From the UHGV virus genome UHGV-0091505: a stretch of 34,588 nt of DNA. The stretch is one strand, 5' to 3'. The position numbers and the translations under genes were made by a program. How positions within the stretch are numbered: position 1 is the first letter of the stretch; each line of letters starts with the position of its first letter. The notes under the pieces were generated by a model that saw only the letters and a program-made list of their open reading frames with translations, ran no database searches and had not been told where the DNA came from. Source of the stretch: a virus. Below are positions 1-34,588 of this stretch, one piece after another.

Positions 1-25
1 CCTGTTTACCTCTTTCTCAGGAAGT

Positions 26-1426
26 TTAGTCTCCAGGATTCCCGGGGCGGTTCAGACCGCAATAAAATCCTGTTCCTGTACCGTTTGTGTAAAGTGCGTG
101 ACCTTCATGCCCTTGTGAAGCAGTGATATTTTTATGGTATATTCCTCCCACTTTTTGGTTGTCTTTGACTACACCCTTTACACCAAAATCACATGTGTCA
201 AATCTCGCGTATCCTATGCATGCACTTACTCCAGTTAGCCAAATGCCAGTTATGAATCCATAGACTTCAATGTCATTAATATAGAAATCAGAAATGTCCC
301 TTTCTTCATAATAGTTCAACCATACTGGACATCCATAATCTTTCCAGTCTCCAGATGTTACATATGAATATCCAAGGGTATTACTATTAATTACAGTTGT
401 CCTGTCCCCATTATATGTAAACTTCCAATATCCCAACATTTTCACTCGAGGTGTACGAATTTCGAACACTGGATAACCCCACAACAATTGCTCAAAGGTG
501 GCATTATCAGAAATTAGAACCATGTCAGGATTTGGAATTATAATCCACCCAGATATAGTGTATTTTAGATTTCCAAACTCTATTCTCTTTGCTCCACTAT
601 TCAGAGCAGCATTAATTGCTGCCATATCAGCATCGGCATCACCATTTCCTACCGGTCCGAAATCTGCAACAGTAACTGTTTCAGCCATCTTGTCATGGAC
701 TGTCCTTGTAACAGAATTAGAATAAGGTTGCTTAACTGCAACTAAAGCATCCCCCTTCCCATCGGAAGAACTTGCTAACTGAATAAATACATCAGATGCT
801 GATCCAGATGGAGGAATAACAACAATCGCATTACCATCATTATCAAATGCTGGCATCATATTCCGCCGAACTGCTGCTGGAGGTAACTGATTTATTGGCT
901 CTGGAACGCGGAGAGTTCGGCTAAGATTAGAGGATACAATGGTATCTACATAGTTTTTTGTAGCTGCATCCTGAGGGTCGCGTGGGTCTTTCAGATTACG
1001 AATATAGTTATTCAGAGCATTGTACCAGTTAGCAATACTTGACGGCTTGCGCAGTGCCAGGCTAAACCAACTGCGAACATGCTGAATCAGCATCGTTAGC
1101 TTATCAAGCGCATCCTCATGCACCTCGGCAAAGAACTTACCCTGATTGCGCAGATCAGTTTCCTGAGTAACTGGCAGTTCTCGTAATATAGAAATCTGAT
1201 AACCGTTAGCCAATGCCTTCGACAGAATTACATTACCGCCGTTGTACCCTCCCGCACCAGTTACTGTGTAATCAGTATCAAGAGCCAGCACAGCGATATT
1301 TTCATCAAGGTCAACCACCTGAACAACCAGGTCGGATTTGTTGAAAATGCGGAAGGTATACGGAAACGATGTCGTAACGCCGTTGCCGGTGTATTCGTTG
1401 TGGTCAACTTCGGTTGAGACCGTCAT
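26..1426 (-). CDS. tail fibre / tailspike protein
   Basis: 466-aa ORF; N-terminus MTVSTEVDHNEYTGNGVTTSFPYTFRIF is the conserved phage tail-fibre N-terminal anchor motif; mid region ADFGPVGNGDADADMAAINAALNSGA resembles the start of tailspike beta-helix domains; stop TAA at 26-28. Confidence 0.75.
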   Translation of the reverse strand: MTVSTEVDHNEYTGNGVTTSFPYTFRIFNKSDLVVQVVDLDENIAVLALDTDYTVTGAGGYNGGNVILSKALANGYQISILRELPVTQETDLRNQGKFFAEVHEDALDKLTMLIQHVRSWFSLALRKPSSIANWYNALNNYIRNLKDPRDPQDAATKNYVDTIVSSNLSRTLRVPEPINQLPPAAVRRNMMPAFDNDGNAIVVIPPSGSASDVFIQLASSSDGKGDALVAVKQPYSNSVTRTVHDKMAETVTVADFGPVGNGDADADMAAINAALNSGAKRIEFGNLKYTISGWIIIPNPDMVLISDNATFEQLLWGYPVFEIRTPRVKMLGYWKFTYNGDRTTVINSNTLGYSYVTSGDWKDYGCPVWLNYYEERDISDFYINDIEVYGFITGIWLTGVSACIGYARFDTCDFGVKGVVKDNQKVGGIYHKNITASQGHEGHALYTNGTGTGFYCGLNRPGNPGD

Positions 1427-1530
1427 GTTAAATCTCCAGATAGTCGCAGCACCCGTTGCGCCGCATATCTGGTTATTCTATTACCTGAAAAACCATATAT
1501 GGATATATAGCTCATGAATACGGACAGATA

Positions 1531-1545
1531 TTACCTTTCAGGTGA
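1531..1545. promoter_or_regulatory. operator-like site TTACCTTTCAGGTGA (variant of the prophage operator motif)
   Basis: TTACC-N5-GGTGA; same variant class as a site in the cI/cro intergenic region; lies 40 bp upstream of the LexA box. Confidence 0.35.
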
Positions 1546-1582
1546 TTCGCAAAACGTGCTGGATAGCAAACAAATTATTTGC

Positions 1583-1602
1583 TACTGTATAAATATACAG
1601 TT
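1583..1602 (+). promoter_or_regulatory. LexA (SOS) box TACTGTATAAATATACAGTT
   Basis: CTGT-N8-ACAG with AT-only spacer at 1585-1600, flanked TA..TT; about 20 nt upstream of SD GGAGAAG and ATG at 1622. Confidence 0.7.
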
Positions 1603-1621
1603 ATTGCATGGAGAAGATAAG

Positions 1622-1879
1622 ATGCAGCAGTATCACTATCCACTGGAAGACGGATTTACCGAAAGGATTCACACGCCGGGAGGCGTCAGGTCACTGGTGG
1701 AGGGATCGCACTTGATGAAATTACTCCGGGATCTCGATAAGGATGGATTTAATGTCGATGGCCCACTTGCCGAACTGACTGCACTGATTAACTACGTCAC
1801 CAGCTCACAGATGTCTATGCATGATCTGCAAACACATCTCGACTATTGTGCCGAACAATTACGAAAACAAACCAGATAA
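1622..1879 (+). CDS. small SOS-controlled antirepressor-like protein (standalone paralog of the C-terminal domain of the downstream Bro-N antirepressor)
   Basis: ATG at 1622 preceded by GGAGAAG; the track start at 1514 would place the LexA box inside the ORF; translated product aligns with the last ~75 aa of the 2192-2878 protein (PGGVRSLVEGSHLMKLL..LAELTALINYV..DLQTHLDY versus PSGVLGLTENSLLMNLL..AAELTTMFCYI..DIQTHAEY). Confidence 0.55.
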   Translation: MQQYHYPLEDGFTERIHTPGGVRSLVEGSHLMKLLRDLDKDGFNVDGPLAELTALINYVTSSQMSMHDLQTHLDYCAEQLRKQTR

Positions 1880-1882
1880 GGT

Positions 1883-1925
1883 TTGCAATTACCAAGTGGA
1901 GTACTTATATTTACCTTTGCGGTAA
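1883..1925 (+). promoter_or_regulatory. sigma70-type promoter (TTGCAA-17 nt-TATATT) with operator palindrome TTACCTTTGCGGTAA abutting the -10
   Basis: -35 at 1883-1888, -10 at 1906-1911, perfect TTACC-N5-GGTAA at 1911-1925; same -10/operator juxtaposition as at the pL-like promoter. Confidence 0.45.
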
Positions 1926-2019
1926 ATTTACATCGCACTCCTCTTGTGCCATAGTAATCTGGCACTGGCAAAATCCAGTGCCGGGATTGGCGTCCTTGGT
2001 TACTACAGAGGCACATATG

Positions 2020-2036
2020 CCGCATAAGCGGTTTTT
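2020..2036 (+). terminator. weak intrinsic terminator-like hairpin (CCGC-ATAA-GCGG followed by 7 T)
   Basis: Short GC stem plus T-run in the leader between the small antirepressor paralog and the Bro-N gene; stem is only 4-5 bp. Confidence 0.3.
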
Positions 2037-2191
2037 TTATGTGTAAAGCGCACCTATTCTATGGTGGGCTGTGTGGGGGCACCGAAAGGTGCGCCGGGTC
2101 CTTTGTAGCCGGTTACGCCAACCCTGCACAGTTCACCACCAACCGATTGGCGTCGGTAGTGGTGATTAACCTAACTACAAAGGTGATCACT

Positions 2192-2878
2192 ATGACTGCT
2201 AACGTAACCCCATCTGTTTTTCATTTTGAATCAGAAGCAACCATTCGAGCCATTGTTATTGATGGAAATCCCTGGTTTGTTGCCAAAGACGTTATTAAAG
2301 CTCTTCAACTGACAAACCCGACTATGTCAATAAAATCTCTTGATGATGATGAAAGGGCTAAATTTAACTTAGGCCGTCAAGGCGAAACCAATATTATCAA
2401 CGAGTCAGGCCTCTACACACTGATCCTCCGCTGCCGCGACGCAGTGACACCAGGCACTATCCCCTACCGCTTTCGTAAATGGGTTACAGGTGAGGTACTT
2501 CCTCAGATCCGCCGCACCGGAAGTTACATTAAAAACTCGCTCTCGCAGGAAGAACGGATAAAGATGGTTGCCGACCAGGTAGCCAACGCCACGGCGTCAG
2601 CAGTGATGCAGGCGATGAAGATAGAGAACAAAACCTACAACGCCCCACTGAAGCCCGGCTACCGCAGCCTGATACATTCTCCGTCTGGTGTTCTCGGCCT
2701 GACGGAGAACTCACTGCTGATGAATCTGCTGAACCAGTTACAGGAAGACGGGCACGATGTATCTGGCGCGGCAGCGGAGCTGACCACCATGTTCTGCTAC
2801 ATCGTCGGTGTGAGCAAATGCCTGCGTGATATCCAGACACACGCGGAGTACATCAACGACAAGGCTGGGTTCTTCTGA
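2192..2878 (+). CDS. phage antirepressor, Bro-N domain family (Ant-like)
   Basis: ATG at 2192 with SD AAAGGTGA; N-terminal region FHFESEATIRAIVIDGNPWFVAKDVIKALQL..ESGLYTLILRCRD is a Bro-N/antirepressor signature; C-terminal domain is paralogous to ORF 1622-1879. Confidence 0.8.
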   Translation: MTANVTPSVFHFESEATIRAIVIDGNPWFVAKDVIKALQLTNPTMSIKSLDDDERAKFNLGRQGETNIINESGLYTLILRCRDAVTPGTIPYRFRKWVTGEVLPQIRRTGSYIKNSLSQEERIKMVADQVANATASAVMQAMKIENKTYNAPLKPGYRSLIHSPSGVLGLTENSLLMNLLNQLQEDGHDVSGAAAELTTMFCYIVGVSKCLRDIQTHAEYINDKAGFF

Positions 2879-2924
2879 CGGGCGGCGGTGGCATTCGTTA
2901 AAAACAAGGCCGCGAAAGCGGCCT

Positions 2925-2936
2925 GTGACATGTCAC
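2925..2936. repeat. perfect 12-bp palindrome GTGACATGTCAC (copy 1 of 3)
   Basis: Directly follows an 18-bp GAAA-tetraloop hairpin (AGGCCGC-GAAA-GCGGCCT, 2907-2924) downstream of the antirepressor stop. Confidence 0.6.
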
Positions 2937-2943
2937 GCTCACG

Positions 2944-3084
2944 TTATGACAAGCCTATGTACCCTGCTACACCAGATAATATCAAAATAGCTGCAACAGC
3001 AAATTCGCCATCGTCAATGATACATTTACGGTTCATAACGCCAAGTGCAACAAGCGCAAACACAACAAGAATAAAAGCAATCAT
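2944..3084 (-). CDS. small hydrophobic two-segment membrane protein (46 aa), not in the supplied ORF track
   Basis: Hand translation: MIAFILVVFALVALGVMNRKCIIDDGEFAVAAILILSGVAGYIGLS; ATG 10 nt after the stop of the upstream 824-aa gene, same strand. Confidence 0.3.
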   Translation of the reverse strand: MIAFILVVFALVALGVMNRKCIIDDGEFAVAAILILSGVAGYIGLS

Positions 3085-3093
3085 TTCTCATCC

Positions 3094-5568
3094 TTATTGC
3101 GGAGTGACATCCTGTGGTCGCCACCAGTATGTCTGGTTAAACTCTTTCTTCGAACGTTGCTCCATTTTACGCAAATAACCTGGTGAAAAATACTCCTGCA
3201 TCTGGTTAAAGATCATGTGATCGAGAGCCGCCTTTAAGTACCAGAGATTCGCACCTGGCATCAGACCTTTCCCCAGCTTAACCAGATCACCACCAGTCTG
3301 CTCATTCTTCCCTTCCACAGCATTTAACGGTATGCCCTGAGCAATCTTCACTACGTCATCAACCAGGCCAGCTACCGGGCCAAGCATCGACGCCAGCGCG
3401 CCGCTTCCGTACCTAGTGTGATCTGACAATAAAAAGTCACCGTAAAGGCCAAGACCACCACCTTTCAGTAGAGCACCAAGCCAAAATTTAGCAGCATCTT
3501 CTCCTGTCATCTCGCGAGGATTACGACCAGACGCAAGGTCGTTAAGTTGCTGCGACAAAGCGCCAAGAATGGTCGTACTGGCAATAAACGTCGCAATATA
3601 TGCCGCACGCCCACCAGCAGACGGCATACCCATAGCGCGTGACCAGTGACGCATAACCACCGAGATAGGGAACGATTTAAACAGGAAAACACTTCTCGTT
3701 AATTCACCTTTCCATGTCCCACGCTGAATACCAGAACCGGTTATCAGTTGCTCACGTGCGCCAGGTGTAATAACAGCCATATCAACTTCTTCAGTTACGG
3801 CACCGAGCAGTTTACGCATTGCCTCAAATTTCACGCGTTCAGGCTCACCAAGATGTTTAACTACTGAATCAGGGATACGCATAATGCTTTCCGGTGTTAG
3901 CATCGTATTATTACCGTTCCCCCAGTCCTCCTGTTGCGCCAGCTTCCATACACTCCAGTCTGTGTCAGTAATCCCTTTACTTTTCAGGATACGAAAATCA
4001 GAGTCATCGAGGCTACGAAGGTCTGGTGTCCGTGACACTACTTCTCCCAGGCTTCCCATCATGGTTACGCCATAGGCGCGCTTGTGCGCATCTGACCATG
4101 CTGTAAGCCCACTGGCACGCATTACCGCCGTTGCCGCCCAACGAGACACAGACGGCCCCATATTATCCATCGCCCAGCGGTTAACGCTGCCAAGTAGAGA
4201 TTCCATCGCCAGACCAGCGCGGCGCGCCCGCGCAAGCTCAGTACGGTTCGTTGGGTCCATAGCTTCAAGCTGGTTGCGGAATAACTGGTTCATTGGAAGG
4301 TTGGTCACCTTCGCAGACAGATACATGGTTCCAAGATCAGAGAACGATGACAGCAACGCGGATCCGAGTCTGCTGGCAACCAGCCAGTTGCGGATATTGT
4401 CAGACCATCGCGCGATGTGAGGATTCGCAACAGGCTGTGTCTTTCCGGAAATAAAGTTGTACAGATTCTCTGTGTTGTTCGCCAGCCGCTCGACTTTACC
4501 GGTTTTACTCGGGTTAGCTGTTGCCGTTTCTGCCTTCACCTGATCAAGAAGGGAACGGAAAACATGATCGGGGTTTGGGCCATATGTTTCCACCAGAGCA
4601 ATATCTTTACTGATCCCTTCCAGGTGACCGACCATGATTTCCCATAGAGAGCGATCGCCATAAAGTTGCTGATATTGCAGATAGGAATCTGCATCTTTGA
4701 AATGTATCTGTCGTGATGCATTACCACGGTTAGCACGTGCACCGGAAATTCGCATTCCGGTATCAGTAAGCTTATTCAGCCCACCAGTAGCGATCGTGTT
4801 ATAAGCCTCTCCAAGAAATGCAGACAACTCGACATCGTTCATCAGTTGTCCATCGGCTCGGGTATAATATTTGCGATCCAGCTTACCTATAACATCGCTA
4901 ACCCATTTATCTTTTGATACCGCCCCAACCTTTCCCATAGAATGATGTTGAGGGATCCCCCAGTTTTCGAGATAGCCAATGTCCCCACCAGCATCATTAA
5001 ACCGGCGGCGCAGTAGCTCTGTCACTTCTCTCCACGCCTTAGCACCTTTTCTTGCTTTAGCATTGCCAGTATTTTGCCCTCGCATTTCATATACCAGGTC
5101 ACGCACGCCCGCTTCATCTTCAAACAGACCAAAAAAGCGAGGATCAACTGCTTCGAATGCCTCCTGCAATTGACTCAATGCATAATCACGGGTGGCTTTT
5201 GTTCTGGATTCAACAGAGAGGAAATTCGATTTACCGTCTGCATTAAAAGCAATAGTACGGTTAAGAGCGCCAAGTTTCCCATCAGCCCCTTGATAGCTAT
5301 TGATAAATTTATCCAATCTCTGACGTGCGGCTATAGTGAGGGCCACACGACGTTTCTTTAATACCGCTTCTCGCTGTAATTCTTCAGATGCCAATTGTGC
5401 TGCACGATATAGCCGCTCTGATTCGGAAAGTTGTCTCCATGACATCGGGTCATCACGAGCAATGGAGCGCATATTTCGATAAATGCGGTCTTCAATGTTC
5501 TGTATTTCTCGCGCCGTTAACGTGCGCTGCGCCGCCTGCTGAACCGCTTGTATACATTCCTGTCTCAT
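3094..5568 (-). CDS. internal virion / ejection protein (large, gp16-like position)
   Basis: 824-aa ORF in the podovirus core-protein block between the tail tubular genes and the tail fibre; glycine-rich hydrophobic stretch near C-terminus; assignment by position and size. Confidence 0.5.
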   Translation of the reverse strand: MRQECIQAVQQAAQRTLTAREIQNIEDRIYRNMRSIARDDPMSWRQLSESERLYRAAQLASEELQREAVLKKRRVALTIAARQRLDKFINSYQGADGKLGALNRTIAFNADGKSNFLSVESRTKATRDYALSQLQEAFEAVDPRFFGLFEDEAGVRDLVYEMRGQNTGNAKARKGAKAWREVTELLRRRFNDAGGDIGYLENWGIPQHHSMGKVGAVSKDKWVSDVIGKLDRKYYTRADGQLMNDVELSAFLGEAYNTIATGGLNKLTDTGMRISGARANRGNASRQIHFKDADSYLQYQQLYGDRSLWEIMVGHLEGISKDIALVETYGPNPDHVFRSLLDQVKAETATANPSKTGKVERLANNTENLYNFISGKTQPVANPHIARWSDNIRNWLVASRLGSALLSSFSDLGTMYLSAKVTNLPMNQLFRNQLEAMDPTNRTELARARRAGLAMESLLGSVNRWAMDNMGPSVSRWAATAVMRASGLTAWSDAHKRAYGVTMMGSLGEVVSRTPDLRSLDDSDFRILKSKGITDTDWSVWKLAQQEDWGNGNNTMLTPESIMRIPDSVVKHLGEPERVKFEAMRKLLGAVTEEVDMAVITPGAREQLITGSGIQRGTWKGELTRSVFLFKSFPISVVMRHWSRAMGMPSAGGRAAYIATFIASTTILGALSQQLNDLASGRNPREMTGEDAAKFWLGALLKGGGLGLYGDFLLSDHTRYGSGALASMLGPVAGLVDDVVKIAQGIPLNAVEGKNEQTGGDLVKLGKGLMPGANLWYLKAALDHMIFNQMQEYFSPGYLRKMEQRSKKEFNQTYWWRPQDVTPQ

Positions 5569-5573
5569 TTAAT

Positions 5574-7376
5574 TTAACCTCTCAAGAAACACGCCACAGC
5601 GACATCAAACAGGCTAGAATCCTGTATTGCCTGCTCACTTTCCCTGTTCGCTTCATCCAGTACTTCACGCGCACTGCGCGATTGTGGATTACCATCATCA
5701 TCCAGCACGGTGATTATCATGTCAGGTGATTCAAGCAGCGAGTCTTCAGCTATACGCAGATCAATATCTCCTGCCGGATCTGCCATCATTTTTTGTTCTG
5801 TCTGTTGCAATATCTTACCGGGCTCAAAAGGAGCTACTTCGTCTGGCGTCCTGACCTCTGCTGTTTTATAGAATGAAACAGCCTGAGCATTAAGTTCACT
5901 TTCTGCCTGCTGTCGTCGTGCCAGTTCTGCTCGAGCTTCAAAAAACTGACCTCCAGGCTCGTGCGGCGCCAACGCGTTACGGGAAAATTCCAGGCGTTCT
6001 TGTGCCTGCCGGATTCGTTGGTCAATATCGCGAATTCTGGCCTGTTTATCTGATCGAGCACGAGACAAAGCTTTACCGCTACCAGTTGGCTCTTCTGCAA
6101 GAATTTGTGCGCGCTGTTCAGTGAGATTGTCGATAATTCGTTGGCTATTAGCGATTTCAGACTGGTAAACCTGTCTATCGCCACGCGACAAAAGCTGCGC
6201 GGCCTGTTCTTCAAGCAACCGATTTTCTATAGCGCGCGCCGTTACTCCATCATCTACAGATGACAGAGCCTCATTAACTGCCTGAGACAGCAGACTCTTG
6301 CGTCCAGGAATTTCACTGAAAGATGCAGACTCAACAATGCTGGCAACGTCTACAGGTCTCCCCTGGCTAACATCAGACATAGCTTTTCGCAGAGCCTGAA
6401 TGTGAGAATTGCGCGAAAGCACGTTGATCGGCACGCCGGGCGCAATATCAATTTCAGCATGATGAGCGGCATTCGCCGCCAGTGCAGCATCAACATCAAC
6501 TGGTGAAAAATTTGGTGCGCTTGTAGACTCGCCGCGAGAGTTCATAAATCTGCCGACACCACCAAACGCTACCCCAAGAACAGCATCAATAGCAATTGCC
6601 TGTCGATCCAACACATCATACTGGTTAGCCATTTCGCTATAGCCACCATCACGAAGAGTTTTTGCAGTAAGCCCACGCTGTGCCATACCGAACGCAATAT
6701 TTGTACCTGCGGCATAGGCAATATCTGGCGTTGCACGTACTGCTGTTGCTGCGGCGCGTCGCACTGAACTTTCACCCGTCCGCGCAAGCTGGGCCGCCAC
6801 ACCTTCCGCCAGCGCACCACCAGCACGTAACCCGAGGCTCATAGGGATCAGTGTTCCGGCACCAGCAGTAATACCCTGCACTAATCCCGCTTCCTGCGCC
6901 GTCCTGAAATCAACACCCTGAGCGGACAGGCGCTCAAATTCAGAGAATCCCTGAAGAGAGGTAACTGCGGCTGCGCCACCAATCGGCCCTGCTAATGCTG
7001 AACCGACAACAGCCTGTCCGCCCATATCGAACAACCCATAAAGAACCTGCCCGGCGGTTCCGGTTGTCGCGGCATCAGGCGTCAACCGCTTAACCTGCTG
7101 CTCTGCTAGTTTTCTCTGCTCGGCAATGTATGAAACTGAAGTATCATTGAACGAGGTGTTTTCGTTAACAAACTGAGCAATCGGGGATACGATTTTATCC
7201 ATTCCTGCCCATAGCAACTGGTCTGGCTTTGCCACCAGCCCGGAGTACAAACCAGACAATGCCGCCCCTACAGCATTGTCGAAAAAACCAACATCGCTGT
7301 TAAAGCCCGCTGGATTTGATGCTGCTTCGTCAAGCTGCTGATTCTGGTTTACTGGATTAAGGCCAAAGTAACTCAT
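5574..7376 (-). CDS. internal virion protein (Gly/Ala-rich, membrane-interacting)
   Basis: 600-aa ORF, translationally coupled to neighbours; long Gly/Ala-rich segments typical of ejection proteins. Confidence 0.5.
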   Translation of the reverse strand: MSYFGLNPVNQNQQLDEAASNPAGFNSDVGFFDNAVGAALSGLYSGLVAKPDQLLWAGMDKIVSPIAQFVNENTSFNDTSVSYIAEQRKLAEQQVKRLTPDAATTGTAGQVLYGLFDMGGQAVVGSALAGPIGGAAAVTSLQGFSEFERLSAQGVDFRTAQEAGLVQGITAGAGTLIPMSLGLRAGGALAEGVAAQLARTGESSVRRAAATAVRATPDIAYAAGTNIAFGMAQRGLTAKTLRDGGYSEMANQYDVLDRQAIAIDAVLGVAFGGVGRFMNSRGESTSAPNFSPVDVDAALAANAAHHAEIDIAPGVPINVLSRNSHIQALRKAMSDVSQGRPVDVASIVESASFSEIPGRKSLLSQAVNEALSSVDDGVTARAIENRLLEEQAAQLLSRGDRQVYQSEIANSQRIIDNLTEQRAQILAEEPTGSGKALSRARSDKQARIRDIDQRIRQAQERLEFSRNALAPHEPGGQFFEARAELARRQQAESELNAQAVSFYKTAEVRTPDEVAPFEPGKILQQTEQKMMADPAGDIDLRIAEDSLLESPDMIITVLDDDGNPQSRSAREVLDEANRESEQAIQDSSLFDVAVACFLRG

Positions 7377-9886
7377 TGCGGAATATCTCCGGAGAATCTC
7401 TGACGCTTCTGTGTCAGATCAAGAACAACAGGAGAACCATCATCTTTCAGCAGATAACCAGTACCAAGTTTCACCAGATACTGACTATCGCCGTAACTTT
7501 GCAAACCATACTGACCAGGCGGTGTTTTTATCCCGGTGCCGACAACTTGTTCATTCCAAGCCTGATTAACCTGCTTATCGAATTGCTCTGCAGACATTCC
7601 CCACGGCAAAAGGACATTCCCCATTCCGTTATAGTCATGCACGCCACCTGTAGCTACGTTAACAGCCTGTTTCCAGATATCAGTGTCAATTTCGCCTGAT
7701 ATCACGCCTTTTTTCGCCATCACACCAGCGTAATAGTCCTTTGCGATCTCGTATGCCATTGATGCCCCCTGAGCATCACCAGCAAATGCATCCTTCACCA
7801 TGTCAGAAAACTCAAGGCGAAGATCAGCATCTTTAGGCATCGGAATACCTTTCGCATCATCAGTACCTTTACGAGCCGCCGCGCCAGCAAGAATTGTCTG
7901 CGCAGCGGTTTCAGGAGACACGGAAACATCCGGATTAAACCAGTTTTTTTCTGCCAAAATACCACCAGGCTTGTCCATCAGTATCCCGGCAACGGCAGCA
8001 GATGGAGCGTTGGCACTGATCTGCTGTAGTGCTGACATATACACCTGCCCACCACCAGTGCTCTGCCTGATGGTATCGAGATATGCTGCCTGTTGGGAAA
8101 CTGGAGCATCACGAAAGAAAACACCGATCTGATTGGCCTCGTCTTTGGAAAAGAACGTCAGTGGAGTGCCATATGACTTAGCAAGGTCACTGACCTGAGC
8201 GGCACGCAAGGCAACGCTCTGTCCAAAGTTATCCTTATTGCTCATGTCGATAGGCTTTGCCTGTCCGGAGGCAAGAGAGAACTGCACAGGATCCGACTGC
8301 CGCTGCTTTATCACCTGATTTGCAGCCGAAACAACGTTGTCATAAAGAGCTGCACGAGACGCATAACCCTCCCCTGTCTCACCAGTATCCGGACGTAATT
8401 GCTCAACATATGCGGTAATGCTGCTTGTCGGCATGTTGCGGAAAGAGCCTATATACTGTCCGGCGATCTGCGTATTTCTGAACTCGGTATATCGCAGGTT
8501 TCCTTCTCTGACGCCATAAGCTGCAATAAAATCAGCCTCACCAGGTGGATTAGGAAATTCAACGCCACGCATATACGCAGCCGTCGCATCGCGAACCTGG
8601 CTGTCAATCATCGTTTTATATTCAGCCTGCTGCTGCCGACGCAGTTGATCCGCCTGTCGCATAAAACTTGCCTGCGCCTCAGGAGATGCCGCATCGAATG
8701 CTGCATTACCGGTATAGCGTTTGGTGTTGGTTGGAATTGTTGATAAACCAAGTGCTGCACTGACACCAGCAGTTAACTGCTGATCACTGTATGGCTGACT
8801 ACCGTTCTCATGATGGATAATGGCTGCACAAAGCGCCTTCAGGGTATCAGGATTTGATGCATCGAGAGGCTCATCAGCAGAAACGCCAAGTTGTTCGCAC
8901 ACTGCTTTGATATACGACATAGTGTCATTTTTATCAGTAGGCGGTGCCCAGCGATTAATTATCTCGCTGACGGTATCGATACCCTGCCGCTGATACGACA
9001 TCAGGTTACGCCCTAATGCACGAATCCCGTGCTCAGGTGTTTCGAATTTAGCAAATCGACCATCATCACCGGTCTGGCCTACCCACGGATTAGTTTTGCT
9101 GTATTCGAGATTTCCTGGGTTATTGTTGCGTATGCCACGGGCACGCTCGGAAGAGTCACTATCTGCTACAGCACGGCGAGCTCCAGCAGCAGTATCACTT
9201 AACTCGCCATTACTTTGGATGAATGCGGTCGCATTGTTTGCCGACCACTGGGACAATGCGGCATCAGCAACCTTCTCTTTAAACTCGATTTTCTTGGCCT
9301 GGATTTGCTCGTCGCTCCAGCCATGCGCAATGCCGTAATCCTCAATTTGCTGGAAAGTTTGCTTATTAGCCAATACGTATGCGGCGTTGTCGCCATACAA
9401 TGCTGCGGCATTTTTACCATTGTTCAGCAGCGTCGCCTGAAACTGGCCTTCTTCGTAGGCATTTATTTGCCCTATCTCGTGCCGCCCGGCCTGCGTAGTG
9501 AACTGAATGCGCTGCTGCTGAGCCTGCTGCATGAAAGCATTACGAGCCTGTTCATCCGGCAGCGACATAGCCAGTTGTTCGACCTGAGCATCAAACTGCT
9601 GCGTATACTCCTGACCTTTTCCAATAGCATTTTTCCCTTTCAGGTTAAGCAAACCTGTTTCAGGGTTATTCAGCAGATCGCTGCTTATCTGGCTTAAGCT
9701 AAGAGAAGCATCCTGAGCCATAGCAACATTCGCGCGCTGTTTTGCCTGCGCAATAATACCTGCATATTGCTCTGCAACATCGCCAAGTACATCACCGACA
9801 TTTGGTGTCTGAAACGATGAGAATCCCTGCGTCGAAATCCCTCTGCTCTGAACCTGACGGCCCGATGTTGTTGGTACAACTGGCAT
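7373..9886 (-). CDS. internal virion protein (gp15-like position)
   Basis: 837-aa ORF in the core-protein block; contains a conserved-looking segment GIRNNNPGNLEYSKTNPWVGQ..FAKFETPEHGIRALGRNL of unknown function. Confidence 0.5.
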   Translation of the reverse strand: MPVVPTTSGRQVQSRGISTQGFSSFQTPNVGDVLGDVAEQYAGIIAQAKQRANVAMAQDASLSLSQISSDLLNNPETGLLNLKGKNAIGKGQEYTQQFDAQVEQLAMSLPDEQARNAFMQQAQQQRIQFTTQAGRHEIGQINAYEEGQFQATLLNNGKNAAALYGDNAAYVLANKQTFQQIEDYGIAHGWSDEQIQAKKIEFKEKVADAALSQWSANNATAFIQSNGELSDTAAGARRAVADSDSSERARGIRNNNPGNLEYSKTNPWVGQTGDDGRFAKFETPEHGIRALGRNLMSYQRQGIDTVSEIINRWAPPTDKNDTMSYIKAVCEQLGVSADEPLDASNPDTLKALCAAIIHHENGSQPYSDQQLTAGVSAALGLSTIPTNTKRYTGNAAFDAASPEAQASFMRQADQLRRQQQAEYKTMIDSQVRDATAAYMRGVEFPNPPGEADFIAAYGVREGNLRYTEFRNTQIAGQYIGSFRNMPTSSITAYVEQLRPDTGETGEGYASRAALYDNVVSAANQVIKQRQSDPVQFSLASGQAKPIDMSNKDNFGQSVALRAAQVSDLAKSYGTPLTFFSKDEANQIGVFFRDAPVSQQAAYLDTIRQSTGGGQVYMSALQQISANAPSAAVAGILMDKPGGILAEKNWFNPDVSVSPETAAQTILAGAAARKGTDDAKGIPMPKDADLRLEFSDMVKDAFAGDAQGASMAYEIAKDYYAGVMAKKGVISGEIDTDIWKQAVNVATGGVHDYNGMGNVLLPWGMSAEQFDKQVNQAWNEQVVGTGIKTPPGQYGLQSYGDSQYLVKLGTGYLLKDDGSPVVLDLTQKRQRFSGDIPQ

Positions 9887-9898
9887 CTTATTATCCCC

Positions 9899-10438
9899 TT
9901 ATCGACCGGTTGGAGTGCCAACAGCAGCAGAAATCGGCGCAGCCTTCTGAGAGAACGGGCTCCACGTTCCTCCGCCCATCTGGTATGCACCGTATGCTTT
10001 TAGTGGTGCCGTTAACAAAGTGCTGGTCATCGATGATTTAGCAGCCGACTGAGCAGCAGCCCCCTGTGCCCGAGCATTCATTCCCTGAACCTGATACCCA
10101 TATGCCTCACGCTGAGCGTTATTCACTGTCGTTAACGCATCAAGAGTGCCGAACTGAGCATTATCCGCAAAAACGTCAAGAGCTGTTCCGCTACTTAATT
10201 CCGCACCGGTAGCCCCCATAGTGGCCGCCGCAGTGCCTGAGCGTTGACGCATTTCACGACGACGCTGATCCGCTTCAATATTCCCACGATTGATTGAATC
10301 CTGTGCCTGAGCTTCAGCAATTTCAGCATTCCGATCAGCTATGGCTGACTGGTATTTTGCCTGCTTGCTCTGGCTGTACATTGACGCGGCTGTGGATGCC
10401 ACTGTGACGGCAACCAATGCGATGGCTGGGTTACACAT
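9899..10438 (-). CDS. internal virion protein B-like (small Ala/Gly-rich structural protein)
   Basis: 179 aa, hydrophobic N-terminus, low complexity; position equivalent to T7 gp14. Confidence 0.4.
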   Translation of the reverse strand: MCNPAIALVAVTVASTAASMYSQSKQAKYQSAIADRNAEIAEAQAQDSINRGNIEADQRRREMRQRSGTAAATMGATGAELSSGTALDVFADNAQFGTLDALTTVNNAQREAYGYQVQGMNARAQGAAAQSAAKSSMTSTLLTAPLKAYGAYQMGGGTWSPFSQKAAPISAAVGTPTGR

Positions 10439-10902
10439 TATTTTCTCTCCATGTGAAATCTGTGGAAATTAAGACCAAGAGCACCATAAGGCGCGGCTTC
10501 TTCAAGCCTGAATCCAAGCCAGTGCAGCCATGCTTTGGCAACATGGTTTCGCTCGTCGACGTAGTTTTCCAGGCGCGGATAAACTGCCAGCATCTGCTGC
10601 AATACAGGGCGGCAGTGGCGCAGAAATGTCTTCTGATATTTTTCAATACGGCTGGTTCCGACCAGCCAGGGCGTACCATTGCCACCGATCATTGACGCCG
10701 GAGATACGCCAAACATGGTTACCAGTTCTCCGTTCGCAAATCCTGACCAGGCCATAGTCGCAGTACGCAGACCAACACGCAGCGCATCTTCGGTAGTCAT
10801 CAGTGATACCGCATACAGTTCGTCAATATCAGCCTGACGAACATCCGGCAAAATCATCTGAAGATGCTCTTCGGTTGCGGGAATAATTCGAACATCGATC
10901 AT
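10438..10902 (-). CDS. internal virion protein A-like / virion assembly protein
   Basis: 154 aa, overlapping-stop coupling with flanking genes; position equivalent to T7 gp13. Confidence 0.4.
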   Translation of the reverse strand: MIDVRIIPATEEHLQMILPDVRQADIDELYAVSLMTTEDALRVGLRTATMAWSGFANGELVTMFGVSPASMIGGNGTPWLVGTSRIEKYQKTFLRHCRPVLQQMLAVYPRLENYVDERNHVAKAWLHWLGFRLEEAAPYGALGLNFHRFHMERK

Positions 10903-13373
10903 CAGAATCCCCCAACAGTAAGGCGAGGAATAACGGCAAGAACAGACAGCGGCAACGGGTCAAGCTGACGGATTTTTACACGTCCGTTTTTGCCCCAGTT
11001 ACTGTCCAGTTTCACTTCTACTTTTCCGGTAGCGTCATCAACAGGATTATCGTAGAACTCGAATTCACGCTGTGGATATTCGTACCATTTACCGCCGGAC
11101 GTAGTCGCCCAGATGCCGCGACTGGCATTCACAACCAGAGTAACGGAGGGGATCACCTGTTTTTTGTCCAGCAGTGTTTCCTGTCCGTTAATGTTGATAT
11201 CCAGTGTTTCGAATTCAGCAGTTATTGGCAGGCCGATGTGCACTACAGCCCCCGGAGATTCCAGTGTGACGGCACCTCCGGAAACAACTTTCTGTGGCTC
11301 AACATTCGCATCAGAAAGAATGTTTACGGTCTGTCCTTCAAGATGAGACAGGCCTCCAAATGTCCGGCGCGCCATCTGCCAGTTCGTGGTGGCCACATTC
11401 CTGAGGGATGGCGGGACGTTCCTGTTAGCACGAACCACTACAGCGGTATTGCTGGTTACAGAAATAATGTCGCAACGTAATTCTTTTGACACTTCATCGC
11501 CAGTACCAGGATCAGCTCCGGTATAAGGGAACTGTAGTTGCGCACCGACATCACTACCGGTGAAGTACGCACCACCAGAAACACTGATTGTATATTCCGC
11601 ACGGTAATCCCATTCACCAGAACCACCAGTGATGGTCATCGTTCTGTCAGACGTATTTCTTCCATCATAGCTAAGGCCAGAATCAACAAAGAAAGCATCT
11701 TCATCGCTGGTAAATAAACGGCTGGACAGTCTCTCGATGTATCTCACTGTTTGCCCGTTAACGGTACGGTTAACGACGAAATACACTGCATCTTCATTGC
11801 CTTCGCTGATGCTGCATGTGCTTTCATATTTTCCGGCACTGGATTGTGGTGCCCATGCAAAAACCTGCTGATCACGCAGATAGGTCATCACCAATAATTT
11901 ACCGTCATCACGAATGCAGAATGCGCTGGAGTAAGGGACAATCGAGAAGCACCAGTCAACAATGCTGTGCTTCTGAAAAAGATGATTGGCAAGGATGGTC
12001 AGGTCGTTCCCCTGATAGCCGTCAACATCGAATGAGTAGGCCAGATCACGGACAACACTGCCTTTCTCCTGGACGAACAGAGCAATATTCGCTACGGCAA
12101 TTGGTGGGACATTACTCGAGCCATTTGATCCCTGAGAGCTGAATGCAAATGATGATGGGGTTAACACTTTGTTCTGGTCGCCGGTGATGACGTACTCACC
12201 TCCGGAAGTCAGCGCCACCAGAGAACCAACATCAATCAGGTGACGGATCTCATTAACCTGACGCCCGGCATAGGTGTAGATAATTCTGTCGTCATCCTGC
12301 GTAGGATTGCTTTTGCCAAAATCCTTATAATCCCCGGTACGGCTGGCCCAGATAGTCTGAGGGAACGCAGTCGATGCGGCGAAGTAAAGACGTTGTTGAT
12401 AATAAACAACAGTGCCAGGATAACCATTAACACTGTTCCAGGCATATTTAGCCCATTTATAGCTGGCATTATCCTCGCCCACGACCTGCGAAGGGATATA
12501 GGAAATCACCTCGGCAGTTGCAGTAGTTCCATTTGCAGCAGTGATACGGGCAATGCCAAAACCACTGTGCAGATATTCCCACTCAATGCCAGTATCATCA
12601 TCACCGGATCCGCCCCAGCCATCCCATGATGTGCCTTCTGTATGCGAAGGGCGCAAAGTACCTGTTTTGCCTGCTGTAACGGCGCGATAGTAGTTACTGT
12701 CTGCACGGCGAATATCGCCAATCGACGTACTCTTACTGGTTTCCCATACCGGCACAGAATCCACTGCAGGTTGTTCCAGATAGAACAATTTGCCTGCCTG
12801 CTCCGCGCCAAAAATAGAGGCGCTTGCCGTTAACGTAATTGTCCCGGTGCTGGCGCTGGCATAAACCGTCACTGACTCATCAATATTGATATCTTCAAAT
12901 GGCCCGTTCTTCGTTACCACATCAACCAGTTGCCAGTTGTCATGCGCATAGCGGCGCAGCTCTTTCGGCGGGTATGCCGGGTGAACCAGCGTAAGCACGT
13001 CGGCGCTTTGCGTGAATTTAATTCGGAACAGATCGGCTTCAGTATATGGCGTGGCAATTTCATAAATAACATTGCTGCTGTTCAGCACCAACGCACCATC
13101 TTTGATAACGCGCATGTACTGGTGTCCGAACTCCAGAGCATAGGTCTGAACCGTCGAGAACTGGAACGGGATCAGGCGGCATTTCCGATTTGGGTATTTG
13201 GCGGCACCGACAAAACGCGTACCAGGTCGATTCTCAACGCCGCCATACTGCCGCACGATAAAGTTATCGCACTTGCGCAATGCCACCTGGTACTTCGCCA
13301 TGTCGATACGACCGTACAACGACGGTCCAATCTCACCACCGGCAAAGCTGGGCTGGATCCAACTGATAGCCAT
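10902..13373 (-). CDS. tail tubular protein B-like (nozzle)
   Basis: 823 aa immediately after a ~200-aa gp11-like gene, matching the T7 gp11/gp12 size and order. Confidence 0.5.
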   Translation of the reverse strand: MAISWIQPSFAGGEIGPSLYGRIDMAKYQVALRKCDNFIVRQYGGVENRPGTRFVGAAKYPNRKCRLIPFQFSTVQTYALEFGHQYMRVIKDGALVLNSSNVIYEIATPYTEADLFRIKFTQSADVLTLVHPAYPPKELRRYAHDNWQLVDVVTKNGPFEDINIDESVTVYASASTGTITLTASASIFGAEQAGKLFYLEQPAVDSVPVWETSKSTSIGDIRRADSNYYRAVTAGKTGTLRPSHTEGTSWDGWGGSGDDDTGIEWEYLHSGFGIARITAANGTTATAEVISYIPSQVVGEDNASYKWAKYAWNSVNGYPGTVVYYQQRLYFAASTAFPQTIWASRTGDYKDFGKSNPTQDDDRIIYTYAGRQVNEIRHLIDVGSLVALTSGGEYVITGDQNKVLTPSSFAFSSQGSNGSSNVPPIAVANIALFVQEKGSVVRDLAYSFDVDGYQGNDLTILANHLFQKHSIVDWCFSIVPYSSAFCIRDDGKLLVMTYLRDQQVFAWAPQSSAGKYESTCSISEGNEDAVYFVVNRTVNGQTVRYIERLSSRLFTSDEDAFFVDSGLSYDGRNTSDRTMTITGGSGEWDYRAEYTISVSGGAYFTGSDVGAQLQFPYTGADPGTGDEVSKELRCDIISVTSNTAVVVRANRNVPPSLRNVATTNWQMARRTFGGLSHLEGQTVNILSDANVEPQKVVSGGAVTLESPGAVVHIGLPITAEFETLDININGQETLLDKKQVIPSVTLVVNASRGIWATTSGGKWYEYPQREFEFYDNPVDDATGKVEVKLDSNWGKNGRVKIRQLDPLPLSVLAVIPRLTVGGF

Positions 13374-13981
13374 CAGGACAACCTCGCAATGGTAAACTCG
13401 TCAACCGGTGGCTGTGGTTCCTGTGATTCATTCTGGCTATGCGAGCCAGCACTAAGAATCACGCGATTGTACATATTGAGGGCAAACGTACCGAGGTCTG
13501 CATTCCCAGTCAGCGCCATGTTAATAGCTGCCGCAAGACGCCAGGCCAACGCCTCCATAAAAATGGCATCAAACATGTTCACATCTGAAACGCGAGAGAC
13601 ATACTTGAGCCATGCCTGCGGCTGGTCTGTGTAGATCAACTTTCCTGTTCCGTTGGTGTCTGCACCAACTTCGTACTGAACGCGCATTGCTGCTGTTGGA
13701 TTGCGTACACCAGGAAGCATAATTTCAGTAATGCGCAGACAATCGGACGGGTACTGGTACGCATATTCCCAGTCAGGCGGTGGATTGCTCGTATCTGCAA
13801 GCGCCACGCGTTTGGTAGCAAAGTTCCAGTCAAAATCAGAAAGAACAGCATCACGGCAGGCCTCAAAGTGCAGCGAACATTCCCCCGCTTCCTTGCTGGC
13901 TTCCGTCAGGCTGTTAATGCTGCGGCTGTTGCCAATATTGGACAGCGCACGATTACAGATCTCTACTACAGAGGCCATCAC
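13373..13981 (-). CDS. tail tubular protein A-like (adaptor)
   Basis: 202 aa; N-terminal pattern (ICNRALSNIG....W.F) resembles T7 gp11-type adaptor proteins; position after head genes. Confidence 0.5.
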   Translation of the reverse strand: MMASVVEICNRALSNIGNSRSINSLTEASKEAGECSLHFEACRDAVLSDFDWNFATKRVALADTSNPPPDWEYAYQYPSDCLRITEIMLPGVRNPTAAMRVQYEVGADTNGTGKLIYTDQPQAWLKYVSRVSDVNMFDAIFMEALAWRLAAAINMALTGNADLGTFALNMYNRVILSAGSHSQNESQEPQPPVDEFTIARLS

Positions 13982-14301
13982 TCACCTCCGTTACCGTACA
14001 GAGTTTCAGCCGCTGATTTTTCTACATCCCTGGAAACAGGAGCGATCGCCATATCAGTGATCTGCAGATCGGCGCTGCGATTAACACCATCGTCAGTTTC
14101 TCTGGCAGACAGGCCTCGAATAACAGCCTTTGCAGTTATCATCACTTCTGTTCCGACGCCCTGAGGTTGCGCCTTCAGCTTATTCAATGTGTCGTTATTA
14201 AGAGTGATGCACAGCCCCCACGGGTATTCATCGCGAGTTCTGGTTTCTCCGCTCTCATCCTGGTAGCTGTCAGTGCCGGTTTTGAGGTTTACGAGTTCCA
14301 T
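13978..14301 (-). CDS. hypothetical virion protein
   Basis: Likely start is the ATG at 14301-14299 preceded by AGGAG (the track start at 14307 is a GTG two codons upstream). Confidence 0.45.
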   Translation of the reverse strand: MELVNLKTGTDSYQDESGETRTRDEYPWGLCITLNNDTLNKLKAQPQGVGTEVMITAKAVIRGLSARETDDGVNRSADLQITDMAIAPVSRDVEKSAAETLYGNGGE

Positions 14302-14317
14302 ATACACTCCTGCAATA

Positions 14318-14335
14318 AAGGGGCCGAAGCCCCTT
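14318..14335 (-). terminator. GC-rich hairpin with UUCG tetraloop (attenuator/terminator-like) in the head gene block
   Basis: On minus strand AAGGGGC-UUCG-GCCCCUU between the 114-aa and 109-aa genes; only a short U tract follows. Confidence 0.35.
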
Positions 14336-14351
14336 GTCTGATCCGCGAGGC

Positions 14352-14696
14352 TTACACGCCCAGTTCTTTACGCTTATCTGCGATCTTCTCGCGGAGCGTT
14401 TCGGCTTTGGCGTTATGGTGTGGCTTCTCGTTAAAGAGCAATTCGTACTCTTCACGGAGCTTATCCAGTTCACCATCATCTGACACATCGTTGATGATTT
14501 TGGTGCTGGTTGCTGCCATTGACACCTTTCCTGCAACTTTTGCTTTTGCCTGTCTGGCTGCATCGTTAACAGGTTCCAGTGCGCTACCAGGCTCACCTTC
14601 GTATTCGATTTCTGCCCCCTCCGGCCACAGAGTGTTATGGATATGAGAGAGGCGCAGAACGCGGTATCTTGGTTTCTCACCTGACATCGATATCAC
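14352..14696 (-). CDS. hypothetical head-associated protein
   Basis: 114-aa ORF, charged, between the decoration-like gene and the hairpin. Confidence 0.4.
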   Translation of the reverse strand: MISMSGEKPRYRVLRLSHIHNTLWPEGAEIEYEGEPGSALEPVNDAARQAKAKVAGKVSMAATSTKIINDVSDDGELDKLREEYELLFNEKPHHNAKAETLREKIADKRKELGV

Positions 14697-14697
14697 C

Positions 14698-15135
14698 TTA
14701 ACCAGTTACTTTTGAGCGGATCGGATACGGCGTATTGGCATCAACATCAAGACTGATACCAGCAGTGAATTCGCCATCCGTTAGTGGGCCAGTTGCGACG
14801 GAGTAGTTAACACGCAGATATCGCTGAACACCGGCAGGAACCTTTGCAGAAACAACTCGTTTACCTGCTGTCAGGGCGGTCTTTGCCAGTGCACCACTAT
14901 CATAAATAGTGGTCCATGAGCTGTTATCCTCACTCGTCTGCAACTGGATGTTTACAGTTGCATCACCGCTTGCTGCGGCGGCTGTGTTAACCAGCACCCA
15001 AAACTCAAGCGGGTAACCCACGCCGATATCACGACGTTTTCCGTCAATTGGACCGAGATCGATTACGTCAGTAGAAGCCGCGGTATTCGTAACCGCCTGA
15101 GCTTCGGAGAACATCAACAGTTTGTCGGTGATCAT
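14698..15135 (-). CDS. putative capsid decoration / cement protein
   Basis: 145-aa ORF directly downstream of the major capsid gene; beta-rich composition; assignment by position. Confidence 0.4.
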   Translation of the reverse strand: MITDKLLMFSEAQAVTNTAASTDVIDLGPIDGKRRDIGVGYPLEFWVLVNTAAAASGDATVNIQLQTSEDNSSWTTIYDSGALAKTALTAGKRVVSAKVPAGVQRYLRVNYSVATGPLTDGEFTAGISLDVDANTPYPIRSKVTG

Positions 15136-15186
15136 CTTCTTTCTCCATTAGTGGGTCTGTTACGACCCACAGGTTAATAACAGGCG

Positions 15187-16173
15187 TTACACCACGCGGG
15201 CTTCTGTTTCCAGAAGCGCATCAGTTTCACGGATTGGTACACCACGGAATGAAGTCCACCACTCGCCTTCTGTCTCTTTTACGCTGATCGCCAGAGATGT
15301 TTTCTCCAGAGATTGCAGATCAAGAGCCTGGCCTACAGTGCGGTTCATGTAGAACACCGGGCGGCCCATGCCACGATTTGGAATGCGATGCAGTGCTTTA
15401 ACCATCAATTTCGCAATATTTGCGGCAGAGGAAGGTTCTGAAAGATTGCTGACATCGATGTTTGCAATGCGAACAACATAACGCCAGTCACGCAGAGCAA
15501 GCCCGTTGTCCCATTTGTAATGGGTACGGTAGCCTTCGTACTTGCCGCCATTCGCATCTTCCAGTGTCACCTGGCCTTTATCTTCCATCTGAATGCCAGC
15601 CTTCTGCCCTTTCGGGAAGATGCCATGCACGGTGTTTTCGCCCCACACCACTAACCAGATTGAGGTGTTATCTGTACCCGTGCCACCAGCATCAATGATG
15701 TTCTGAGCATTACCTGCAGACAGGCTGGAATAGCGGGAGGACAGTCCCATAAACTGCTGAGGGTTAACGCTGGAATCACCATAAAACAGCGTCTGCGCCA
15801 TCTGCTGATTCATCGCTTCAATAAATGCGCGGTCTTCAGACAGGCGGAATTCGGCGGTATTACCGTTCAGATCAGCCAGTGACTTATCGACTTCAGCATA
15901 GGTTTCCAGCATGCCCACGGAATCGGTTACCTGCACTGTGGTTGATTTGCTTGGCTGTACGCCATAGTTCAGCAAACGCCAGGTAGCTGAAGGTAAACCA
16001 GAACGAATGGTGGTTCGGTGTCCGGTAGGAAGGTTACCTTCGACAAAAGGCATATCCTGAAGGATCGGGTTAGTTTGACCGAGAAGCTCGATAATCTTAT
16101 CGACTTTCCCGTTTGGATCGACGCGCTTACCCCAGTCAGCCAGCGTTAGCGCAGTTAAGCCTTTAACAGCCAT
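15187..16173 (-). CDS. major capsid protein
   Basis: About 328 aa following the scaffold gene; probable start is the third codon ATG (16173), which has proper spacing from GAGAGGA; size and order match T7/epsilon15-type capsid genes. Confidence 0.75.
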   Translation of the reverse strand: MAVKGLTALTLADWGKRVDPNGKVDKIIELLGQTNPILQDMPFVEGNLPTGHRTTIRSGLPSATWRLLNYGVQPSKSTTVQVTDSVGMLETYAEVDKSLADLNGNTAEFRLSEDRAFIEAMNQQMAQTLFYGDSSVNPQQFMGLSSRYSSLSAGNAQNIIDAGGTGTDNTSIWLVVWGENTVHGIFPKGQKAGIQMEDKGQVTLEDANGGKYEGYRTHYKWDNGLALRDWRYVVRIANIDVSNLSEPSSAANIAKLMVKALHRIPNRGMGRPVFYMNRTVGQALDLQSLEKTSLAISVKETEGEWWTSFRGVPIRETDALLETEARVV

Positions 16174-16187
16174 TGTCATTTCCTCTC

Positions 16188-16889
16188 TTATTTGCCATAG
16201 AGCACTTCGGCCGCACTACGCTGGCCTTCATTACCACCGGTGACCATGCCATCTTCAGACATCGCCTTTCCGATTTTCACGAACGTTTTGACCAGATCAG
16301 GGTGATTACCCAGCCCGGTGGCGTTCAGATACTCTTTGAGTTCAGGTGTCCCGAACTGGTCAAGCGCACGCTGTGCGGCGCTAAGGTTAGAAATCAACTT
16401 GTCGCCACCGATTTCTTTGTCAGCTTTTACATCCGCAGCCCACTGCTCGGTTGTTTTCTGCCAGGCTTCTGCCTGGCGCTGCTGAACACCTGCCAGAATC
16501 TTCGGGTAAGCATCAACCAGCTTTTGCGCTTGCTCGTTGGTCAGGTTAAGTTCTCGCGCCACCGGCTCGAATTCCTTCAACGCTTCTGTATCCAGCTCTA
16601 CGCCTTCGGCAGCCTGAAACTCGTACTTCTCAGGCGCCCCCTCCGGTTTATCGCCGTCCTTTTTTTCACCCTGCTTATCGCTTTCAGGCTTTTTGTCATC
16701 AGCAGGTTTATCGCCATCAGCAACAGGTTGTGTCTTATCACCTTCCTGTTGTGATGGATCACCAACTGGAGCAGGGTTATCACCTGCAGGCGCTGACGGT
16801 TCTGACGCAGCCGGAGCTGCTCCACCATCGACTGGTTGCTCATTGCAAAGACGGCGATACAGCAAACGCTCAAATAAATTCATGATCAC
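16188..16889 (-). CDS. scaffolding protein
   Basis: 233 aa, acidic Pro/Asp/Lys-rich low-complexity N-half and helical C-half, located between portal and capsid. Confidence 0.6.
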   Translation of the reverse strand: MIMNLFERLLYRRLCNEQPVDGGAAPAASEPSAPAGDNPAPVGDPSQQEGDKTQPVADGDKPADDKKPESDKQGEKKDGDKPEGAPEKYEFQAAEGVELDTEALKEFEPVARELNLTNEQAQKLVDAYPKILAGVQQRQAEAWQKTTEQWAADVKADKEIGGDKLISNLSAAQRALDQFGTPELKEYLNATGLGNHPDLVKTFVKIGKAMSEDGMVTGGNEGQRSAAEVLYGK

Positions 16890-17182
16890 TCCTGTTCACT
16901 GGCCTCTTTGGCCATCTTCAAATACTGTTCAGGGCAATGCGCCATAACGCGCTGAAACAGTTCCAGCGCCAGATTGCGTTGCCCCTCATTAAATGCCATT
17001 GCCATAGCGTCCATCGGTGAGATAGCGGAAAACACCAGGCCTTTCTCCAGCACAGACCAGACAACGCGACGCCCCTGTTCACTGCTCATGACAAAGCGAA
17101 TGTCATCAATTTCACGCTGTGCCATGTCACGTTGCTTACGGGCGTTTTCTTCTTTCAGTTGATCATCTTCGTATTCTGTCAT
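16886..17182 (-). CDS. hypothetical protein (between portal and scaffold)
   Basis: 98-aa ORF translationally coupled to the portal and scaffold genes. Confidence 0.45.
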   Translation of the reverse strand: MTEYEDDQLKEENARKQRDMAQREIDDIRFVMSSEQGRRVVWSVLEKGLVFSAISPMDAMAMAFNEGQRNLALELFQRVMAHCPEQYLKMAKEASEQE

Positions 17183-18858
17183 TGTGATTGCCCACCCTGA
17201 CCACTAACTGCATTCGCCATAGCTGACAAAACACTCGGATCAGAAGTTTTAGCTTCGCTTAGCGTCTTGGCACCCTGTGCCGCCGCCATCCCCATCGCCA
17301 TCATTTGTTGCTGCTGTTGCTGCTGTGCCCGTTGCTGGCGAGCCTGCTCAACCTGTTCCTGCGGAACAATGATGGTTGGAGACACTCCGGACATATCAGC
17401 GAATGCATCGATCGCCTGATCAACGTTGAGTTTGTCGAGAGCTTCTGGTTTCGCTTGCGCAAGTTGACCAATGAAGTTGACCGTAGACGCCAGACTGGAC
17501 AGGCCGATAGACTTCTGCGCCTGAGCCATGACGGAAATGTATTCGACCTTCAGTGGCATACCCTCCATCGCGTCAGGCGGTGGCGGCAGCATGTTTTTAC
17601 GCACCATCATCGAGAAAGCGCGGTCAATGAGAGGATTAAGACATTCGTCGTTCAGACGCTCCAGAACCGGCCCCAACATCAGAAGTTTTTCTTCTTTCAT
17701 TTCGATCACCGCTTCAACAGGCATCGAGCGGGTATTGATGTTCTGCAACATCATGAACAGATCGACAAAGTAGGCGCTGTTAATGATTTGACGAGTGTCC
17801 TGAATGTCTGCCACCAAATCTGCTGTACTGGGGTTAACCAGATAAGCAGGCCTGAAACCATCCTGACCAGTAATCTGATCGATATACGTGATGTCGCCAG
17901 GAAGAAGGGATGCGCGCTGATTCTTGAGGGAAGTCGGAGCAACCATCGGCGGATTGGTGGCTTTATCAATCAACTGTGACTTACGCTTCTGGAGAAGCTG
18001 CAATGCCTTAACAGGTCCAAGCGCCAGCATACCCGGGCATGATGATCCATAAACATCTTCGCCGTTAACTTCCCAGCGCGGAGCCATAATTGGAAACTCA
18101 TCGAATCCGGACTCACGCAACAACTTGTCGTTATCGCCACCAACCTCGTAATAAACCGATTTGAATGGCTTGTTCTTGCTATCCAGCTTCGATGTATCGC
18201 GGTCAATGTTCGGGTAAACCGAATGCATCACTTCAATCCACTTCTCGTAGGTGCCGCTTTCCCACATACTTTTTACGGATTCGCTGACGTTATTTAGCCC
18301 GAACTCCTGAACAAGCTGACGAACAGTCATAGAGAACTTGCGAAAACAGGTGTCCACACTGCCACGAGGTGAGTTAGCCAGGTAGTAACTGCCTATCGGG
18401 AATGGCATTGTGCGAATGATGTCCTCGTCATCCTCCAGCACTGCCATTGCACCAGTGCTGTATGTGCCGAGGCTTCCGTATAACTGCGGCAGCGACTGAT
18501 AGAGATTCGACTTATTGAACATATCGTTCATGCGGTTCTGCACCGCCTCAAGCCACAACTTAACAGGGCCATAATCCATCATTTCAGGATCTGGCGTAGC
18601 CAGGCGAAACCACGGACGCGCGGGGCTTGTGATGCCTGACATCATGCCGCTGGCGAGAGTGCGCGCCGCCATAGTCCCGGTCGAATCAATAATGCGTGTA
18701 TTGCGTCGATCGTTACGGTTGACCTCAGAAGTCAGAAAGCGGGAACCACGCGGGTTGATGTAATCACTCAACTCGCGCCAGTGCGGCTCGAACGACTGAC
18801 GCTCGCTTTCAAGTTGTGCGAACTGTTTGTTCAATCGCTCTTTAGTTGTTTCCGCCAT
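17179..18858 (-). CDS. portal protein
   Basis: 559 aa, position immediately after the terminase block, Gln-rich C-terminal tail; SD CGGAGTCATTGA before ATG. Confidence 0.8.
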   Translation of the reverse strand: MAETTKERLNKQFAQLESERQSFEPHWRELSDYINPRGSRFLTSEVNRNDRRNTRIIDSTGTMAARTLASGMMSGITSPARPWFRLATPDPEMMDYGPVKLWLEAVQNRMNDMFNKSNLYQSLPQLYGSLGTYSTGAMAVLEDDEDIIRTMPFPIGSYYLANSPRGSVDTCFRKFSMTVRQLVQEFGLNNVSESVKSMWESGTYEKWIEVMHSVYPNIDRDTSKLDSKNKPFKSVYYEVGGDNDKLLRESGFDEFPIMAPRWEVNGEDVYGSSCPGMLALGPVKALQLLQKRKSQLIDKATNPPMVAPTSLKNQRASLLPGDITYIDQITGQDGFRPAYLVNPSTADLVADIQDTRQIINSAYFVDLFMMLQNINTRSMPVEAVIEMKEEKLLMLGPVLERLNDECLNPLIDRAFSMMVRKNMLPPPPDAMEGMPLKVEYISVMAQAQKSIGLSSLASTVNFIGQLAQAKPEALDKLNVDQAIDAFADMSGVSPTIIVPQEQVEQARQQRAQQQQQQQMMAMGMAAAQGAKTLSEAKTSDPSVLSAMANAVSGQGGQSQ

Positions 18859-18872
18859 TTCAATGACTCCGG

Positions 18873-19079
18873 TTACTGACCAAGCAGCGTTTTACCGCTG
18901 GTATTAGCGGTTGATGTGTCGCCCTGAGAACCGGTAAGCAGCGTAGAACTACGACCAGCAGCAGCGCGACGGCGACGTGTTTCTTCGTCGCGGGCATCAA
19001 CAACTGCGGCATCCTGCTCCTGTGGTGCTGCCTGAACTTCTGGTGTTGCAGGCACTGATGGTGAGCTACCCATGCACAT
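18873..19079 (-). CDS. small hypothetical protein upstream of portal
   Basis: 68-aa polar Arg-rich ORF; its start is preceded by the same CGGAGTCATTGA sequence found before the portal ATG. Confidence 0.35.
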   Translation of the reverse strand: MCMGSSPSVPATPEVQAAPQEQDAAVVDARDEETRRRRAAAGRSSTLLTGSQGDTSTANTSGKTLLGQ

Positions 19080-19169
19080 ATCAATGACTCCGTACGCAAT
19101 TAAATTATTACCAATTTAACCATATATGATTTATTTATCGTAGATAGTTGACATTTAACGCACAAATTA

Positions 19170-19184
19170 TTACCTTTCAGGTAG
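19170..19184. promoter_or_regulatory. operator-like site TTACCTTTCAGGTAG
   Basis: TTACC-N5-GGTAG; 14/14 identical to the core of the site at 1531-1545; a TTGACA hexamer lies 16 nt upstream. Confidence 0.3.
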
Positions 19185-19506
19185 CAAAGGGTTCATTCCG
19201 GTTATTAACCTGACTGGCTTGTCGTTAAATTGAACAGGTGGAGTGAGCTTTTATTTTGAGCAGTACGGCGTATGGCACATGCGTCGTTAGCGGTCTGGTG
19301 ACGTTAAAGGGGTTACCTTTTCCCCTAGCTCAGGCAACAAACCAGGTAGCCGGAATGTGCAAGCCCCGTTCATATCGTCGGACCGAGGACTCACCACCCT
19401 GGCGATTCGGTGTGACGCCTCGGAAGAGACGAGGGTACAACGATGAGAGCATTTATGGAGCCGCGACAAAGTGTGGCGCCTTAACAGGCTAAGTGCTCTC
19501 AGCGTT

Positions 19507-19583
19507 GTGGCATTAGCTCAGTTGGACAGAGCAACCGCCTTCTAAGCGGTTGGTCGCAGGTTCGAATCCTGCATGCCACGCCA
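19507..19583 (+). tRNA. tRNA-Arg (anticodon UCU), argU-like
   Basis: 77 nt cloverleaf folded by hand: acceptor GTGGCAT/ATGCCAC, D-arm GCTC/GAGC, anticodon stem ACCGC/GCGGT with loop CTTCTAA, T-arm GCAGG-TTCGAAT-CCTGC, discriminator G and encoded CCA. Confidence 0.85.
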
Positions 19584-19785
19584 GAATCACGCCTAAGGAC
19601 CGTGATGCCAGAAGTTCCAGGGGCTTGGCGGTGATGGTTTCCCTTGAAGGACTATCACCGCCCTTTTTACAGCAGGACGCCATTGCGATGACTTCATGCT
19701 GTAAACCAGTACAGCCACGGAAGGCATAACTCATTGCTTCCAGTTCGCCCGGTTCGCCGGGCATTTTTTAAGGTGAGATTAGACT

Positions 19786-20157
19786 ATGAGTGACAAAGAC
19801 ATTGAATCTGAAATTCAGGCTAAAGGTTTAGCCGCGCCGCGCGTTACGCCAGACCATATCGAGAGCATTATTGCTCAGGAGGCATATTTCACAGCAGAAG
19901 ATGGTGTCTTTGGCGTAGCCATAAAAGCGAAACATACTGGCGAAGAGGTAAACTACCAGCCGCACGAATCACTTTCTCTGCTGACGTTCTGCGTTCTGGT
20001 GCTGCGCAACGGCTTCACCGTCACCGGAGAGAGCGCCTGTGCAAGCCCGGAAAACTTTGATGCGGAAATTGGTCGGAAGATTGCCCGGCAGAATGCTGTA
20101 AACAAAATCTGGATGCTTGAAGGTTACTTGCTGAAGCAGAAGTTAAGCGAGCAATAA
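19786..20157 (+). CDS. Gp49-like phage protein (N4 gp49 / Sf6 gp66-type, function unknown)
   Basis: 123-aa ORF with SD AAGGTGAG; C-terminal pattern GESACASPENFDAEIGRKIARQNAVNKIWMLEGY recalled as this family; opposite strand to flanking terminase and portal. Confidence 0.5.
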   Translation: MSDKDIESEIQAKGLAAPRVTPDHIESIIAQEAYFTAEDGVFGVAIKAKHTGEEVNYQPHESLSLLTFCVLVLRNGFTVTGESACASPENFDAEIGRKIARQNAVNKIWMLEGYLLKQKLSEQ

Positions 20158-20161
20158 CACC

Positions 20162-20173
20162 GTGACATGTCAC
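20162..20173. repeat. perfect 12-bp palindrome GTGACATGTCAC (copy 2 of 3)
   Basis: 5 nt after the Gp49-like stop, in the convergent gap with terL; followed by a weak hairpin and a T-rich run. Confidence 0.6.
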
Positions 20174-20247
20174 AAACAGCCAGCTCATAGGGTGGCTTTG
20201 TTTTATCCTCACCAGAGGATATCAGCAGCATTATCCCCTCCAGCGGA

Positions 20248-21723
20248 TTAAGCATAGGGATCGTAATCTGTGATGGCCTTGCCTTGCTGGTTCTGCTGCC
20301 CGGGAATTCGCAGACGCTTCGACACAGGGAAAGCAAACGTCAGCAGTAGCGCATCGCCTTTACCCGGCGAACGCCCAAGACGCTCTTTGATATCTTCCTT
20401 CGGTTCGATAACGATTTTACCGTCCACACGAACTTTGTACTCTGCCGCCGACAGGTCGTCTGCAGTTTCCTGGTCATCCAGCATGCCGCCCAGCCTCAGC
20501 CATGTCTTACATGAGTTGAACATCTCCCCACGCTTGTTAAGCATCTGCGGGTCAGTGGACGCACCGCCGAACGGAACAAGTTGCCATGTACGTCCCCAGC
20601 CATCACCGATTGACTTCAAACCGGTTCCGTAACCGAAGTCGATGAACACCGCGTCAGCCTGATACTGGTCTTCAAAGTCAGCGATACGCTTCGCCATAAT
20701 CAGATCGTCGGTAGTCTTGTTGCCAGTCCACAGCACCTTACTGTGTAGCCCCTGCCGCAGGTATATCACCGCGTCATCAACGCCTGAATATGCCGGGTCA
20801 ACACCGATTATCACCGGAGCATGCGCCACCTGCGCAGCGGTCACCACCCGTTTCATTGCCTCATCAGTAAGACCGGTAGGGATAAACTGCAATTCAGATG
20901 CATCAGGGAATATGCCGCGCACACGGATTTTAACGAAGTCGCTGTCTTCCCCGTAGTCATCAACCCATTTCTGCAACTGCTGTTTGTTAGTGCCTTCCAC
21001 CGTCCGGCTGTCAATCTGCGCAGTTTTCCAGCGGTGTTTATACTTGCGGAAACATTCACGGAATCGCCCGGTGTTACGTGTAGGGTTTCCGAACGCCACC
21101 CAGATAATCTCAGTGTCTTCGTCCGTAAGCGCACCCTCAGCAACTTCCCACACCAGATCCGCAATGTTCGACGCTTCATCGAATACCACGATGATGCGTT
21201 TGCGCTCGTTGTGTAGTCCGGCGAATGCCTCAGTGTTGTGCTCAGACCAGGGGATTGCGTCAGCTCGCCACCGCTTGTCGTGCCCAGGGTCATTGCTGTA
21301 CATCGCGGTAGCGGTACAGGTAAACCAGTCTTTCGTGATAGCAAGGTTCGACCACTTGATAATTTCCGGCCAGGTCTTCGTTCGTAGCTGGTTGTCGGTG
21401 TTGGCAGTCACCACGACCTTACAATCCTCGCAAGTGGACATGCCCCAGTTGATCAGCATTGAGATGAATGCGGATTTACCAATACCGTGACCAGAAGCGC
21501 GTGCCAGCATAAGCGGCTGATAGCGCGTCTCTGGATTCTGCAGGTGATCACGTATCTCTCGGAACGCATCAGCCTGCCACTGACGTGGGCCGGTGGCATG
21601 TGCCAGTTCAGTCCCCTCTTCCCCCCACGGGAACGCATAGAGGGCATAGCCAAGCGGATCGTGAGTGAACCCTGCAATATCCTCGATCAACTGCTCTTCA
21701 GGAGATAACGCTGTATCTGTCAC
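20248..21723 (-). CDS. terminase large subunit
   Basis: 491 aa; Walker A-like ARASGHGIGKS, ATPase plus nuclease-sized domains; directly downstream of terS with overlapping stop/start. Confidence 0.9.
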   Translation of the reverse strand: MTDTALSPEEQLIEDIAGFTHDPLGYALYAFPWGEEGTELAHATGPRQWQADAFREIRDHLQNPETRYQPLMLARASGHGIGKSAFISMLINWGMSTCEDCKVVVTANTDNQLRTKTWPEIIKWSNLAITKDWFTCTATAMYSNDPGHDKRWRADAIPWSEHNTEAFAGLHNERKRIIVVFDEASNIADLVWEVAEGALTDEDTEIIWVAFGNPTRNTGRFRECFRKYKHRWKTAQIDSRTVEGTNKQQLQKWVDDYGEDSDFVKIRVRGIFPDASELQFIPTGLTDEAMKRVVTAAQVAHAPVIIGVDPAYSGVDDAVIYLRQGLHSKVLWTGNKTTDDLIMAKRIADFEDQYQADAVFIDFGYGTGLKSIGDGWGRTWQLVPFGGASTDPQMLNKRGEMFNSCKTWLRLGGMLDDQETADDLSAAEYKVRVDGKIVIEPKEDIKERLGRSPGKGDALLLTFAFPVSKRLRIPGQQNQQGKAITDYDPYA

Positions 21724-22316
21724 TGATTACCATCCTGACGTTCTTTGAGTCGCTTCCTGGCTGCCGCTATGCGATCAGCAATTGTCACATTCACATTAAC
21801 ATCCAAGCGTTCTTTGAATGCATTGACATCGACGTGCTTGCCAATCAGTTCGAGGTTCTTCACCTTGTCAGGCCATTTAATTTTTTTGAGGATTGTCTCT
21901 ATCGAATCCTCGTTCATGTTCATGATGGTCGATGACAGATCAAAGCCACTAAGCGTAGTGCGCCAGATTTTCGGCCACTCACGGATTGGTTTAAGGCTCC
22001 CATCGTCGTTGAGGATGTCGATCACGTCCATCTGGTCGATCTCCACCAGGCGCATGAGAACGTAATCAGCACTGACACGCATTCGTTTGTTGCGCTCCTC
22101 CATCAGCTCGGCAATCCGTTTCTGAATGCGTTCATCGCGCATCATGACACTGGCTTTAACTGCCGCTGTATTTGGGGAGAATCCTGCGTTAATCGCTGCC
22201 TGAGTCTGGTTTTCAGGCGTTTTGATGTATGACTGGCAATAAGCCTCCTGCATTGCTGTGAGCGGCTTAAATTGCGTTGATTTGCGTTTATAGGTTTTAG
22301 GTTCAGCAGGCATCAT
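21720..22316 (-). CDS. terminase small subunit
   Basis: Probable start at the ATG pair 22316/22313 (MMPAEPK..); the longer track ORF extends through an operator repeat translating to TITTTVTITTVV; DNA-binding type N-terminus. Confidence 0.8.
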   Translation of the reverse strand: MMPAEPKTYKRKSTQFKPLTAMQEAYCQSYIKTPENQTQAAINAGFSPNTAAVKASVMMRDERIQKRIAELMEERNKRMRVSADYVLMRLVEIDQMDVIDILNDDGSLKPIREWPKIWRTTLSGFDLSSTIMNMNEDSIETILKKIKWPDKVKNLELIGKHVDVNAFKERLDVNVNVTIADRIAAARKRLKERQDGNQ

Positions 22317-22333
22317 AACCACCGTGGTAATAG

Positions 22334-22348
22334 TTACCGTTGTGGTAA
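22334..22348. promoter_or_regulatory. operator palindrome TTACCGTTGTGGTAA upstream of terS
   Basis: Perfect TTACC-N5-GGTAA 18 nt upstream of the terS start; preceded on the minus strand by TACTAT (-10-like). Confidence 0.4.
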
Positions 22349-22354
22349 TAGTAC

Positions 22355-22385
22355 CATGCAAAATAAAGCCGCCATAGTTGGCGGC
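22355..22385 (-). terminator. intrinsic terminator between nin-like block and terminase genes
   Basis: On minus strand GCCGCC-AACTAT-GGCGGC followed by TTTATTTTG. Confidence 0.5.
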
Positions 22386-22426
22386 AGTATTCAAAACCCA
22401 TCAAATTTATCATGCATAATCTACTC

Positions 22427-22438
22427 GTGACATGTCAC
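22427..22438. repeat. perfect 12-bp palindrome GTGACATGTCAC (copy 3 of 3)
   Basis: Overlaps the stop codon of the 112-aa gene, upstream of the terminator and terS. Confidence 0.6.
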
Positions 22439-22773
22439 ACTATTAATTTCGTTTCATGCCAGCCTTTAGTCACCCAGCATTGCGAGTCACCATTACACGG
22501 GCATGAATTCACAGGAATTCTCTCGCCGCACTTACCGCAAAGTTTTCTGCTGATCGATTTTATACGCCCGCGCACGCGTACATCATCCTGGCGGATCAGT
22601 AACGCGATATACTCACCAAATTCGTAAGGTGCACGCCCGGGGCGACGAGTGGCACAGTTACGCTCCAGCATTTCAATTTCCTGAGCATCAAGCACAATCT
22701 CCAGCTTACGTACACCGGATGCAGCTTGTCTGGCTCTCTGAGCGGCTTTGCGCTCTGCTGCTGATTTAGCCAT
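22435..22773 (-). CDS. hypothetical Cys-cluster (zinc-binding-like) protein
   Basis: 112 aa; basic N-terminus, CGKCG and CPCNGDSQC clusters; last gene before terS. Confidence 0.45.
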   Translation of the reverse strand: MAKSAAERKAAQRARQAASGVRKLEIVLDAQEIEMLERNCATRRPGRAPYEFGEYIALLIRQDDVRVRGRIKSISRKLCGKCGERIPVNSCPCNGDSQCWVTKGWHETKLIV

Positions 22774-23047
22774 TGATATTCACCTTTATCGCGAACACCT
22801 TTACCGGTTTATCACCGAAGTGCGGATGCGTGATTGTCTTGATTTCATATCCGCCATACGGAACATCAATTCTGCGGCTGGAATCGTCGCGCTTCGGATA
22901 TCCCTTTGTGATAATCAGGCGGTCATACTCCCGGAACATAATTCGCTTATTCCAGTAGTCATTACACAGGCGATACTCTTCCGTTTTCTCTCTGCGAATC
23001 ATGGCATCGAAGTATTCACCTTTGACGGCAAGTTGCAGGTTAGCCAC
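22766..23047 (-). CDS. hypothetical protein (possible ASCH/PUA-like fold)
   Basis: 93-aa ORF in the nin-like block; weak pattern similarity only. Confidence 0.4.
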   Translation of the reverse strand: MANLQLAVKGEYFDAMIRREKTEEYRLCNDYWNKRIMFREYDRLIITKGYPKRDDSSRRIDVPYGGYEIKTITHPHFGDKPVKVFAIKVNING

Positions 23048-23342
23048 GATTAACCTCCTGCGGAGTAGCCTTTACAAGCACTGGTGTAAATCCATCTTCA
23101 TTAAGGTTATGAATATAGACTTCTGTTCTCCTGCGCTCTTCAACGTTTAATATGGTTTCTGGATCATAAACCCATACTTTCATTCGAGTATTCCATGAAG
23201 AAATCGCTTCAGATTTAGTTCGTTTTTCTGGTCCTTGGGCGCCACATTTGCATGACACATAGCGCATTTTCCCTCTGATACTGAATGAGTATCCGATGTT
23301 AAGCACAGTGGAACCACAGAATGGGCAGCGATATAGATTCAT
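23040..23342 (-). CDS. Lar-family restriction alleviation-like protein
   Basis: 100 aa; MNLYRCPFCGS...CKCGAQGP...AISSWNTR matches the Lar-family Cys pattern. Confidence 0.5.
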   Translation of the reverse strand: MNLYRCPFCGSTVLNIGYSFSIRGKMRYVSCKCGAQGPEKRTKSEAISSWNTRMKVWVYDPETILNVEERRRTEVYIHNLNEDGFTPVLVKATPQEVNRG

Positions 23343-23857
23343 AAATCATCCACCTTAGGCGCAGCTGAGACAGCAACATTCCAGAACTCAGAAAACATAT
23401 TGTATGCACCAGATAGATTGGAAGTGGCATACCCTCCAAGCTCACTTCTAATCTGAACAGCTCTCATCATTTCCGGGGTTAACTCCTTCGGCACCATAAC
23501 CCAACCATCCGGAATGACCGGAGAGTTGCCATTTACATCGAAGTTTGGCTCTGCGTCCTGAACCAGGAGGATGTAACCATTCTTGGCAGTATCAAGTTCT
23601 AACGCCTCGGTGACGGTGCCGAAATAGCGATTACCTAAATCAGCATCACAAGTGCTTACATCAATGGAAACTTCCATCCCTTCGATTAATTCTGGCAAGT
23701 TGTAAGTTTGGCTTACAGGCTCTGCTTCCAGCGATGCCAGTGCAATCCGTGCCAGTTCTTCCGCTTCTTCTGCTGGCAGTACAACGCTGCTACCAGGTCC
23801 GTATGTTTCGCGCCACTGCTTGATTGTCAGCAGTCGCTCTTTGGTAATAGTGGTCAT
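23339..23857 (-). CDS. hypothetical protein
   Basis: 172-aa ORF, coupled to neighbours in the nin-like block. Confidence 0.45.
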   Translation of the reverse strand: MTTITKERLLTIKQWRETYGPGSSVVLPAEEAEELARIALASLEAEPVSQTYNLPELIEGMEVSIDVSTCDADLGNRYFGTVTEALELDTAKNGYILLVQDAEPNFDVNGNSPVIPDGWVMVPKELTPEMMRAVQIRSELGGYATSNLSGAYNMFSEFWNVAVSAAPKVDDL

Positions 23858-24093
23858 TTGTTAATCCTCAAAACTTTATGCCCGGGCGCAAAAGCACGCG
23901 TTTTGTCTTTGCTTATTCGCCAGCCATCCTTGCGCGCCTCTTTTGCACAGCCAGCCCATGACGTACCTATATACTCACCGAAGTCTGGCGACTTATATTT
24001 GCCATCTGTACACTGGAGGCAATCACAATAGAGATGCATGGTGTAACTTGCAGCGATAGCCATATCACTCTCCTTTGATGCGAATGCCAGCAA
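23854..24093 (-). CDS. hypothetical Cys-rich small protein
   Basis: 79 aa with CDCLQC cluster. Confidence 0.4.
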   Translation of the reverse strand: MLAFASKESDMAIAASYTMHLYCDCLQCTDGKYKSPDFGEYIGTSWAGCAKEARKDGWRISKDKTRAFAPGHKVLRINK

Positions 24094-24895
24094 GCCAGTT
24101 TCTGATGCCGATATATTCAGCGTTTCTGAAACCGCTTTTTACATATATAAAAGGCAAGCGAAGATTGTGACCATTGGCTGCCAGGTAGTCTTTACAACCC
24201 TGCTCGGTGAAACAGCAGGTCACGAATTCATCAATATCTTTCACAGCAACACGCCGCCATTTTTCTGGTGGCTCCCGAAAGTTTTCATGAAGTAGTTCGA
24301 GACGACGACTTTGGAGTTTATTGGCTTCATTGCCATCTTCATCAACCCAGACAATCCGGTCATAGTCATAATCAGCATCAACAACGATTTCGCGCTTTTG
24401 ATACACACAAAACATAGGATCTGACGTTATTCGATTATCCTGTGTTCGAATATTTTCACCGATGATGCTAAACGAATCTGGTGCAGATTTTGTCTGCAAC
24501 TCTTCGATACGTTCAGCCATCGCAGCACACTCTTCAAAGTTGCTTAATGCTTTTCGCTCCCATTCGGCGCATTGTTTTCCAAGCTCTGCAATCAGCTTGT
24601 CTTTGCCTTCCAGCTCAACGCGCAGCCTCCCAACCGTTAGCGCAATATCCTCGTTCTCCTGGTCGCGGCGTTTGATGTATTGCTGGTTTCTTTCCCGTTC
24701 ATCCAGTAGTGCCAGCACGGTTTCTGGTCCGGCCAGAAATTTGAAGGCGTTGAGCGCATCAATATCCACACCGTAATCTTTAAGTTCCTGTTCACTTAAC
24801 AAATCATCATCAGCTGGCAACATTAACAGGCGTTCCATTGCTGGAATTGCACGTTCCGCCGCCTCACGCAGTGCCTGGTAATTAATTTCGCTCAC
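24065..24895 (-). CDS. hypothetical protein (coiled-coil, Ea22/Ead-like flavour)
   Basis: 276 aa, central coiled-coil, Cys-containing C-terminal domain. Confidence 0.45.
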   Translation of the reverse strand: MSEINYQALREAAERAIPAMERLLMLPADDDLLSEQELKDYGVDIDALNAFKFLAGPETVLALLDERERNQQYIKRRDQENEDIALTVGRLRVELEGKDKLIAELGKQCAEWERKALSNFEECAAMAERIEELQTKSAPDSFSIIGENIRTQDNRITSDPMFCVYQKREIVVDADYDYDRIVWVDEDGNEANKLQSRRLELLHENFREPPEKWRRVAVKDIDEFVTCCFTEQGCKDYLAANGHNLRLPFIYVKSGFRNAEYIGIRNWLAGIRIKGE

Positions 24896-25512
24896 TGGTT
24901 GCCTCCTTTGCGAAGCTGGGCAGCAAAGTCAACTAACCACTCAGTCATTTCAACCTTCCCTACCAGGTCTGAACCAGGGTGCATACAGCAATCACTCTGC
25001 GCCGCTTTGAAATCCTTATACTCATATTCTTGGGCCACCAGATTTTTTGCAGCTTCTATAGCAGCATCCACGCCCTGCGCCCGTATTTCAGACAGGAAAG
25101 CATCAGTGGCTGGAGTTTCAACACGGATGCTGTCGCGCAAGATGAAAAATGCATTGAGCATTCCAGTCTCTGGCACTTCATCCTGATGCTTCTCATACGC
25201 ATCAAGAGCCTTCATCATCTCAGGTCCGAATGGTTGAGGGTGCGCAGACTTCAGCCCCGCATTCTCCGCCGCCAGCGCCGAAAACTTCTCGTGTGCCAAC
25301 TTAACAGCCGCATCAGCCTGCTTAATTGACTCAATCGCTTTCTGCTGGTCTTCGGCCAGCGCATTAGCACGCACCAGTTGCACTTCCAGTTGCGTTGCCA
25401 AATCGCTGATCAGCTTTGCCACACTGCGCATATCAACGGCACCACATTCTGCTTTCAGTTCCGAAGCCATCTCATGCCCGGCGGCAACTAACCATTTGAT
25501 ATTATTTTCCAT
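24892..25512 (-). CDS. hypothetical protein
   Basis: 206-aa ORF, helical, coupled to downstream gene. Confidence 0.45.
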   Translation of the reverse strand: MENNIKWLVAAGHEMASELKAECGAVDMRSVAKLISDLATQLEVQLVRANALAEDQQKAIESIKQADAAVKLAHEKFSALAAENAGLKSAHPQPFGPEMMKALDAYEKHQDEVPETGMLNAFFILRDSIRVETPATDAFLSEIRAQGVDAAIEAAKNLVAQEYEYKDFKAAQSDCCMHPGSDLVGKVEMTEWLVDFAAQLRKGGNQ

Positions 25513-25573
25513 CTTTACCCTCGCTTATCCACATAACTTATTGATTACATTGATAACTAAAAAGATCGTCGAT

Positions 25574-25918
25574 TCAGAACTCTTCGATGTTCCAGCCACC
25601 ACCTGCTTTCTTTGGTTTAACCGTTACCCCGATGATTCGGAACGGATACTGATCTGCGGCGACTTTGGTTTTCACCCTGGCGTCGTCGGTCCAGAAACCT
25701 TTCACTTCGTGCAGTTCCATCTCGCCGGTGGCGAGCATCACAGCAAAATCGGGCGTATAGAACGTGTTGTCAGCTAACCGCAGCTTGATACCCTCGAATC
25801 GATACCAGGCGATTTCCCCTGCACGTTTACGCAGCTCAAGGTGCTGGCAATACGCAGATTCTGTTTTGTTCATCTGGCCTGTTTTGAGTCGACCAAGAGC
25901 CTGTATCTGTTTTCTCAT
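25574..25918 (-). CDS. DUF1064-family phage protein
   Basis: 114 aa; pattern YCQHLELRKRAGEIAWYRFEGIKLRL..YTPDF..EVKGFWTDDARVKTK typical of DUF1064. Confidence 0.55.
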   Translation of the reverse strand: MRKQIQALGRLKTGQMNKTESAYCQHLELRKRAGEIAWYRFEGIKLRLADNTFYTPDFAVMLATGEMELHEVKGFWTDDARVKTKVAADQYPFRIIGVTVKPKKAGGGWNIEEF

Positions 25919-25921
25919 GAT

Positions 25922-25998
25922 TTACCCCTGAGGTAATTAAAAACCACATAAGACACTAAATCAATAGAGTTTAGAATATTTTGTTACCCAACAGGTAA
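25922..25998 (-). promoter_or_regulatory. operator-flanked promoter (minus strand TTGATT-17 nt-TTTAAT) between the P-like gene and the nin-like block
   Basis: Two perfect palindromes TTACCCCTGAGGTAA (25922-25936) and TTACCCAACAGGTAA (25984-25998) bracket a -35/-10 pair (plus-strand 25959-25964 and 25936-25941); same architecture as the pL-like promoter. Confidence 0.45.
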
Positions 25999-26035
25999 TT
26001 ATCAAGACGTAAAAAAATGCGCTATCGCGCTGGTA

Positions 26036-26836
26036 TTACTTGATAAATCCTGCCGCCTTTCCCCGCCTGTATTCCTCCATCAGCCACTGCGCCGGTGTTA
26101 TCCCCCCAAGGGTGGCGGCGTTAGGCATGCACCCGAAACTTCGCCCTGGTGGATGGTAAACGTCTCTCCCTGTGTTCGGAGGCGTACTCATGGGTTCTGG
26201 CTTTGCCTGTATGCTGATCACCGGATCGGGTATCTGCTGTCCGGAAGCCACCTTTTTCGCCCAATCATCGAGCAGCCTGCGCGCGTGTTTCTCAACCTCA
26301 ATCTCGCTAAGCTGGCGCTGATACATTGCACGGCGGGTATCACATACGACCCAGTACATAACCGGATGTCGCCACGGGAATCTTTCGGGACCACCAGGAT
26401 ATAAACTTTTTTCCTTGCTGTACCGGTGAAACTCCGCCATCACATCGTCAATGGTGACGCCAAGAACCATCTTGCTGTCTTTACACCACTTGATAAATTG
26501 CCCTGGCGACGGCCAGAACGGAGATTCACTGGCGCGGGCGTGGCGCATACCAGCAGAAACCTGTTCACGGGTTCGGATCCCCCCTTCGGCAAACGCAGCA
26601 ATCCACTGCTGTTTTGCAGCAACTTCCTGCTCTGGCGTCTTCAGGTTGGTTACCACTGCCGCCGGAAACAGTTGTTTCAGCTGTTTGAAAAGGGCATCAA
26701 CAAGCCTCTCTGCTGACATGTTCACCACATTATCATTGTTGACGTATTGATGCTCATAACCTGACATGCGAGAAAGGGCTTCTCCGTCACGGTTTTGTAT
26801 CGCGGTAAAAACGTTGTTCACAAGAAATCCTCCCAT
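26036..26836 (-). CDS. replication protein P-like helicase loader
   Basis: Segment QQWIAAFAEGGIRTREQVSAGMRHARASESPFWPSPGQFIKWC aligns with lambda P (RRQWVLAFRENGITTMEQVNAGMRVARRQNRPFLPSPGQFVAWC); start codon choice uncertain (overlaps O-like gene by 19 nt). Confidence 0.85.
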   Translation of the reverse strand: MGGFLVNNVFTAIQNRDGEALSRMSGYEHQYVNNDNVVNMSAERLVDALFKQLKQLFPAAVVTNLKTPEQEVAAKQQWIAAFAEGGIRTREQVSAGMRHARASESPFWPSPGQFIKWCKDSKMVLGVTIDDVMAEFHRYSKEKSLYPGGPERFPWRHPVMYWVVCDTRRAMYQRQLSEIEVEKHARRLLDDWAKKVASGQQIPDPVISIQAKPEPMSTPPNTGRDVYHPPGRSFGCMPNAATLGGITPAQWLMEEYRRGKAAGFIK

Positions 26837-27633
26837 GCTTCAGGGCTGTTCCAGTGCGGAACATTGTTATCAGGTAATGTTGATTGCTTCTGTCTGCTAA
26901 TCTGCAGCCGCCTTGCCAGCTTCTGCTCCCACTGTGCCTGATGGTATGCCTTACCCTCAGCCATCCAGTAAATTCTGAACTCTGCAAGTTCCTGTGCCGT
27001 TGGCAGACTGTCCAGGTAGATTCCCTGCAATGAGCTTTTCCGAAGAAAGTCATCTGATGGCTGCCATTGTTCATGCATGACAAATTTGCCTAATTGCCCT
27101 GGCCCACCAGGAGGAACAAAGTTATTCATCACGGCGTTGTTTGCGCCTGGGTCATGAGGCACAGAATCTCCGCTTTTTGTCCTGCTCTCCCTCTCTTGGT
27201 TAAATGACTGGTTATATGACTGGTTCTGGATCCCGTTTTTGGGATCATTCAACATCCCGTTTTTGGGATCATTCAACATCCCGTTTTTGGGTATATTCCC
27301 GTTTTCGGGAACATTACCGTTTTCGGGTTCATTACGTCCTTCTAGGTTGCCTTTAATGTTCCCTTTTTTGGTTATATTAAGAGAGAAAACCCGCACTCTT
27401 TTCGTCGCTCCCTTTCTCTCTCCGGTATCTGAAATAAGCCCCATTTTCATGAGCGATATAAGCCCGGCCTGCACGGTTTTTTTATTCAGGCAAGTGTCTT
27501 TAACGAGGCGTTCTATGCTGGGGTAGCAGAGGTTATATTCATCGGCTCTGTCAGCCATCGAGAGCAGTATGAGCTTTAATGACGAGCTACCTGGATCTGT
27601 CTCCCAGGCCCAATCTGTTGCATGTCTGCTCAT
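26818..27633 (-). CDS. replication initiator, O-like (HTH N-terminal domain, iteron-containing)
   Basis: 271 aa; N-terminal winged-HTH-like region; internal DNA iterons encode the NG-rich repeat PENGNVPENGNIPKNGMLNDPKNGMLNDPKNG; followed by P-like gene. Confidence 0.75.
   Translation of the reverse strand: MSRHATDWAWETDPGSSSLKLILLSMADRADEYNLCYPSIERLVKDTCLNKKTVQAGLISLMKMGLISDTGERKGATKRVRVFSLNITKKGNIKGNLEGRNEPENGNVPENGNIPKNGMLNDPKNGMLNDPKNGIQNQSYNQSFNQERESRTKSGDSVPHDPGANNAVMNNFVPPGGPGQLGKFVMHEQWQPSDDFLRKSSLQGIYLDSLPTAQELAEFRIYWMAEGKAYHQAQWEQKLARRLQISRQKQSTLPDNNVPHWNSPEAWEDFL
27231..27330. repeat. replication origin iterons (about five direct repeats, core CCCGTTTT(T/C)GGG) inside the O-like gene
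   Basis: Two perfect 24-bp units TCCCGTTTTTGGGATCATTCAACA then three shortened variants; AT-rich stretch follows. Confidence 0.7.
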
Positions 27634-27648
27634 GATTAATCTCCGCTA

Positions 27649-27849
27649 TCAGCTTGAATGTTGTGGGGAGGAATTAATCATGATCTGCTTAATCTCTGCC
27701 CTGATGCGACGGTTTGATTCCATGGTGCACTCAACACAGTGTCCGTTGTAAACCCAGCGTTCACTGTCATGTCCGTGCTTACATGGTTTTCCGGTGTAGT
27801 AGCGTTTAAGTCCGCGCTTTGCGGCATCAATACGTGTAATGATTTCCAT
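27649..27849 (-). CDS. small Cys/His-cluster protein in cII-equivalent position
   Basis: Start taken at ATG 27849 (MEIITRIDAAKRGLKRYYTGKPCKHGH..CVEC), SD AGG; the track ORF has a hydrophobic 21-aa extension. Confidence 0.45.
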   Translation of the reverse strand: MEIITRIDAAKRGLKRYYTGKPCKHGHDSERWVYNGHCVECTMESNRRIRAEIKQIMINSSPQHSS

Positions 27850-27929
27850 GGTAAGACCTGTTATTAGTATTGGGATTACGGTTATTTTGTGCTGACACAA
27901 AAAAAAGATCAACCATATTTGGTTTTTTA

Positions 27930-27944
27930 TTACCTTTGAGGTGC
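27930..27944. promoter_or_regulatory. operator-like site TTACCTTTGAGGTGC in the cro-cII intergenic region
   Basis: Variant of the TTACC-N5-GGTAA motif, next to the post-cro hairpin. Confidence 0.3.
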
Positions 27945-27978
27945 GAATAGATATGAAAAGACCGCCGGATGACGGTCT
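27945..27978 (-). terminator. tR1-like hairpin terminator after cro
   Basis: Minus-strand AGACCG..CGGTCT stem followed by TTTCATATCTATT. Confidence 0.4.
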
Positions 27979-27999
27979 ACAGAGGGTTGTGGCTGGATA

Positions 28000-28230
28000 T
28001 CATGAGTAGAAGAAGTATGCCAGTTCTGCTTTTGAGCGCAGCCATTGTCTTGTTTTACAGGCTTTAAAAAGCCCATTCATCAATACCTTACCTGGCATTT
28101 TGCGCTTACCTGTTAAGTGAGTCTGGATATAGTGACTCGTCGTTCCGGCTTCCTGTGCGAAGGCTTCACGCTCATCCGGAGTAAGTGCAAGCCAGTGCTT
28201 TTTGAAATCGAAATGTCCGTTATCGCTCAT
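28000..28230 (-). CDS. Cro-like HTH regulator
   Basis: 76 aa, divergent from the repressor gene across an operator-rich region; HTH-like segment EAGTTSHYIQTHLTGKRKMP. Confidence 0.6.
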   Translation of the reverse strand: MSDNGHFDFKKHWLALTPDEREAFAQEAGTTSHYIQTHLTGKRKMPGKVLMNGLFKACKTRQWLRSKAELAYFFYS

Positions 28231-28266
28231 AGCTATTGCCTGATATTTATTTCAGATAATAAATAT

Positions 28267-28329
28267 TCACCCATAAGGTAACAAAAATCAAGGATAGTTA
28301 CCTATGGGGTGCATTTACCTGTTGGGTAA
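28267..28329. promoter_or_regulatory. OR-like operator region (three sites) with divergent promoters
   Basis: TCACCCATAAGGTAA (28267-28281), TTACCTATGGGGTGC (28298-28312) and perfect TTACCTGTTGGGTAA (28315-28329) between cro-like and repressor genes. Confidence 0.5.
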
Positions 28330-28384
28330 TATTGCTTTAAATTGAATCATCTACTGATTCATATATGAGGCGATTTTCCAGAAA

Positions 28385-28969
28385 ATGAAAAGTATCCAGG
28401 ACGTCCGCAGGCAAAATCTCAACGACTTGATCGACCGTGAATTCAATGGTGTTCAGACGCGGATGGCAGAAAAACTTGGAACTCAGGCAAATCTGGTAAA
28501 CCGCTGGGCTCTTGGCAAGAAGGTTATCGGCGACCAGGTTGCGCGAAAAATTGAAGCTGCCGCCAATAAACCCCGTAACTGGCTTGATATCGATCGCTCG
28601 CTTTCTCAGGAAGGTTTTCAGCCTGTCGGACCAAGCGACATTGGTCAACTGGCGGCTCACAACCTGGAACGCTGGATGAGCGAAAGCCGCGACCTTTCAA
28701 CACAGGGAAAACTTCACCGCGCATCCGGCGTCGCCCAGGTGACAATCAGCCGCCTGTTAAACAATGAGGTCAGCGTTTCCATTTCCACCCTGGAGAATGT
28801 TGCATCCGCATTCGGGCGTCACGGCTATGAATTACTGATTCACCCGCACGACCCTGCGACCATCAACTATGACCGCTCGCGCTACGCATTGTTACCCGAA
28901 ACCGAGAAAGCAAAGATCGAAAGTTACATTGAATTTGTCATCAACCAGAACGAAAAAAACAAACAATAA
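28385..28969 (+). CDS. prophage repressor, dual-HTH type without S24 peptidase domain
   Basis: 194 aa; two HTH-like segments (QTRMAEKLGTQANLVNRWALGKK and HRASGVAQVTISRLLNNE); no Ser-Lys autocleavage motif recognisable; divergent from cro, same strand as the early-left operon. Confidence 0.7.
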   Translation: MKSIQDVRRQNLNDLIDREFNGVQTRMAEKLGTQANLVNRWALGKKVIGDQVARKIEAAANKPRNWLDIDRSLSQEGFQPVGPSDIGQLAAHNLERWMSESRDLSTQGKLHRASGVAQVTISRLLNNEVSVSISTLENVASAFGRHGYELLIHPHDPATINYDRSRYALLPETEKAKIESYIEFVINQNEKNKQ

Positions 28970-28989
28970 AATCATACTTTTCAGTAAGT

Positions 28990-29015
28990 AAGCCGCCTTC
29001 TGGCGGCTTTTTTAT
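28990..29015 (+). terminator. intrinsic terminator after repressor gene
   Basis: AAGCCGCC-TTCT-GGCGGCTT followed by TTTTTTATT. Confidence 0.65.
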
Positions 29016-29026
29016 TGCCTGTTCGA

Positions 29027-29103
29027 TTACCTGTCGGGTAATTTTTTTAACTCATATCTATTGACATCAAACCAAATACGAATAATCATTACCTCAACGG
29101 TAA
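29027..29103 (+). promoter_or_regulatory. pL-like promoter (TTGACA-16 nt-TAATCA) flanked by two operator palindromes
   Basis: TTACCTGTCGGGTAA (29027-29041), -35 29061-29066, -10 29083-29088, TTACCTCAACGGTAA (29089-29103). Confidence 0.55.
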
Positions 29104-29122
29104 CAAACCGAGGTAACAAGTT

Positions 29123-29275
29123 ATGCAGTGGAAAATCATCAACGGTTGGTACTGCGTTACTGCATGCGGATTCATGAGCTGGAAGTTCCGCACCTTACAG
29201 GAAGGTATTAAGTGGGCTTTCGTCAGCAAAGAAGCTCGCGATGTGGCCAACGATAACGAGATATGGGAGGGCTGA
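29123..29275 (+). CDS. small hypothetical protein (50 aa), not in the supplied ORF track
   Basis: ATG 29123 preceded by GAGGT; MQWKIINGWYCVTACGFMSWKFRTLQEGIKWAFVSKEARDVANDNEIWEG; stop 2 nt before the next gene. Confidence 0.3.
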   Translation: MQWKIINGWYCVTACGFMSWKFRTLQEGIKWAFVSKEARDVANDNEIWEG

Positions 29276-29277
29276 TA

Positions 29278-29577
29278 ATGAACGTTAATCAGCAGAAAAA
29301 TCTTCAAAAAATCATGCTGGCATTCGACAAGGACTACCGCCTGTCAGAACAGCTATATGACCGACAAGTTGAACTGATCGAAAGCATCCGGCTTCATCAA
29401 CTGGCCTCAACTTTTGACGCTGTAACAGGCAAAGGAGTTCGCCAGGAAGTGCTGGAGGCAGCTAAAGACAGCCCTGAGTTCGAAGAACTGATGGATGCCT
29501 ACCGGCGCGAGGCAATGGCAATTATCGCCCGCTGGGATCTGGCGGATCGGATTGATGGGCAGAGGGAAGCGGCATGA
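29278..29577 (+). CDS. hypothetical early protein
   Basis: About 100 aa from ATG 29278 (MNVNQQ..), coupled to the exonuclease gene. Confidence 0.5.
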   Translation: MNVNQQKNLQKIMLAFDKDYRLSEQLYDRQVELIESIRLHQLASTFDAVTGKGVRQEVLEAAKDSPEFEELMDAYRREAMAIIARWDLADRIDGQREAA

Positions 29578-30395
29578 AACCGGGAATTTATTTCGACATC
29601 AGCAACGAAGACTACCACGCCGGTGACGGCGTGAGTAAGTCGCAACTGGACATGGTTGCCAAGAATCCGGCGCTTCTTAAATGGGTTCAGGCAGCACCAG
29701 AAGACGAAGAGAAAAAGTCTGCACTGGATATGGGAACCGCATTGCACTGTCTGCTTCTGGAGCCTGGAGAATTCGACAAACGCTTCATTGTTTCACCGAA
29801 GTTCGATCGTCGGACGAAACAAGGTAAAGCTGACGAAGAAGCATTTCTTCGTGATGTAGCGGATATGGGGATTACGGTACTTGATGCCGAGCAGTGGCGG
29901 AAACTGGAGCTGATGCGTGATAGCGCAATGGCTCACCCGGCGGCACGCTGGATGCTGGAAGCACCTGGTTACTGCGAAGCATCAATGTACTGGAATGATG
30001 AAGAGACTGGTGAGTTGTGCCGCATTCGTCCAGACAAATGGCTGAACGAGCACAACGTGATCGTCGACGTGAAAAAGGTTGCAGATATGGACCGTTTTGC
30101 ACGCCACATCGAGGAATTCCGCTACCACGTGCAGGACGCAATGTACCGCGAAGGAGCGATGAGGGTTACTGGTCAGTCGCATGGTTTTTTCTTTCTTGCC
30201 GTGAGCGAAAGCATTGATTGTGGTCGGTATCCGGTACGCGTGTTCGAGCTGGATGCGCCGGATGTCGATGCCGGGCACGCTCTGTTCCGCCGGGATCTGA
30301 ATACCTATCACGAATGCCGCATCAATGATGAATGGGGCGGCGTGGAAATTATTAAACGCCCTGACTGGGCACGTAAACAGGATATGTACGTATGA
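29574..30395 (+). CDS. PD-(D/E)XK family exonuclease (RecE/YqaJ-like recombination exonuclease)
   Basis: 273 aa; motifs RIRPD and IVDVKK consistent with a PD-(D/E)XK active site; followed by an overlapping annealing-protein gene. Confidence 0.7.
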   Translation: MKPGIYFDISNEDYHAGDGVSKSQLDMVAKNPALLKWVQAAPEDEEKKSALDMGTALHCLLLEPGEFDKRFIVSPKFDRRTKQGKADEEAFLRDVADMGITVLDAEQWRKLELMRDSAMAHPAARWMLEAPGYCEASMYWNDEETGELCRIRPDKWLNEHNVIVDVKKVADMDRFARHIEEFRYHVQDAMYREGAMRVTGQSHGFFFLAVSESIDCGRYPVRVFELDAPDVDAGHALFRRDLNTYHECRINDEWGGVEIIKRPDWARKQDMYV

Positions 30396-31273
30396 GCAAT
30401 GATATCGCAATCACATCACAACCAGGCGCAACTGTAGGTACTGCTGCGGCAATCTTCAGCCCGGAGGGCATGAATCAACTGGTGCGTTTCGCGGAGTTGA
30501 TGTCACAAAGCAAAGCGACTGTACCGAAACATCTTGAAGGCAAACCTTCCGATTGTCTGGCGGTGACCATGCAGGCGGCACAATGGGGAATGAACCCTTT
30601 CGCCGTGGCGCAGAAAACGCATGTGGTAAACGGAACGTTAGGCTACGAAGCACAGTTGGTAAACGCGGTCGTATCCTCTTCCAGCCTGCTAGCGACACGC
30701 CTGAATTATCGCTGGAGCGGTGACTGGTCGAATGTTAACGGCAAAACAGATAAATCACCGAATCTGACGGTAACTGTGTCAGCAGTTCTTAAAGGAGAAG
30801 CAGAACCCCGTGAGCTTACCATCAGTATGGCGCAAGCCGGAGTGCGTAACTCTCCATTGTGGGAGCAGGATCCGCGCCAGCAGCTTGCCTATCTTTGCAC
30901 GAAACGATGGGCTCGCCTGCACGCTCCTGATGTACTTCTCGGTGTTTACACCCCTGACGAATTACAGGAAACGGCACCGCGCGTTGAGCGAGACATTACT
31001 CCGCAAACAACTACGGCTGCGGGAATGAATAGTCTGATCAACGCTAAAACAGTGAAAAAGCCTGATGAGCAAACGCGTAAAGCGGATAGCCGTGATCCAG
31101 AAGAAATGCTGATGGCCTTTACCAGCGCAGCGATGAATTACAGCACTGTCTCCGAACTGGATAAGGCTTACAAATACATTGCACAAAAACTTTCAGATGA
31201 TGACGAACTGCTGGCAAAAGCCACCGACGTTTACAGCGTTCGTCGGGAAGAATTAAACGAAACATCTATGTAA
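30392..31273 (+). CDS. RecT/Red-beta-type single-strand annealing protein (putative)
   Basis: 293 aa; start overlaps exonuclease stop (ATGA); exo-plus-annealase gene pair. Confidence 0.6.
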   Translation: MSNDIAITSQPGATVGTAAAIFSPEGMNQLVRFAELMSQSKATVPKHLEGKPSDCLAVTMQAAQWGMNPFAVAQKTHVVNGTLGYEAQLVNAVVSSSSLLATRLNYRWSGDWSNVNGKTDKSPNLTVTVSAVLKGEAEPRELTISMAQAGVRNSPLWEQDPRQQLAYLCTKRWARLHAPDVLLGVYTPDELQETAPRVERDITPQTTTAAGMNSLINAKTVKKPDEQTRKADSRDPEEMLMAFTSAAMNYSTVSELDKAYKYIAQKLSDDDELLAKATDVYSVRREELNETSM

Positions 31274-31322
31274 CCACCACCGCGGCGCCACGCGCGCCGC
31301 ACTGCAACCAAGAGAGGTATTT

Positions 31323-31571
31323 ATGAAAGGTGCATTAGGTAAGAAGGAACTCCTGGCGGTGGTGCCACTGTCATGGAGCACTATCGACCGTATGGAGCGC
31401 GCAGGGGAATTTCCTAAACGCTGGTATATCACTGACAAACGCTGCGCATGGAACCGTGACGAAGTTGAGCGTTGGCTTGATGAACGTCAGGCAGCAAGCC
31501 CGGCAGAGTTCCAGGGTAAAAAACCTCCTGTTCAGCAACGTGTATATCGTCCTGTGAGCAACGCTGCATGA
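31323..31571 (+). CDS. AlpA-family DNA-binding protein (excisionase/regulator-like)
   Basis: 82 aa; LLAVVPLSWSTIDRMERAGEFPKRWYITDKRCAWNRDEVERWL matches the AlpA-type winged-helix pattern. Confidence 0.6.
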   Translation: MKGALGKKELLAVVPLSWSTIDRMERAGEFPKRWYITDKRCAWNRDEVERWLDERQAASPAEFQGKKPPVQQRVYRPVSNAA

Positions 31572-31680
31572 GTGTGCTGCTAAGGCACTGGAGCAAATGG
31601 TCAGGATGGTACTTATTCCTGGCCTCTGTTTCAGCATGGCTTTATCTGCTGGCATTAATTTTCAGAGAGGGTTGGATTAA

Positions 31681-31980
31681 GTGAGAAAGTTAAGCCGACT
31701 TGAAAAATATCACATGAACAAGGTTTCAATGCGCAGTCCGTCAAAGATTGTCGCCGTTACTCCTGCGGCGATAGAGATCGAAAAACGCGCGATTGAAAGA
31801 GAGAAAAAAGGGCAGTTCCGCATTGCCGCCCACCTTTGGCTTCAGTGTATGGATGTTGCTTCTGGTGATGTTGAGCGTGCAAGGATCGCGGTTCGCAGGG
31901 ACCAATGTATCACAAAAGGTAACGGCCTTCGCCGTGGAGACTATAGCGGTATAGGATGTTGTGGGGTGGTTTATGACTAA
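31681..31980 (+). CDS. PerC/ANR-like small regulator (tentative)
   Basis: 99 aa with GTG start (alternative ATG at 31714); segment KKGQFRIAAHLWLQCM resembles the PerC/ANR core motif; weak. Confidence 0.35.
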   Translation: MRKLSRLEKYHMNKVSMRSPSKIVAVTPAAIEIEKRAIEREKKGQFRIAAHLWLQCMDVASGDVERARIAVRRDQCITKGNGLRRGDYSGIGCCGVVYD

Positions 31981-32623
31981 GAAATACACACTAATCTATG
32001 CAGATCCACCTTGGGTATACCGGGACAAAGCCGCGGATGGTAATCGCGGTGCTGGTTTTAAATATCCGGTTATGAGTGTGCTGGATATCTGCCGCCTTCC
32101 TGTGTGGGATTTGGCCGATGAAAACTGTCTGTTGGCCATGTGGTGGGTGCCAACACAACCACTCGAAGCACTAAAGGTTGTTGAAGCCTGGGGATTTCGT
32201 CTGATGACGATGAAGGGCTTCACGTGGATAAAATGTGGTAGTCGACAACCAGATAAACTGGTTATGGGTATGGGACACATGACTCGCGCCAATAGTGAAG
32301 ATTGCCTGTTTGCAGTAAAGGGAAAACTACCTCCACGCATTAATGCAGGGATCGTTCAGTCATTTACCGCACCGCGGCTTGAGCATTCAAGAAAACCAGA
32401 TGTCGTTCGTGAAAAACTTGTGCAATTGTTAGGCGATGTTTCTCGCATTGAACTGTTCGCCCGCCAGACGTCTCATGGCTTCGATGTTTGGGGTAATCAG
32501 TGCGAAGACCCGGCAGTGCAACTACACCCTGGATACGCGTTGGATATTGGCGGATTAACAAATGCATTCAGCAATGCTCCGGTGTCACCAATAGACAACC
32601 AGGGGCGGGAGCGTGCAGCATGA
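31973..32623 (+). CDS. MT-A70 family N6-adenine DNA methyltransferase
   Basis: Start ATG 31973 ([14 protein letters not shown]); DPPW catalytic motif; stop overlaps phosphatase start. Confidence 0.8.
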
Positions 32624-33279
32624 ACCTATATCAACGCATCAATGGCGCTGACTGGTGCAATATCTTCGTCGTCGGCGATCTGCATGGGTGCTACACGCTG
32701 CTGATGAACGAACTCGACAAAGTTTCATTCGACCCGGCGCGCGATTTACTTATTTCCGTTGGTGACCTTGTTGACCGCGGCGCTGAAAACGTCGAATGCC
32801 TGGATTTGATTACTATGCCGTGGTTCCGAGCTGTTCGTGGCAACCATGAGCAGATGATGCTGGATGCACTGGTCAACGGCGGAAGTTTCGGACATTGGAT
32901 GTCAAACGGCGGTGGATGGTGGCACCAACTTGATTCTGAGCAGGATGTGCAACTCAAATACCTTCTGCCAAAGATTACCAACCTCCCGATGATTATCGAA
33001 CTGGTTACCGGCAATAAGAAGGTCGTCATCTGTCACGCAGACTACCCGCACAACGAATACGCATTCGATAAGCCAGTACCAGAAGAAATGGTGATATGGA
33101 ATCGTGAGCGGGTTAGCGACGCGCAGGACGGTATTGTCTCGGAGATAACCGGTGCCGATTTGTTCATCTTCGGTCATACGCCAGCACATCACCCACTGGT
33201 GTATGCAAACCAGATGTACATCGACACCGGCGCAGTGTTCTGCGGAAATCTGACGCTTACCAAAGTCCAGGAAGGATAG
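32620..33279 (+). CDS. serine/threonine protein phosphatase (lambda PPase-like metallophosphatase)
   Basis: Motifs GDLHGC, GDLVDRG, GNHE and long stretches matching lambda phosphatase ([47 protein letters not shown]). Confidence 0.9.
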
Positions 33280-33281
33280 AA

Positions 33282-34538
33282 TTATTTATTACTGTCTTCC
33301 ATCCACCTCTCAAACTTCGACGGGGAGAACGGAATCAGATCCGTATGCTCCCCGTCAATCCAGGAATCAATCATATCGGCCCACTGCTGCAACATGTAGG
33401 CGCGCTGTCTTGCGTATTCCGCTTTGTTATATACGGCGCGCACACCTTTCTGCTCATGTGCCAGAGCCTTTTCAATCCAGTCTGAAGGATAACCAGCCTC
33501 ATGCAACAACGTACTGGCTGTACGGCGCATATCGTGTACGGTGAAGTCCTGAATATGCTCACCATCTTCATTTATTATTTTCACCGTTCTGTCGATCAGA
33601 GAGTTCAGCGCGGCATTAGATAATGGCTTCCGGAAATTGTAACGACCAGGAACCAGATATTCACTTCCACCAGCGCACATCTGTAACCCGACCAATATAT
33701 CCTGTGCCTGTTTAGGCAGGTAAATAACGTGCGCCCGGCTTCCCTTCATGCGGTCTGAAGGAATTGTCCATGTCCATTTTTTAAAATCTATTTCATCCCA
33801 CGTTGCATTGGTGAACTCGCCTTTACGAACCATAGTGATAAGCACAAGCTTTAAAGCCATTTTCATAGTGCCCATAGCACCAATGGCATCCAGCGTGCGG
33901 AAGAACAGGCCAATTTCTTCTGGTGTCAGTGTTCGCTCTCGTGGTTTAAATATGGCGATAGACGAAGGTTTAATGTCAGCCGCAGGATTAAACAAACCAT
34001 GACCACGGTCATTGGCGTGACGGTATACGCTGCTGATGATCTCCCTGGCCTGTACTGCTGTTGCACGGCCACCGCGTTCGACAATCCGGTCACACAAATC
34101 ACGAACCATCGATGTGGTAATTTCAGCCATCATTTTGTTGCCAAGAACCGGAAGTATGTCACGGTCAATCACCGCCTGCTTCATTGCGCGGGTACTATCA
34201 GCCAGGATGACGTGTTTCATATAACTGTCGGTATGTACCGCAAACGTCTCGGCACCACGAATCTTTTTGATACCGTCACGTTTAGCCGCAGCCGGTGACA
34301 GACCTGCTTTAAGCAGCTTCTTTGCAGCTATCAGTTCTTCTCGCGCTTCTGACAGGCTGATACCGTCACGCCCATACTGCCCTATTACCAGCGTTTCGCG
34401 GCGACCGTTGATACGGTAGTCGTAGCGAAACGAGACCGTGCCTGACGTGAGCACAGCTACATACAGCCCGTCACGATCGGAGACCTTGTACAGTTTGTCC
34501 TGCGGCTTGAGGTTTTTTAATTTTGTATCGGTAAGCAC
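33282..34538 (-). CDS. tyrosine integrase (P4-type with N-terminal arm-binding domain)
   Basis: 418 aa; GTG start; N-terminal DUF4102-type arm-binding domain (LTDTKLKNLKPQDKLYKVSDRDGLYVAV); catalytic-domain residues HDMRRT...Y near C-terminus. Confidence 0.9.
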   Translation of the reverse strand: MLTDTKLKNLKPQDKLYKVSDRDGLYVAVLTSGTVSFRYDYRINGRRETLVIGQYGRDGISLSEAREELIAAKKLLKAGLSPAAAKRDGIKKIRGAETFAVHTDSYMKHVILADSTRAMKQAVIDRDILPVLGNKMMAEITTSMVRDLCDRIVERGGRATAVQAREIISSVYRHANDRGHGLFNPAADIKPSSIAIFKPRERTLTPEEIGLFFRTLDAIGAMGTMKMALKLVLITMVRKGEFTNATWDEIDFKKWTWTIPSDRMKGSRAHVIYLPKQAQDILVGLQMCAGGSEYLVPGRYNFRKPLSNAALNSLIDRTVKIINEDGEHIQDFTVHDMRRTASTLLHEAGYPSDWIEKALAHEQKGVRAVYNKAEYARQRAYMLQQWADMIDSWIDGEHTDLIPFSPSKFERWMEDSNK

Positions 34539-34588
34539 AATTCACCCGTATAGAAACAATTTTCATGACGGTATGAGAGTATACCTTT

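What the first reader, a model, noticed from the sequence alone, without database searches (positions are those of the whole stretch)
26..19099. T7/epsilon15-like podovirus virion module under lambda-like temperate regulation
Gene order and sizes (portal 559 aa, scaffold, capsid ~330 aa, 202-aa and 823-aa tail tubular A/B-like pair, then 154/179/837/600/824-aa internal proteins and a tail fibre with the conserved N-terminal anchor) follow the T7-type core, yet the same element carries lambda P, lambda phosphatase and cI/cro-style immunity genes. This mosaic could be informative for how ejection-protein cores move between lytic and temperate lineages.
Basis: inference. Interest (0 to 1): 0.45.

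Follow-up and report, generated by a model that had tools for sequence, protein, structure and literature searches.

The report
Known phiV10/epsilon15-type temperate podovirus prophage
The window is an ordinary member of a well-studied group of temperate short-tailed E. coli/Salmonella phages (phiV10/epsilon15, genus Uetakevirus), so its T7-like tail and DNA-ejection genes sitting next to lysogeny genes are real but already known.

Summary

The element is a known one. Window 944-20000 is 96.7% identical to Escherichia phage phiV10, and 20156-34588 is 98% identical to phage PAS61. Every virion gene is collinear with epsilon15 gp3-gp20. 373 of 5,426 complete E. coli genomes carry most of it.

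The T7 relationship was tested here and mostly holds. It is supported for portal, adaptor (gp11 fold), nozzle (gp12), gp13, gp14 and the C-terminal half of gp16. It is not supported for the capsid protein, and gp15 is undetectable. Hardies et al. 2016 already published this.

"Lambda-like regulation" is only partly right:
- A lambda P homologue (30% identity) and a NinI phosphatase homologue (67%) are present.
- The immunity switch is the SPC32H-type Rep/antirepressor pair (PDB 5D50). A perfect LexA box lies upstream of ant and 11 Rep operator motifs are spread over the window. It is not a self-cleaving cI.

Two corrections apply. The 466-aa "tail fibre" is cut by an IS3-family insertion, which also forms the window's left edge. 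The "scaffold" is labelled "protease" in databases but looks like a scaffold.

Verdict: already known, low interest.

The parts
1..54 (-). Terminal ~54 nt of an IS3-family insertion sequence (IS end TGAACCGCCCCGGG..., reading leftwards out of the window). It truncates the tailspike gene.
   Evidence: Window 1-58 matches 12,323 places in 3,266 E. coli genomes. In L003 the IS3-family transposase CDS starts directly next to the match. Similarity to the IS stops at ~54-58.
26..1426 (-). Tailspike. The N-terminal virion anchor (aa 1-~280) is epsilon15 gp20-like. The receptor-binding part (aa ~290-457) is an orphan. The gene is interrupted at ~aa 457 by the IS.
   Evidence: 65% identity to e15 gp20 over aa 1-280. 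PDB 8ck1/28lx Carin-1 Dpo31 N-terminus, E 4.8e-27. PF03906 T7 tail-fibre N-terminus scores only 17.9 bits against a cutoff of 25.2. The C-terminal part has 5 weak partial homologues in 5.8e9 proteins.
1585..1600 (+). LexA (SOS) box CTGTATAAATATACAG, ending 21 nt upstream of the ant start codon.
   Evidence: The full context is TACTGTATAAATATACAGTT.
1622..1879 (+). ant: an 85-aa antirepressor of the SPC32H type.
   Evidence: PDB 5d50_E 'Anti-repressor protein', E 1.1e-45. 83% identical to e15 gp19.
2192..2878 (+). BRO-N domain protein whose C-terminal ~80 aa are a paralogue of Ant.
   Evidence: PF02498, E 7e-20. phrog_450 matches at residues 196-277. 40% identity to Ant. The start was taken from the RefSeq homologue in L004.
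2944..3084 (-). 46-aa hydrophobic protein, the last gene of the virion operon (phiV10p21-like). It is followed by a terminator-like hairpin at 2924-2907.
3094..5568 (-). 824-aa internal/ejection protein. It is the epsilon15 gp17 homologue and is homologous to the C-terminal half of the T7 gp16 family.
5574..7376 (-). 600-aa virion protein, the epsilon15 gp16 homologue. No T7 counterpart could be shown.
   Evidence: 32% identity to e15 gp16. No Pfam or PDB match. hhalign to T7 sets gives E >= 0.007.
7373..9886 (-). 837-aa internal protein with a lytic transglycosylase/lysozyme domain at ~aa 245-400. It is the epsilon15 gp15 homologue.
   Evidence: 59% identity to e15 gp15. PDB 9vvp_L, E 3.8e-38, and endolysin 7q47, E 2.6e-17, both over residues 249-398. 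PHROG endolysin and transglycosylase families match.
9899..10438 (-). 179-aa internal virion protein of the T7 gp14 family.
   Evidence: PF24072, 33.6 bits against a cutoff of 27. 68% identity to e15 gp14. hhalign to the gp14 set, E 4.5e-4.
10438..10902 (-). 154-aa protein, a T7 gp13 (IVP-A) homologue.
   Evidence: hhalign to the gp13 set: prob 96.2, E 2.3e-9, 134 columns. 62% identity to e15 gp13.
10902..13373 (-). 823-aa tail nozzle (T7 gp12 / tail tubular B type).
   Evidence: PDB 8ck1_A 'Tail Nozzle' (Carin-1), E 1.6e-217, and LME-1 orf18, E 1.6e-14. 88% identity to e15 gp12. hhalign to the T7 gp12 set: prob 93.8, E 1.7e-7.
13373..13981 (-). 202-aa head-to-tail adaptor (T7 gp11 / tail tubular A fold).
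   Evidence: PDB 8ck1_E, E 2.9e-26. The AF2 model has pLDDT 82.5. Foldseek gives Carin-1 at TM 0.82, T7 gp11 7box_M at E 3.9e-6, and KP32 tail tubular A; all of the top 30 are podovirus adaptors.
13978..14307 (-). 109-aa capsid staple protein (epsilon15 gp10 family).
   Evidence: PF21628, E 7e-52.
14352..14696 (-). 114-aa epsilon15 gp9-like protein of unknown role.
   Evidence: 40% identity to e15 gp9. phrog_590.
14698..15135 (-). 145-aa Bbp16-family capsid cement protein.
   Evidence: PF21190, E 1e-46.
15187..16179 (-). Major capsid protein of the epsilon15 gp7 family.
   Evidence: PF20911, E 2e-149. No profile similarity to T7 gp10 (E 0.77).
16188..16889 (-). 233-aa probable scaffolding protein. 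Databases label it 'protease'.
   Evidence: 75% identity to e15 gp6. The N-terminal half is acidic and Pro-rich low complexity and the C-terminal half is Ala/Glu/Lys-rich; no secondary-structure prediction was run. No protease domain was found. The best hhalign hit in its row is the T7-type gp9 scaffold set, E 0.0018, prob 15%.
16886..17182 (-). 98-aa Bbp19-family protein.
   Evidence: PF25181, E 6e-17.
17179..18858 (-). Portal protein (T7 gp8-type head-to-tail connector).
   Evidence: PF12236, E 1e-187. PDB 8ck0_A, E 4e-179. hhalign to the T7 set: prob 96.9, E 1.5e-10.
18873..19079 (-). 68-aa epsilon15 gp3 homologue, the first gene of the virion operon.
   Evidence: 88% identity.
19170..19184 (+). 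Rep operator motif (TTACC-N5-GGTAA, 1 mismatch) just upstream of the virion operon. Further copies lie at 1531, 1911, 22316, 22334, 25922, 25984, 28267, 28315, 29027 and 29089.
   Evidence: 11 sites against 0.49 expected. The same motif coincides with sites annotated 'repressor' in the epsilon15 record.
20248..22394 (-). Terminase large (491 aa) and small (224 aa) subunits.
   Evidence: 95% and 77% identity to e15 TerL and TerS. PF03592.
26036..27633 (-). Replication genes: a lambda P-family protein (266 aa) and a DnaT/HTH_36 initiator-like protein (271 aa).
   Evidence: PF06992, E 1.5e-56, and PF17948 plus PF13730. 30.5% identity to lambda P; no hit to lambda O.
28000..28230 (-). 76-aa Cro-position protein, divergent from rep.
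   Evidence: 76% identity to e15 gp39. No Pfam match and no similarity to lambda Cro.
28385..28969 (+). Rep: a 194-aa prophage repressor of the SPC32H type, with an HTH domain and no S24 peptidase domain.
   Evidence: PDB 5d50_A 'Repressor', E 4e-42, full length. Pfam finds HTH_3 only.
32620..33279 (+). Ser/Thr phosphatase, a lambda NinI homologue.
   Evidence: 66.8% identity over 217 aa, E 3e-110. PF00149.
33282..34538 (-). Tyrosine integrase.
   Evidence: PF00589, PF13356 and PF22022. 87% identity to the e15 integrase. Homologous prophages sit next to guaA.

Best explanation
Identity. The window is about 34.5 kb of a phiV10-like prophage (genus Uetakevirus, the epsilon15 group of temperate podoviruses) from E. 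coli. It runs from an IS3-family insertion inside the tailspike gene to just upstream of the integrase gene.

Virion genes. Window 2944-19079 (minus strand) is one late operon. It encodes:
- the portal, a probable scaffold, an HK97-fold capsid protein and two capsid-stabilising proteins;
- a dodecameric adaptor and a hexameric nozzle;
- a set of internal proteins: gp13-like, gp14-like, an 837-aa protein with a peptidoglycan-cutting domain, a 600-aa protein, and an 824-aa gp16-like protein.

Infection (inferred from epsilon15, T7, Carin-1 and LME-1 work). Six tailspikes dock by their conserved N-terminal domain onto the adaptor/nozzle. They cut the O-antigen. The internal core proteins then leave the head and build a channel across the cell envelope for the DNA.

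Lysogeny. Rep (28385-28969) maintains lysogeny by binding 15-bp TTACC-N5-GGTAA operators placed at the rep/cro divergent region, the early-left region, the replication region, the terminase genes, the virion operon and ant. Induction is by antirepression, not repressor self-cleavage. DNA damage removes LexA from the box in front of ant (1585-1600). Ant is then made and strips Rep from DNA.

Shown versus inferred. Shown here: sequence, family and fold assignments, the LexA box and the operator motifs. Inferred: stoichiometries, the ejection pathway and inducibility.
For: Identity to known phages:
- 96.7% over 91% of window 1-20000 to phiV10, and 98% over 85% of 20000-34588 to PAS61.
- Collinear blastn alignment from 774 to 22434 with phiV10.
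- 373 of 5,426 complete E. coli genomes hold at least 80% of window 10000-34588.
- Relatives lie beside guaA, the site shown experimentally for ZX5 (PMC9782041).

Virion genes:
- Gene-by-gene collinearity with epsilon15 gp3-gp20, at 28-88% identity.
- Pfam, PHROG and PDB assignments.
- Adaptor fold match to T7 gp11.
- In the 10x9 hhalign matrix the syntenic T7 partner is the best hit in 8 of 10 rows.

Lysogeny switch:
- Rep and Ant match both chains of PDB 5D50.
- A perfect LexA box lies upstream of ant.
- The operator motif occurs 11 times against 0.49 expected, and it matches the annotated epsilon15 repressor sites.

Literature: PMC4819975 (T7 homologies of the epsilon15 group), PMC7380047 (LexA-controlled Ant, citing Kim & Ryu 2013), PMC12407071 and PMC13317679 (Carin-1 and LME-1 tails are T7-like).
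Against: - The T7 relationship is undetectable for the capsid protein, the 837-aa protein outside its lysozyme domain, and the 600-aa protein.
- The adaptor and T7 gp11 are linked only at fold level and by a weak profile hit (E 0.003; nothing against the single T7 sequence).
- The tailspike is interrupted by an IS, and the lysis genes, any O-antigen-modification gene such as phiV10 oac, and the att sites lie outside the window. Whether this copy can make infectious particles is therefore unknown.
- No experiment on this element exists. Inducibility and operator binding are inferred from homologues.
Confidence: 0.95

Rival explanations
1. The element is regulated like lambda. A cI-type repressor self-cleaves on RecA activation, and Cro, N and Q drive the lytic cascade.
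For: The repressor and the cro-position gene are divergent. Lambda P-family and NinI-family genes, Ea22 and Lar are present.
Against: Rep has no S24 peptidase domain and gives no BLASTP hit to cI. The 76-aa protein gives no hit to Cro. No O or Q hit was found. Rep and Ant match the SPC32H Rep-Ant complex 5D50, and a perfect LexA box precedes ant.
Confidence: 0.04
2. This copy is a defective (cryptic) prophage. The IS3-family insertion has destroyed the tailspike, so it cannot produce adsorbing particles and persists only as a chromosomal passenger.
For: The IS end at window 1-54 interrupts the tailspike ORF at ~aa 457. The one PHROG family that matches the receptor-binding part covers only profile positions 118-299 of 632, so a large C-terminal part appears to be missing.
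Against: All other virion, packaging, replication and lysogeny ORFs are intact and have the same lengths as in phiV10. The rest of the tailspike may lie beyond the IS. The window could also end here simply because an assembly broke at a repeat.
Confidence: 0.4
3. The window is a recent or artefactual chimera, either an assembly join or a new recombinant between a lytic T7-like phage and a lambdoid prophage.
For: Sequence identity to phiV10 ends within the tailspike gene near window 774-944, so the left ~0.8-0.9 kb differs from phiV10. GC content is lower at 1-2000 (0.428).
Against: The same gene order is found in independently sequenced phages (phiV10, PAS61, ZX5, phiv142-3, HEMP4) and in hundreds of complete genomes. 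No direct BLASTP similarity to any T7 protein was found, so nothing was recently acquired from a T7-like phage.
Confidence: 0.01

Closest known systems
Escherichia phage phiV10 (Uetakevirus phiV10), and close relatives PAS61, ZX5, phiv142-3 and HEMP4
   Same: 95-98% nucleotide identity. The gene order is the same from the tailspike N-terminus through the virion, terminase, replication, immunity and integrase genes. Relatives insert next to guaA.
   Different: The tailspike receptor-binding part differs: window 55 to ~770-940 is unmatched. An IS3-family element is inserted in the tailspike. The BRO/ant neighbourhood and some early genes vary. The window lacks the phiV10 oac gene, the lysis genes and the att sites.
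Salmonella phage epsilon15
   Same: Every virion gene from gp3 to gp20 has a collinear homologue at 28-88% identity. The integrase (87%), terminase (95% and 77%), Rep (42%), Ant (83%) and the operator motif are shared.
   Different: Only ~75% nucleotide identity over 43% of window 1-20000. The capsid protein is 43% identical and gp16/gp17 only 28-32%. Epsilon15 has no lambda P or NinI homologue in the compared set and carries other early genes (RuvC, cytosine methylase).
Salmonella phage SPC32H Rep-Ant lysogeny switch (PDB 5D50/5D4Z)
   Same: Rep matches over its full length (E 4e-42) and Ant matches at E 1e-45. A LexA box lies in front of ant.
   Different: The window also has a second, BRO-N-fused Ant paralogue. 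No binding or induction data exist for this element.
Phage T7 (gp8, gp11-gp17)
   Same: The order portal - scaffold - capsid - adaptor - nozzle - gp13 - gp14 - large internal proteins - fibre is the same. Homology or fold match was shown here for gp8, gp11, gp12, gp13, gp14 and the C-terminal half of gp16.
   Different: There is no BLASTP-level similarity. The capsid protein is not detectably related and no gp15 counterpart was found. Three large internal proteins replace T7's two, and the transglycosylase domain sits in the first of them, as in phiKMV and SP6 gp36, not at the gp16 N-terminus. Extra capsid cement and staple proteins are present. The terminase genes are not T7-like in position: TerS and TerL lie together upstream of the virion operon. 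It is temperate, with no phage RNA polymerase.
Marine podovirus Carin-1 (PDB 8CK0/8CK1) and Legionella phage LME-1 (PDB 9EFK)
   Same: The portal, adaptor, nozzle and tailspike N-terminus are sequence homologues of proteins with solved tail structures.
   Different: The hosts are different, the receptor-binding domains are unrelated, and identity is much lower than to epsilon15.
Phage lambda early region
   Same: Shared features are a P-family replication protein (30.5% identity), the NinI phosphatase (66.8%), Ea22 and Lar-type accessory genes, and a divergent repressor/cro-position layout.
   Different: No cI (S24), Cro, O or Q homologue was found. The phosphatase sits beside int rather than in a nin region. 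Recombination genes are RecE-like/RecT rather than Exo/Bet.

Membership tests
Genus Uetakevirus (epsilon15/phiV10-like temperate podoviruses) | High nucleotide identity over most of the genome to a recognised member | tested here: met
   96.7% over 91% of window 1-20000 to phiV10. 96.6-98% over 64-85% of 20000-34588 to phiV10 and PAS61. Collinear alignment from 774 to 22434.
Genus Uetakevirus (epsilon15/phiV10-like temperate podoviruses) | Collinear virion gene set gp3-gp20 of epsilon15 | tested here: met
   All 17 compared genes gave their best BLASTP hit to the syntenic epsilon15 gene, at 28-88% identity.
Genus Uetakevirus (epsilon15/phiV10-like temperate podoviruses) | Tyrosine integrase, with integration at the 3' end of guaA | tested here: inconclusive
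   The integrase is present and 87% identical to that of e15. Relatives lie next to guaA (PMC9782041). The window stops 50 bp beyond int, so the att sites and the flanking gene cannot be seen.
Genus Uetakevirus (epsilon15/phiV10-like temperate podoviruses) | Short-tailed virion morphology | not testable with these tools
   Shown by EM for the relative ZX5 (PMC9782041) and for epsilon15, but not for this element.
T7-type tail and ejectosome (Hardies 'transient tail homology group') | gp8-type portal | tested here: met
   PF12236, E 1e-187. hhalign prob 96.9, E 1.5e-10.
T7-type tail and ejectosome (Hardies 'transient tail homology group') | gp11-type adaptor (tail tubular A) | tested here: met
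   Foldseek of the AF2 model gives T7 gp11 7box_M at E 3.9e-6, prob 1.0, TM 0.57, and all top 30 hits are podovirus adaptors. The sequence-profile signal is weak (E 0.003; E 0.93 against T7 alone).
T7-type tail and ejectosome (Hardies 'transient tail homology group') | gp12-type nozzle (tail tubular B) | tested here: met
   hhalign prob 93.8, E 1.7e-7, 248 columns. Sequence homologue of the Carin-1 and LME-1 nozzles.
T7-type tail and ejectosome (Hardies 'transient tail homology group') | gp13 and gp14 small internal proteins directly after the nozzle | tested here: met
   154 aa against the gp13 set: prob 96.2, E 2.3e-9. 179 aa: PF24072 T7_gp14 above the cutoff.
T7-type tail and ejectosome (Hardies 'transient tail homology group') | gp15 (IVP-C) homologue | tested here: not met
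   The 837-aa and 600-aa profiles against the T7-type gp15 set give E 0.3 and 0.46. The literature also failed to find one (PMC4819975).
T7-type tail and ejectosome (Hardies 'transient tail homology group') | gp16 (IVP-D) homologue | tested here: met
T7-type tail and ejectosome (Hardies 'transient tail homology group') | gp17-type N-terminal fibre anchor | tested here: inconclusive
   PF03906 scores 17.9 bits, below the cutoff of 25.2. There is strong similarity to the N-terminus of the Carin-1 tailspike present in the solved tail complex.
Autographiviridae (true T7-like phages) | T7-type capsid protein, phage RNA polymerase and a lytic lifestyle | tested here: not met
   The capsid protein shows no similarity to the gp10 set (E 0.77). 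An integrase and repressor are present, and no RNA polymerase was seen among the ORFs scanned. It is not a member.
Lambdoid immunity and regulation | cI-type repressor with a LexA-like S24 self-cleavage domain | tested here: not met
   Pfam finds only HTH domains in the 194-aa Rep. There is no BLASTP hit to lambda cI.
Lambdoid immunity and regulation | Cro, O, and N/Q antiterminators | tested here: not met
   Lambda cro, O and Q gave no BLASTP hit with E <= 1 to the 28 window proteins compared. Lambda N was not in that set; N is covered only by Pfam scans of the early ORFs, which found no antiterminator family. A few small ORFs were not scanned.
Lambdoid immunity and regulation | P-type helicase loader and the NinI phosphatase | tested here: met
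   PF06992, E 1.5e-56, and 30.5% identity to lambda P. 66.8% identity to NinI.
SPC32H-type Rep/Ant antirepression switch | Homologues of both Rep and Ant | tested here: met
   5d50_A, E 4e-42, and 5d50_E, E 1.1e-45.
SPC32H-type Rep/Ant antirepression switch | LexA operator controlling ant | tested here: met
   A perfect CTGT-N8-ACAG box with an AT-rich centre lies at 1585-1600 and ends 21 nt before the ant ATG. Binding was not tested.
SPC32H-type Rep/Ant antirepression switch | SOS-dependent induction through Ant | not testable with these tools
   This needs induction experiments. For the relative ZX5, overexpressing the antirepressor lowered prophage numbers and overexpressing the repressor abolished free phage (PMC9782041).

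The most novel reading that the evidence does not exclude
The distal ejection genes may be an exchangeable cassette within otherwise ~97-98% identical Uetakevirus prophages. This window carries the epsilon15-type trio (837, 600 and 824 aa). A sister prophage (L004) carries a pair instead: a 905-aa protein plus a 1004-aa protein that is a true T7 gp16-family member.

The 600-aa and 824-aa proteins might together represent a split and diverged gp16. The 824-aa protein aligns to the C-terminal half of gp16. The 600-aa protein aligns only weakly, but collinearly, to the N-terminal part (E 0.007).

If so, these prophages would be a natural series for studying how ejectosome architecture changes while the tail stays fixed. 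Separately, the tailspike receptor-binding part has essentially no homologues in 5.8 billion proteins and could be a new depolymerase specificity.
Probability: 0.15. Interest if true: 0.35.

Novelty: already known. Interest (0 to 1): 0.12.

Why it matters
It matters little as a discovery. Temperate podoviruses with T7-related tails and internal ejection proteins have been described since the epsilon15 and phiV10 genomes (2007-2009). Their T7 homologies were mapped in 2016, and their Rep/Ant switch was solved structurally in 2016.

The useful outcome is a clean annotation of this window:
- which virion genes are and are not demonstrably T7-related;
- that induction is by a LexA-controlled antirepressor rather than cI cleavage;
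- that this copy's tailspike is hit by an IS.

The one point with some forward value is the alternative ejection-gene cassettes among near-identical prophages.

Tried and rejected
- Direct BLASTP of all window virion proteins against T7 gp8-gp17 gave no significant hit. The T7 link therefore cannot be shown at that level.
- hhalign of the adaptor alignment against the single T7 gp11 sequence gave nothing (E 0.93).
- hhalign of the 824-aa alignment against the single T7 gp16 sequence gave only a 35-column FKSFP motif (prob 4.9%). It became convincing only with family profiles and an intermediate sequence.
- PDB sequence searches of the 824-, 600- and 179-aa proteins found nothing useful.
- NCBIfam gave no names for ten virion proteins.
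- The search for homologous proteins for the 824-aa protein returned only close (87-96%) relatives. The representative search was needed to obtain diversity.
- The Kim & Ryu 2013 paper could not be read, so the LexA-Ant mechanism is cited through a review.
- Rejected readings: a P22-like virion (no P22-type family hits), siphovirus or myovirus tail components (none found), and the 233-aa protein as a protease (no protease domain found; its composition and weak profile hit point to a scaffold).

Full report
OBSERVATION. All are on the minus strand: 559 aa (17179-18858), 233 aa (16188-16889), 330 aa (15187-16179), 202 aa (13373-13981), 823 aa (10902-13373), 154, 179, 837, 600 and 824 aa (10438-10902, 9899-10438, 7373-9886, 5574-7376, 3094-5568) and 466 aa (26-1426). 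A 46-aa hydrophobic ORF (2944-3084) followed by a terminator-like hairpin closes the operon.

WHAT IT IS. By megablast, window 944-20000 is 96.7% identical to Escherichia phage phiV10 over 91% of the first 20 kb. Similar matches go to O157 typing phages 9 and 10, HEMP4, phiv142-3, PAS61 and ZX5. Epsilon15 itself matches at ~75% over 43%. The remaining 14.6 kb is 98% identical to PAS61 over 85%. Local blastn shows one collinear alignment with phiV10 from 774 to 22434. All these records are classified in genus Uetakevirus. 373 of 5,426 complete E. coli genomes hold at least 80% of window 10000-34588. In one of them the prophage lies with its integrase next to guaA. That is the integration site demonstrated for the close relative ZX5, which is also short-tailed by EM (PMC9782041). 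The window is therefore a piece of a very common, already named prophage type.

VIRION MODULE, GENE BY GENE. BLASTP shows that each virion protein has its best hit in the syntenic epsilon15 gene. Identities to the epsilon15 counterparts are:
- 68 aa = gp3 (88%); portal = gp4 (81%); 98 aa = gp5 (65%); 233 aa = gp6 (75%).
- Capsid protein = gp7 (43%); 145 aa = gp8 (35%); 114 aa = gp9 (40%); 109 aa = gp10 (44%).
- 202 aa = gp11 (85%); 823 aa = gp12 (88%); 154 aa = gp13 (62%); 179 aa = gp14 (68%).
- 837 aa = gp15 (59%); 600 aa = gp16 (32%); 824 aa = gp17 (28%); tailspike aa 1-280 = gp20 (65%).

Pfam assigns the portal to PF12236, the capsid protein to PF20911 (epsilon15 GP7), the 109-aa protein to the gp10 staple family, the 145-aa protein to Bbp16 (cement), the 98-aa protein to Bbp19, and the 179-aa protein to T7_gp14.

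PDB sequence searches find solved homologues in the tail of the marine podovirus Carin-1: portal 8ck0_A (E 4e-179), 'Connector' 8ck1_E (E 2.9e-26), 'Tail Nozzle' 8ck1_A (E 1.6e-217) and the tailspike N-terminus (E 4.8e-27). Homologues also exist in Legionella phage LME-1. PMC13317679 identifies the Dpo31 tail-spike protein, one of the chains of entry 8ck1, as a Carin-1 protein; the PDB entry title names Carin-1 directly. PMC12407071 states that the LME-1 and Carin-1 portal-adaptor-nozzle-fibre assembly closely resembles the T7 tail. The 837-aa protein carries a lysozyme/transglycosylase domain at about residues 245-400.

IS IT T7-TYPE? Direct BLASTP against T7 gp8-gp17 gives nothing, so I tested at profile and fold level.

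1. An AlphaFold model of the 202-aa protein (pLDDT 82.5) was searched with Foldseek against PDB. It returns only podovirus adaptors in the top 30. These include T7 gp11 (7box_M, E 3.9e-6, probability 1.0) and KP32 tail tubular protein A.

2. I built small family alignments for ten epsilon15-type proteins (window, epsilon15, BcepC6B, plus database homologues where available). I did the same for nine T7-type proteins (T7, SP6, phiKMV, gh-1, P-SSP7) and ran all 90 hhalign comparisons. The syntenic partner is the best hit in 8 of 10 rows:
- portal/gp8: prob 96.9, E 1.5e-10.
- 823 aa/gp12: prob 93.8, E 1.7e-7, over the central domain, as reported by Hardies et al.
- 154 aa/gp13: prob 96.2, E 2.3e-9.
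- 179 aa/gp14: E 4.5e-4.
- 824 aa/gp16: E 1.9e-4, 295 columns.
- 202 aa/gp11: E 0.003.
- 233 aa/gp9 scaffold: E 0.0018.
Off-diagonal comparisons have E >= 0.012, mostly above 0.1. There is no signal for capsid/gp10 (0.77), the 837-aa protein/gp15 (0.3) or the 600-aa protein.

3. The gp16 link was strengthened through an intermediate. A sister prophage (L004) encodes a 1004-aa protein that belongs to phrog_342 (E 8.5e-208). T7 gp16 and phiKMV gp37 fall in the same family. The 824-aa family profile matches that protein with prob 98.8, E 7.6e-17 over 452 columns. It matches the enlarged T7-family profile with prob 95.7, E 8.9e-9.

These results reproduce what Hardies et al. (PMC4819975) published. 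In their analysis epsilon15 has tubular tail A/B, IVP-A, IVP-B and IVP-D (gp17) homologues, has no recognisable IVP-C, and has capsid and terminase genes of a different lineage. It is not correct for the capsid.

REGULATION.
- P is real: PF06992, and 30.5% identity to lambda P.
- The phosphatase is real: 66.8% identity to lambda NinI.
- The immunity genes have a lambda-like divergent layout but are not cI and cro.

The 194-aa repressor has only an HTH domain and no S24 peptidase domain. It has no similarity to cI. It matches the SPC32H repressor in PDB 5D50 over its full length (E 4e-42).

The small gene at 1622-1879, between the tailspike and the virion operon, matches the antirepressor chain of the same complex (E 1.1e-45). 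A perfect LexA box, TACTGTATAAATATACAGTT, ends 21 nt upstream of its start codon.

A 15-bp palindrome, TTACC-N5-GGTAA, occurs 11 times with at most one mismatch, against 0.49 expected. The sites are:
- the rep/cro intergenic region (28267, 28315);
- downstream of rep (29027, 29089);
- the replication region (25922, 25984);
- the terminase 5' end (22316, 22334);
- upstream of the virion operon (19170);
- on both sides of ant (1531, 1911).

The same motif coincides with the sites annotated as repressor-binding in the epsilon15 record. The most likely mechanism is therefore as follows. Rep silences several promoters. DNA damage inactivates LexA. Ant is made and removes Rep. This was described for SPC32H (cited in PMC7380047). 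It is consistent with overexpression experiments in ZX5.

No O or Q homologue was found by BLASTP, and no antiterminator family by Pfam. The initiator-position protein is DnaT/HTH_36-like, and recombination is RecE-like/RecT.

CORRECTIONS AND SIDE FINDINGS.

IS insertion. Window 1-54 is the end of an IS3-family insertion sequence. It matches more than 12,000 places in E. coli genomes, and the transposase start codon abuts the match in an annotated copy. The tailspike ORF runs into it, so the last ~9 codons and the stop are IS sequence. The '466-aa tail fibre' is a truncated gene. The window probably starts where an assembly broke at the repeat.

Orphan receptor-binding domain. The tailspike receptor-binding part (aa ~290-457) has no match in the phage collection or in complete E. 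coli genomes. It has only five weak partial homologues among 5.8 billion proteins.

Scaffold versus protease. The 233-aa protein is called 'protease' in PHROGs and in some records. It has no protease domain. Its N-terminal half is acidic and Pro-rich low complexity and its C-terminal half is Ala/Glu/Lys-rich. It gives a weak but row-best profile hit to T7-type scaffolds.

Alternative cassette. In the sister prophage L004, the segment corresponding to window 2889-9949 is replaced by a different cassette with a 905-aa lysozyme-domain protein and the 1004-aa gp16-family protein. The window segment holds the 46-aa protein, the 824-, 600- and 837-aa proteins and the 3' end of the gp14-like gene. 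The flanks are 97-98% identical.

VERDICT. The finding is real, correctly read in its main point, and already known. The regulation is better described as SPC32H-type antirepression than as lambda-like.

Noticed in passing
window 1-54 (and the tailspike ORF 26-1426): The window begins inside an IS3-family insertion sequence that interrupts the tailspike gene at about aa 457. The ORF's last ~9 codons and its stop are IS sequence. This probably also marks an assembly break.
   Followed up: yes
window 55 to ~770 (tailspike aa ~220-457): The receptor-binding part of the tailspike is an orphan. It has no match in 50,697 phage records or 5,426 complete E. coli genomes, and only five weak partial hits (PF12708 pectate-lyase-like) in 5.8 billion proteins. 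GC content of 1-2000 is 0.428 against ~0.50 elsewhere.
   Followed up: partly
L004 3065-12450, corresponding to window 2889-9949: A 97-98% identical sister prophage carries a different distal ejection cassette. It has a 905-aa lysozyme-domain protein plus a 1004-aa true T7 gp16-family protein (phrog_342, E 8.5e-208) in place of the 837/600/824-aa trio. It also has extra YafO toxin, Arc and antirepressor genes. The breakpoints lie in the 3' end of the gp14-like gene and just after the BRO gene.
   Followed up: partly
window 5574-7376 (600 aa) and 3094-5568 (824 aa): The 600-aa protein aligns weakly (E 0.007, 107 columns) to residues 102-221 of the 1004-aa gp16-family protein. The 824-aa protein aligns strongly to residues 473-998. 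The order is collinear, which hints that the two genes may be a split, diverged gp16. The 600-aa evidence is not significant.
   Followed up: partly
window 2192-2878 (+): The BRO-N domain protein has a C-terminal ~80 aa that is a paralogue (40% identity) of the small antirepressor Ant. The element therefore carries two Ant-type domains, only one of which sits behind the LexA box.
   Followed up: partly
window 19507-19583 (+) and 19513-19764 (-): A tRNA-Arg (anticodon TCT) lies between the virion operon and the terminase genes. An 83-aa ORF annotated as a hypothetical protein in phiV10 (p04, phrog_4647) overlaps it on the opposite strand, so that ORF may be spurious.
   Followed up: no
window 19699-19714 and 15157-15172: Two further CTGT-N8-ACAG matches were found (3 in all against 0.71 expected). 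The one at 19699 lies upstream of the Gp49-family gene (19786-20157) and might be a second LexA site. Its spacer is less AT-rich than the one at ant.
   Followed up: no
window operator sites versus L006 epsilon15: The operator half-sites TTACC/GGTAA are identical in this phage and epsilon15, although the two Rep proteins are only 42% identical. This raises the question of whether they are heteroimmune.
   Followed up: no
window 16188-16889: The 233-aa protein is labelled 'protease' or 'endoprotease' in PHROGs and several GenBank records, seemingly by propagated annotation. No protease domain was found, and its composition and profile hit favour a scaffolding protein.
   Followed up: partly
window 3094-5568: The 824-aa family is very large: 5,136 representatives at 50% clustering with E <= 1e-3. 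It models confidently as an all-alpha protein (pLDDT 84, pTM 0.85), yet it has no close solved structure.
   Followed up: yes

What the first reader, a model, noticed from the sequence alone, without database searches (positions are those of the whole stretch)
26..1426. Tail fibre has a short, possibly truncated beta-helix-like receptor-binding region
Only about 220 residues follow the anchor domain, whereas tailspike beta-helix domains are usually much longer; the gene ends 25 nt from the window edge, so truncation, a frameshift or a split with a downstream gene cannot be distinguished. The C-terminal part determines host range.
Basis: inference. Interest (0 to 1): 0.35.

Follow-up and report, generated by a model that had tools for sequence, protein, structure and literature searches.

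The report
Prophage tailspike gene split by IS629
The short tail-fibre gene is the front 59% of a 780-residue phiV10-type prophage tailspike that a mobile insertion sequence (IS629-like) has cut in two, an ordinary gene-inactivation event that probably leaves the prophage unable to make infectious particles.

Summary
The ORF is real: 26..1426, minus strand, 466 aa. It is truncated, and the cause is visible. Window bases 1-54 are identical (54/54) to the left end of a 1310-bp IS3-family element of IS629 type. The last 9 codons (LNRPGNPGD) and the stop codon lie in the IS; only residues 1-457 are phage-encoded.

Longer contigs carrying the same gene continue into the IS transposase orfA. Contigs from the same metagenome samples start with the IS right end, then a GTC duplication, then the missing 323 codons in frame. 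After that come an acyltransferase gene, the holin/endolysin/spanin genes, attR and E. coli yfgI.

Joining the two halves gives a 2343-nt gene. It differs by 1 nt from an uninterrupted 780-aa E. coli allele (WP_251309709.1), whose sequence reads straight through the insertion point.

All seven strong homologues (541-775 aa) run about 300-330 residues past the break. In the AlphaFold model of the intact allele the cut falls inside a strand in the middle of the beta-helix. So this is a simple IS insertion with a 3-bp target duplication in a phiV10-like (Uetakevirus) prophage at guaA. It is ordinary, of low interest, and fully explained.

The parts
55..1426 (-). Phage-derived 5' part of the tailspike gene: codons 1-457 plus the first base of codon 458.
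   Evidence: ORF. It matches the intact 780-aa E. coli allele in L063 base for base up to the junction. Homologues align up to residue 457 and then continue.
812..1426 (-). N-terminal anchor (virion-attachment) module, residues 1 to about 205, of Uetakevirus (epsilon15/phiV10) type.
   Evidence: PHROG 1640 E=6e-147 and other tail families over residues 1 to about 220. 84-89% DNA identity to the tail fibre/tailspike genes of phiV10, PAS61 and TL-2011b. The first 205 aa of the phiV10 protein are the anchor boundary in PMC10408124.
55..811 (-). Retained part of the receptor-binding module (residues 206-457): the linker and about the first half of the right-handed beta-helix. AT-rich (36-40% GC).
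   Evidence: HMMER hits P0006-P0012 cover this stretch. AF2 models of P0006 and of the intact allele P0159 have pLDDT about 90 from residue 250, with beta-helix strands from 281 to about 655. Foldseek matches tailspike receptor-binding domains. GC profile.
55..57 (-). Target site GTC (gac on the + strand), duplicated on the other side of the IS.
   Evidence: The window reads ...ttattgcggtc|TGAACC. L057, L060, L061 and L062 read ...GGTTCA|gtccgatatacg. The empty site in L063 reads ...ttattgcggtc|cgatatacg.
1..54 (-). Left end of an IS629-like IS3-family insertion sequence: the terminal inverted repeat TGAACCGCCCCGGG... plus the leader up to the base before the orfA ATG. It has the same orientation as the tailspike gene. 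The window stops here.
   Evidence: 54/54 identity to the left end of a 1310-bp IS copy in Stx2c phage LC727882, which carries orfA MTKNTRFSPEV... and orfB. orfB matches NF033516 IS3 transposase at E=1.7e-93, above cutoff; orfA matches only weakly (E=1.3e-11, below cutoff). RefSeq annotates the element as 'IS3 family transposase' in 3043 of 5426 E. coli genomes. L003 continues past the window edge into orfA.
26..55 (-). IS-encoded tail of the ORF: codons 458-466 (LNRPGNPGD) and the TAA stop.
   Evidence: Translation. An unrelated ORF that runs into the same IS end in L001 also ends ...VNRPGNPGD.
1427..1513 (-). Intact upstream region and ribosome-binding site (GGAGATTTAACATG) of the tailspike gene.
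   Evidence: Identical to the upstream region of the intact relative L011.

Best explanation
The ORF is the 5' fragment of a 780-codon tailspike gene of a phiV10/epsilon15-like (Uetakevirus) prophage integrated at the 3' end of E. coli guaA. An IS629-like IS3-family element (about 1.3 kb) transposed into codon 457/458 in the same orientation as the gene and duplicated the 3-bp target GTC. Translation now runs 9 codons into the IS inverted repeat and stops, giving a 466-aa product. That product has the virion anchor and about the first half of the beta-helix. It lacks the remaining beta-helix rungs and the C-terminal domain (323 residues). The 3' half, the O-antigen-type acyltransferase gene, the lysis cassette and attR remain intact beyond the IS, so this is a simple insertion without deletion. 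The steps shown here are the IS identity, both junctions, the duplication, the in-frame reconstruction, the uninterrupted allele and the co-occurrence of both halves in the same samples. Two points are inferred. First, the truncated protein cannot fold, trimerise or bind its receptor, so virions would be non-infectious and the prophage is effectively defective. Second, the insertion is recent, because the halves differ from the intact allele by 1 nt in 2343.
For: (1) Window 1-54 is 54/54 identical to the left end of a 1310-bp IS with orfA/orfB of the IS3 family. The IR motif occurs once in the window, at 41-54.
(2) Eight independent contigs carrying the exact 466-aa gene share the junction TTATTGCGGTC|TGAACCGCC and end 27-125 nt inside the IS. 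L003 reads on into orfA, MTKNTRFSPEV.
(3) A scan for the IS right end plus GTC gave 44 loci. Only one, L057, encodes a tailspike C-terminus, and it starts exactly at the junction, in frame, with 323 codons to the stop.
(4) The reconstructed 2343-nt gene is open throughout and differs by 1 nt from the uninterrupted 780-aa allele in E. coli GCA_017163575.1 (WP_251309709.1).
(5) The 3' remnant ORF (P0160) lies at the start of contigs from the same samples as the 5' half: ERZ909679, ERZ909698 and ERZ27229478.
(6) L057 continues with Acyl_transf_3, two holins, a GH19 endolysin and DUF2514. A 17-bp repeat of the guaA 3' end (attR) follows, then E. coli yfgI/yfgH, an EAL-domain protein, ppx and a formyl-transferase gene of purN size. 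The window's integrase sits next to guaA.
(7) All homologues extend 300-330 aa past residue 457. In the AF2 model of the intact allele, residue 457 lies inside strand 455-462 of a beta-helix running from 281 to about 655, followed by a C-terminal beta domain to 780.
Against: No single contig spans the IS, so the physical link between the two halves rests on matching junctions, the duplication, the same samples and the same integration site, not on a continuous read. Only about 124 nt of each IS end were seen at this locus, so a composite or rearranged insert cannot be excluded. Loss of function is inferred from general knowledge of tailspikes and was not tested. The name IS629 rests on my own knowledge of that element (1310 bp, orfA MTKNTRFSPEV, IR TGAACCGCCCCGGG); the annotation seen here says only 'IS3 family'.
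Confidence: 0.96

Rival explanations
1. A naturally short tail fibre with a complete, compact receptor-binding fold.
For: The ORF is open for 466 aa and has an intact start and upstream region.
Against: No homologue has this length. All strong homologues are 541-775 aa and alleles of the same gene are 780 aa. Similarity stops at residue 457, and the last 9 residues are IS-encoded. The cut falls inside a beta-helix strand.
Confidence: 0.01
2. Truncation by a frameshift, nonsense mutation or sequencing error within otherwise continuous phage DNA.
For: None beyond the short length.
Against: The phage sequence matches the intact allele up to the junction base and is then replaced by IS sequence. 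The same junction appears in at least 8 contigs named in different assembler styles (k127, k115, k109, NODE).
Confidence: 0.01
3. An assembly artefact: a contig wrongly joined to a repeated IS end, while the real genome has an intact gene.
For: The window ends in a repeat, and IS ends are classic places for misassembly. No spanning read was available.
Against: Both junctions were recovered independently in several samples and assemblies, with a reciprocal 3-bp duplication that a misjoin would not create. In those samples the gene appears as two contig-end fragments. The exact reconstructed 780-aa sequence was not found in the protein collection, and the intact 780-aa cluster members come from NCBI, JGI and Logan records, not from those ENA samples.
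Confidence: 0.02
4. The insertion is a reversible switch, not a dead end: excision of the IS promoted by the IS-excision enhancer (IEE) would remove the element and one GTC copy, restoring the 780-aa tailspike and prophage infectivity.
For: The simple insertion with intact flanks and a 1-nt difference from the intact allele means precise excision would restore the gene. IEE promotes IS629 excision, and IEE-mediated excision restores lacZ in STEC O121 (PMC9943667 and PMC9397093).
Against: There is no evidence that this host carries iee. The exact reconstructed 780-aa sequence was not found in the collection, so no revertant was observed. No regulated behaviour was shown.
Confidence: 0.05

Closest known systems
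Tailspike (tail fibre) of Escherichia phage phiV10 and Salmonella phage epsilon15 gp20 (genus Uetakevirus)
   Same: The N-terminal anchor is homologous (84% DNA identity over window 944-1600; PHROG 1640). The gene has the same position, after the virion structural/ejection genes and before an acyltransferase gene and the lysis cassette. The rest of the window is 97% identical to phiV10 over 85% of 23.6 kb.
   Different: The receptor-binding module is unrelated at the DNA level and belongs to a small uncharacterised family with 7 strong representatives. Here the gene is cut after codon 457 by an IS.
IS629 (IS3 family), the most abundant IS of E. coli O157:H7
   Same: The left end is identical (54/54) and the right end is identical over 124 nt to a 1310-bp copy with orfA/orfB. 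The target duplication is 3 bp, as for the copy in the Stx2c phage (GTG there, GTC here). IS629 is known to inactivate genes in EHEC genomes (PMC9943667).
   Different: Only the two ends were seen at this locus. The left 124 nt differ at 3 positions from the reference copy, so this is an isoform. The insertion site is in a Uetakevirus tailspike gene.
Right-handed beta-helix tailspike depolymerases (Sf6, HK620, CBA120 TSP2, Acinetobacter APK14 gp49, cyanophage Pam1 tailspike)
   Same: The model of the intact allele is a long parallel beta-helix with a C-terminal beta domain. The best Foldseek matches are these proteins (probability 1.0; TM 0.3-0.4 against the target). Residues 219-279 match the Sf6 tailspike by sequence.
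   Different: Sequence identity is 9-13%. Pfam PF12708 is below its cutoff. Substrate and catalytic residues are unknown. The window's product holds only the first half of the helix.
E. coli WP_251309709.1 (780 aa, 'hypothetical protein'), the uninterrupted allele
   Same: It differs by 1 nt in 2343 from the two halves joined, and it has the same neighbours on both sides.
   Different: It has no IS and an open 780-codon frame.

Membership tests
Uetakevirus (epsilon15/phiV10-type) tailspike | N-terminal anchor homologous to the first ~205 aa of the phiV10 receptor-binding protein | tested here: met
   PHROG 1640 E=6e-147 over residues 1-278. 84% DNA identity to the phiV10 tail fibre gene. Boundary from PMC10408124.
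Uetakevirus (epsilon15/phiV10-type) tailspike | Gene lies between the virion structural/ejection genes and the lysis cassette of a phiV10-like genome | tested here: met
   Window 1427-25000 is 97% identical to phiV10. Structural proteins lie upstream. The acyltransferase and lysis genes follow the 3' half in L057 and L063.
Uetakevirus (epsilon15/phiV10-type) tailspike | Complete receptor-binding module: full beta-helix plus C-terminal domain | tested here: not met
   The window ORF stops at native residue 457 of 780. The homologues and the intact allele continue for 300-330 aa. It is a disrupted member, in effect a pseudogene.
IS629 / IS3 family insertion sequence | Terminal inverted repeat beginning TGAACCGCCCCGGG, identical to a full-length element that encodes orfA and orfB transposase | tested here: met
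   54/54 identity at the left end and 124/124 at the right end to the 1310-bp copy in L001. orfB matches NF033516 at E=1.7e-93.
IS629 / IS3 family insertion sequence | Short (3-bp) direct duplication of the target | tested here: met
   GTC is present on both sides and once in the empty site. The L001 copy has GTG on both sides.
IS629 / IS3 family insertion sequence | A complete element (about 1310 bp with orfA-orfB) lies between the two ends at this locus | not testable with these tools
   All contigs break 27-126 nt inside the IS. orfA's first 23 codons are seen in L003.
Pectate-lyase-superfamily beta-helix (Pfam PF12708 Pect-lyase_RHGA_epim) | Score above Pfam's gathering threshold | tested here: not met
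   There is no PF12708 hit for the window ORF or for P0006. P0008 and P0012 score 18.6-19.9 bits against a cutoff of 27. The resemblance is structural only.

The most novel reading that the evidence does not exclude
The IS629 insertion works as a reversible lock on the prophage. In a host that carries the IS-excision enhancer, precise excision (loss of the IS and one GTC) would restore the 780-aa tailspike and turn a non-infectious prophage back into a transmissible one. Alternatively, the anchor-only product could occupy tail sites and act as a dominant-negative.
Probability: 0.05. Interest if true: 0.4.

Novelty: new member of a known kind. Interest (0 to 1): 0.1.

Why it matters
It matters little beyond annotation. 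The 466-aa 'tail fibre' should be annotated as the 5' fragment of an IS-disrupted tailspike, not used as a short receptor-binding protein for host-range prediction or engineering. The prophage is probably defective. The full receptor-binding module (780 aa, WP_251309709.1) belongs to a small, uncharacterised beta-helix family whose glycan target is unknown. That module is the only part with some follow-up value. The case also shows that a C-terminal ...NRPGNPGD* is the mark of a gene read into the IS629 left end.

Tried and rejected
- The search for homologous proteins with residues 214-457 gave only 5 weak partial hits and missed the protein itself. With a profile of the homologues' C-terminal halves it gave nothing. 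The word index was not usable here, and the exhaustive HMMER search and the exact cluster look-up solved it.
- The search for related loci in viral contigs with the C-terminal profile found nothing.
- Megablast of window 1-1600 against 5,426 complete E. coli genomes found no record with this receptor-binding module or this junction, so no finished genome could show the far side of the IS.
- Pfam and NCBIfam give no significant domain for the receptor-binding part.
- Considered and rejected: a natural short fibre, a frameshift, and an assembly chimera (see the rival explanations).

Full report
**Observation.** The window holds an ORF at 26..1426 on the minus strand (ATG start, 466 aa), and its stop codon is 25 nt from the left edge. 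PHROG profiles of tail proteins match residues 1 to about 220-280 very strongly (phrog_1640, E=6e-147), but none of these 600-1080-position profiles aligns further. Window 944-1600 is 84-89% identical to the tail fibre/tailspike genes of phiV10, PAS61 and TL-2011b. Window 55-940 has no megablast match in phages.

**The left 54 bases are not phage DNA.** Megablast matched window 1-59 at 98% to many Stx-converting phages, in places with no annotated feature.
- I fetched one of these places (L001, Stx2c phage LC727882). The match is the left end of a 1310-bp element with inverted repeats TGAACCGCCCCGGG....
- The element carries orfA (MTKNTRFSPEV...) and orfB. orfB matches NCBIfam NF033516 'IS3 family transposase' at E=1.7e-93.
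- RefSeq annotates it as an IS3 family transposase, and 3043 of 5426 complete E. coli genomes hold a near-full copy.
- From my own knowledge, this length, orfA sequence and IR are those of IS629 (IS1203 is an isoform). PMC9943667 calls IS629 the most abundant IS of E. coli O157 and a frequent cause of gene inactivation.
- Window 1-54 is identical to this IS end at 54 of 54 positions, and the IR motif occurs nowhere else in the window.
- On the sense strand the gene reads ...GGA TTT TAT TGC GGT C|TG AAC CGC CCC GGG AAT CCT GGA GAC TAA. Codons 458-466 (LNRPGNPGD) and the stop are therefore IS-encoded.
- An unrelated ORF that runs into the same IS end in L001 also ends ...VNRPGNPGD.

**Beyond the window edge.** The exact 466-aa product is encoded on at least 20 human-gut metagenome contigs. 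The eight that I read share the junction and stop 27-125 nt inside the IS. L003 continues ATGACTAAAAATACTCGTTTTTCCCCCGAAGTC..., which is the start of orfA. The window ends 54 nt into the IS, as does the SPAdes-style contig L004. This looks like an assembly break in a repeat.

**What the intact protein looks like.** An exhaustive HMMER search with native residues 214-457 found seven proteins with E<1e-30. These are P0006-P0012, 541-775 aa long. All continue 300-330 residues past our residue 457.
- For example, P0008 reads ...GHAVYTNGTGKGFYCG|PVYVEGSP....
- The window ORF reads ...GHALYTNGTGTGFYCG|LNRPGNPGD*.
- P0006 (771 aa) lies in an intact phiV10-like prophage, followed by a 325-aa gene on the opposite strand, two holins, a GH19 endolysin and DUF2514.

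**The other half of the gene.** I scanned metagenome contigs for the IS right end followed by GTC, the expected 3-bp duplication. This gave 44 loci.
- A tblastn with the C-terminal halves of the homologues hit only one of them, L057, and the hit starts exactly at the junction.
- L057 reads ...GGGGCGGTTCA|GTC|CG ATA TAC GTA GAA GGT TCT CCT (P I Y V E G S P). It stays in frame for 323 codons to a stop.
- Joining window 55-1426 to L057 59-1029 gives an open 2343-nt gene of 780 codons. Its product aligns end to end with the homologues.

**Independent confirmation from the cluster look-up.** The 90%-identity cluster of the 466-aa product contains four 780-aa proteins, among them E. coli WP_251309709.1 and HGW1457701.1, and a 300-aa protein, P0160, which is the 3' remnant ORF.
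- In E. coli GCA_017163575.1 (L063) the uninterrupted gene reads ...ttattgcggtc|cgatatacg... across the insertion point.
- It differs from the joined halves by 1 nt in 2343.
- P0160 sits at the start of contigs that begin with 112-126 nt of the IS right end plus GTC.
- Those contigs come from the same samples as the 5' half: ERZ909679, ERZ909698 and ERZ27229478.

**Context.** Window 1427-25000 is 97% identical to phiV10 and to O157 typing phages 9 and 10 over 85-90% of its length. Upstream of the tailspike lie the usual virion and ejection proteins.
- The integrase at the right end of the window sits next to guaA-guaB-xseA in longer contigs.
- L057 continues with Acyl_transf_3, the holins, the GH19 endolysin and DUF2514.
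- A 17-bp repeat of the guaA 3' end (ATTGAGTGGGAATGATT, the att core) follows, then E. coli yfgI/yfgH-like genes, an EAL-domain protein, ppx and a formyl-transferase gene of purN size.
- The IS insertion is therefore simple, and nothing downstream was deleted.

**Structure.** AlphaFold2 models of P0006 and of the intact allele P0159 are confident from residue 250 onward (pLDDT about 90). The anchor (residues 1-248) is poorly modelled for lack of aligned sequences.
- Beta-strands run continuously from 281 to about 655, followed by a beta-rich C-terminal region to 780.
- The best Foldseek matches are beta-helix tailspikes and depolymerases: Pam1, APK14 gp49, AP22 gp54, Sf6, HK620, CBA120 TSP2 and 'pectate lyase superfamily' phage proteins. 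TM-scores are modest, 0.3-0.45.
- Residue 457 lies inside strand 455-462. The product therefore keeps about 175 of about 375 helix residues and none of the C-terminal domain.

**Mechanism and consequence.** Shown here: an IS629-like element inserted into codon 457/458 with a GTC duplication, splitting a 780-codon tailspike gene. Inferred from general knowledge of trimeric beta-helix tailspikes (PMC10408124 for the anchor-plus-receptor-binding-domain architecture): a half-helix without its C-terminal part will not fold or trimerise into a working receptor-binding or depolymerase module. Particles from this prophage should then be unable to adsorb. The near-identity to the intact allele suggests a recent event.

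**Rivals.** A natural short fibre, a frameshift and an assembly chimera are each contradicted by the junction data. IEE-mediated excision could in principle restore the gene, but nothing here shows that it happens.

**Verdict.** The cause, an IS629 insertion, is ordinary. Interest is low. The only mildly new element is the uncharacterised receptor-binding module, whose full sequence is already in RefSeq as a hypothetical protein.

Noticed in passing
window 1514..1879 (+) and 2039..2878 (+): The 121-aa ORF and the 279-aa Bro-N/Ant antirepressor share a C-terminal module (phrog_450 and phrog_15539 hit both). The small ORF looks like a duplicated or orphan antirepressor C-terminal domain.
   Followed up: no
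window ~572 (codon ~285 of the tailspike), compared with L011: The window and the intact relative L011 differ at only 2 of about 1028 aligned positions, from the upstream region to codon ~285. Beyond that they drop to about 70% identity. This is a recombination breakpoint just inside the start of the beta-helix.
   Followed up: partly
P0161 (706 aa, Logan assemblies): The same receptor-binding module (about 95% identical from residue ~230 on) is fused to a completely different N-terminal anchor. This is module exchange between phage types.
   Followed up: no
L003, L005, L007, L009 (ERR688577, ERR688647, ERR688570, ERR688534; PRJEB7774) and other ENA assemblies: The identical IS-split allele appears in at least four runs of one human-gut cohort and in other assemblies. 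It could be a shared E. coli strain, re-assemblies of the same data, or cross-sample carry-over. No complete RefSeq E. coli genome has it.
   Followed up: no
L057 1054..2067 (-); L063 8368..9381 (-): An Acyl_transf_3 gene (337 aa) lies directly downstream of the tailspike on the opposite strand. It is probably an O-antigen acetyltransferase for lysogenic conversion, as described for phiV10.
   Followed up: partly
L012 9794-9810 and L057 4131-4147; window right edge 34588: The 17-bp att core ATTGAGTGGGAATGATT duplicates the 3' end of guaA. The window stops about 140 nt short of attL, 50 nt beyond the integrase start.
   Followed up: yes
L001 2526..2864 (-): An ORF in an Stx2c phage that runs into the same IS end also terminates ...VNRPGNPGD*. 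This peptide tail marks genes read into the IS629 left end in this frame.
   Followed up: no
window 1427-25000 vs KP869107/KP869108: The matching region of O157 typing phages 9 and 10 is annotated with a tRNA-Arg. I did not check whether the window carries it.
   Followed up: no

What the first reader, a model, noticed from the sequence alone, without database searches (positions are those of the whole stretch)
1484..1545. Conserved ~22-bp junction motif (ATTACC-N5-AACCATATATG) repeated at insertion boundaries
TTACCTGAAAAACCATATATGG (1490-1511) and TTACCAATTTAACCATATATGA (19109-19130) share 16 of 22 positions, and AACCATATTTGG recurs at 27911-27922. Each lies just upstream of an operator-like variant site (1531, 19170, 27930). 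These look like reused boundary or promoter cassettes flanking the antirepressor insertion, the tRNA/Gp49 insertion and the cro-cII junction, possibly footprints of modular recombination.
Basis: seen in the sequence. Interest (0 to 1): 0.45.

Follow-up and report, generated by a model that had tools for sequence, protein, structure and literature searches.

The report
Conserved promoter box beside phage repressor operators
The repeated motif is real, but it is a piece of the promoter and operator control region that starts each gene block of an epsilon15/phiV10-type phage, combining half of the known repressor site with a conserved 14-base box that public records do not annotate, and it is not a scar left by DNA insertions.

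Summary
The window is a Uetakevirus (epsilon15/phiV10-like) genome in reverse orientation.

**Observation.** It holds, with coordinates slightly off. ATTACC-N5-AACCATATATG occurs exactly at 1480-1501 and 19107-19128, against 0.01 matches expected by chance.

**What the motif is.** It is a composite of two elements:
- ATTACC, one half-site of the 17-bp repressor operator ATTACC-N5-GGTAAT, which is annotated in epsilon15.
- A 14-bp quasi-palindromic box, AWNCATATNTGGTT on the minus strand. It sits at 1491, 1870, 19118, 25942, 27911 and 29070. That is six hits against 0.43 expected.

**Conservation.** Boxes occupy orthologous promoter regions in phages of Escherichia, Salmonella, Enterobacter and Klebsiella. 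This includes genomes that lack the antirepressor and tRNA insertions. The centre-to-centre distance from box to operator is invariant within each site class (19.5, 40.5-43.5 or 52.5 bp), although the DNA between them diverges.

**Likely function.** The box is probably a regulator-binding site working in register with the Rep operators. Its position differs by promoter type:
- It replaces the -35 at the tail-fibre, head and lysis promoters.
- It abuts the -35 at the gp40 and internal ant promoters.
- It fills the spacer at PL and P43.

The binding protein is unidentified. Indirect evidence disfavours the Cro-like protein and p55.

**Recombination.** Two junctions fall within 4 bp of a box, but conservation reflects regulatory function.

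**Rating.** Modest novelty.

The parts
1480..1485 (-). It overlaps the -10-like TAATAG/TAGAAT (1475-1483) of the tail-fibre promoter.
   Evidence: GGTAATAGAAT is conserved in 5 of 6 genomes; BUCT554 has GGTAATAAACT.
1491..1504 (-). 14-bp box ATCCATATATGGTT of the tail-fibre promoter (gene 26-1426, minus strand). It lies 7 nt upstream of TAATAG, and there is no -35.
   Evidence: Scores 23.2 bits with the independent matrix. Orthologous box in 6 genomes.
1530..1546 (.). Full Rep operator ATTACCTTTCAGGTGAT, 40.5 bp centre to centre from the box at 1491.
   Evidence: Orthologous to the epsilon15 repressor site 19895-19911. Spacing is invariant in 6 genomes.
1870..1883 (.). Box AACCAGATAAGGTT at the left edge of the ant cassette. 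It abuts the -35 TTGCAA (1883-1888) of an internal ant promoter whose -10 is TATATT (1906-1911).
   Evidence: 14.5 bits; promoter scan 9/12; conserved in phiV10 and Tyrion. The junction with epsilon15 is at 1874/1875.
1910..1926 (.). Rep operator TTTACCTTTGCGGTAAA, overlapping the -10/+1 of the internal ant promoter and 41.5 bp from the box at 1870.
19107..19112 (-). Operator half-site (GGTAAT on the minus strand) within the conserved GGTAATAATTTAAT (-10 region) of the head/structural-operon promoter upstream of the gp3-like gene (18873-19079, minus strand).
   Evidence: The block is identical in 6 genomes.
19118..19131 (-). 14-bp box AATCATATATGGTT of the structural-operon promoter.
   Evidence: Scores 21.1 bits.. 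Present in 76 of 80 IMG/VR loci, with TGGTT invariant.
19169..19185 (.). Rep operator ATTACCTTTCAGGTAGC, 52.5 bp from the box. It also covers the -10 of a plus-strand promoter (TTGACA 19148-19153, 17 nt, TACCTT) that points at tRNA-Arg and the gene-66-like ORF.
   Evidence: Orthologous to the epsilon15 repressor site 2931-2947. tRNA.
25921..25999 (-). P43 cassette. In order: distal operator (25999-25983), -35 TTGATT (25964-25959), box TGTCTTATGTGGTT (25955-25942) filling the spacer, -10 TTTAAT (25941-25936), proximal operator (25937-25921), then the ATG at 25918.
   Evidence: Spacings of -42.5 and +19.5 bp are conserved in epsilon15 and phiV10.
27884..27945 (-). gp40/replication-operon promoter. 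In order: weak operator (27945-27929), 4 nt, box AACCAAATATGGTT (27924-27911) overlapping the -35 TTGATC (27912-27907), 17-nt spacer, -10 CAAAAT (27889-27884).
   Evidence: Invariant columns in the 5-genome alignment. Box-operator spacing of 19.5 bp in 5 genomes.
29026..29104 (+). PL (early-left) cassette, a mirror image of P43. In order: operator 29026-29042, -35 TTGACA 29061-29066, box (AACCAAATACGAAT on the plus strand) 29070-29083 filling the spacer, -10 AATCAT 29084-29089, operator 29088-29104.
   Evidence: Promoter scan 10/12..

Best explanation
The 22-bp similarity is a composite of two cis-regulatory elements of a Uetakevirus (epsilon15/phiV10-like) genome, read on the strand opposite to transcription.

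**The two elements**
- ATTACC is one half-site of the 17-bp prophage-repressor (Rep) operator ATTACC-N5-GGTAAT.
- AACCATATATGG is the core of a separate 14-bp quasi-palindromic box. In the direction of rightward transcription its consensus is A-W-N-C-A-T-A-T-N-T-G-G-T-T.

**What is shown**
- Each box lies in a promoter region and at a fixed distance from a Rep operator.
- There are three architectures. At the late-type promoters (tail fibre, head operon, lysis) the box sits 7 nt upstream of a -10-like hexamer and there is no -35. At the gp40/replication promoter and the internal ant promoter the box abuts or overlaps the -35, so its centre is near -41.5. At PL and P43 the box fills the 17-bp spacer between -35 and -10.
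- The element, its position and its spacing are conserved across phages of four host genera.

**What is inferred**
- The box is the binding site of a dimeric regulatory protein distinct from Rep and Cro.
- That protein acts in helical register with operator-bound Rep. Depending on position, it substitutes for or assists -35 recognition (late, gp40 and ant promoters) or occludes the promoter (PL, P43). This would give an early-to-late switch.
- The binder is unidentified. The remaining phage candidates are the genus-restricted PerC-like 'transcriptional activator' (31681-31980) and the small zinc-motif protein gp40 (27649-27852). A host factor or a second Rep domain is not excluded.

The motifs coincide with module boundaries because they are the promoters that start each module.
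For: **Identity of the window.** It is 93-98% identical to phiV10-type phages. Gene order is as in NC_007804.

**Operators.**
- The epsilon15 record annotates 16-17-bp 'repressor' binding sites at the orthologous places.
- Twelve such operators are present in the window.

**The box.**
- Six window hits of at least 14 bits against 0.43 expected, using a matrix built from other genomes only.
- Orthologous boxes occur in phiV10, epsilon15, Tyrion, BUCT554 and BUCT711, including the lysis promoter outside the window.
- In 80 IMG/VR loci TGGTT is invariant, while position 9 takes all four bases.
- In Klebsiella phages the operator-to-box stretch is the only part of the 561-base query (the gp3 upstream region plus the start of the portal gene) that blastn still aligns.

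**Spacing.** The centre-to-centre distance from box to operator is identical in every genome within each class, although the intervening sequence diverges. The values are 52.5, 40.5, 43.5, 19.5, -42.5/+19.5 and 41.5 bp.

**Promoters.**
- PL is TTGACA-17-AATCAT, matching 10/12.
- The internal ant promoter is TTGCAA-17-TATATT.
- The P40 -35, -10 and box are invariant columns in the alignment.
- The P43 layout was read directly from the sequence.

**Presence without insertions.** epsilon15 and BUCT554 lack the ant cassette and epsilon15 lacks the tRNA segment, yet the boxes are there.

**Against Cro as the binder.** Its only homologue outside the genus, in Psychrobacter phage pOW20-A, sits in the cro position. 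The operators there are ATACCT-N3-AGGTAT, which is the Rep-operator type and not the box type.

**Against p55 as the binder.** Its family co-occurs with a different palindrome, GTGACNNGTCAC, in Uetakevirus, ZF40 and N15. ZF40 and AH07 have p55 homologues but no boxes.
Against: - No transcription start sites, footprints or expression data were available. All promoters are consensus-based, and the simple sigma-70 scan found none at the head-operon region.
- No protein could be tied to the box. The PerC-like and gp40 candidates rest only on elimination and phyletic distribution.
- The box sits at three different positions relative to the core promoter, which is awkward for a single mechanism.
- Its ACC-N6-GGT core resembles the operator's ACC-N5-GGT, and every box has an operator or half-site 3-5 bp away. 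It could therefore belong to the Rep system itself.
- The left half of the box is weakly conserved, so it may be an asymmetric element and not a dimer site.
- I could not read the primary epsilon15, phiV10 or SPC32H papers. The box may already have been described there.
Confidence: 0.6

Rival explanations
1. The box is part of the immunity system itself. It would be a secondary, non-canonical site contacted by the Rep tetramer, which needs two palindromes, or by another Rep domain such as the C-terminal HTH_3. Operator plus box would then form one composite repressor site that silences every non-immunity promoter in the lysogen.
For: - Every box has an operator or half-site 3-5 bp away and/or a full operator at a fixed distance close to whole helical turns: 19.5, 40.5-43.5 or 52.5 bp.
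- The box core A-ACC-N6-GGT-T resembles the operator core TT-ACC-N5-GGT-AA.
- Promoters with a single full operator (tail fibre, head, lysis, gp40) would otherwise lack a second palindrome. Rep binds DNA as a tetramer whose paired DNA-binding domains come from different dimers (PMC9638917 citing Kim 2016).
- Rep carries two HTH-like regions.
- At the lysis promoter the only operator is about 43.5 bp upstream of the box, too far to occlude RNA polymerase alone.
Against: - The box has its own sharply conserved consensus, with TGGTT invariant and CATAT nearly so, and does not drift around the operator consensus.
- Its half-site spacing is 1 bp longer than the operator's.
- PL and P43 already have two full operators 62 bp apart and still carry a box between them.
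- OR and the terS region have two or three operators and no box.
Confidence: 0.2
2. The box is read directly by host machinery. It would be an unusual -35-substitute or upstream promoter element for RNA polymerase, or the site of a host transcription factor conserved in Enterobacteriaceae.
For: - The box is invariant across phages of four enterobacterial genera, while the phage proteins diverge to 44-77% identity.
- It always lies within or next to the core promoter.
- The stronger half is always on the same genome strand, in 6 of 6 intergenic boxes.
Against: - Its position relative to the -10 differs between promoter classes: 0, 7 or about 21 nt.
- By eye it does not fit the IHF, CRP, FNR, sigma-54, DnaA, ArgR or PhoP consensus sequences as I recall them.
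- A full-text search for CCATATATGG together with 'phage' returned nothing relevant.
Confidence: 0.12
3. This is the first reader's reading: the motifs are linker or boundary sequences whose main significance is to serve as sites or footprints of modular recombination flanking inserted cassettes.
For: - The TL-2011b-type replication module diverges from the window immediately after GGTTGATC, at 27907-27910.
- The epsilon15/window junction of the ant cassette, 1874/1875, lies inside the box at 1870-1883.
- Homology with distant relatives at the head operon ends at the outer edge of the operator, at 19183.
Against:
- The right end of the ant cassette carries a terminator and a different palindrome, not a box.
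- Boxes are present at the same loci in genomes without the insertions.
- The fixed spacing to operators and -10 elements is unexplained by recombination.
- Only 2 of 6 boxes are near a breakpoint.
Confidence: 0.06

Closest known systems
Repressor (Rep, gp38) operators of epsilon15/SPC32H-type phages: the 17-bp dyad ATTACC-N5-GGTAAT, annotated as protein_bind 'repressor' in NC_004775.2. The Rep-Ant system of SPC32H (Kim and Ryu 2013; Kim et al. 2016) is cited from memory and via PMC9638917.
   Same: The sites at 1530 and 19169 are orthologous to annotated epsilon15 sites. A LexA box upstream of the gp19-like/ant operon fits the SPC32H antirepression scheme.
   Different: Its other half, AACCAT, matches GGTAAT at 2 of 6 positions. 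It belongs to a different 14-bp box that the epsilon15 and phiV10 records do not annotate.
Activator-dependent late promoters of temperate phages, in which a good -10 is paired with a conserved (often palindromic) box in place of the -35. Examples recalled from memory are the P1 Lpa-dependent late promoters and the P2/P4 Ogr/Delta promoters. Phi29 p4 is a regulator that both represses early promoters and activates late ones.
   Same: The tail-fibre, head and lysis promoters have a -10-like hexamer at a fixed 7 nt from the box and no -35. The same box inside the PL and P43 spacers would give simultaneous early shut-off.
   Different: No activator has been identified. The box also occurs at about -41.5 of promoters that have their own -35. 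Each box is locked to a repressor operator at a fixed distance, which is not a feature of those systems as far as I know. No experimental data exist here.
Lambda-type OL/OR promoter-operator cassettes, and the conserved boundary sequences at module junctions of mosaic lambdoid genomes (general knowledge).
   Same: The regulatory cassettes are paralogous and repeated at the heads of operons (PL and P43 are mirror-image copies). Some mosaic junctions map to them.
   Different: There are two distinct site types per cassette. The operators are spread over at least eight promoter regions, including late ones, and are not confined to two.

Membership tests
epsilon15-type Rep operator (ATTACC-N5-GGTAAT) | A 17-bp dyad with both half-sites (TTACC ... 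GGTAA). | tested here: not met
The neighbouring sites at 1530, 19169 and 27929 do meet it, with 1, 2 and 3 mismatches.
epsilon15-type Rep operator (ATTACC-N5-GGTAAT) | Orthology to sites annotated as repressor-binding in epsilon15. | tested here: met
   The operators at 1530 and 19169 align with epsilon15 19895-19911 and 2931-2947. This applies to the operators, not to the box.
epsilon15-type Rep operator (ATTACC-N5-GGTAAT) | Bound by Rep protein. | not testable with these tools
   Needs EMSA or footprinting. The primary papers are not held in the library.
Sigma-70 promoter | -35 and -10 hexamers separated by 16-18 nt. | tested here: inconclusive
   Met for PL at 10/12 and for the internal ant promoter at 9/12. 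By eye, met for P40 (TTGATC-17-CAAAAT) and P43 (TTGATT-17-TTTAAT). Not met at the tail-fibre and head promoters, which have only a -10-like hexamer.
Activator-dependent late promoter (box in place of the -35) | A conserved box at a fixed distance upstream of a -10, with no -35, in front of late operons. | tested here: met
   The arrangement is box, 7 nt, then TAATAG, TAATAA or TATAAT/TATGAT at the tail-fibre, head and lysis promoters. It holds in 4-6 genomes.
Activator-dependent late promoter (box in place of the -35) | A cognate phage-encoded activator that binds the box. | tested here: inconclusive
   p55 and the Cro-like protein are disfavoured. PerC-like gp31 and gp40 remain untested candidates.
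Recombination linker / module-boundary sequence | The motif lies at the breakpoints on both sides of inserted cassettes. | tested here: not met
   The ant cassette (1875 to about 2899) has a box only at its left edge, and a terminator plus GTGACATGTCAC at its right edge. The tRNA-segment junctions, about 19298 and 19633, carry no box.
Recombination linker / module-boundary sequence | The motif is absent where no insertion is present. | tested here: not met
   Boxes are present at orthologous sites in epsilon15, BUCT554 and BUCT711, which lack the ant cassette.
IHF site | The WATCAANNNNTTR core. | tested here: not met
   By inspection of all box instances. The IHF sites predicted in the epsilon15 record lie beside the boxes, not on them.

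The most novel reading that the evidence does not exclude
Uetakeviruses carry an undescribed second layer of transcriptional control. A genus-specific regulator, possibly the PerC-like gp31 or the zinc-motif gp40, would bind the 14-bp box in fixed helical register with Rep operators. It would switch off PL and P43 while switching on the replication, antirepressor, head, tail-fibre and lysis promoters, acting as a single early-to-late switch. In parallel, the p55/phrog_536 family would form a separate protein-site pair, with the palindrome GTGACNNGTCAC placed at its own stop codon and at operon ends. That pairing is shared by unrelated phages (Uetakevirus, ZF40, N15).
Probability: 0.3. Interest if true: 0.55.

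Novelty: new member of a known kind. Interest (0 to 1): 0.4.

Why it matters
epsilon15, phiV10 and SPC32H-type phages are used as reporter and biocontrol phages, and as models for antirepressor-driven induction, yet how they time late gene expression is not described in anything I could read. A conserved box locked to every regulated promoter gives a concrete handle. Mutating it, or finding its binder, would show how late genes are switched on and how early genes are shut off. It also tells annotators that the repeated similarity between these intergenic regions is regulatory paralogy and not insertion scars. Finally, it shows where modules can be swapped safely when engineering these phages: immediately downstream of the box and -35, as nature did in TL-2011b.

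Tried and rejected
**1. p55/gp49 (22435-22773) as the box binder.**
- It is attractive by position, as the last early gene before terS, and by sequence, which looks like an RHH-like motif plus a zinc motif.
- I rejected it as the best candidate for three reasons. ZF40 (63% identical homologue) and AH07 (57.5%) have no boxes. Both of those phages also encode Q-type antiterminators. The family instead co-occurs with GTGACNNGTCAC.
- The AlphaFold model of p55 had low confidence (pLDDT 62.8), so I ran no fold search.

**2. The Cro-like gp39 as the box binder.**
- Its recognition helix is invariant and differs from Rep's, which first suggested a separate target.
- Its Psychrobacter homologue sits among TACC-N5-GGTA operators, and OR contains no conserved box.

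**3. gp40 homologues outside the genus.** The N-terminal zinc motif is a widespread module, often fused to nucleases. Vibrio phage 1.240.O was uninformative.

**4. Host-factor consensus sequences.** I compared IHF, CRP, FNR, sigma-54, DnaA, ArgR, PhoP and others by eye and from memory. None fits.

**5. Literature.** Kropinski 2007, Kim and Ryu 2013 and Kim 2016 are not held. Searches for the operator consensus and for CCATATATGG found nothing relevant. The ZX5 and PhiV10 papers say nothing on these motifs.

**6. An RNA-level role.** Most boxes are imperfect palindromes and lie upstream of the predicted -10, so a hairpin function is unlikely.

**7. IMG/VR loci anchored on p55.** All were close relatives. 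They were useful only for within-type variation.

Full report
**Context**

The window is a nearly complete Uetakevirus genome (epsilon15/phiV10 type), in reverse orientation relative to phiV10. It is 93-98% identical to phiV10, PAS61, phiv142-3 and others. Gene order follows NC_007804.

Landmarks:
- Tail-fibre gene start at 1426 (minus strand).
- gp19-like gene at 1622-1879 and Bro-N antirepressor at 2039-2878 (plus strand).
- Structural operon on the minus strand up to the gp3-like gene at 18873-19079.
- tRNA-Arg at 19507-19583.
- Terminase, then p55 (phrog_536) at 22435-22773.
- Replication genes, then gp40-like at 27649-27852 and cro-like at 28000-28230 (all minus strand).
- Repressor at 28385-28969, then the early-left operon (plus strand).
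- Integrase at 33282-34538.

**Checking the observation**

The strings are present, though the first is at 1481-1502 (not 1490-1511) and the second at 19108-19129. The third is at 27911-27922 as stated. The two 22-mers share 16 of 22 positions by direct comparison.

| Pattern | Matches found | Expected by chance |
|---|---|---|
| ATTACC-N5-AACCATATATG | 2 exact | 0.01 |
| AACCATATWTGR | 3 exact on the plus strand; 7 with one mismatch | 0.59 |
| ATTACCTTTSAGGT | 3 exact (1530, 19169, 27929); 8 with two mismatches | 0.26 |

**Anatomy: two elements, not one**

A scan for ATTACC-N5-GGTAAT finds twelve good dyads:
- 1530, 1910 and 19169.
- 22315 and 22333, upstream of terS.
- 25921 and 25983.
- 27929.
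- 28266, 28297 and 28314, which form OR.
- 29026 and 29088, which form OL.

The epsilon15 GenBank record annotates 16-17-bp 'protein_bind: repressor' sites at the orthologous positions (12-27, 2931-2947, 19895-19911, three at OL, and 35906-35922).

The rest of the motif is a different element. Read on the minus strand, which is the direction of rightward transcription in phiV10, it is a 14-bp quasi-palindrome of the form AWNCATATNTGGTT.

I built a weight matrix only from epsilon15, Tyrion, BUCT554 and BUCT711. It scores six window positions at 14 bits or more: 1491, 1870, 3020, 19118, 27911 and 29070. Shuffles give 0.43 on average, with a maximum of 3 in 300. A seventh, weaker copy is at 25942. 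The hit at 3020 lies inside a small ORF and is probably chance.

**Conservation**

The same box occurs at orthologous sites in phiV10, epsilon15 (Salmonella), Tyrion and BUCT554 (Enterobacter) and BUCT711 (Klebsiella). The sites are upstream of gp3, the tail fibre, the lysis cassette (outside this window), gp40, gp43/p45, and within OL.

The flanking intergenic sequence diverges freely, but the box and the adjacent -10-like blocks do not. Examples of the latter are GGTAATAGAAT, GGTAATAATTTAAT and TATTGTGTATGAT. For Klebsiella phages, the operator-to-box stretch is the only part of the 561-base query (the gp3 upstream region plus the start of the portal gene) that blastn still aligns.

In 80 IMG/VR loci of the E. 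coli type, TGGTT never varies, whereas position 9 takes all four bases.

**Spacing**

The centre-to-centre distance between the box and the nearest full operator is identical in every genome examined.

| Site class | Box-to-operator distance (bp) |
|---|---|
| Head operon (gp3) | 52.5 |
| Tail fibre | 40.5 |
| Lysis | 43.5 |
| gp40 | 19.5 |
| P43 | -42.5 and +19.5 |
| OL | -19.5 and +42.5 |
| ant cassette | 41.5 |

The intervening sequence is not conserved. At the tail-fibre promoter, for example, the 25-nt gap is unrelated between the E. coli, Salmonella and Klebsiella phages. The distances are close to 2, 4 and 5 helical turns. This is the strongest sign that whatever binds the box is physically coupled to whatever binds the operator.

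**Promoter architectures**

1. **Box in the spacer (PL and P43).** These two are mirror-image copies of one cassette: distal operator, 18 nt, -35, 3 nt, box, then a -10 formed by 4 nt plus the AT of the proximal operator.
   - PL is 29026-29104 on the plus strand, with TTGACA-17-AATCAT matching 10/12.
   - P43 is 25999-25921 on the minus strand, with TTGATT-17-TTTAAT.
   - In both, the box is the promoter spacer, with its centre near -19.5.
2. **Box abutting the -35.**
   - At the gp40 promoter the box overlaps the -35 TTGATC by 2 nt, and the -10 CAAAAT follows after 16-17 nt. All of these are invariant columns in a five-genome alignment.
   - The internal ant promoter is TTGCAA-17-TATATT, at 1883-1911, and is conserved in Tyrion.
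   - In both, the box centre is near -41.5.
3. **Late type (tail fibre, head operon, lysis).** The box lies 7 nt upstream of TAATAG, TAATAA or TATAAT/TATGAT, with no recognisable -35 at the first two. The simple sigma-70 scan finds nothing there. At the tail-fibre and head promoters the lone GGTAAT half-site overlaps the -10.

All promoters here are inferred from consensus and conservation. No transcript data were available.

**Who binds the box?** This remains unresolved, but two candidates can be down-weighted.

*p55.* It is the last early-right gene and has an RHH-like N-terminus plus a Cys-rich C-terminus.
- It has 57.5-63% identical homologues in the myoviruses AH07 and ZF40. Both use Q-type antiterminators, and neither has a box.
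- The family travels with another palindrome, GTGACNNGTCAC. This occurs three times in the window (2924, 20161, 22426; 0.02 expected).
- That palindrome is found at the same three operon ends in all six Uetakevirus genomes, and three times each in ZF40 and N15.
- In Uetakevirus and N15 one copy overlaps the stop codon of the p55 gene, and in ZF40 it follows the stop codon by one base. In Vibrio phage K233 two copies lie nearby.

*The Cro-like protein.*
- It has an invariant recognition helix (AGTTSHYIQTHL) that differs from Rep's (NLVNRW). It is weakly similar to the Rep N-terminal domain.
- Its only homologue outside the genus sits in the cro position of Psychrobacter phage pOW20-A. The operators there are ATACCT-N3-AGGTAT, which is the Rep-operator type.
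- OR has three operators and no conserved box.

*Remaining phage candidates.*
- The PerC-like 'transcriptional activator' at 31681-31980. Its distribution of 36 records, all Uetakevirus, matches that of the box.
- gp40, whose zinc motif is a widespread DNA-associated module.
- A host factor, or a second Rep domain, is not excluded.

**The recombination idea**

Relative to epsilon15, the ant cassette occupies window 1875 to about 2899. Its right end is a terminator hairpin plus GTGACATGTCAC. BUCT554 resembles epsilon15 at this locus, and BUCT711 has a different cassette with its own operator-controlled promoter.

Homology with distant relatives at the head operon ends at 19183, the outer edge of the operator.

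At the cro/gp40 junction, TL-2011b-type phages are about 99% identical to the window up to GGTTGATC and unrelated immediately afterwards. A replication-module swap therefore occurred exactly at the box and -35.

Two of six boxes thus lie within 4 bp of a real breakpoint. The listed motifs, however, do not flank the insertions. They are present where no insertion exists, and their spacing constraints point to regulatory selection. Module junctions coincide with them because they are the promoters that begin each module. Short conserved sequences there may also favour viable recombinants.

**Comparison with known systems**

The operator part is already known, from the epsilon15 annotation and the SPC32H Rep-Ant work. 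I cite the latter from memory and through PMC9638917. The 14-bp box is not annotated in either the phiV10 or the epsilon15 record. In epsilon15 a predicted RNase III feature overlaps the lysis-promoter box. I found no mention of the box in the papers I could search, but the primary genome papers were not available to me.

Functionally it resembles the boxes of activator-dependent late promoters, and dual regulators such as phi29 p4. This is an analogy recalled from memory, not a tested membership.

**Verdict**

The feature is real and non-random. The known part is the Rep operator half-site. The new part is a genus-conserved box with fixed phasing to the operators, whose binding protein is unknown. 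Interest is moderate.

Noticed in passing
window 2924-2937 (+), 20161-20174 (-), 22426-22439 (-): A second conserved palindrome, GTGACATGTCAC, occurs exactly three times as TGTGACATGTCACG (0.02 expected). Each copy sits at the 3' end of a transcription unit, next to a terminator hairpin, and one overlaps the stop codon of p55. The same three positions are conserved in phiV10, epsilon15, Tyrion, BUCT554 and BUCT711. GTGACNNGTCAC also occurs three times each in ZF40 and N15, again at or next to the stop codon of the p55 homologue. This suggests a protein-site pair for the phrog_536 family. In N15 these could coincide with the published dispersed centromere sites, which I could not check.
   Followed up: partly
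window 1583-1602: There is a perfect LexA box, TACTGTATAAATATACAGTT, upstream of the gp19-like ORF (1622-1879) and the Bro-N antirepressor (2039-2878). It is conserved in epsilon15 and fits SOS-controlled antirepression as described for SPC32H.
   Followed up: partly
window 19148-19185 and 19507-19583: A plus-strand promoter-like site (TTGACA, 17 nt, TACCTT) has its -10 covered by the Rep operator at 19169-19185. It points toward tRNA-Arg(TCT) and the gene-66/Gp49-like ORF (19786-20157). The phiV10 'p04' ORF equivalent (19513-19764, minus strand) overlaps the tRNA and may be spurious.
   Followed up: no
window 27197-27335: Three adjacent tandem-repeat arrays lie inside the replication-initiator gene (26818-27633, minus strand). 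They are 12 bp x 2.4 copies, 24 bp x 2.6 copies (100% identical) and 18 bp x 3.1 copies. They are probably origin iterons.
   Followed up: no
window 22315-22349: Two adjacent Rep operators, 18 bp apart, lie just downstream of the p55 terminator. They fall within the 5' end of the longest terS ORF (TTG start at 22394). The true terS start is probably downstream of them, as annotated in epsilon15.
   Followed up: no
L090 (Psychrobacter phage pOW20-A) 8760-8800 and 9640-9710: An unrelated myovirus from Psychrobacter uses operators ATACCT-N3-AGGTAT, the same TACC-N5-GGTA type as Uetakevirus. It also has a homologue of the Uetakevirus Cro-like protein paired with a different, CI-like repressor.
   Followed up: partly
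window 28358-28371: A degenerate box-like sequence, ATTCATATATGAGG, lies 41.5 bp from the outer OR operator and just upstream of the rep start codon. It is present in the E. coli-type phages and BUCT554 but not in Tyrion, epsilon15 or BUCT711. Its significance is unclear.
   Followed up: partly

What the first reader, a model, noticed from the sequence alone, without database searches (positions are those of the whole stretch)
1531..1879. Near-consensus LexA box driving a small standalone paralog of the antirepressor C-terminal domain
A CTGT-N8-ACAG SOS box (1585-1600) sits 20 nt before the SD/ATG of an 85-aa ORF whose product aligns along its length with the C-terminal ~75 aa of the adjacent Bro-N antirepressor. 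The prophage repressor shows no autocleavage domain, so an SOS-controlled antirepressor would be the induction trigger, as established for Gifsy-type prophages and coliphage 186 Tum. A domain-only antirepressor paralog encoded inside the virion gene cluster, far from the immunity region, is not a textbook arrangement.
Basis: partly seen in the sequence, partly recalled or inferred. Interest (0 to 1): 0.8.

Follow-up and report, generated by a model that had tools for sequence, protein, structure and literature searches.

The report
SOS-controlled small phage antirepressor, already known
The LexA box and the 85-aa gene are real, but they are the E. coli phiV10-type copy of the small SOS-controlled antirepressor Ant, already worked out genetically and by crystal structure in Salmonella phage SPC32H, so the core finding is ordinary.

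Summary
A near-perfect LexA box (TACTGTATAAATATACAGTT, 1583-1602) lies 9 nt before the SD and 21 nt before the ATG of an 85-aa ORF (1622-1879). That protein matches the C-terminal 78 aa of the adjacent Bro-N antirepressor (40% identity, E 8e-16). The prophage repressor (28385-28969) has no S24 cleavage domain.

It is not new. The window is a phiV10/epsilon15-like (Uetakevirus) prophage. The 85-aa protein matches SPC32H Ant (PDB 5D50_E, E 2e-46), and the repressor matches SPC32H Rep (5D50_A, E 4e-42). The gene sits in the same tailspike-proximal slot, and the box aligns column for column with the SPC32H box. SPC32N differs there by ACAG>AAAG, which I recall as the published constitutive-Ant mutation.

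The small Ant is found throughout the genus; the Bro-N protein is an accessory module. That module carries its own control: an IsrK-like RNA (1962-2038) and a P1-type C4 antisense RNA (2057-2143). Their a/b target sites covary across relatives and cover the Bro-N ant SD.

The Ant-like C-domain occurs only in phages that carry this Rep type. Putative Rep operators (ATTACC-N5-GGTAAT) flank the small ant gene.

Only the pairing of the two antirepressors may be undescribed.

The parts
1530..1546 (.). Putative Rep operator palindrome, ATTACCTTTCAGGTGAT, upstream of the ant promoter and facing the divergent tailspike gene
   Evidence: ATTACC-N5-GGTAAT occurs 10 times with up to 2 mismatches, against 0.89 expected. 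TTACC-N5-GGTAA occurs 11 times against 0.99 expected. The homologous epsilon15 site is annotated 'repressor; lysogeny'. The site is conserved in the alignment.
1583..1602 (.). LexA box TACTGTATAAATATACAGTT, with the CTGT-N8-ACAG core at 1585-1600. A -10-like TATAAA (1588-1593) lies inside it. A weak -35-like TAGCAA lies at 1564-1569. The promoter assignment is inferred.
   Evidence: PWM score 27.65 bits against 10.45 for the next best site. The box aligns with the SPC32H box, where SPC32N has ACAG>AAAG. It lies at -39 from the ATG in six phages.
1610..1613 (+). Shine-Dalgarno GGAG of small ant
   Evidence: The surrounding GCATGGAGAAGA..GATG is invariant across the relatives.
1622..1879 (+). 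Small antirepressor Ant (85 aa), ortholog of SPC32H Ant
   Evidence: phmmer against PDB 5D50_E 'Anti-repressor protein' gives E 2.1e-46 over residues 2-84. phrog_450 gives 2.9e-47. The syntenic gene is annotated ant in KC911856.
1910..1926 (.). Second operator-like palindrome, TTTACCTTTGCGGTAAA, abutting the -35 of the IsrK promoter
   Evidence: The half-sites are conserved and the spacer varies across 5 phages.
1927..1955 (+). Promoter-like site, TTTACA-17-CATAGT with an upstream TG. The IsrK model starts 7 nt downstream.
1962..2038 (+). IsrK-like sRNA. It carries the C4 decoy sites a1 (TTGGCGT, 1987-1993) and b1 (CTACAGAGG, 2003-2011) and an intrinsic terminator at 2019-2038.
   Evidence: Rfam RF01394 scores 63.8 bits (gathering score 50). 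RF03163 c4-a1b1 scores 29.2 bits, below its gathering score. Terminator. Covariation.
2057..2143 (+). C4-type antisense RNA, with b' (CCTTTGTAG) at 2100-2108 and a' (ACGCCAA) at 2115-2121
   Evidence: Rfam RF01695 scores 79.5 bits (gathering score 45), E 3e-14, over the full model. The same RNA is found in phiV10, Tyrion and Klebsiella ST11-OXA245phi3.2.
2147..2183 (+). C4 targets in the Bro-N ant leader: a2 (TTGGCGT, 2147-2153) and b2 (CTACAAAGG, 2175-2183). b2 overlaps the SD AAGGTGA (2180-2186).
   Evidence: a1, a' and a2 covary three ways in Tyrion. b1, b' and b2 covary three ways in phiV10, ZX5 and the Klebsiella phage.
2192..2878 (+). Bro-N antirepressor (228 aa, AnrP-like). Residues 147-224 (nt 2630-2863) form the Ant-like C-terminal domain.
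   Evidence: Pfam Bro-N, 4.6e-20. The C-domain matches 5D50_E at 6e-14. BLASTP against the small Ant. In ZX5, a homolog 82% identical overall and 98.8% identical in the C-terminal 85 aa lowers lysogeny about 1000-fold when overexpressed.
28385..28969 (+). Rep, the non-cleavable two-HTH prophage repressor and presumed target of Ant
   Evidence: 5D50_A 'Repressor' E 4e-42. 42% identity to SPC32H Rep. 100% identity to the phiV10 and ZX5 repressors. No S24 domain.

Best explanation
Region 1583-1879 is the SOS-sensing arm of a phiV10/epsilon15-type prophage switch, orthologous to the SPC32H Rep/Ant system.

In the lysogen, host LexA sits on the box at 1583-1602. The box overlaps the ant promoter, so the 85-aa Ant is kept off. 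DNA damage leads to LexA self-cleavage and Ant is made. Ant binds the C-terminal tetramerisation (CAD) region of the non-cleavable repressor Rep (28385-28969). This breaks the DNA-binding Rep tetramer into dimers and derepresses the lytic genes.

Shown here: the sequence features, the homology, the synteny and the conservation of the box. Shown elsewhere for SPC32H: LexA control, Ant-Rep binding and induction. Inferred for this prophage: that the same steps operate.

The neighbouring Bro-N gene is a second, accessory antirepressor. It carries the same Rep-targeting domain fused to a Bro-N domain. It is controlled separately by a P1 immI-like C4 antisense RNA, which masks its SD, and by an IsrK-like decoy RNA.
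For: - Small protein against PDB 5D50_E (SPC32H anti-repressor): E 2.1e-46, aligned end to end.
- Repressor against 5D50_A: E 4e-42 with the same two-HTH architecture and no S24 domain.
- Same gene order in SPC32H, where the gene is annotated ant: tailspike on the minus strand, ant on the plus strand, then the small membrane protein and the 824-aa virion protein on the minus strand.
- LexA box: 27.65 bits, unique in the window, and at -39 from the ATG in six phages.
- SPC32H and SPC32N differ in the aligned box by ACAG>AAAG. From memory of Kim & Ryu 2013, this is the LexA-site mutation that makes Ant constitutive.
- Secondary literature: LexA cleavage leads to Ant, which inhibits the repressor (PMC7380047). 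[quoted passage not shown] The Rep CAD domain mediates both tetramerisation and Ant binding (PMC9986798).
- The Ant-like domain (34 phage records), the ant region (35 records) and Rep (37 records) occur in largely the same set of Uetakevirus-type phages.
- Bro-N module: C4 at 79.5 bits and IsrK at 63.8 bits, covarying a/b sites over the SD, and ZX5 Bro-N Ant overexpression lowering lysogeny about 1000-fold with an identical Rep.
Against: - Nothing was tested in this E. coli prophage. LexA binding, Ant-Rep binding and induction are all inferred from SPC32H.
- Rep is only 42% identical to SPC32H Rep, although Ant is closely conserved (E 2.1e-46 against 5D50_E).
- The sigma-70 scan found no promoter overlapping the box at its threshold. 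The -35/-10 assignment is therefore weak.
- The two primary SPC32H papers were not held in the library. Details of those experiments rest on PDB and GenBank annotation, secondary citations and my memory.
Confidence: 0.85

Rival explanations
1. The Bro-N antirepressor under C4/IsrK control is the real induction trigger, and the small Ant is redundant or only modulates it. For example, the two could form mixed oligomers through the shared domain.
For: The two proteins share a homologous 78-aa domain, and that domain makes tetramers in SPC32H Ant. ZX5 Bro-N Ant overexpression shifts the phage towards lysis.
Against: Several genus members lack the Bro-N gene altogether: SPC32H, epsilon15, BUCT554 and 65FD. 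In SPC32H the small Ant is the protein crystallised in complex with Rep; that it suffices for induction there is from my memory of Kim & Ryu 2013. phiV10's own Bro-N gene is frameshifted inside the C-domain. The LexA box sits in front of the small gene only.
Confidence: 0.08
2. The LexA box mainly controls the divergent tailspike gene or some other function, and its position next to the small ORF is incidental.
For: The tailspike gene (1426..26, minus strand) is divergent. It lies beyond a minus-strand terminator-like site at 2907-2924, so it may need its own promoter in this intergenic region.
Against: The box keeps a fixed 39-nt distance from the ant ATG in six phages, while the sequence towards the tailspike gene varies. 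The box is about 157 nt from the tailspike start. The SPC32N box mutation is linked to constitutive Ant (plus my memory of Kim & Ryu 2013).
Confidence: 0.03
3. The box is a chance AT-rich palindrome and the ORF is not expressed.
For: The bare CTGT-N8-ACAG pattern is not rarer than chance in this window.
Against: The 20-mer scores 27.65 bits against a shuffle maximum of 18.4. It is conserved across genera. The protein has a solved ortholog and more than 130 close homolog clusters of 85-86 aa.
Confidence: 0.01

Closest known systems
Salmonella phage SPC32H Rep/Ant lytic switch (Kim & Ryu 2013, J Virol 87:11775; Kim et al. 2016, PNAS 113:E2480; PDB 5D50, 5D4Z)
   Same: Same genus, and the same gene slot next to the tailspike gene. 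The Ant ortholog matches 5D50_E at E 2.1e-46. The LexA box is at the same -39 position. The repressor is of the same non-cleavable two-HTH Rep type.
   Different: The host is E. coli rather than Salmonella. Rep is only 42% identical. This prophage also carries an IsrK/C4/Bro-N-Ant module inserted directly after ant, which SPC32H lacks. ant has no terminator of its own here, whereas epsilon15 has one annotated just after gp19.
P1/P7 immI operon (c4 antisense RNA - icd - ant1/2; Citron & Schuster 1990, from memory)
   Same: For the Bro-N gene only. There is a C4 RNA above the Rfam gathering score. Duplicated a/b target sites lie upstream (a1b1) and over the antirepressor SD (a2b2). A putative primary-repressor operator sits at the operon promoter.
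   Different: There is no icd gene. The antirepressor is a Bro-N fusion unrelated to P1 Ant. The operator type belongs to the epsilon15-like Rep, not to C1.
Gifsy-1 IsrK-orf45-AnrP module (Hershko-Shalev et al. 2016, PMC4825925)
   Same: An IsrK homolog with its own promoter and a leaky terminator precedes a Bro-N-type antirepressor. A short upstream ORF lies between them, and here it is fused in frame to ant, as the paper reports for S. dysenteriae.
   Different: Here the module sits directly downstream of a LexA-controlled small Ant gene. Its antirepressor ends in the Ant-like domain specific to epsilon15-type Rep.
LexA-controlled antirepressors Tum (186), GfoA/GfhA (Gifsy) and AntC (N15)
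   Same: The logic is the same: a non-cleavable repressor is inactivated by a small LexA-repressed protein (PMC3121763; PMC7380047).
   Different: No sequence relationship emerged. Pfam gave no significant family for the small protein, and PHROG placed it only in phrog_450, phrog_15539 and phrog_1760. Kim & Ryu describe it as a distinct class (from memory).
P22 immI (mnt-arc-ant with sar RNA)
   Same: The antirepressor locus lies among late genes next to the tailspike gene, far from the primary immunity region (general knowledge).
   Different: Control there is by Mnt/Arc and sar RNA rather than LexA, and the Ant protein is unrelated.

Membership tests
SPC32H-type small Ant (Uetakevirus LexA-controlled antirepressor) | An approximately 86-aa protein homologous to SPC32H Ant | tested here: met
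   5D50_E E 2.1e-46 over residues 2-84. phrog_450 2.9e-47.
SPC32H-type small Ant (Uetakevirus LexA-controlled antirepressor) | LexA operator overlapping the ant promoter directly upstream | tested here: met
   Met at the sequence level only. PWM score 27.65 bits. The box aligns with the SPC32H box, which is mutated in SPC32N, and lies at -39 in six phages.
SPC32H-type small Ant (Uetakevirus LexA-controlled antirepressor) | Cognate Rep: two HTH domains, a C-terminal tetramerisation/Ant-binding region and no autocleavage domain | tested here: met
   5D50_A E 4e-42 with a full-length alignment. Only HTH domains in Pfam. 46% identity over the last 39 residues.
SPC32H-type small Ant (Uetakevirus LexA-controlled antirepressor) | Syntenic position between the tailspike gene and the virion-protein genes | tested here: met
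SPC32H-type small Ant (Uetakevirus LexA-controlled antirepressor) | LexA binding, Ant-Rep complex formation and Ant-dependent SOS induction | not testable with these tools
   Needs EMSA, pull-down and induction assays.
P1 immI-type C4 antisense control (applies to the Bro-N ant gene) | C4 RNA with the conserved fold | tested here: met
   RF01695 79.5 bits against a gathering score of 45, full model. Also found in three relatives.
P1 immI-type C4 antisense control (applies to the Bro-N ant gene) | Complementary a/b targets, with b2 covering the RBS of the downstream gene | tested here: met
   a2 lies at 2147-2153 and b2 at 2175-2183, overlapping the SD at 2180-2186. There are three-way compensatory changes across 5 phages.
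P1 immI-type C4 antisense control (applies to the Bro-N ant gene) | Operon promoter under the primary repressor (the Op51 equivalent) | tested here: inconclusive
   A conserved operator-like palindrome at 1910-1926 abuts the -35. Binding is untested.
P1 immI-type C4 antisense control (applies to the Bro-N ant gene) | icd gene between c4 and ant | tested here: not met
   No separate ORF is present. Only an orf45-like reading frame at 2039-2191, fused in frame to ant.
Tum/GfoA-type antirepressors | Sequence homology to Tum or GfoA | not tested
   No direct comparison was run. Pfam and PHROG gave no such family.

The most novel reading that the evidence does not exclude
In phiV10-type prophages the SOS-controlled small Ant and the Bro-N::Ant-domain fusion may form a two-stage latch on one repressor.

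Stage 1: LexA cleavage releases small Ant. Because ant has no terminator of its own before the IsrK terminator, the SOS-induced ant mRNA would carry the IsrK a1/b1 decoy as its 3' end.

Stage 2: inactivating Rep would open the Rep-operator-flanked IsrK/C4/ant promoter. The extra a1/b1 RNA would also titrate C4, so the Bro-N Ant is translated and locks Rep off.

The C-terminal domain of Bro-N antirepressors would then be an exchangeable repressor-specificity module, here drawn from the resident small Ant family.
Probability: 0.2. Interest if true: 0.5.

Novelty: already known. Interest (0 to 1): 0.2.

Why it matters
The core finding only extends an established switch (SPC32H Rep/Ant) to its E. 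coli relatives. The locus is common there: the full ant-IsrK-C4-Bro-N ant stretch is present in 293 of 5,426 complete E. coli genomes.

Two practical points follow.

1. The small gene is almost always annotated 'hypothetical protein' in E. coli records and in phiV10. It could safely be re-annotated as the SOS-controlled antirepressor.

2. The ZX5 study of the lysis-lysogeny regulators examined only the Bro-N protein and never mentions LexA or SPC32H, so it overlooks the likely primary trigger.

The modestly interesting residue is the coexistence of two differently regulated antirepressors that share one repressor-targeting domain. This offers a tractable case of how Bro-N antirepressors acquire specificity.

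Tried and rejected
- The two primary SPC32H papers could not be read. The DOI and PMC look-ups failed. I relied on PDB molecule names, the GenBank ant annotation, the SPC32H/SPC32N sequence difference and secondary citations.
- The sigma-70 scan did not call a promoter over the LexA box. My -35 TAGCAA / -10 TATAAA assignment is by eye and weak.
- RNA duplex prediction on full-length C4 against its flanks gave over-extended, uninformative duplexes, because intramolecular structure is ignored. I replaced it with explicit a/b site comparison and covariation.
- I considered that the Ant-like C-domain might be a generic oligomerisation tail of Bro-N antirepressors, since Stx phages share the C4 element upstream of the Bro-N gene. 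I rejected this because tblastn finds the C-domain only in the 34 Uetakevirus-type records that also hold Rep.
- I considered the longer 121-aa ORF from ATG 1514. I rejected it because it would span the LexA box and lacks an SD, and because the SPC32H crystal chain and most homologs are 85-86 aa.
- The Pfam hit to DUF724 (E 0.005, far below the cut-off) was ignored.

Full report
**1. Observation**

The sequence shows TACTGTATAAATATACAGTT at 1583-1602, with the CTGT-N8-ACAG core at 1585-1600. GGAG follows at 1610-1613 and the ATG at 1622. The ORF ends with a stop at 1877-1879, giving 85 aa.

The bare 8-base pattern is not informative. There are three exact copies in the window, and with one mismatch there are 15 matches against 13 expected. 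The full 20-mer is different. I built a symmetrised weight matrix from 21 E. coli LexA operators recalled from memory. On it the site scores 27.65 bits, above all the training sites. The next best site in the 34.6-kb window scores 10.45, and the best of 200 shuffles scores 18.4.

The 85-aa protein aligns without gaps to residues 147-224 of the adjacent 228-aa Bro-N protein (2192-2878). The match is 31/78 identical, E 8e-16. One PHROG profile, phrog_450, matches both proteins (2.9e-47 and 4e-36). The repressor at 28385-28969 has only HTH domains and no S24 peptidase. All elements of the observation are confirmed.

**2. What it is**

The window is a phiV10/epsilon15-like podovirus prophage of the genus Uetakevirus. 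The region 1400-2900 is 93-96% identical to phiV10, vB_EcoP_ZX5, TL-2011b and others. The gene order matches phiV10.

The 85-aa protein matches chain E of PDB 5D50, 'Anti-repressor protein' of Salmonella phage SPC32H, at E 2.1e-46 over its whole length. The window repressor matches chain A of the same entry, 'Repressor', at E 4e-42. It is 42% identical overall with the same two-HTH layout. It is 100% identical to the phiV10 and ZX5 repressors.

In SPC32H the syntenic gene is annotated ant. It lies after the minus-strand tailspike gene and before the small membrane protein and the large virion protein.

Aligning the upstream regions places the window's box column for column on the SPC32H box. 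SPC32H and SPC32N differ in this stretch at a single position in the box, TACAG>TAAAG. From memory of Kim & Ryu 2013, SPC32N is the variant in which a LexA-site point mutation makes Ant constitutive.

The box sits exactly 39 nt before the ATG in the window, phiV10, SPC32H, epsilon15, Enterobacter phage BUCT554 and Salmonella phage 65FD. Klebsiella relatives carry a one-mismatch version.

**3. Mechanism**

Secondary sources describe the SPC32H system as follows:
- LexA self-cleavage allows synthesis of Ant, which inhibits the repressor by protein-protein contact (PMC7380047).
- Rep's C-terminal CAD/TetDloop domain mediates both tetramerisation and Ant binding (PMC9986798).

By orthology I assign the same mechanism here. 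Binding and induction in this E. coli prophage are inferred.

The promoter is the weakest link. A -10-like TATAAA (1588-1593) lies inside the box, with a poor -35 (TAGCAA, 1564-1569). The consensus scan called nothing there.

**4.

*RNA regulators between the two genes.* Two Rfam families score above their gathering thresholds between the two antirepressor genes. IsrK lies at 1962-2038 (63.8 bits, gathering score 50). The P1-type C4 antisense RNA lies at 2057-2143 (79.5 bits, gathering score 45). A sub-threshold c4-a1b1 hit overlaps IsrK.

*Target sites.* The C4 unpaired segment carries b' (CCTTTGTAG, 2100-2108) and a' (ACGCCAA, 2115-2121). Complementary sites occur twice:
- a1/b1 inside IsrK, at 1987-1993 and 2003-2011;
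- a2/b2 in the Bro-N ant leader, at 2147-2153 and 2175-2183.

b2 overlaps the SD AAGGTGA.

*Covariation.* Across five phages the three copies change together. Tyrion has GGTC/GACC where the others have GGCG/CGCC. phiV10 and ZX5 have lost one base in b1, b' and b2 alike. The Klebsiella phage has a different b triplet set.

*Promoter and terminator.* A promoter-like site (TTTACA-17-CATAGT, 1927-1955) ends 7 nt before the IsrK start. The only plus-strand terminator between 1400 and 3100 is the IsrK terminator at 2019-2038.

*Comparison with known modules.* This module is the counterpart of the Gifsy-1 isrK-orf45-anrP locus. There, IsrK supplied in trans activates translation of the antirepressor more than 100-fold (PMC4825925). 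It also corresponds to the P1 immI c4-ant arrangement (from memory).

**5. Relationship of the two antirepressors**

The small ant gene is present in all genus members examined. The IsrK/C4/Bro-N module is present in phiV10-like phages, Tyrion and one Klebsiella phage. It is absent from SPC32H, epsilon15, BUCT554 and 65FD. In phiV10 itself the Bro-N gene is frameshifted within the C-domain.

tblastn with the C-domain (aa 144-228) finds only 34 phage records. All are from the same Escherichia, Salmonella, Klebsiella and Enterobacter Uetakevirus-type phages that make up the 37 records with a Rep homolog. More than 100 Stx-phage records also match the region; the two listed match only the C4 stretch.

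I conclude that the C-domain is a Rep-specific targeting module, and that the Bro-N fusion is an accessory to the conserved small Ant.

ZX5 has an identical Rep, and its Bro-N Ant is 98.8% identical to the window's over the C-terminal 85 aa. Overexpressing it reduced lysogens from 10^9 to 10^6 per mL (PMC9782041). That paper does not mention the small gene, LexA or SPC32H.

**6. Putative Rep operators**

ATTACC-N5-GGTAAT occurs 10 times (up to 2 mismatches) against 0.89 expected. The core TTACC-N5-GGTAA occurs 11 times against 0.99 expected. The sites cluster around rep (28267, 28315, 29027, 29089) and in front of the leftward operons (25922, 25984).

Two copies flank the small ant gene. One lies at 1530-1546 upstream. 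The other, at 1910-1926, abuts the -35 of the IsrK promoter and has conserved half-sites with a variable spacer in five phages. The epsilon15 GenBank record annotates the same motif as 'repressor; lysogeny', both next to rep and upstream of gp19, the Ant ortholog.

This suggests Rep also gates the IsrK/C4/Bro-N ant operon, as C1 gates P1 immI. It may also gate the tailspike promoter. None of this was tested.

**7. Novelty and verdict**

The finding as stated is a LexA-repressed small antirepressor that triggers induction of a prophage with a non-cleavable repressor, encoded beside the tailspike gene. That is the published SPC32H system in a congeneric E. coli prophage, so it is already known.

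The locus is common: 293 of 5,426 complete E. coli genomes carry at least 80% of the stretch 1427-2900. It is routinely annotated as hypothetical.

The only part I could not find described is the tandem of two differently regulated antirepressors that share one Rep-targeting domain. A linked possibility is that the SOS-induced ant transcript, which lacks its own terminator, carries the IsrK decoy and so couples LexA to C4 derepression. I give this two-stage latch about 0.2 probability and moderate interest if true.

Noticed in passing
window 1962-2143 and 2147-2183: IsrK-like sRNA and P1-type C4 antisense RNA lie between the two antirepressor genes. Their a1/b1, a'/b' and a2/b2 complementarities covary three ways across five phages. 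b2 covers the SD of the Bro-N ant gene.
   Followed up: yes
window 1530-1546, 1910-1926, 19169, 22315, 22333, 25921, 25983, 28267, 28314, 29026, 29088: The palindrome ATTACC-N5-GGTAAT is roughly ten-fold enriched over chance. It matches sites annotated 'repressor; lysogeny' in the epsilon15 record. These are likely Rep operators. Two of them flank the small ant gene, and one abuts the IsrK promoter -35.
   Followed up: partly
window 2039-2191: An ATG immediately after the IsrK terminator opens a frame that runs through the C4 RNA and is fused in frame to the Bro-N ant gene, giving a 279-aa ORF. It corresponds to Gifsy-1 orf45, which that paper reports as fused to anrP in S. dysenteriae. Indels among relatives suggest the region evolves as RNA rather than protein.
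   Followed up: partly
L001 (phiV10 NC_007804.2) 3793-4472: The reference phiV10 Bro-N antirepressor is frameshifted inside the Ant-like C-domain and is annotated as two CDSs, p23 and p22. The window, ZX5 and TL-2011b have it intact.
   Followed up: yes
L011 (TL-2011b JQ011317.1) 2002-3090: About 1.1 kb is inserted between the small ant stop and the Bro-N ant gene. It is annotated only as 'similar to hypothetical protein' on the opposite strand. It would separate the two antirepressor units.
   Followed up: no
window 19507-19583 (+): A tRNA-Arg (anticodon TCT) lies on the plus strand inside the minus-strand late/structural region, close to one of the operator-like palindromes (19169).
   Followed up: no
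window 26-1426 (-): The tailspike/tail-fibre ORF is 466 aa. Annotated homologs are longer: the phiV10p25 CDS is 2,628 nt and the SPC32H tsp CDS is 2,310 nt. DNA similarity to the Salmonella relatives extended only a few bases into the tailspike start (query base 1-2).
   Followed up: no
window 2907-2924 (-): A strong minus-strand terminator-like hairpin lies just after the 46-aa membrane-protein ORF (2944-3084). It would end leftward transcription of the virion genes before it runs antisense into the Bro-N ant gene. If so, the tailspike gene needs its own promoter in the 1427-1600 intergenic region.
   Followed up: no
proteins P0005, P0016, P0020, P0033-P0037: Many database entries call the small Ant gene as a 126-127-aa protein. 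One such cluster has 833 members. This is presumably an N-terminally over-extended ORF call like the window's 121-aa ORF from ATG 1514, which would run across the LexA box. It looks like a systematic start-site mis-annotation.
   Followed up: no

Follow-up and report, generated by a model that had tools for sequence, protein, structure and literature searches.

A candidate repressor-controlled antirepressor cassette with IsrK-family and C4 RNAs in a phiV10/epsilon15-like Escherichia coli prophage

Introduction

C4 is an antisense RNA that is excised from a longer precursor, by RNase P in phage P1, to give a trans-acting RNA of about 77 nt. The GenBank annotation of phage P1, from which we took the elements of its immI region (Oc4/Op51, P2c4/P51a, P1c4/P51b, a1, b1, C4, a2, b2, icd and ant1/ant2), places an operator of the main repressor C1 (Oc4/Op51) on the c4-icd-ant operon, so the logic of a repressor-controlled antirepressor is already known.

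The Rep-Ant antirepression system of Salmonella phage SPC32H was reportedly described by Kim & Ryu in 2013 and by Kim et al. in 2016, and is represented by PDB entries 5D50 and 5D4Z. Its Ant protein dismantles Rep tetramers (PMC9638917; PMC9986798), and the ant gene is under LexA control, as given in a review (PMC7380047). In Gifsy-1, the small RNA IsrK switches on translation of the antirepressor AnrP in trans, and Hfq binding together with trans-activation of antirepressor translation is known for this IsrK only (Hershko-Shalev et al. 2016, PMC4825925).

In this work we analyzed region 1883-2878 of UHGV virus genome UHGV-0091505, whose whole stretch of 34,588 nucleotides is called the window below. 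We consider it probable, at roughly 60%, that a phiV10/epsilon15-like (Uetakevirus) E. coli prophage carries here an antirepressor cassette of the P1 immI type, wired to the prophage's own SPC32H-type Rep. The parts are known and the novelty lies only in their combination, namely a module in the style of phage P1 immI joined to the SOS-controlled Rep/Ant switch of SPC32H.

Results

Organization of the cassette

The elements follow one another in the order promoter P1 with its operator, promoter P2, an IsrK-like sRNA carrying a1/b1 and a weak intrinsic terminator, C4, a2, b2 on the Shine-Dalgarno (SD) sequence, and ant. Phage P1 and P7 immI share this arrangement, with a main-repressor operator at tandem promoters, a1/b1, C4, a2 lying 4 nt past C4, b2 on the ribosome-binding site (RBS) and an antirepressor gene. 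The region appears to hold a second antirepressor gene of the prophage, with a Rep-type operator in its promoter and an IsrK and C4 antisense RNA pair in its leader.

A sequence-only reading of the same DNA had proposed a Bro-N antirepressor behind an operator-bearing promoter, and every sequence feature it named was found where it had been placed. It did not include the second promoter at 1927-1955, the two curated RNA-family matches in the leader, the operator-like site at 1531-1545 or the non-conservation of the listed ORF 2039-2878, an in-frame extension of ant. The RefSeq annotation of the locus holds only a 'hypothetical protein' and a 'BRO-N domain-containing protein'; it omits the small Ant, the IsrK-family and C4 RNAs, and every operator.

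Tandem promoters and the putative Rep operator

Promoter P1 (plus strand, 1883-1911) consists of TTGCAA (1883-1888), a 17-nt spacer and TATATT (1906-1911), as the sequence-only reading had it; it scores 9/12 and has a predicted start at about 1918. The perfect TTACC-N5-GGTAA palindrome claimed to follow it directly is present as TTACCTTTGCGGTAA at 1911-1925. The final T of the -10 hexamer is also the first letter of this predicted Rep operator, an extended palindrome that covers the promoter P1 start. Seven perfect copies of the palindrome occur in the window (0.00 expected), rising to 11 when up to one mismatch is allowed (0.49 expected). Its likeness to palindromes flanking pL/pR-type promoters is borne out by two reference pairs, each 62 bp apart: 29027-29041 and 29089-29103 bracket TTGACA-17-AATCAT directly downstream of the repressor gene, and 25922-25936 and 25984-25998 lie around a minus-strand promoter. 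The interval that separates the cro-like gene from rep holds two more operators, at 28267-28281 (one mismatch) and 28315-28329 (perfect). A further operator-like site with one mismatch, TTACCTTTCAGGTGA at 1531-1545, precedes the small-ant promoter at a distance of 380 bp from the cassette operator; Tyrion, Phi05_1387B, SPN9TCW and a Klebsiella phage have a perfect copy in the equivalent place.

Operator copies occur at promoters of both strands and are syntenic at regulatory sites in Salmonella SPN9TCW and Enterobacter Tyrion. Promoter P1 shares one register with the PL-type and 25936 promoters, the -10 hexamer of each ending on the first T of the operator, and across 11 related cassettes the operator half-sites are invariant while the spacer takes five forms. 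These results, at the sequence and comparative level, support the view that the palindrome behaves as the operator of the main repressor. The cassette operator belongs to a genome-wide set, resembling phage P1, whose main repressor also controls operators spread over the genome (PMC8546580). Its placement differs from that in phage P1: here the operator lies between the tandem promoters, and in phage P1 it sits on the upstream promoter's -35. Complementarity (72%) between the operator region and the SD region was set aside as probably due to chance; the spacer is inverted in phiV10.

No partner operator was found 62 bp to either side of 1911-1925, where 1850-1864 offers only a TTACG half-site inside the small-ant coding sequence. 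The cassette operator is single, in contrast to the pairs 62 bp apart at other early promoters, so that Rep may repress only weakly here or may depend on a loop to the 1531 site. Three unrelated upstream contexts (TTGCAA, TTGAAA and TTGATT) all retain a -35/-10 pair with its -10 ending at the first T of the operator.

Promoter P2 (plus strand, 1927-1955; TTTACA-17-(TG)cCATAGT with a TG extension and the invariant TTGTGCCATAGT) has a predicted start at 1962. The operator ends 1 nt before its -35, with the operator centre at -44 relative to 1962. By position it is the homologue of the isrK promoter and of P1c4/P51b in phage P1, and its -10 ends 7 nt before the isrK match, a spacing also seen in PA28, APSE-8 and phage P1. 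This conserved promoter is the ancestral one of the cassette. Since promoter P2 lies downstream of the operator, occupancy by Rep need not silence the locus, and promoter P2 may be active or even stimulated with Rep bound. Upstream of the repressor gene in three phages, the operator is followed after 2 nt by a -35-like hexamer and a poor -10. A search there for the repressor gene's own promoter, made to judge if a -35 directly next to an operator points to activation, gave no convincing -10.

An IsrK-family sRNA and a C4 antisense RNA in the leader

The leader contains full-length matches to two curated RNA families. The plus-strand segment 1962-2038 matches the IsrK family (Rfam RF01394, positions 1-77) with 63.8 bits against a gathering score of 50, and corresponds to the a1/b1 leader. 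It comprises a hairpin (1962-1981), a1 UUGGCGU (1987-1993), b1 CUACAGAGG (2003-2011) and an intrinsic terminator (2019-2038). The 8-bp perfect hairpin at 1961-1982 described in the sequence-only reading is there (GGCACTGG/CCAGTGCC), as is its terminator-like hairpin at 2020-2036, for which the terminator scan and the fold gave a stem at 2019-2032, of 5 bp, followed by T7 (U7 in the RNA). Thus, at the sequence level, the IsrK-like RNA has its own promoter (promoter P2) and a rho-independent terminator of the read-through type.

The second match, at 2057-2143 on the plus strand, is to C4 antisense RNA (Rfam RF01695, full length 1-87, 79.5 bits against a gathering score of 45, E 3.3e-14). Its minimum free energy (MFE) structure (-45.2 kcal/mol, z -3.6) has the family's long closing stem round two hairpins, leaves a' and b' unpaired and is accompanied by the conserved 3' motif ACCACCA. 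Its loop carries element b' CCUUUGUAG (2100-2108), and its junction carries element a' ACGCCAA (2115-2121). Their targets on the plus strand are a2 UUGGCGU (2147-2153), complementary at 7/7 positions and 4 nt past the C4 end as in phage P1, and b2 CUACAAAGG (2175-2183), complementary to the C4 loop at 9/9 positions and overlapping the ant SD sequence AAGGUG. A conserved AUG at 2061 in the C4 stem opens 15 codons only, ending at a UAG in the b' loop.

We judged target pairing of C4 by covariation rather than by duplex energy. The sets b'/b2/b1 and a'/a2/a1 covary across six phages, in phiV10 through matched 1-nt deletions and in Tyrion through a double substitution, and the a1/b1 copies in IsrK are complementary to C4 and take part in this covariation. 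Duplex energies showed modest enrichment for C4 with its mRNA target (17/500 shuffles as good) and strong enrichment for C4 with IsrK (1/500). The sequence-only reading had offered 'attenuation or a small RNA' for the leader; by the family matches it is an IsrK-family sRNA plus a C4 antisense RNA and no uncharacterized attenuator. Beyond that reading, pairing of C4 with the SD region would add a translational gate.

In the read-through leader (fold z -4.5), a1..b1 of IsrK pair with b'..a' of C4, resembling 'structure A' of Gifsy-1 (PMC4825925), where a C4-like RNA also lies downstream, followed by the antirepressor gene. The likeness to Gifsy-1 isrK-orf45(STnc1160)-anrP-isrJ extends to an IsrK-family sRNA with its own promoter and leaky terminator, and to a read-through mRNA predicted to be inactive through pairing of IsrK with the C4 region (Hershko-Shalev et al. 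2016, PMC4825925). The window differs in having no orf45-type coupling ORF, and an Rfam-type RNA search of the window gave no match to isrJ. It also has a main-repressor operator and an extra upstream promoter, neither of which is described for Gifsy-1 in the sections of that paper drawn on here (PMC4825925). ORF 2039-2878 was rejected as an N-terminally extended antirepressor or orf45 analogue; its frame is broken in phiV10, where the ATG at 2039 is not conserved.

The phage P1 leader scores on the c4-a1b1 model and, below threshold, on isrK, which likens it to the IsrK leader of the window. The cassette departs from phage P1 immI in lacking icd, in the 48 nt between the C4 end and the ant ATG, and in b2 directly occluding the ant SD sequence.

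The repressor and the two antirepressors

The main repressor, encoded on the plus strand at 28385-28969, is a 194-aa homologue of SPC32H Rep (PDB 5D50_A, E 4e-42, residues 1-190), and among Pfam domains it carries HTH_3 and no S24 peptidase, as a non-cleavable Rep homologue does. The small antirepressor of 85 aa (plus strand, 1622-1879) is an SPC32H Ant orthologue, matching PDB 5D50_E 'Anti-repressor protein' with E 2.1e-46. Upstream of it, at 1583-1601, lies the only perfect LexA box in the window, TACTGTATAAATATACAGT (CTGT-N8-ACAG), whose CTGT and ACAG arms are invariant in four aligned phages. The small Ant shares 40% identity with the C-terminal end of the Bro-N protein (E 8e-16). The SOS-controlled paralogue postulated in the sequence-only reading can therefore be recognized, at the sequence level, as the product of ORF 1622-1879.

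The cassette's own antirepressor gene, ant (plus strand, 2192-2878), begins at the ATG at 2192 and encodes 228 aa, confirming the Bro-N ORF of the sequence-only reading. Its Bro-N domain (PF02498) covers aa 18-104 (nt 2243-2503; Pfam E 4.6e-20, 72.5 bits against a gathering score of 25.6), and a C-terminal Ant-like domain of 77 aa covers aa 147-223 (nt 2630-2860; PDB 5D50_E, E 6.1e-14). The protein matches PHROG 130 'anti-repressor Ant' (1.6e-56) and PHROG 450, the latter in common with the small Ant. By homology, its Ant fold would bind Rep. A GC-rich hairpin, AGGCCGCTTTCGCGGCCT (2907-2924, minus strand), directly past the ant stop codon was called as a terminator, between the convergent ant and minus-strand genes.

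ORF4 of ZX5 is a near-identical orthologue of the Bro-N antirepressor (81% identical), and its overexpression pushed the phage toward lysis and lowered lysogeny 1000-fold (PMC9782041), which indirectly favours the predicted binding of Rep by the Ant fold.

The window shares with SPC32H a Rep-type repressor, an orthologous small Ant and a LexA box at the promoter of the small-ant gene; as in SPC32H-type phages, the small ant lies next to the tailspike gene, and TTACC-N5-GGTAA palindromes are also found in the Salmonella relative SPN9TCW. The proteins set the locus apart from phage P1, which has KilAC (PF03374) in Ant1/2 instead of Bro-N (the only Pfam match) plus an SPC32H-Ant-like domain, C1 instead of an SPC32H-type Rep, and no LexA-controlled paralogue directly upstream.

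Distribution of the cassette

Of 5426 complete E. coli genomes, 293 (~5%) carry the locus in intact form. The IsrK-C4-Bro-N::Ant cassette is found in E. coli, Enterobacter and Klebsiella members, and is an addition relative to the SPC32H-type Salmonella phages, the close Salmonella relatives having the small ant only. Salmonella phages of the SPC32H/SPN9TCW type induce without the cassette, a counterpoint to its role. In phiV10 the Bro-N gene is cut short within the Ant-like domain, so that at least one viable phage can do without the cassette.

The isrK-C4 tandem also occurs in phiV10, Tyrion, a Klebsiella phage, Stx phage PA28 and APSE-8. In Stx phages and Hamiltonella phage APSE-8 it likewise precedes an antirepressor-type gene, and in the APSE-8 record isrK as well as C4 with its antisense regions are already marked ahead of a Bro-N gene. 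Unlike the window, the Stx phage and APSE-8 cassettes have neither the TTACC-N5-GGTAA operator nor an upstream promoter of the promoter P1 type, and their antirepressors end differently, PA28 having P22_AR_C as its C-terminal domain and APSE-8 an unrelated domain.

Discussion

Several other readings of the cassette were weighed. The palindrome is short (5+5 bp) and might be a chance match or an RNA hairpin with no role in protein binding, but the enrichment (7 vs 0; 11 vs 0.49) and the synteny in SPN9TCW and Tyrion effectively refute this; the palindromes sit at promoters on both strands, and fixed half-sites around a changing spacer are the opposite of what a stem under pairing constraint would give. 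A terminator-like hairpin within a long 5' leader might belong to a cis-acting attenuator or riboswitch whose hairpins sense a signal directly. We hold this to be very improbable, as both structured parts match curated trans-acting RNA families above the gathering score, their conservation is explained by the three-way covariation of C4, SD target and IsrK decoy, and short IsrK acts in trans in Gifsy-1 (PMC4825925). Somewhat less improbable, yet still hard to favour, is that the cassette is a horizontally acquired moron without a role in the prophage switch, its operator a remnant or mere insulator. Its absence from Salmonella relatives, its truncation in phiV10 and the occurrence of the RNA cassette in unrelated phages beside different antirepressors would fit; against it, the protein ends in precisely the Ant fold that goes with the resident Rep, the half-sites are invariant in 11 copies, the locus is intact in about 5% of complete E. 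coli genomes, and ZX5 ORF4 has a phenotype (PMC9782041).

A more serious alternative, though still an unlikely one, is that the operator mainly serves promoter P2. Rep at -44 would leave this promoter on or stimulate it, and the lysogen would make C4 constantly, giving chiefly a second immunity system and no induction lock; in the manner of phage P1 c4, translation of ant would be prevented, whether the gene belongs to the resident or to a superinfecting relative. The ancestral nature of promoter P2, the single nucleotide between the operator and its -35, and the geometry upstream of the repressor gene in three phages, a pattern expected of an activator-dependent promoter, all agree with it. 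The phage P1 record, which puts the C1 operator on the upstream tandem promoter and not on the c4-adjacent one, also speaks for promoter P2. Activation by Rep is nevertheless undocumented in the literature covered, and conservation of promoter P1 and the operator register in three unrelated upstream contexts argues that repression of promoter P1 has been selected; the two roles are compatible.

We return to the antirepressor cassette wired to Rep. A repressor-controlled antirepressor at 2192-2878 is plausible, and a double-negative loop between Rep and the Bro-N antirepressor is a reasonable inference, made plausible because Rep, the small Ant and the Bro-N C-terminus are SPC32H Rep/Ant homologues. 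Rep binding at 1911-1925, promoter use, C4 processing and feedback are proposed by analogy with phage P1 (C1/Op51-c4-ant), Gifsy-1 (IsrK activates AnrP translation) and SPC32H (LexA-Ant-Rep). In the lysogen, Rep on the operator would shut promoter P1 and might stop transcription that reads in from the LexA-controlled small-ant gene upstream as well. Those few transcripts that get past the IsrK terminator would fold into an inactive form or yield C4, whose loop and junction would pair with b2 and a2 and keep the ribosome off ant. Upon DNA damage, LexA cleavage would release the small Ant, which would take Rep off the DNA; promoter P1 would then fire and short IsrK accumulate, and its a1/b1 would compete for a'/b' of C4, opening the ant RBS. 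Both this titration and the two transcription starts are inferred. The Bro-N-Ant protein would provide a second wave of Rep inactivation, and overall the cassette would reinforce induction by positive feedback with a threshold.

More tentatively, and with some doubt, these steps may form a five-step relay that exists in no single known system: SOS-released small Ant, removal of Rep from one operator, a shift in the IsrK:C4 ratio, and translation of a second antirepressor with Bro-N and the same Ant fold, giving a commitment switch with positive feedback, whose single operator acts in opposite directions on the tandem promoters. Its layers would run in the order protein, DNA, sRNA decoy, antisense RNA and protein, and its operator would at once gate the upstream promoter and touch the IsrK/C4 promoter.

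If the circuit works in this way, a common E. coli prophage, found in ~5% of complete genomes, would commit to lysis in two stages, with a LexA-released trigger followed by a repressor- and RNA-gated amplifier. IsrK would then be the a1/b1 decoy of the C4 system, and three separate literatures, those on phage P1 c4/ant, Gifsy-1 IsrK/AnrP and SPC32H Rep/Ant, would be joined.

The prophage and its repressor and antirepressor proteins

By sequence similarity, the window is a phiV10/epsilon15-type (Uetakevirus) prophage. The region 1430-2900 shared 93-97% identity with phiV10, ZX5, TL-2011b and many E. coli chromosomes and 78% with Enterobacter phage Tyrion, and at least 80% of this region is carried by 293 of the 5426 complete E. 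coli genomes. E. coli RefSeq records such as NZ_LR890651 label the small Ant 'hypothetical protein' and leave both IsrK and C4 unannotated.

The 194-aa HTH protein at 28385-28969 aligned along its whole length with Rep, the repressor of Salmonella phage SPC32H (PDB 5D50_A, E 4e-42), and no S24 peptidase domain was found in it by Pfam search. The small Ant, an 85-aa ORF (1622-1879) directly upstream of the cassette at 1883-2878, matched SPC32H Ant (5D50_E, E 2e-46), and a perfect LexA box, itself conserved, lies ahead of it (1583-1601). SPC32H Ant is described in secondary sources (PMC7380047, PMC9638917 and PMC9986798) as being produced upon LexA cleavage and taking apart the DNA-binding Rep tetramer.

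The Bro-N ORF proposed by the sequence-only reading runs from ATG 2192 to 2878 and encodes a 228-aa protein with a Bro-N domain (residues 18-104) followed by an Ant fold (residues 147-223; 5D50_E, E 6e-14; 40% identity to the small Ant). PHROGs places this C-terminal part and the small Ant in one family. The fusion is also found in Tyrion and a Klebsiella phage; the Stx and APSE phage cassettes carry different C-terminal domains. The window, ZX5, Tyrion and the Klebsiella phage carry intact genes; phiV10 p23 (2263-2847) is truncated within the Ant-like domain, has a 29-aa ORF after it, and is probably a defective copy. ZX5 ORF4 (81% overall identity) is nearly identical from about residue 80, with an identical Ant-like domain, and its overexpression took lysogen titres from 1e9 to 1e6 (PMC9782041).

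A putative Rep operator between two promoters

A sigma70 promoter followed by a perfect palindrome, of the form seen flanking pL/pR-type promoters, had been described ahead of the Bro-N gene, and both are present. The promoter P1 consists of TTGCAA (1883-1888), a 17-nt spacer and TATATT (1906-1911), with a sigma-70-like score of 9/12; the palindrome TTACCTTTGCGGTAA (1911-1925) begins with the last T of TATATT. The window holds 7 perfect copies of TTACC-N5-GGTAA versus 0.00 expected, and 11 versus 0.49 with one mismatch allowed. The pair 29027/29089, spaced 62 bp, brackets TTGACA-17-AATCAT directly downstream of rep; the pair 25922/25984 is likewise spaced 62 bp, the interval from the cro-like gene to rep contains two sites, and others lie before terS and near the tRNA. 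These are positions expected of operators, and we regard 1911-1925 as a putative Rep operator. The complete set keeps its synteny in Salmonella SPN9TCW and Tyrion.

Among 11 copies of the cassette operator, both half-sites were invariant while the 5-nt spacer was TTTGC, GCAAA, TCACA, AAAAT or TTTTC, a signature of a protein site rather than an RNA stem. At three promoters (P1, the PL-type one and the one at 25936) the first T of the operator is also the last base of the -10 hexamer. A -35/-10 pair in this register persists in three upstream contexts that are unrelated to one another; in two of the phages concerned, an insertion of about 1.1 kb separates the small ant from the cassette. The cassette operator is single, with a one-mismatch site 380 bp upstream (1531-1545).

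The inserts in TL-2011b (672-1760) and EC.W1-9 (674-1589) are minus-strand genes; the former contributes an additional perfect operator at 1421, and both phages retain the cassette's own promoter and operator. The phiV10 operator upstream of isrK is TTACCGCAAAGGTAA, whose spacer is the exact reverse complement of TTTGC in the window, as if the palindrome centre had been inverted.

Another motif and further operator-like sites were also observed. TTACC-N5-AACCATATATG occurs exactly twice (1481-1501 and 19108-19128; 0.03 expected), directly upstream of minus-strand structural-gene starts (tailspike ATG 1426; ORF start 19079) and 50 and 62 bp from the Rep-operator-like sites 1531 and 19170. The Klebsiella phage and EC.W1-9 have it too, and it could represent either a hybrid Rep half-site or a late-promoter element. 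Between the cro-like and rep genes, 28266-28310 holds a nearly perfect inverted repeat of 15 bp, CACCCATAAGGTAAC ... GTTACCTATGGGGTG, with outward-facing GGTAAC/GTTACC half-sites at unusual spacing; Tyrion has a similar block. At 19148-19184, TTGACA is followed by TTACCTTTCAGGTAG (one mismatch) upstream of the tRNA-Arg(UCU) gene (19507-19583), which may be under Rep control. Two neighbouring sites 18 bp apart (22316-22348), between a terminator hairpin and the minus-strand terS start, are kept in SPN9TCW and Tyrion and may act as a roadblock before the late genes.

IsrK and C4 RNAs in the leader

Both hairpins predicted in the leader are present, an 8-bp hairpin at 1961-1982 and a terminator-like one with its stem at 2019-2032 followed by T7. 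The leader had been suggested to be an attenuator or a small RNA; the small-RNA half held, with Rfam matches to an IsrK-family sRNA at 1962-2038 (63.8 bits against a gathering score of 50) and to a C4 antisense RNA at 2057-2143 (79.5 bits against 45), and the idea of an unknown attenuator did not. An IsrK-C4 tandem is likewise found ahead of antirepressor-type genes in phiV10, Tyrion, the Klebsiella phage, Stx phage PA28 and Hamiltonella phage APSE-8, whose GenBank record already annotates it. A second promoter, P2 (TTTACA-17-CATAGT with a TG extension, 1927-1955), is predicted to initiate at 1962, exactly where the IsrK match begins. The -10 block of P2, TTGTGCCATAGT, does not vary among the aligned phages, and PA28, APSE-8 and phage P1 have a promoter at the equivalent position relative to the RNA.

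C4 was predicted to take the canonical fold (z -3.6), with its hairpin loop (CCUUUGUAG, 2100-2108) and junction (ACGCCAA, 2115-2121) unpaired. The loop is complementary at 9/9 positions to CUACAAAGG (2175-2183), overlapping the ant Shine-Dalgarno (SD) sequence, and the junction at 7/7 to UUGGCGU (2147-2153); IsrK holds near-copies of both targets (2003-2011 and 1987-1993). C4, mRNA targets and IsrK decoys covary across six phages: matched 1-nt deletions affect the phiV10 loop, target and decoy alike; in Tyrion, ACGCCAA has become AGACCAA and both UUGGCGU copies have changed with it; and a distinct matched triplet is present in each of PA28, APSE-8 and the Klebsiella phage. In the predicted fold of the full read-through leader (z -4.5), the a1..b1 decoy segment of IsrK pairs with the b'..a' loop-junction segment of C4 and a local hairpin buries SD and AUG. 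This predicted fold corresponds to 'structure A' of Gifsy-1, which was demonstrated to be translationally silent (PMC4825925).

Downstream of C4, the conserved GGUGGUGA (2159-2166) can pair with either the 3' strand of the C4 closing stem (UCACCAC, 2133-2140) or the SD/AUG region (2187-2194). This alternative pairing occurs in all cassettes examined and lies outside the simple a/b model.

Relation to known systems and proposed circuit

The phage P1 record gives the order C1 operator (Oc4/Op51), P2c4, P1c4, a1, b1, C4, a2, b2, icd and ant1/2, with a2 4 nt past C4; its leader scores on c4-a1b1, and on isrK below threshold. The window shares the overall plan of phage P1 immI but differs in its repressor and antirepressor fold, in the operator between its two promoters and in the extra LexA-controlled paralogue upstream, and lacks the icd or orf45 of phage P1 immI and Gifsy-1. 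Strictly speaking, the cassette is not a member of the phage P1 immI operons. By sequence, its RNAs group with the C4 and isrK families and its proteins with the SPC32H Rep/Ant family. Every module has a known precedent, and at least one phage record already annotates the RNA cassette; the literature searched yielded no description of the Rep operator on this cassette, of the Bro-N::Ant fusion or of two Ant paralogues in tandem under different control.

By analogy, the cassette would work like phage P1 immI and Gifsy-1 isrK-anrP, and we infer its operating steps from parts seen in the sequence. The operator ends 1 nt ahead of the P2 -35 with its centre at -44, so a single Rep site would cover the P1 start and touch P2. 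In the main rival reading, which we consider less likely, Rep would keep P2 on or activate it, and the cassette would serve mainly for immunity, the role c4 has in phage P1; an operator likewise abutting a -35 ahead of rep in three phages lends this some weight. We favour, at a probability of about 0.6, the double-negative loop of the sequence-only reading with an RNA threshold inserted. In this loop, Rep at 1911-1925 would shut P1 in the lysogen and probably also stop read-through out of the small-ant gene. Most P2 transcripts would end at the weak IsrK terminator, and read-through transcripts would be inactive or a source of C4, which would mask the ant ribosome-binding site. Upon DNA damage, the LexA-controlled small Ant would strip Rep, P1 would open and IsrK would rise, its a1/b1 competing for C4; the Bro-N-Ant protein would then be translated and inactivate further Rep.

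What the first reader, a model, noticed from the sequence alone, without database searches (positions are those of the whole stretch)
2925..22438. Three copies of the perfect palindrome GTGACATGTCAC at module junctions
Identical 12-bp palindromes (with shared flank CGTGACATGTCACA in two copies) occur at 2925-2936 after the antirepressor, 20162-20173 after the Gp49-like gene and 22427-22438 at the end of the last nin-block gene before terS. All lie at gene 3-prime ends next to hairpins and bracket the two plus-strand insertions and the terminase block. A 12-bp exact palindrome three times in 34.6 kb is unlikely by chance; it could be a dimeric-protein binding site, a packaging-related site or a recombination linker marking module boundaries.
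Basis: seen in the sequence. Interest (0 to 1): 0.55.

Follow-up and report, generated by a model that had tools for sequence, protein, structure and literature searches.

The report
Phage regulator's repeated DNA-binding palindrome
The three identical palindromes are real and are most likely docking sites for a small, uncharacterised DNA-binding protein whose own gene ends inside one of them; the same protein-and-site pair recurs in many unrelated temperate phages.

Summary
GTGACATGTCAC occurs exactly three times (2925, 20162, 22427), against 0 in 100 shuffles. All three share the 14-mer CGTGACATGTCACA; copy 1 is inverted.

The window is an epsilon15/phiV10-like (Uetakevirus) prophage with its late genes on the minus strand. 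The same palindrome sits at syntenic positions in epsilon15, SPC32H, Tyrion, phiV10 and TL-2011b.

It generalises to YGTGAC-N2-GTCACR. This motif is tied to one small protein family: window 22435-22773(-), also known as epsilon15 gp49, phiV10 p55, N15 gp46 and PHROG 536. The family has no Pfam match.
- Homologues were retrieved by protein similarity alone. In 66 of 75 unique contexts the exact motif lies at the gene's stop codon, usually with the TGA inside it.
- In 1.17 Mb around diverse homologues the motif occurs 121 times, against 1.1 expected. Other spacings occur 0-1 times.

The protein models as a ribbon-helix-helix fold followed by a four-cysteine segment.

Best reading: these are operators for this protein. 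In this phage they sit at operon ends beside intrinsic terminators, probably as transcriptional roadblocks or insulators. That last step is inferred. Packaging-site and recombination-linker readings are not supported.

The parts
2925..2936 (.). Palindrome copy 1 (14-mer TGTGACATGTCACG). On the minus strand it follows the stop of the 46-aa membrane-protein gene by 7 nt and directly abuts the terminator hairpin.
   Evidence: Syntenic exact copies: phiV10 19493, epsilon15 19517 (overlapping the gp18 TGA), SPC32H 19634, Tyrion 20377, TL-2011b 32282.
20162..20173 (.). Palindrome copy 2 (CGTGACATGTCACA). It lies 4 nt after the stop of the Gp49/Sf6-gp66-like gene and 4 nt before a hairpin with a T-run, on the side of the hairpin that faces away from TerL.
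   Evidence: Present in 51 of 75 unique post-TerL contexts; mutated to GTGATATGTCAC in L191 and L167.
22427..22438 (.). Palindrome copy 3 (CGTGACATGTCACA on the + strand). It contains the TGA stop (22435-22437, minus strand) of the ribbon-helix-helix protein gene.
   Evidence: An exact motif lies at the stop codon in 66 of 75 unique homologue contexts, 61 of them at offset -1.
22435..22773 (-). Gene for the 112-aa putative binding protein (here called p55; epsilon15 gp49, phiV10 p55, N15 gp46 family, PHROG 536). It has a basic N-terminal helix, a ribbon-helix-helix core and a four-cysteine C-terminal segment.
2907..2924 (-). Intrinsic terminator (AGGCCGC-TTTC-GCGGCCT followed by TGTTTTTAAC) for the late structural operon, immediately 3' of copy 1.
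20176..20206 (+). Hairpin plus T-run (TTTGTTTTAT) that terminates the plus-strand accessory gene. It has only a weak T-run in the TerL direction.
22368..22385 (-). Intrinsic terminator (GCCGCC-AACT-ATGGCGGC followed by TTTATTTT) between the p55 gene and terS, about 40 nt downstream of copy 3.
17119..17130 (.). One-mismatch copy (GTGCCATGTCAC) inside a structural gene; whether it is functional is uncertain.
   Evidence: Conserved in phiV10 (5306) and TL-2011b (16873) but absent from epsilon15, SPC32H and Tyrion.

Best explanation
The three palindromes are operators, with full site YGTGAC-N2-GTCACR. The 112-aa protein encoded at 22435-22773(-) binds them, most likely as a symmetric dimer. I call this protein p55 after its phiV10 homologue. 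It is a ribbon-helix-helix (RHH) protein with a basic N-terminal helix and a four-cysteine tail.

p55 is the last gene of the early-right operon, so it should appear after induction or infection.

**Shown:**
- the sequence motif and its strict 2-bp spacing;
- its tight linkage to this protein family across very different phages;
- the predicted RHH fold;
- the position of each copy relative to genes and terminators.

**Inferred:**
- direct binding of p55 to the motif;
- the mechanism that follows.

**Proposed mechanism in this phage.** The sites are not at recognisable promoters. They lie at the 3' ends of three transcription units, beside intrinsic terminators. I propose that bound p55 is a roadblock or insulator for RNA polymerase.
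- At its own stop codon it would limit read-through from the early operon towards terS. It could also feed back on its own mRNA, as LacI does at O3 (this comparison is from my own knowledge).
- At the two convergent junctions the site abuts the side of the hairpin that lacks a T-run. There it would stop the polymerase arriving from the direction in which the terminator is weak.
For: **Non-random and conserved.**
- 3 copies against 0 in 100 shuffles.
- Exact syntenic copies persist in genomes only about 80% identical, while the flanks change.

**Linkage to the protein.**
- 79 loci retrieved by protein homology (1.17 Mb) hold 121 GTGACNNGTCAC, against 1.1 expected. Spacings N0, N1, N3 and N4 and the everted arrangement give 0-1.
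- 66 of 75 unique stop-codon contexts have the exact motif. The last sense codon always ends in G (GTG, GCG, CCG, CTG or ATG). Where the stop is TAA or TAG, the motif follows 2-9 nt later, so it is not a by-product of coding.

**Independent lineages.**
- N15 has 3 copies of GTGACTGGTCAC, one at the gp46 stop.
- A Yersinia P2-like phage has GTGACGCGTCAC at the homologue's stop.
- Vibrio phage K308 has 3 copies, one 19 nt upstream of the terS ATG.
- Aeromonas phage 13AhydR10PP (30% identical protein) has 3 copies of a shifted variant, GTGACCGGACAC. One lies between a -10 element and the Shine-Dalgarno sequence of the homologue's own gene.
- Two distant RHH open reading frames in bacterial contigs L296 and L378 carry the palindrome just upstream of the gene; L296 also has it over its TGA stop.

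**Duplex DNA rather than a hairpin.**
- All ten half-site bases are invariant, with no compensatory changes, and the centre is free.
- The Aeromonas variant breaks self-complementarity.
- The RNA hairpin is worth only -2.7 kcal/mol.

**Protein fold.**
- A single RHH dimer can specify a 12-bp site, as shown for ArtA (PMC2777438).

**Roadblock idea.**
- No promoter-like signal above chance was found at the sites.
- A terminator lies within 45 nt of 37% of unique motif instances, against 9% of random positions.
- In many lineages the motif lies inside an operon, directly before the next gene's ribosome-binding site.
Against: - No binding experiment exists.
- The terminator association is dominated by related Uetakevirus genomes, so the instances are not independent.
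- The post-TerL site is absent or mutated in about a third of relatives, and the phiV10 copy at the p55 stop carries a C-to-T change. Individual sites are therefore dispensable.
- A roadblock placed directly beside an efficient terminator looks redundant.
- A polymerase stalled by the protein would stop before it finishes transcribing the hairpin, so the two elements need not cooperate.
- Ribbon-helix-helix proteins usually act at promoters, and none is evident at the sites in this window.
Confidence: 0.7

Rival explanations
1. Antitermination loading site. p55 bound at the palindrome just upstream of each terminator modifies the passing polymerase so that it reads through. This would switch on terS-terL and downstream late genes from the early-right transcript, playing a role like that of lambda Q.
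For: - The gene sits where lambdoid phages carry Q, last before the late genes, with a terminator about 40 nt after the site and before terS.
- In 34 of 45 terminator-associated instances the motif lies 5' of the terminator on the terminated strand.
- No Q or N homologue was noticed in the phiV10 or epsilon15 annotations.
Against: - At copy 2 the site is 5' of the terminator only for the accessory gene. Read-through there would produce antisense terL RNA.
- N15 has its own Q (gene 40) as well as gp46.
- In many lineages no terminator follows the site; a ribosome-binding site does.
- I know of no ribbon-helix-helix antiterminator (own knowledge).
- The promoter-like match GTGACA-18-CATGAT is weak and not conserved in epsilon15.
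Confidence: 0.1
2. The site is bound by a host protein rather than by the phage protein. One candidate is MatP, whose matS site GTGACRNYGTCAC differs only by one extra central base.
For: - The half-sites are identical to those of matS (consensus string found in PMC6907758).
- The hosts of phages carrying the family listed are Escherichia, Salmonella, Klebsiella, Yersinia, Vibrio and Aeromonas. From my own knowledge these belong to the MatP-containing clade.
Against: - The spacing is strictly N2. The 13-bp form occurs once in 1.17 Mb, against 121 occurrences of the 12-bp form.
- The motif follows the phage protein gene to its own stop codon.
- The motif changes together with the protein in Aeromonas.
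- It also accompanies distant ribbon-helix-helix genes in L296, a beta-proteobacterial metagenome-assembled genome, and in L378.
- p55 has only about 20 residues before the beta-strand. It therefore lacks the four-helix bundle that, from my own knowledge, MatP uses to bind DNA.
Confidence: 0.05
3. Recombination linker or cassette boundary. The palindrome is the crossover or insertion point at which accessory genes are swapped between phages.
For: - Sequence on one side of each copy is conserved and the other side varies among relatives.
- Different accessory genes after TerL all end 4-5 nt from the palindrome.
- The p55 gene with its 3' motif is found in many genomic neighbourhoods.
Against: - 12-14 bp is too short for homologous exchange.
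- No recombinase or nuclease co-occurs with the motif.
- Only one side of each variable region carries a copy.
- Relatives with other cassettes after TerL lack the motif altogether.
- Operon ends are permissive insertion points regardless of any signal.
Confidence: 0.08
4. Packaging (pac or cos) recognition element for the terminase.
For: - Copies 2 and 3 flank terS-terL.
- Vibrio phage K308 has a copy 19 nt upstream of terS.
- The phiV10 GenBank record is cut inside the copy at the p55 stop.
Against: - The phiV10 cut simply follows the last gene's stop codon.
- Copy 1 is 19.5 kb from copy 3.
- In N15, with its annotated cos end at bases 1-12, and in P2-like phages, the copies lie far from the packaging sites.
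- The post-TerL copy is dispensable.
Confidence: 0.03

Closest known systems
P22 Arc and Mnt, ribbon-helix-helix repressors with operators in the immI region
   Same: Small phage ribbon-helix-helix proteins that bind short symmetric operators. They lie next to an antirepressor module embedded among late genes. The P22 annotation was seen. Here copy 1 is beside a Bro-N antirepressor-like gene, the N15 copy at 28550 lies upstream of the ant operon, and some relatives carry a LexA-box promoter right after the p55 site.
   Different: - No detectable sequence similarity.
- p55 has an extra basic N-terminal helix and a four-cysteine C-terminal segment.
- The operator is 12-14 bp and probably bound by one dimer.
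- In this phage it lies at gene 3' ends beside terminators, not over a promoter.
LacI at the O3/O2 auxiliary operators (roadblock, and operator overlapping the 3' end of the repressor's own gene; own knowledge, Abo et al. 2000)
   Same: An operator overlaps the end of the regulator's own coding sequence, and operators lie inside transcription units where a bound protein can block elongation.
   Different: Unrelated fold. For p55 neither the roadblock nor tagging of truncated product has been shown. This is an analogy of mechanism only.
MatP-matS (E. coli Ter macrodomain)
   Different: matS is 13 bp (N3), whereas this motif is strictly 12 bp (N2). p55 has no room for MatP's four-helix bundle. 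The sites are on phage genomes and track a phage gene.
ArtA of plasmid pSK41 (PMC2777438)
   Same: A ribbon-helix-helix regulator in which a single dimer specifies a site of about 12 bp. It has an N-terminal arm and controls several operons of a mobile element.
   Different: Different consensus (ACATGACATG). ArtA's operators lie at promoters. It comes from a Gram-positive plasmid and has no cysteine-rich tail.
Lambda Q with its qut site and the tR' terminator
   Same: The regulator gene lies directly upstream of the late genes, with a site and a terminator immediately after it.
   Different: No homology to Q. No conserved promoter overlaps the site. There are multiple sites. N15 carries both Q and a p55 homologue.

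Membership tests
Ribbon-helix-helix regulator with cognate operator | Beta-alpha-alpha (ribbon-helix-helix) fold in the protein | tested here: met
Ribbon-helix-helix regulator with cognate operator | Short two-fold symmetric DNA site that co-occurs with the protein | tested here: met
   121 observed against 1.1 expected around homologues. The exact motif lies at 66 of 75 stop codons. The spacing is strictly N2. A co-varying variant occurs in the Aeromonas phage.
Ribbon-helix-helix regulator with cognate operator | Physical binding of the protein to the site | not testable with these tools
   Needs EMSA, footprinting or ChIP.
Ribbon-helix-helix regulator with cognate operator | Operator overlaps or adjoins a promoter (classical repression) | tested here: not met
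   In the window only one weak promoter-like match was found (GTGACA-18-CATGAT at copy 3). It is no better than shuffles and is not conserved. The feature is met in distant relatives: Aeromonas phage sites 116 and 2563, and L378.
MatP-matS | 13-bp site GTGACRNYGTCAC | tested here: not met
   All copies have a 2-bp centre. GTGAC-N3-GTCAC occurs 0 times in the window and once in 1.17 Mb.
MatP-matS | Protein with an N-terminal four-helix bundle (own knowledge of the MatP structure) | tested here: not met
   Only about 20 residues precede the beta-strand.
Intrinsic terminator | Stable GC-rich hairpin followed by a U-run | tested here: not met
   The palindrome alone folds at -2.7 kcal/mol (4 bp) and has no U-run. 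The real terminators are separate, adjacent hairpins.
Prophage repressor (Rep/CI-type) operators of epsilon15-like phages | Match to the annotated operator type TTACC-N5-GGTAA | tested here: not met
   The epsilon15 'repressor' sites are a different sequence (ATTACC...GGTAAT). The window has 7 such sites elsewhere.
cos/pac packaging site | Unique site at or beside the terminase genes that defines the virion DNA ends | tested here: inconclusive
   Virion ends cannot be tested here. Multiple dispersed copies argue against it, as do copies far from the annotated cos end in N15.
Lambda Q-type antiterminator system | Protein homologous to a Q family, and a site embedded in the late promoter | tested here: not met
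   No Pfam or NCBIfam match to Q families. No conserved promoter lies at the site.

The most novel reading that the evidence does not exclude
The p55 family and YGTGAC-N2-GTCACR would form a previously undescribed transcriptional punctuation system of temperate phages. A ribbon-helix-helix protein binds inside transcription units: at its own stop codon, before the ribosome-binding sites of downstream genes, and on the U-tract-less side of one-directional terminators. There it acts as a programmable roadblock that insulates operons and times the early-to-late switch, possibly also feeding back on its own mRNA by truncating it.
Probability: 0.25. Interest if true: 0.75.

Novelty: new variant of a known kind. 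Interest (0 to 1): 0.6.

Why it matters
Epsilon15/phiV10-like phages are used for E. coli O157 and Salmonella typing, biocontrol and reporter phages, yet how they separate early, late and accessory transcription is unknown.

This work makes three things testable:
- It links an unstudied protein family to a precise 14-bp site. The family has no Pfam model and about 190 clusters at 50% identity.
- The same pair occurs in N15-like, P2-like, lambdoid, Vibrio and Aeromonas phages, so one experiment could annotate a regulator across many genomes.
- Operators at a gene's own stop codon and beside terminators are unusual for ribbon-helix-helix proteins. If confirmed, this would be a natural example of protein roadblocks used as operon insulators, and a compact part for synthetic biology.

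Tried and rejected
- **Promoter reading.** GTGACA resembles a -35 hexamer, but scans found nothing above the shuffle level, and the single match at copy 3 is not conserved in epsilon15.
- **RNA hairpin or anti-terminator pairing.** The hairpin is weak, shows no covariation and has no complementarity to the terminator arms. The Aeromonas variant breaks the symmetry.
- **Prophage repressor operators.** These are a different sequence.
- **phiV10 record start as evidence for a genome end.** The record is simply cut after the last gene's stop codon.
- **Literature.** No paper in the searchable library contains the 12-mer or its variants in a phage context. The ZX5 paper's abstract and section headings give no sign of it.
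- **P22 NinX.** ZX5 annotates a 'NinX' gene within the region I searched, so I checked P22 NinX. It is unrelated to p55.
- **Q-gene test.** In some lambdoid relatives the motif is embedded in the first codons of Q (MRDMSQ). Chlobot has a p55 homologue but an ordinary Q start, so the link is not obligatory.
- **Negative controls.** Lambda and P22 have no homologue and no motif, but about 0.04 copies are expected per genome, so this adds little.
- **Scan of bacterial genomes for the 14-mer.** It is not a measure of host background.
- **Motif frequency in the E. coli chromosome.** This could not be measured with these tools.
Full report
**1. Observation**

GTGACATGTCAC occurs at 2925-2936, 20162-20173 and 22427-22438, and nowhere else in the window. 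None appeared in 100 dinucleotide-preserving shuffles. One 1-mismatch copy lies inside a structural gene at 17119.

All three exact copies carry the same 14-mer, CGTGACATGTCACA. Copy 1 reads as its reverse complement.

**2. What the window is**

The DNA is an epsilon15/phiV10-like (Uetakevirus) prophage, 94-97% identical to phiV10 and the O157 typing phages over the two regions tested.

Late genes run on the minus strand:
- terS 21720-22394 (PF03592);
- TerL 20248-21723;
- structural genes down to 3094;
- a 46-aa membrane-protein gene at 2944-3084.

Two plus-strand accessory blocks point against them:
- tRNA-Arg plus a Gp49/Sf6-gp66-like gene (19786-20157);
- a Bro-N antirepressor-like block (1514-2878).

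These assignments rest.

**3. Anatomy of the three copies**

Each copy lies just after a stop codon, and then comes an intrinsic terminator that has its T-run on that same strand.
- **Copy 1 (minus strand):** membrane-protein stop, 7 nt, palindrome, 0 nt, hairpin 2924-2907, then TGTTTTTAAC.
- **Copy 2 (plus strand):** Gp49-like stop, 4 nt, palindrome, 4 nt, hairpin, then TTTGTTTTAT.
- **Copy 3 (minus strand):** the TGA stop of gene 22435-22773 lies inside the palindrome, and the terminator 22385-22368 follows about 40 nt later, before terS.

At the two convergent junctions the palindrome therefore sits on the side of the hairpin that has no T-run. A polymerase coming from that direction meets the hairpin and then the palindrome.

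**4. Conservation**

Exact copies lie at the same three positions in epsilon15 (2142, 19517, 39612), SPC32H (2145, 19634, 38629) and Tyrion (2702, 20377, and 41755 across the record end). phiV10 and TL-2011b each have two.

In phiV10 the copy at the p55 stop is split by the ends of the GenBank record and carries one C-to-T change. The epsilon15 flanks differ while the 12-mer is unchanged.

The post-TerL copy is less constant:
- it is present in 51 of 75 unique contexts;
- it is point-mutated (GTGATATGTCAC) in two close relatives;
- it is absent where a different accessory gene follows TerL.

**5. The motif belongs to a protein family**

Copy 3 overlaps the stop of a 112-aa protein, which I call p55 after its phiV10 homologue. 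It matches PHROG 536 ('transcriptional regulator') and has no Pfam or NCBIfam match. Homologues occur in 146 phage records from Escherichia, Salmonella, Klebsiella, Yersinia, Vibrio, Aeromonas and others.

Individual genomes:
- **N15 (siphovirus, cos ends).** Three copies of GTGACTGGTCAC, one across the gp46 stop.
- **A Yersinia P2-like myovirus.** GTGACGCGTCAC across the homologue's stop.
- **Vibrio phage K308.** Three copies of GTGAC-NN-GTCAC, one 19 nt before the terS ATG.

A broader test used loci retrieved only by protein similarity:
- GTGACNNGTCAC occurs 121 times in 1.17 Mb, against 1.1 expected. Spacings N0, N1, N3 and N4, the everted arrangement and scrambled half-sites give 0-6.
- Of 75 unique stop-codon contexts, 66 carry the exact motif, and 61 of these have the TGA inside it. 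Two have one mismatch and seven have none; in two of those seven the gene is frameshifted and the motif follows the true end.
- The last sense codon varies (Val, Ala, Pro, Leu, Met) but always ends in G. Where the stop is TAA or TAG, the motif lies 2-9 nt downstream. It is therefore a non-coding signal and not a consequence of the protein sequence.

The centre dinucleotide is free (AT, TG, CT, GT, TT, CG, AC or GG). A symmetrised logo of 158 unique instances adds Y at position -1 and R at +1, giving YGTGAC-N2-GTCACR.

Lambda and P22 have neither the protein nor the motif.

**6. Distant relatives show classical operator positions**

*Aeromonas phage 13AhydR10PP* has a homologue only 30% identical, and no exact motif. 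Instead it has three copies of one variant, GTGACCGGACAC.
- Two of them sit between a -10 element and a Shine-Dalgarno sequence.
- One of those lies 14 nt before the homologue's own ATG.
- The variant is no longer self-complementary. This argues for recognition of duplex DNA rather than a hairpin.

*Two small ribbon-helix-helix open reading frames* in bacterial contigs have an N-terminal '...TA-ERQ...R' helix like that of p55.
- L296 is from a beta-proteobacterial metagenome-assembled genome. It carries GTGACATGTCAC just upstream of the gene, a second copy inside the gene, and a third across its TGA stop.
- L378 carries the palindrome just upstream of its ribosome-binding site.

**7. The protein**

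An alignment of eight homologues shows invariant R8, R13, E32, L36, R43, R47, Y50, E54 and four cysteines: C79, C82, C91 and C99.

The AlphaFold2 model has mean pLDDT 70. It gives a basic helix (5-18), an extended segment (19-29), helices at 30-43 and 52-75, the cysteine region, and a last helix.

The family is small: 188 representatives at 50% identity among 1.84 billion proteins.

A single ribbon-helix-helix dimer can read a 12-bp site, as shown for ArtA (PMC2777438).

**8. Mechanism**

The best-supported statement is that the palindromes are operators for p55. What binding achieves in this phage is an inference.
- The sites are not at promoters.
- They are too weak to act as RNA hairpins.
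- Across lineages the motif is typically inside a transcription unit:
  - at the regulator's stop codon;
  - directly before the next gene's ribosome-binding site (N15 gp47, Chlobot, Vibrio K308, several lambdoid elements);
  - over the first codons of a Q antiterminator gene;
  - or beside terminators.

This pattern fits a protein that blocks elongating RNA polymerase.

In the window it would do three things:
- stop early-right transcription at the end of the p55 gene, before terS;
- stop Bro-N-direction transcripts from running antisense into the late genes;
- stop terL-direction transcripts from running antisense into the accessory block.

An independent hint that the late units have their own control comes from Rep-type operators (TTACC-N5-GGTAA). 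One lies between the terminator and the probable terS start, and a shared ACCTGAAAGGTAATA box lies upstream of the next two late units.

I put 0.7 on the binding-site identity and about 0.3 on the roadblock mechanism.

**9. Rivals**

- **Antitermination.** It fits the gene's position and the terminator after copy 3. It does not fit copy 2, nor N15, which has its own Q, nor the many sites followed by ribosome-binding sites.
- **Host MatP.** It shares the half-sites (matS is GTGACRNYGTCAC; PMC6907758). But the spacing is strictly one base shorter, and the motif follows the phage gene.
- **Recombination linker.** This describes the location correctly but has no mechanistic support.
- **Packaging.** This is contradicted by copy number and by N15 and the P2-like phage.

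**10. Novelty**

I found no description of this motif or of a function for the family. Databases call the protein only a 'transcriptional regulator'.

A ribbon-helix-helix regulator with an operator is a known kind of system. Three things are new:
- the specific protein-site pair;
- its breadth across phage types;
- operators placed at the regulator's own stop codon and against terminators.

I therefore file it as a new variant of a known kind, with interest 0.6.

Noticed in passing
window 1911, 22334, 25922, 25984, 28315, 29027, 29089: Seven copies of a second palindrome, TTACC-N5-GGTAA. It matches the sites annotated as 'repressor' operators in epsilon15. One copy (22334-22348) lies between the terminator and the probable terS start, and one (1911) lies upstream of the Bro-N gene.
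   Followed up: partly
window about 19160-19175 and about 1521-1536 (minus strand): A shared box, ACCTGAAAGGTAATA, plus a second GGTAATA 50-62 nt further on. It lies upstream of the gp3-like gene and of the tail-fibre gene, and may be a late-promoter or operator element marking the 5' ends of late units.
   Followed up: no
window 19507-19583 (+): tRNA-Arg (anticodon TCT). It overlaps the 83-aa ORF 19513-19764(-), which phiV10 annotates as hypothetical protein p04, so that ORF may not be a real gene.
   Followed up: no
L001 (phiV10) 39101-39104 joined to 1-8: The GenBank record is linearised inside the palindrome at the p55 stop codon, so that copy cannot be seen in the linear record. It reads GTGACATGTTAC, one C-to-T change.
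   Followed up: yes
L075 1238, L116 5267, L125 8188, L257 210: In lambdoid relatives the palindrome is embedded in the first codons of a Q antiterminator gene (ATGCGTGACATGTCACAG, encoding MRDMSQ). L075 and L257 also encode a p55 homologue about 10 kb away. Chlobot has a homologue but an ordinary Q start, MRDIQM.
   Followed up: partly
L280, L281, L286-L288, about 6-60 nt after the motif at the p55 stop: In some Uetakevirus relatives a sigma-70 promoter with a LexA box (TACTGT-N8-ACAGTA) and a small gene of about 85 aa are inserted between the p55 site and terS. This may be an SOS-controlled antirepressor-like cassette.
   Followed up: partly
L233, L241, L251, L262 and others, about 15-30 nt after the motif: A conserved near-palindrome, CCTG-N-TGCAGCAGG, follows the p55 site in a clade where the next genes are an AlpA/excisionase-like gene and an integrase.
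   Followed up: no
L346 1846-1912, L302 6122-6166 (Sorangium); L365 200-236 (Candidatus Jettenia): Tandem arrays of three to four copies of GTGACATGTCAC at a 22-bp or 18-bp period in unrelated bacterial genomes. Their function is unknown, and no p55 homologue lies within 8 kb.
   Followed up: no
L296 6625-6905; L378 5700-5711: Small ribbon-helix-helix ORFs with an N-terminal motif 'GRPPTG..(A/L)T A.ERQ'. They carry the same palindrome just upstream of the gene, and in L296 also inside it and over its stop codon. These are distant cousins of the phage family.
   Followed up: partly
window 17119-17130: A one-mismatch copy (GTGCCATGTCAC) lies inside a structural gene. It is conserved in phiV10 and TL-2011b but not in epsilon15, SPC32H or Tyrion.
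   Followed up: partly
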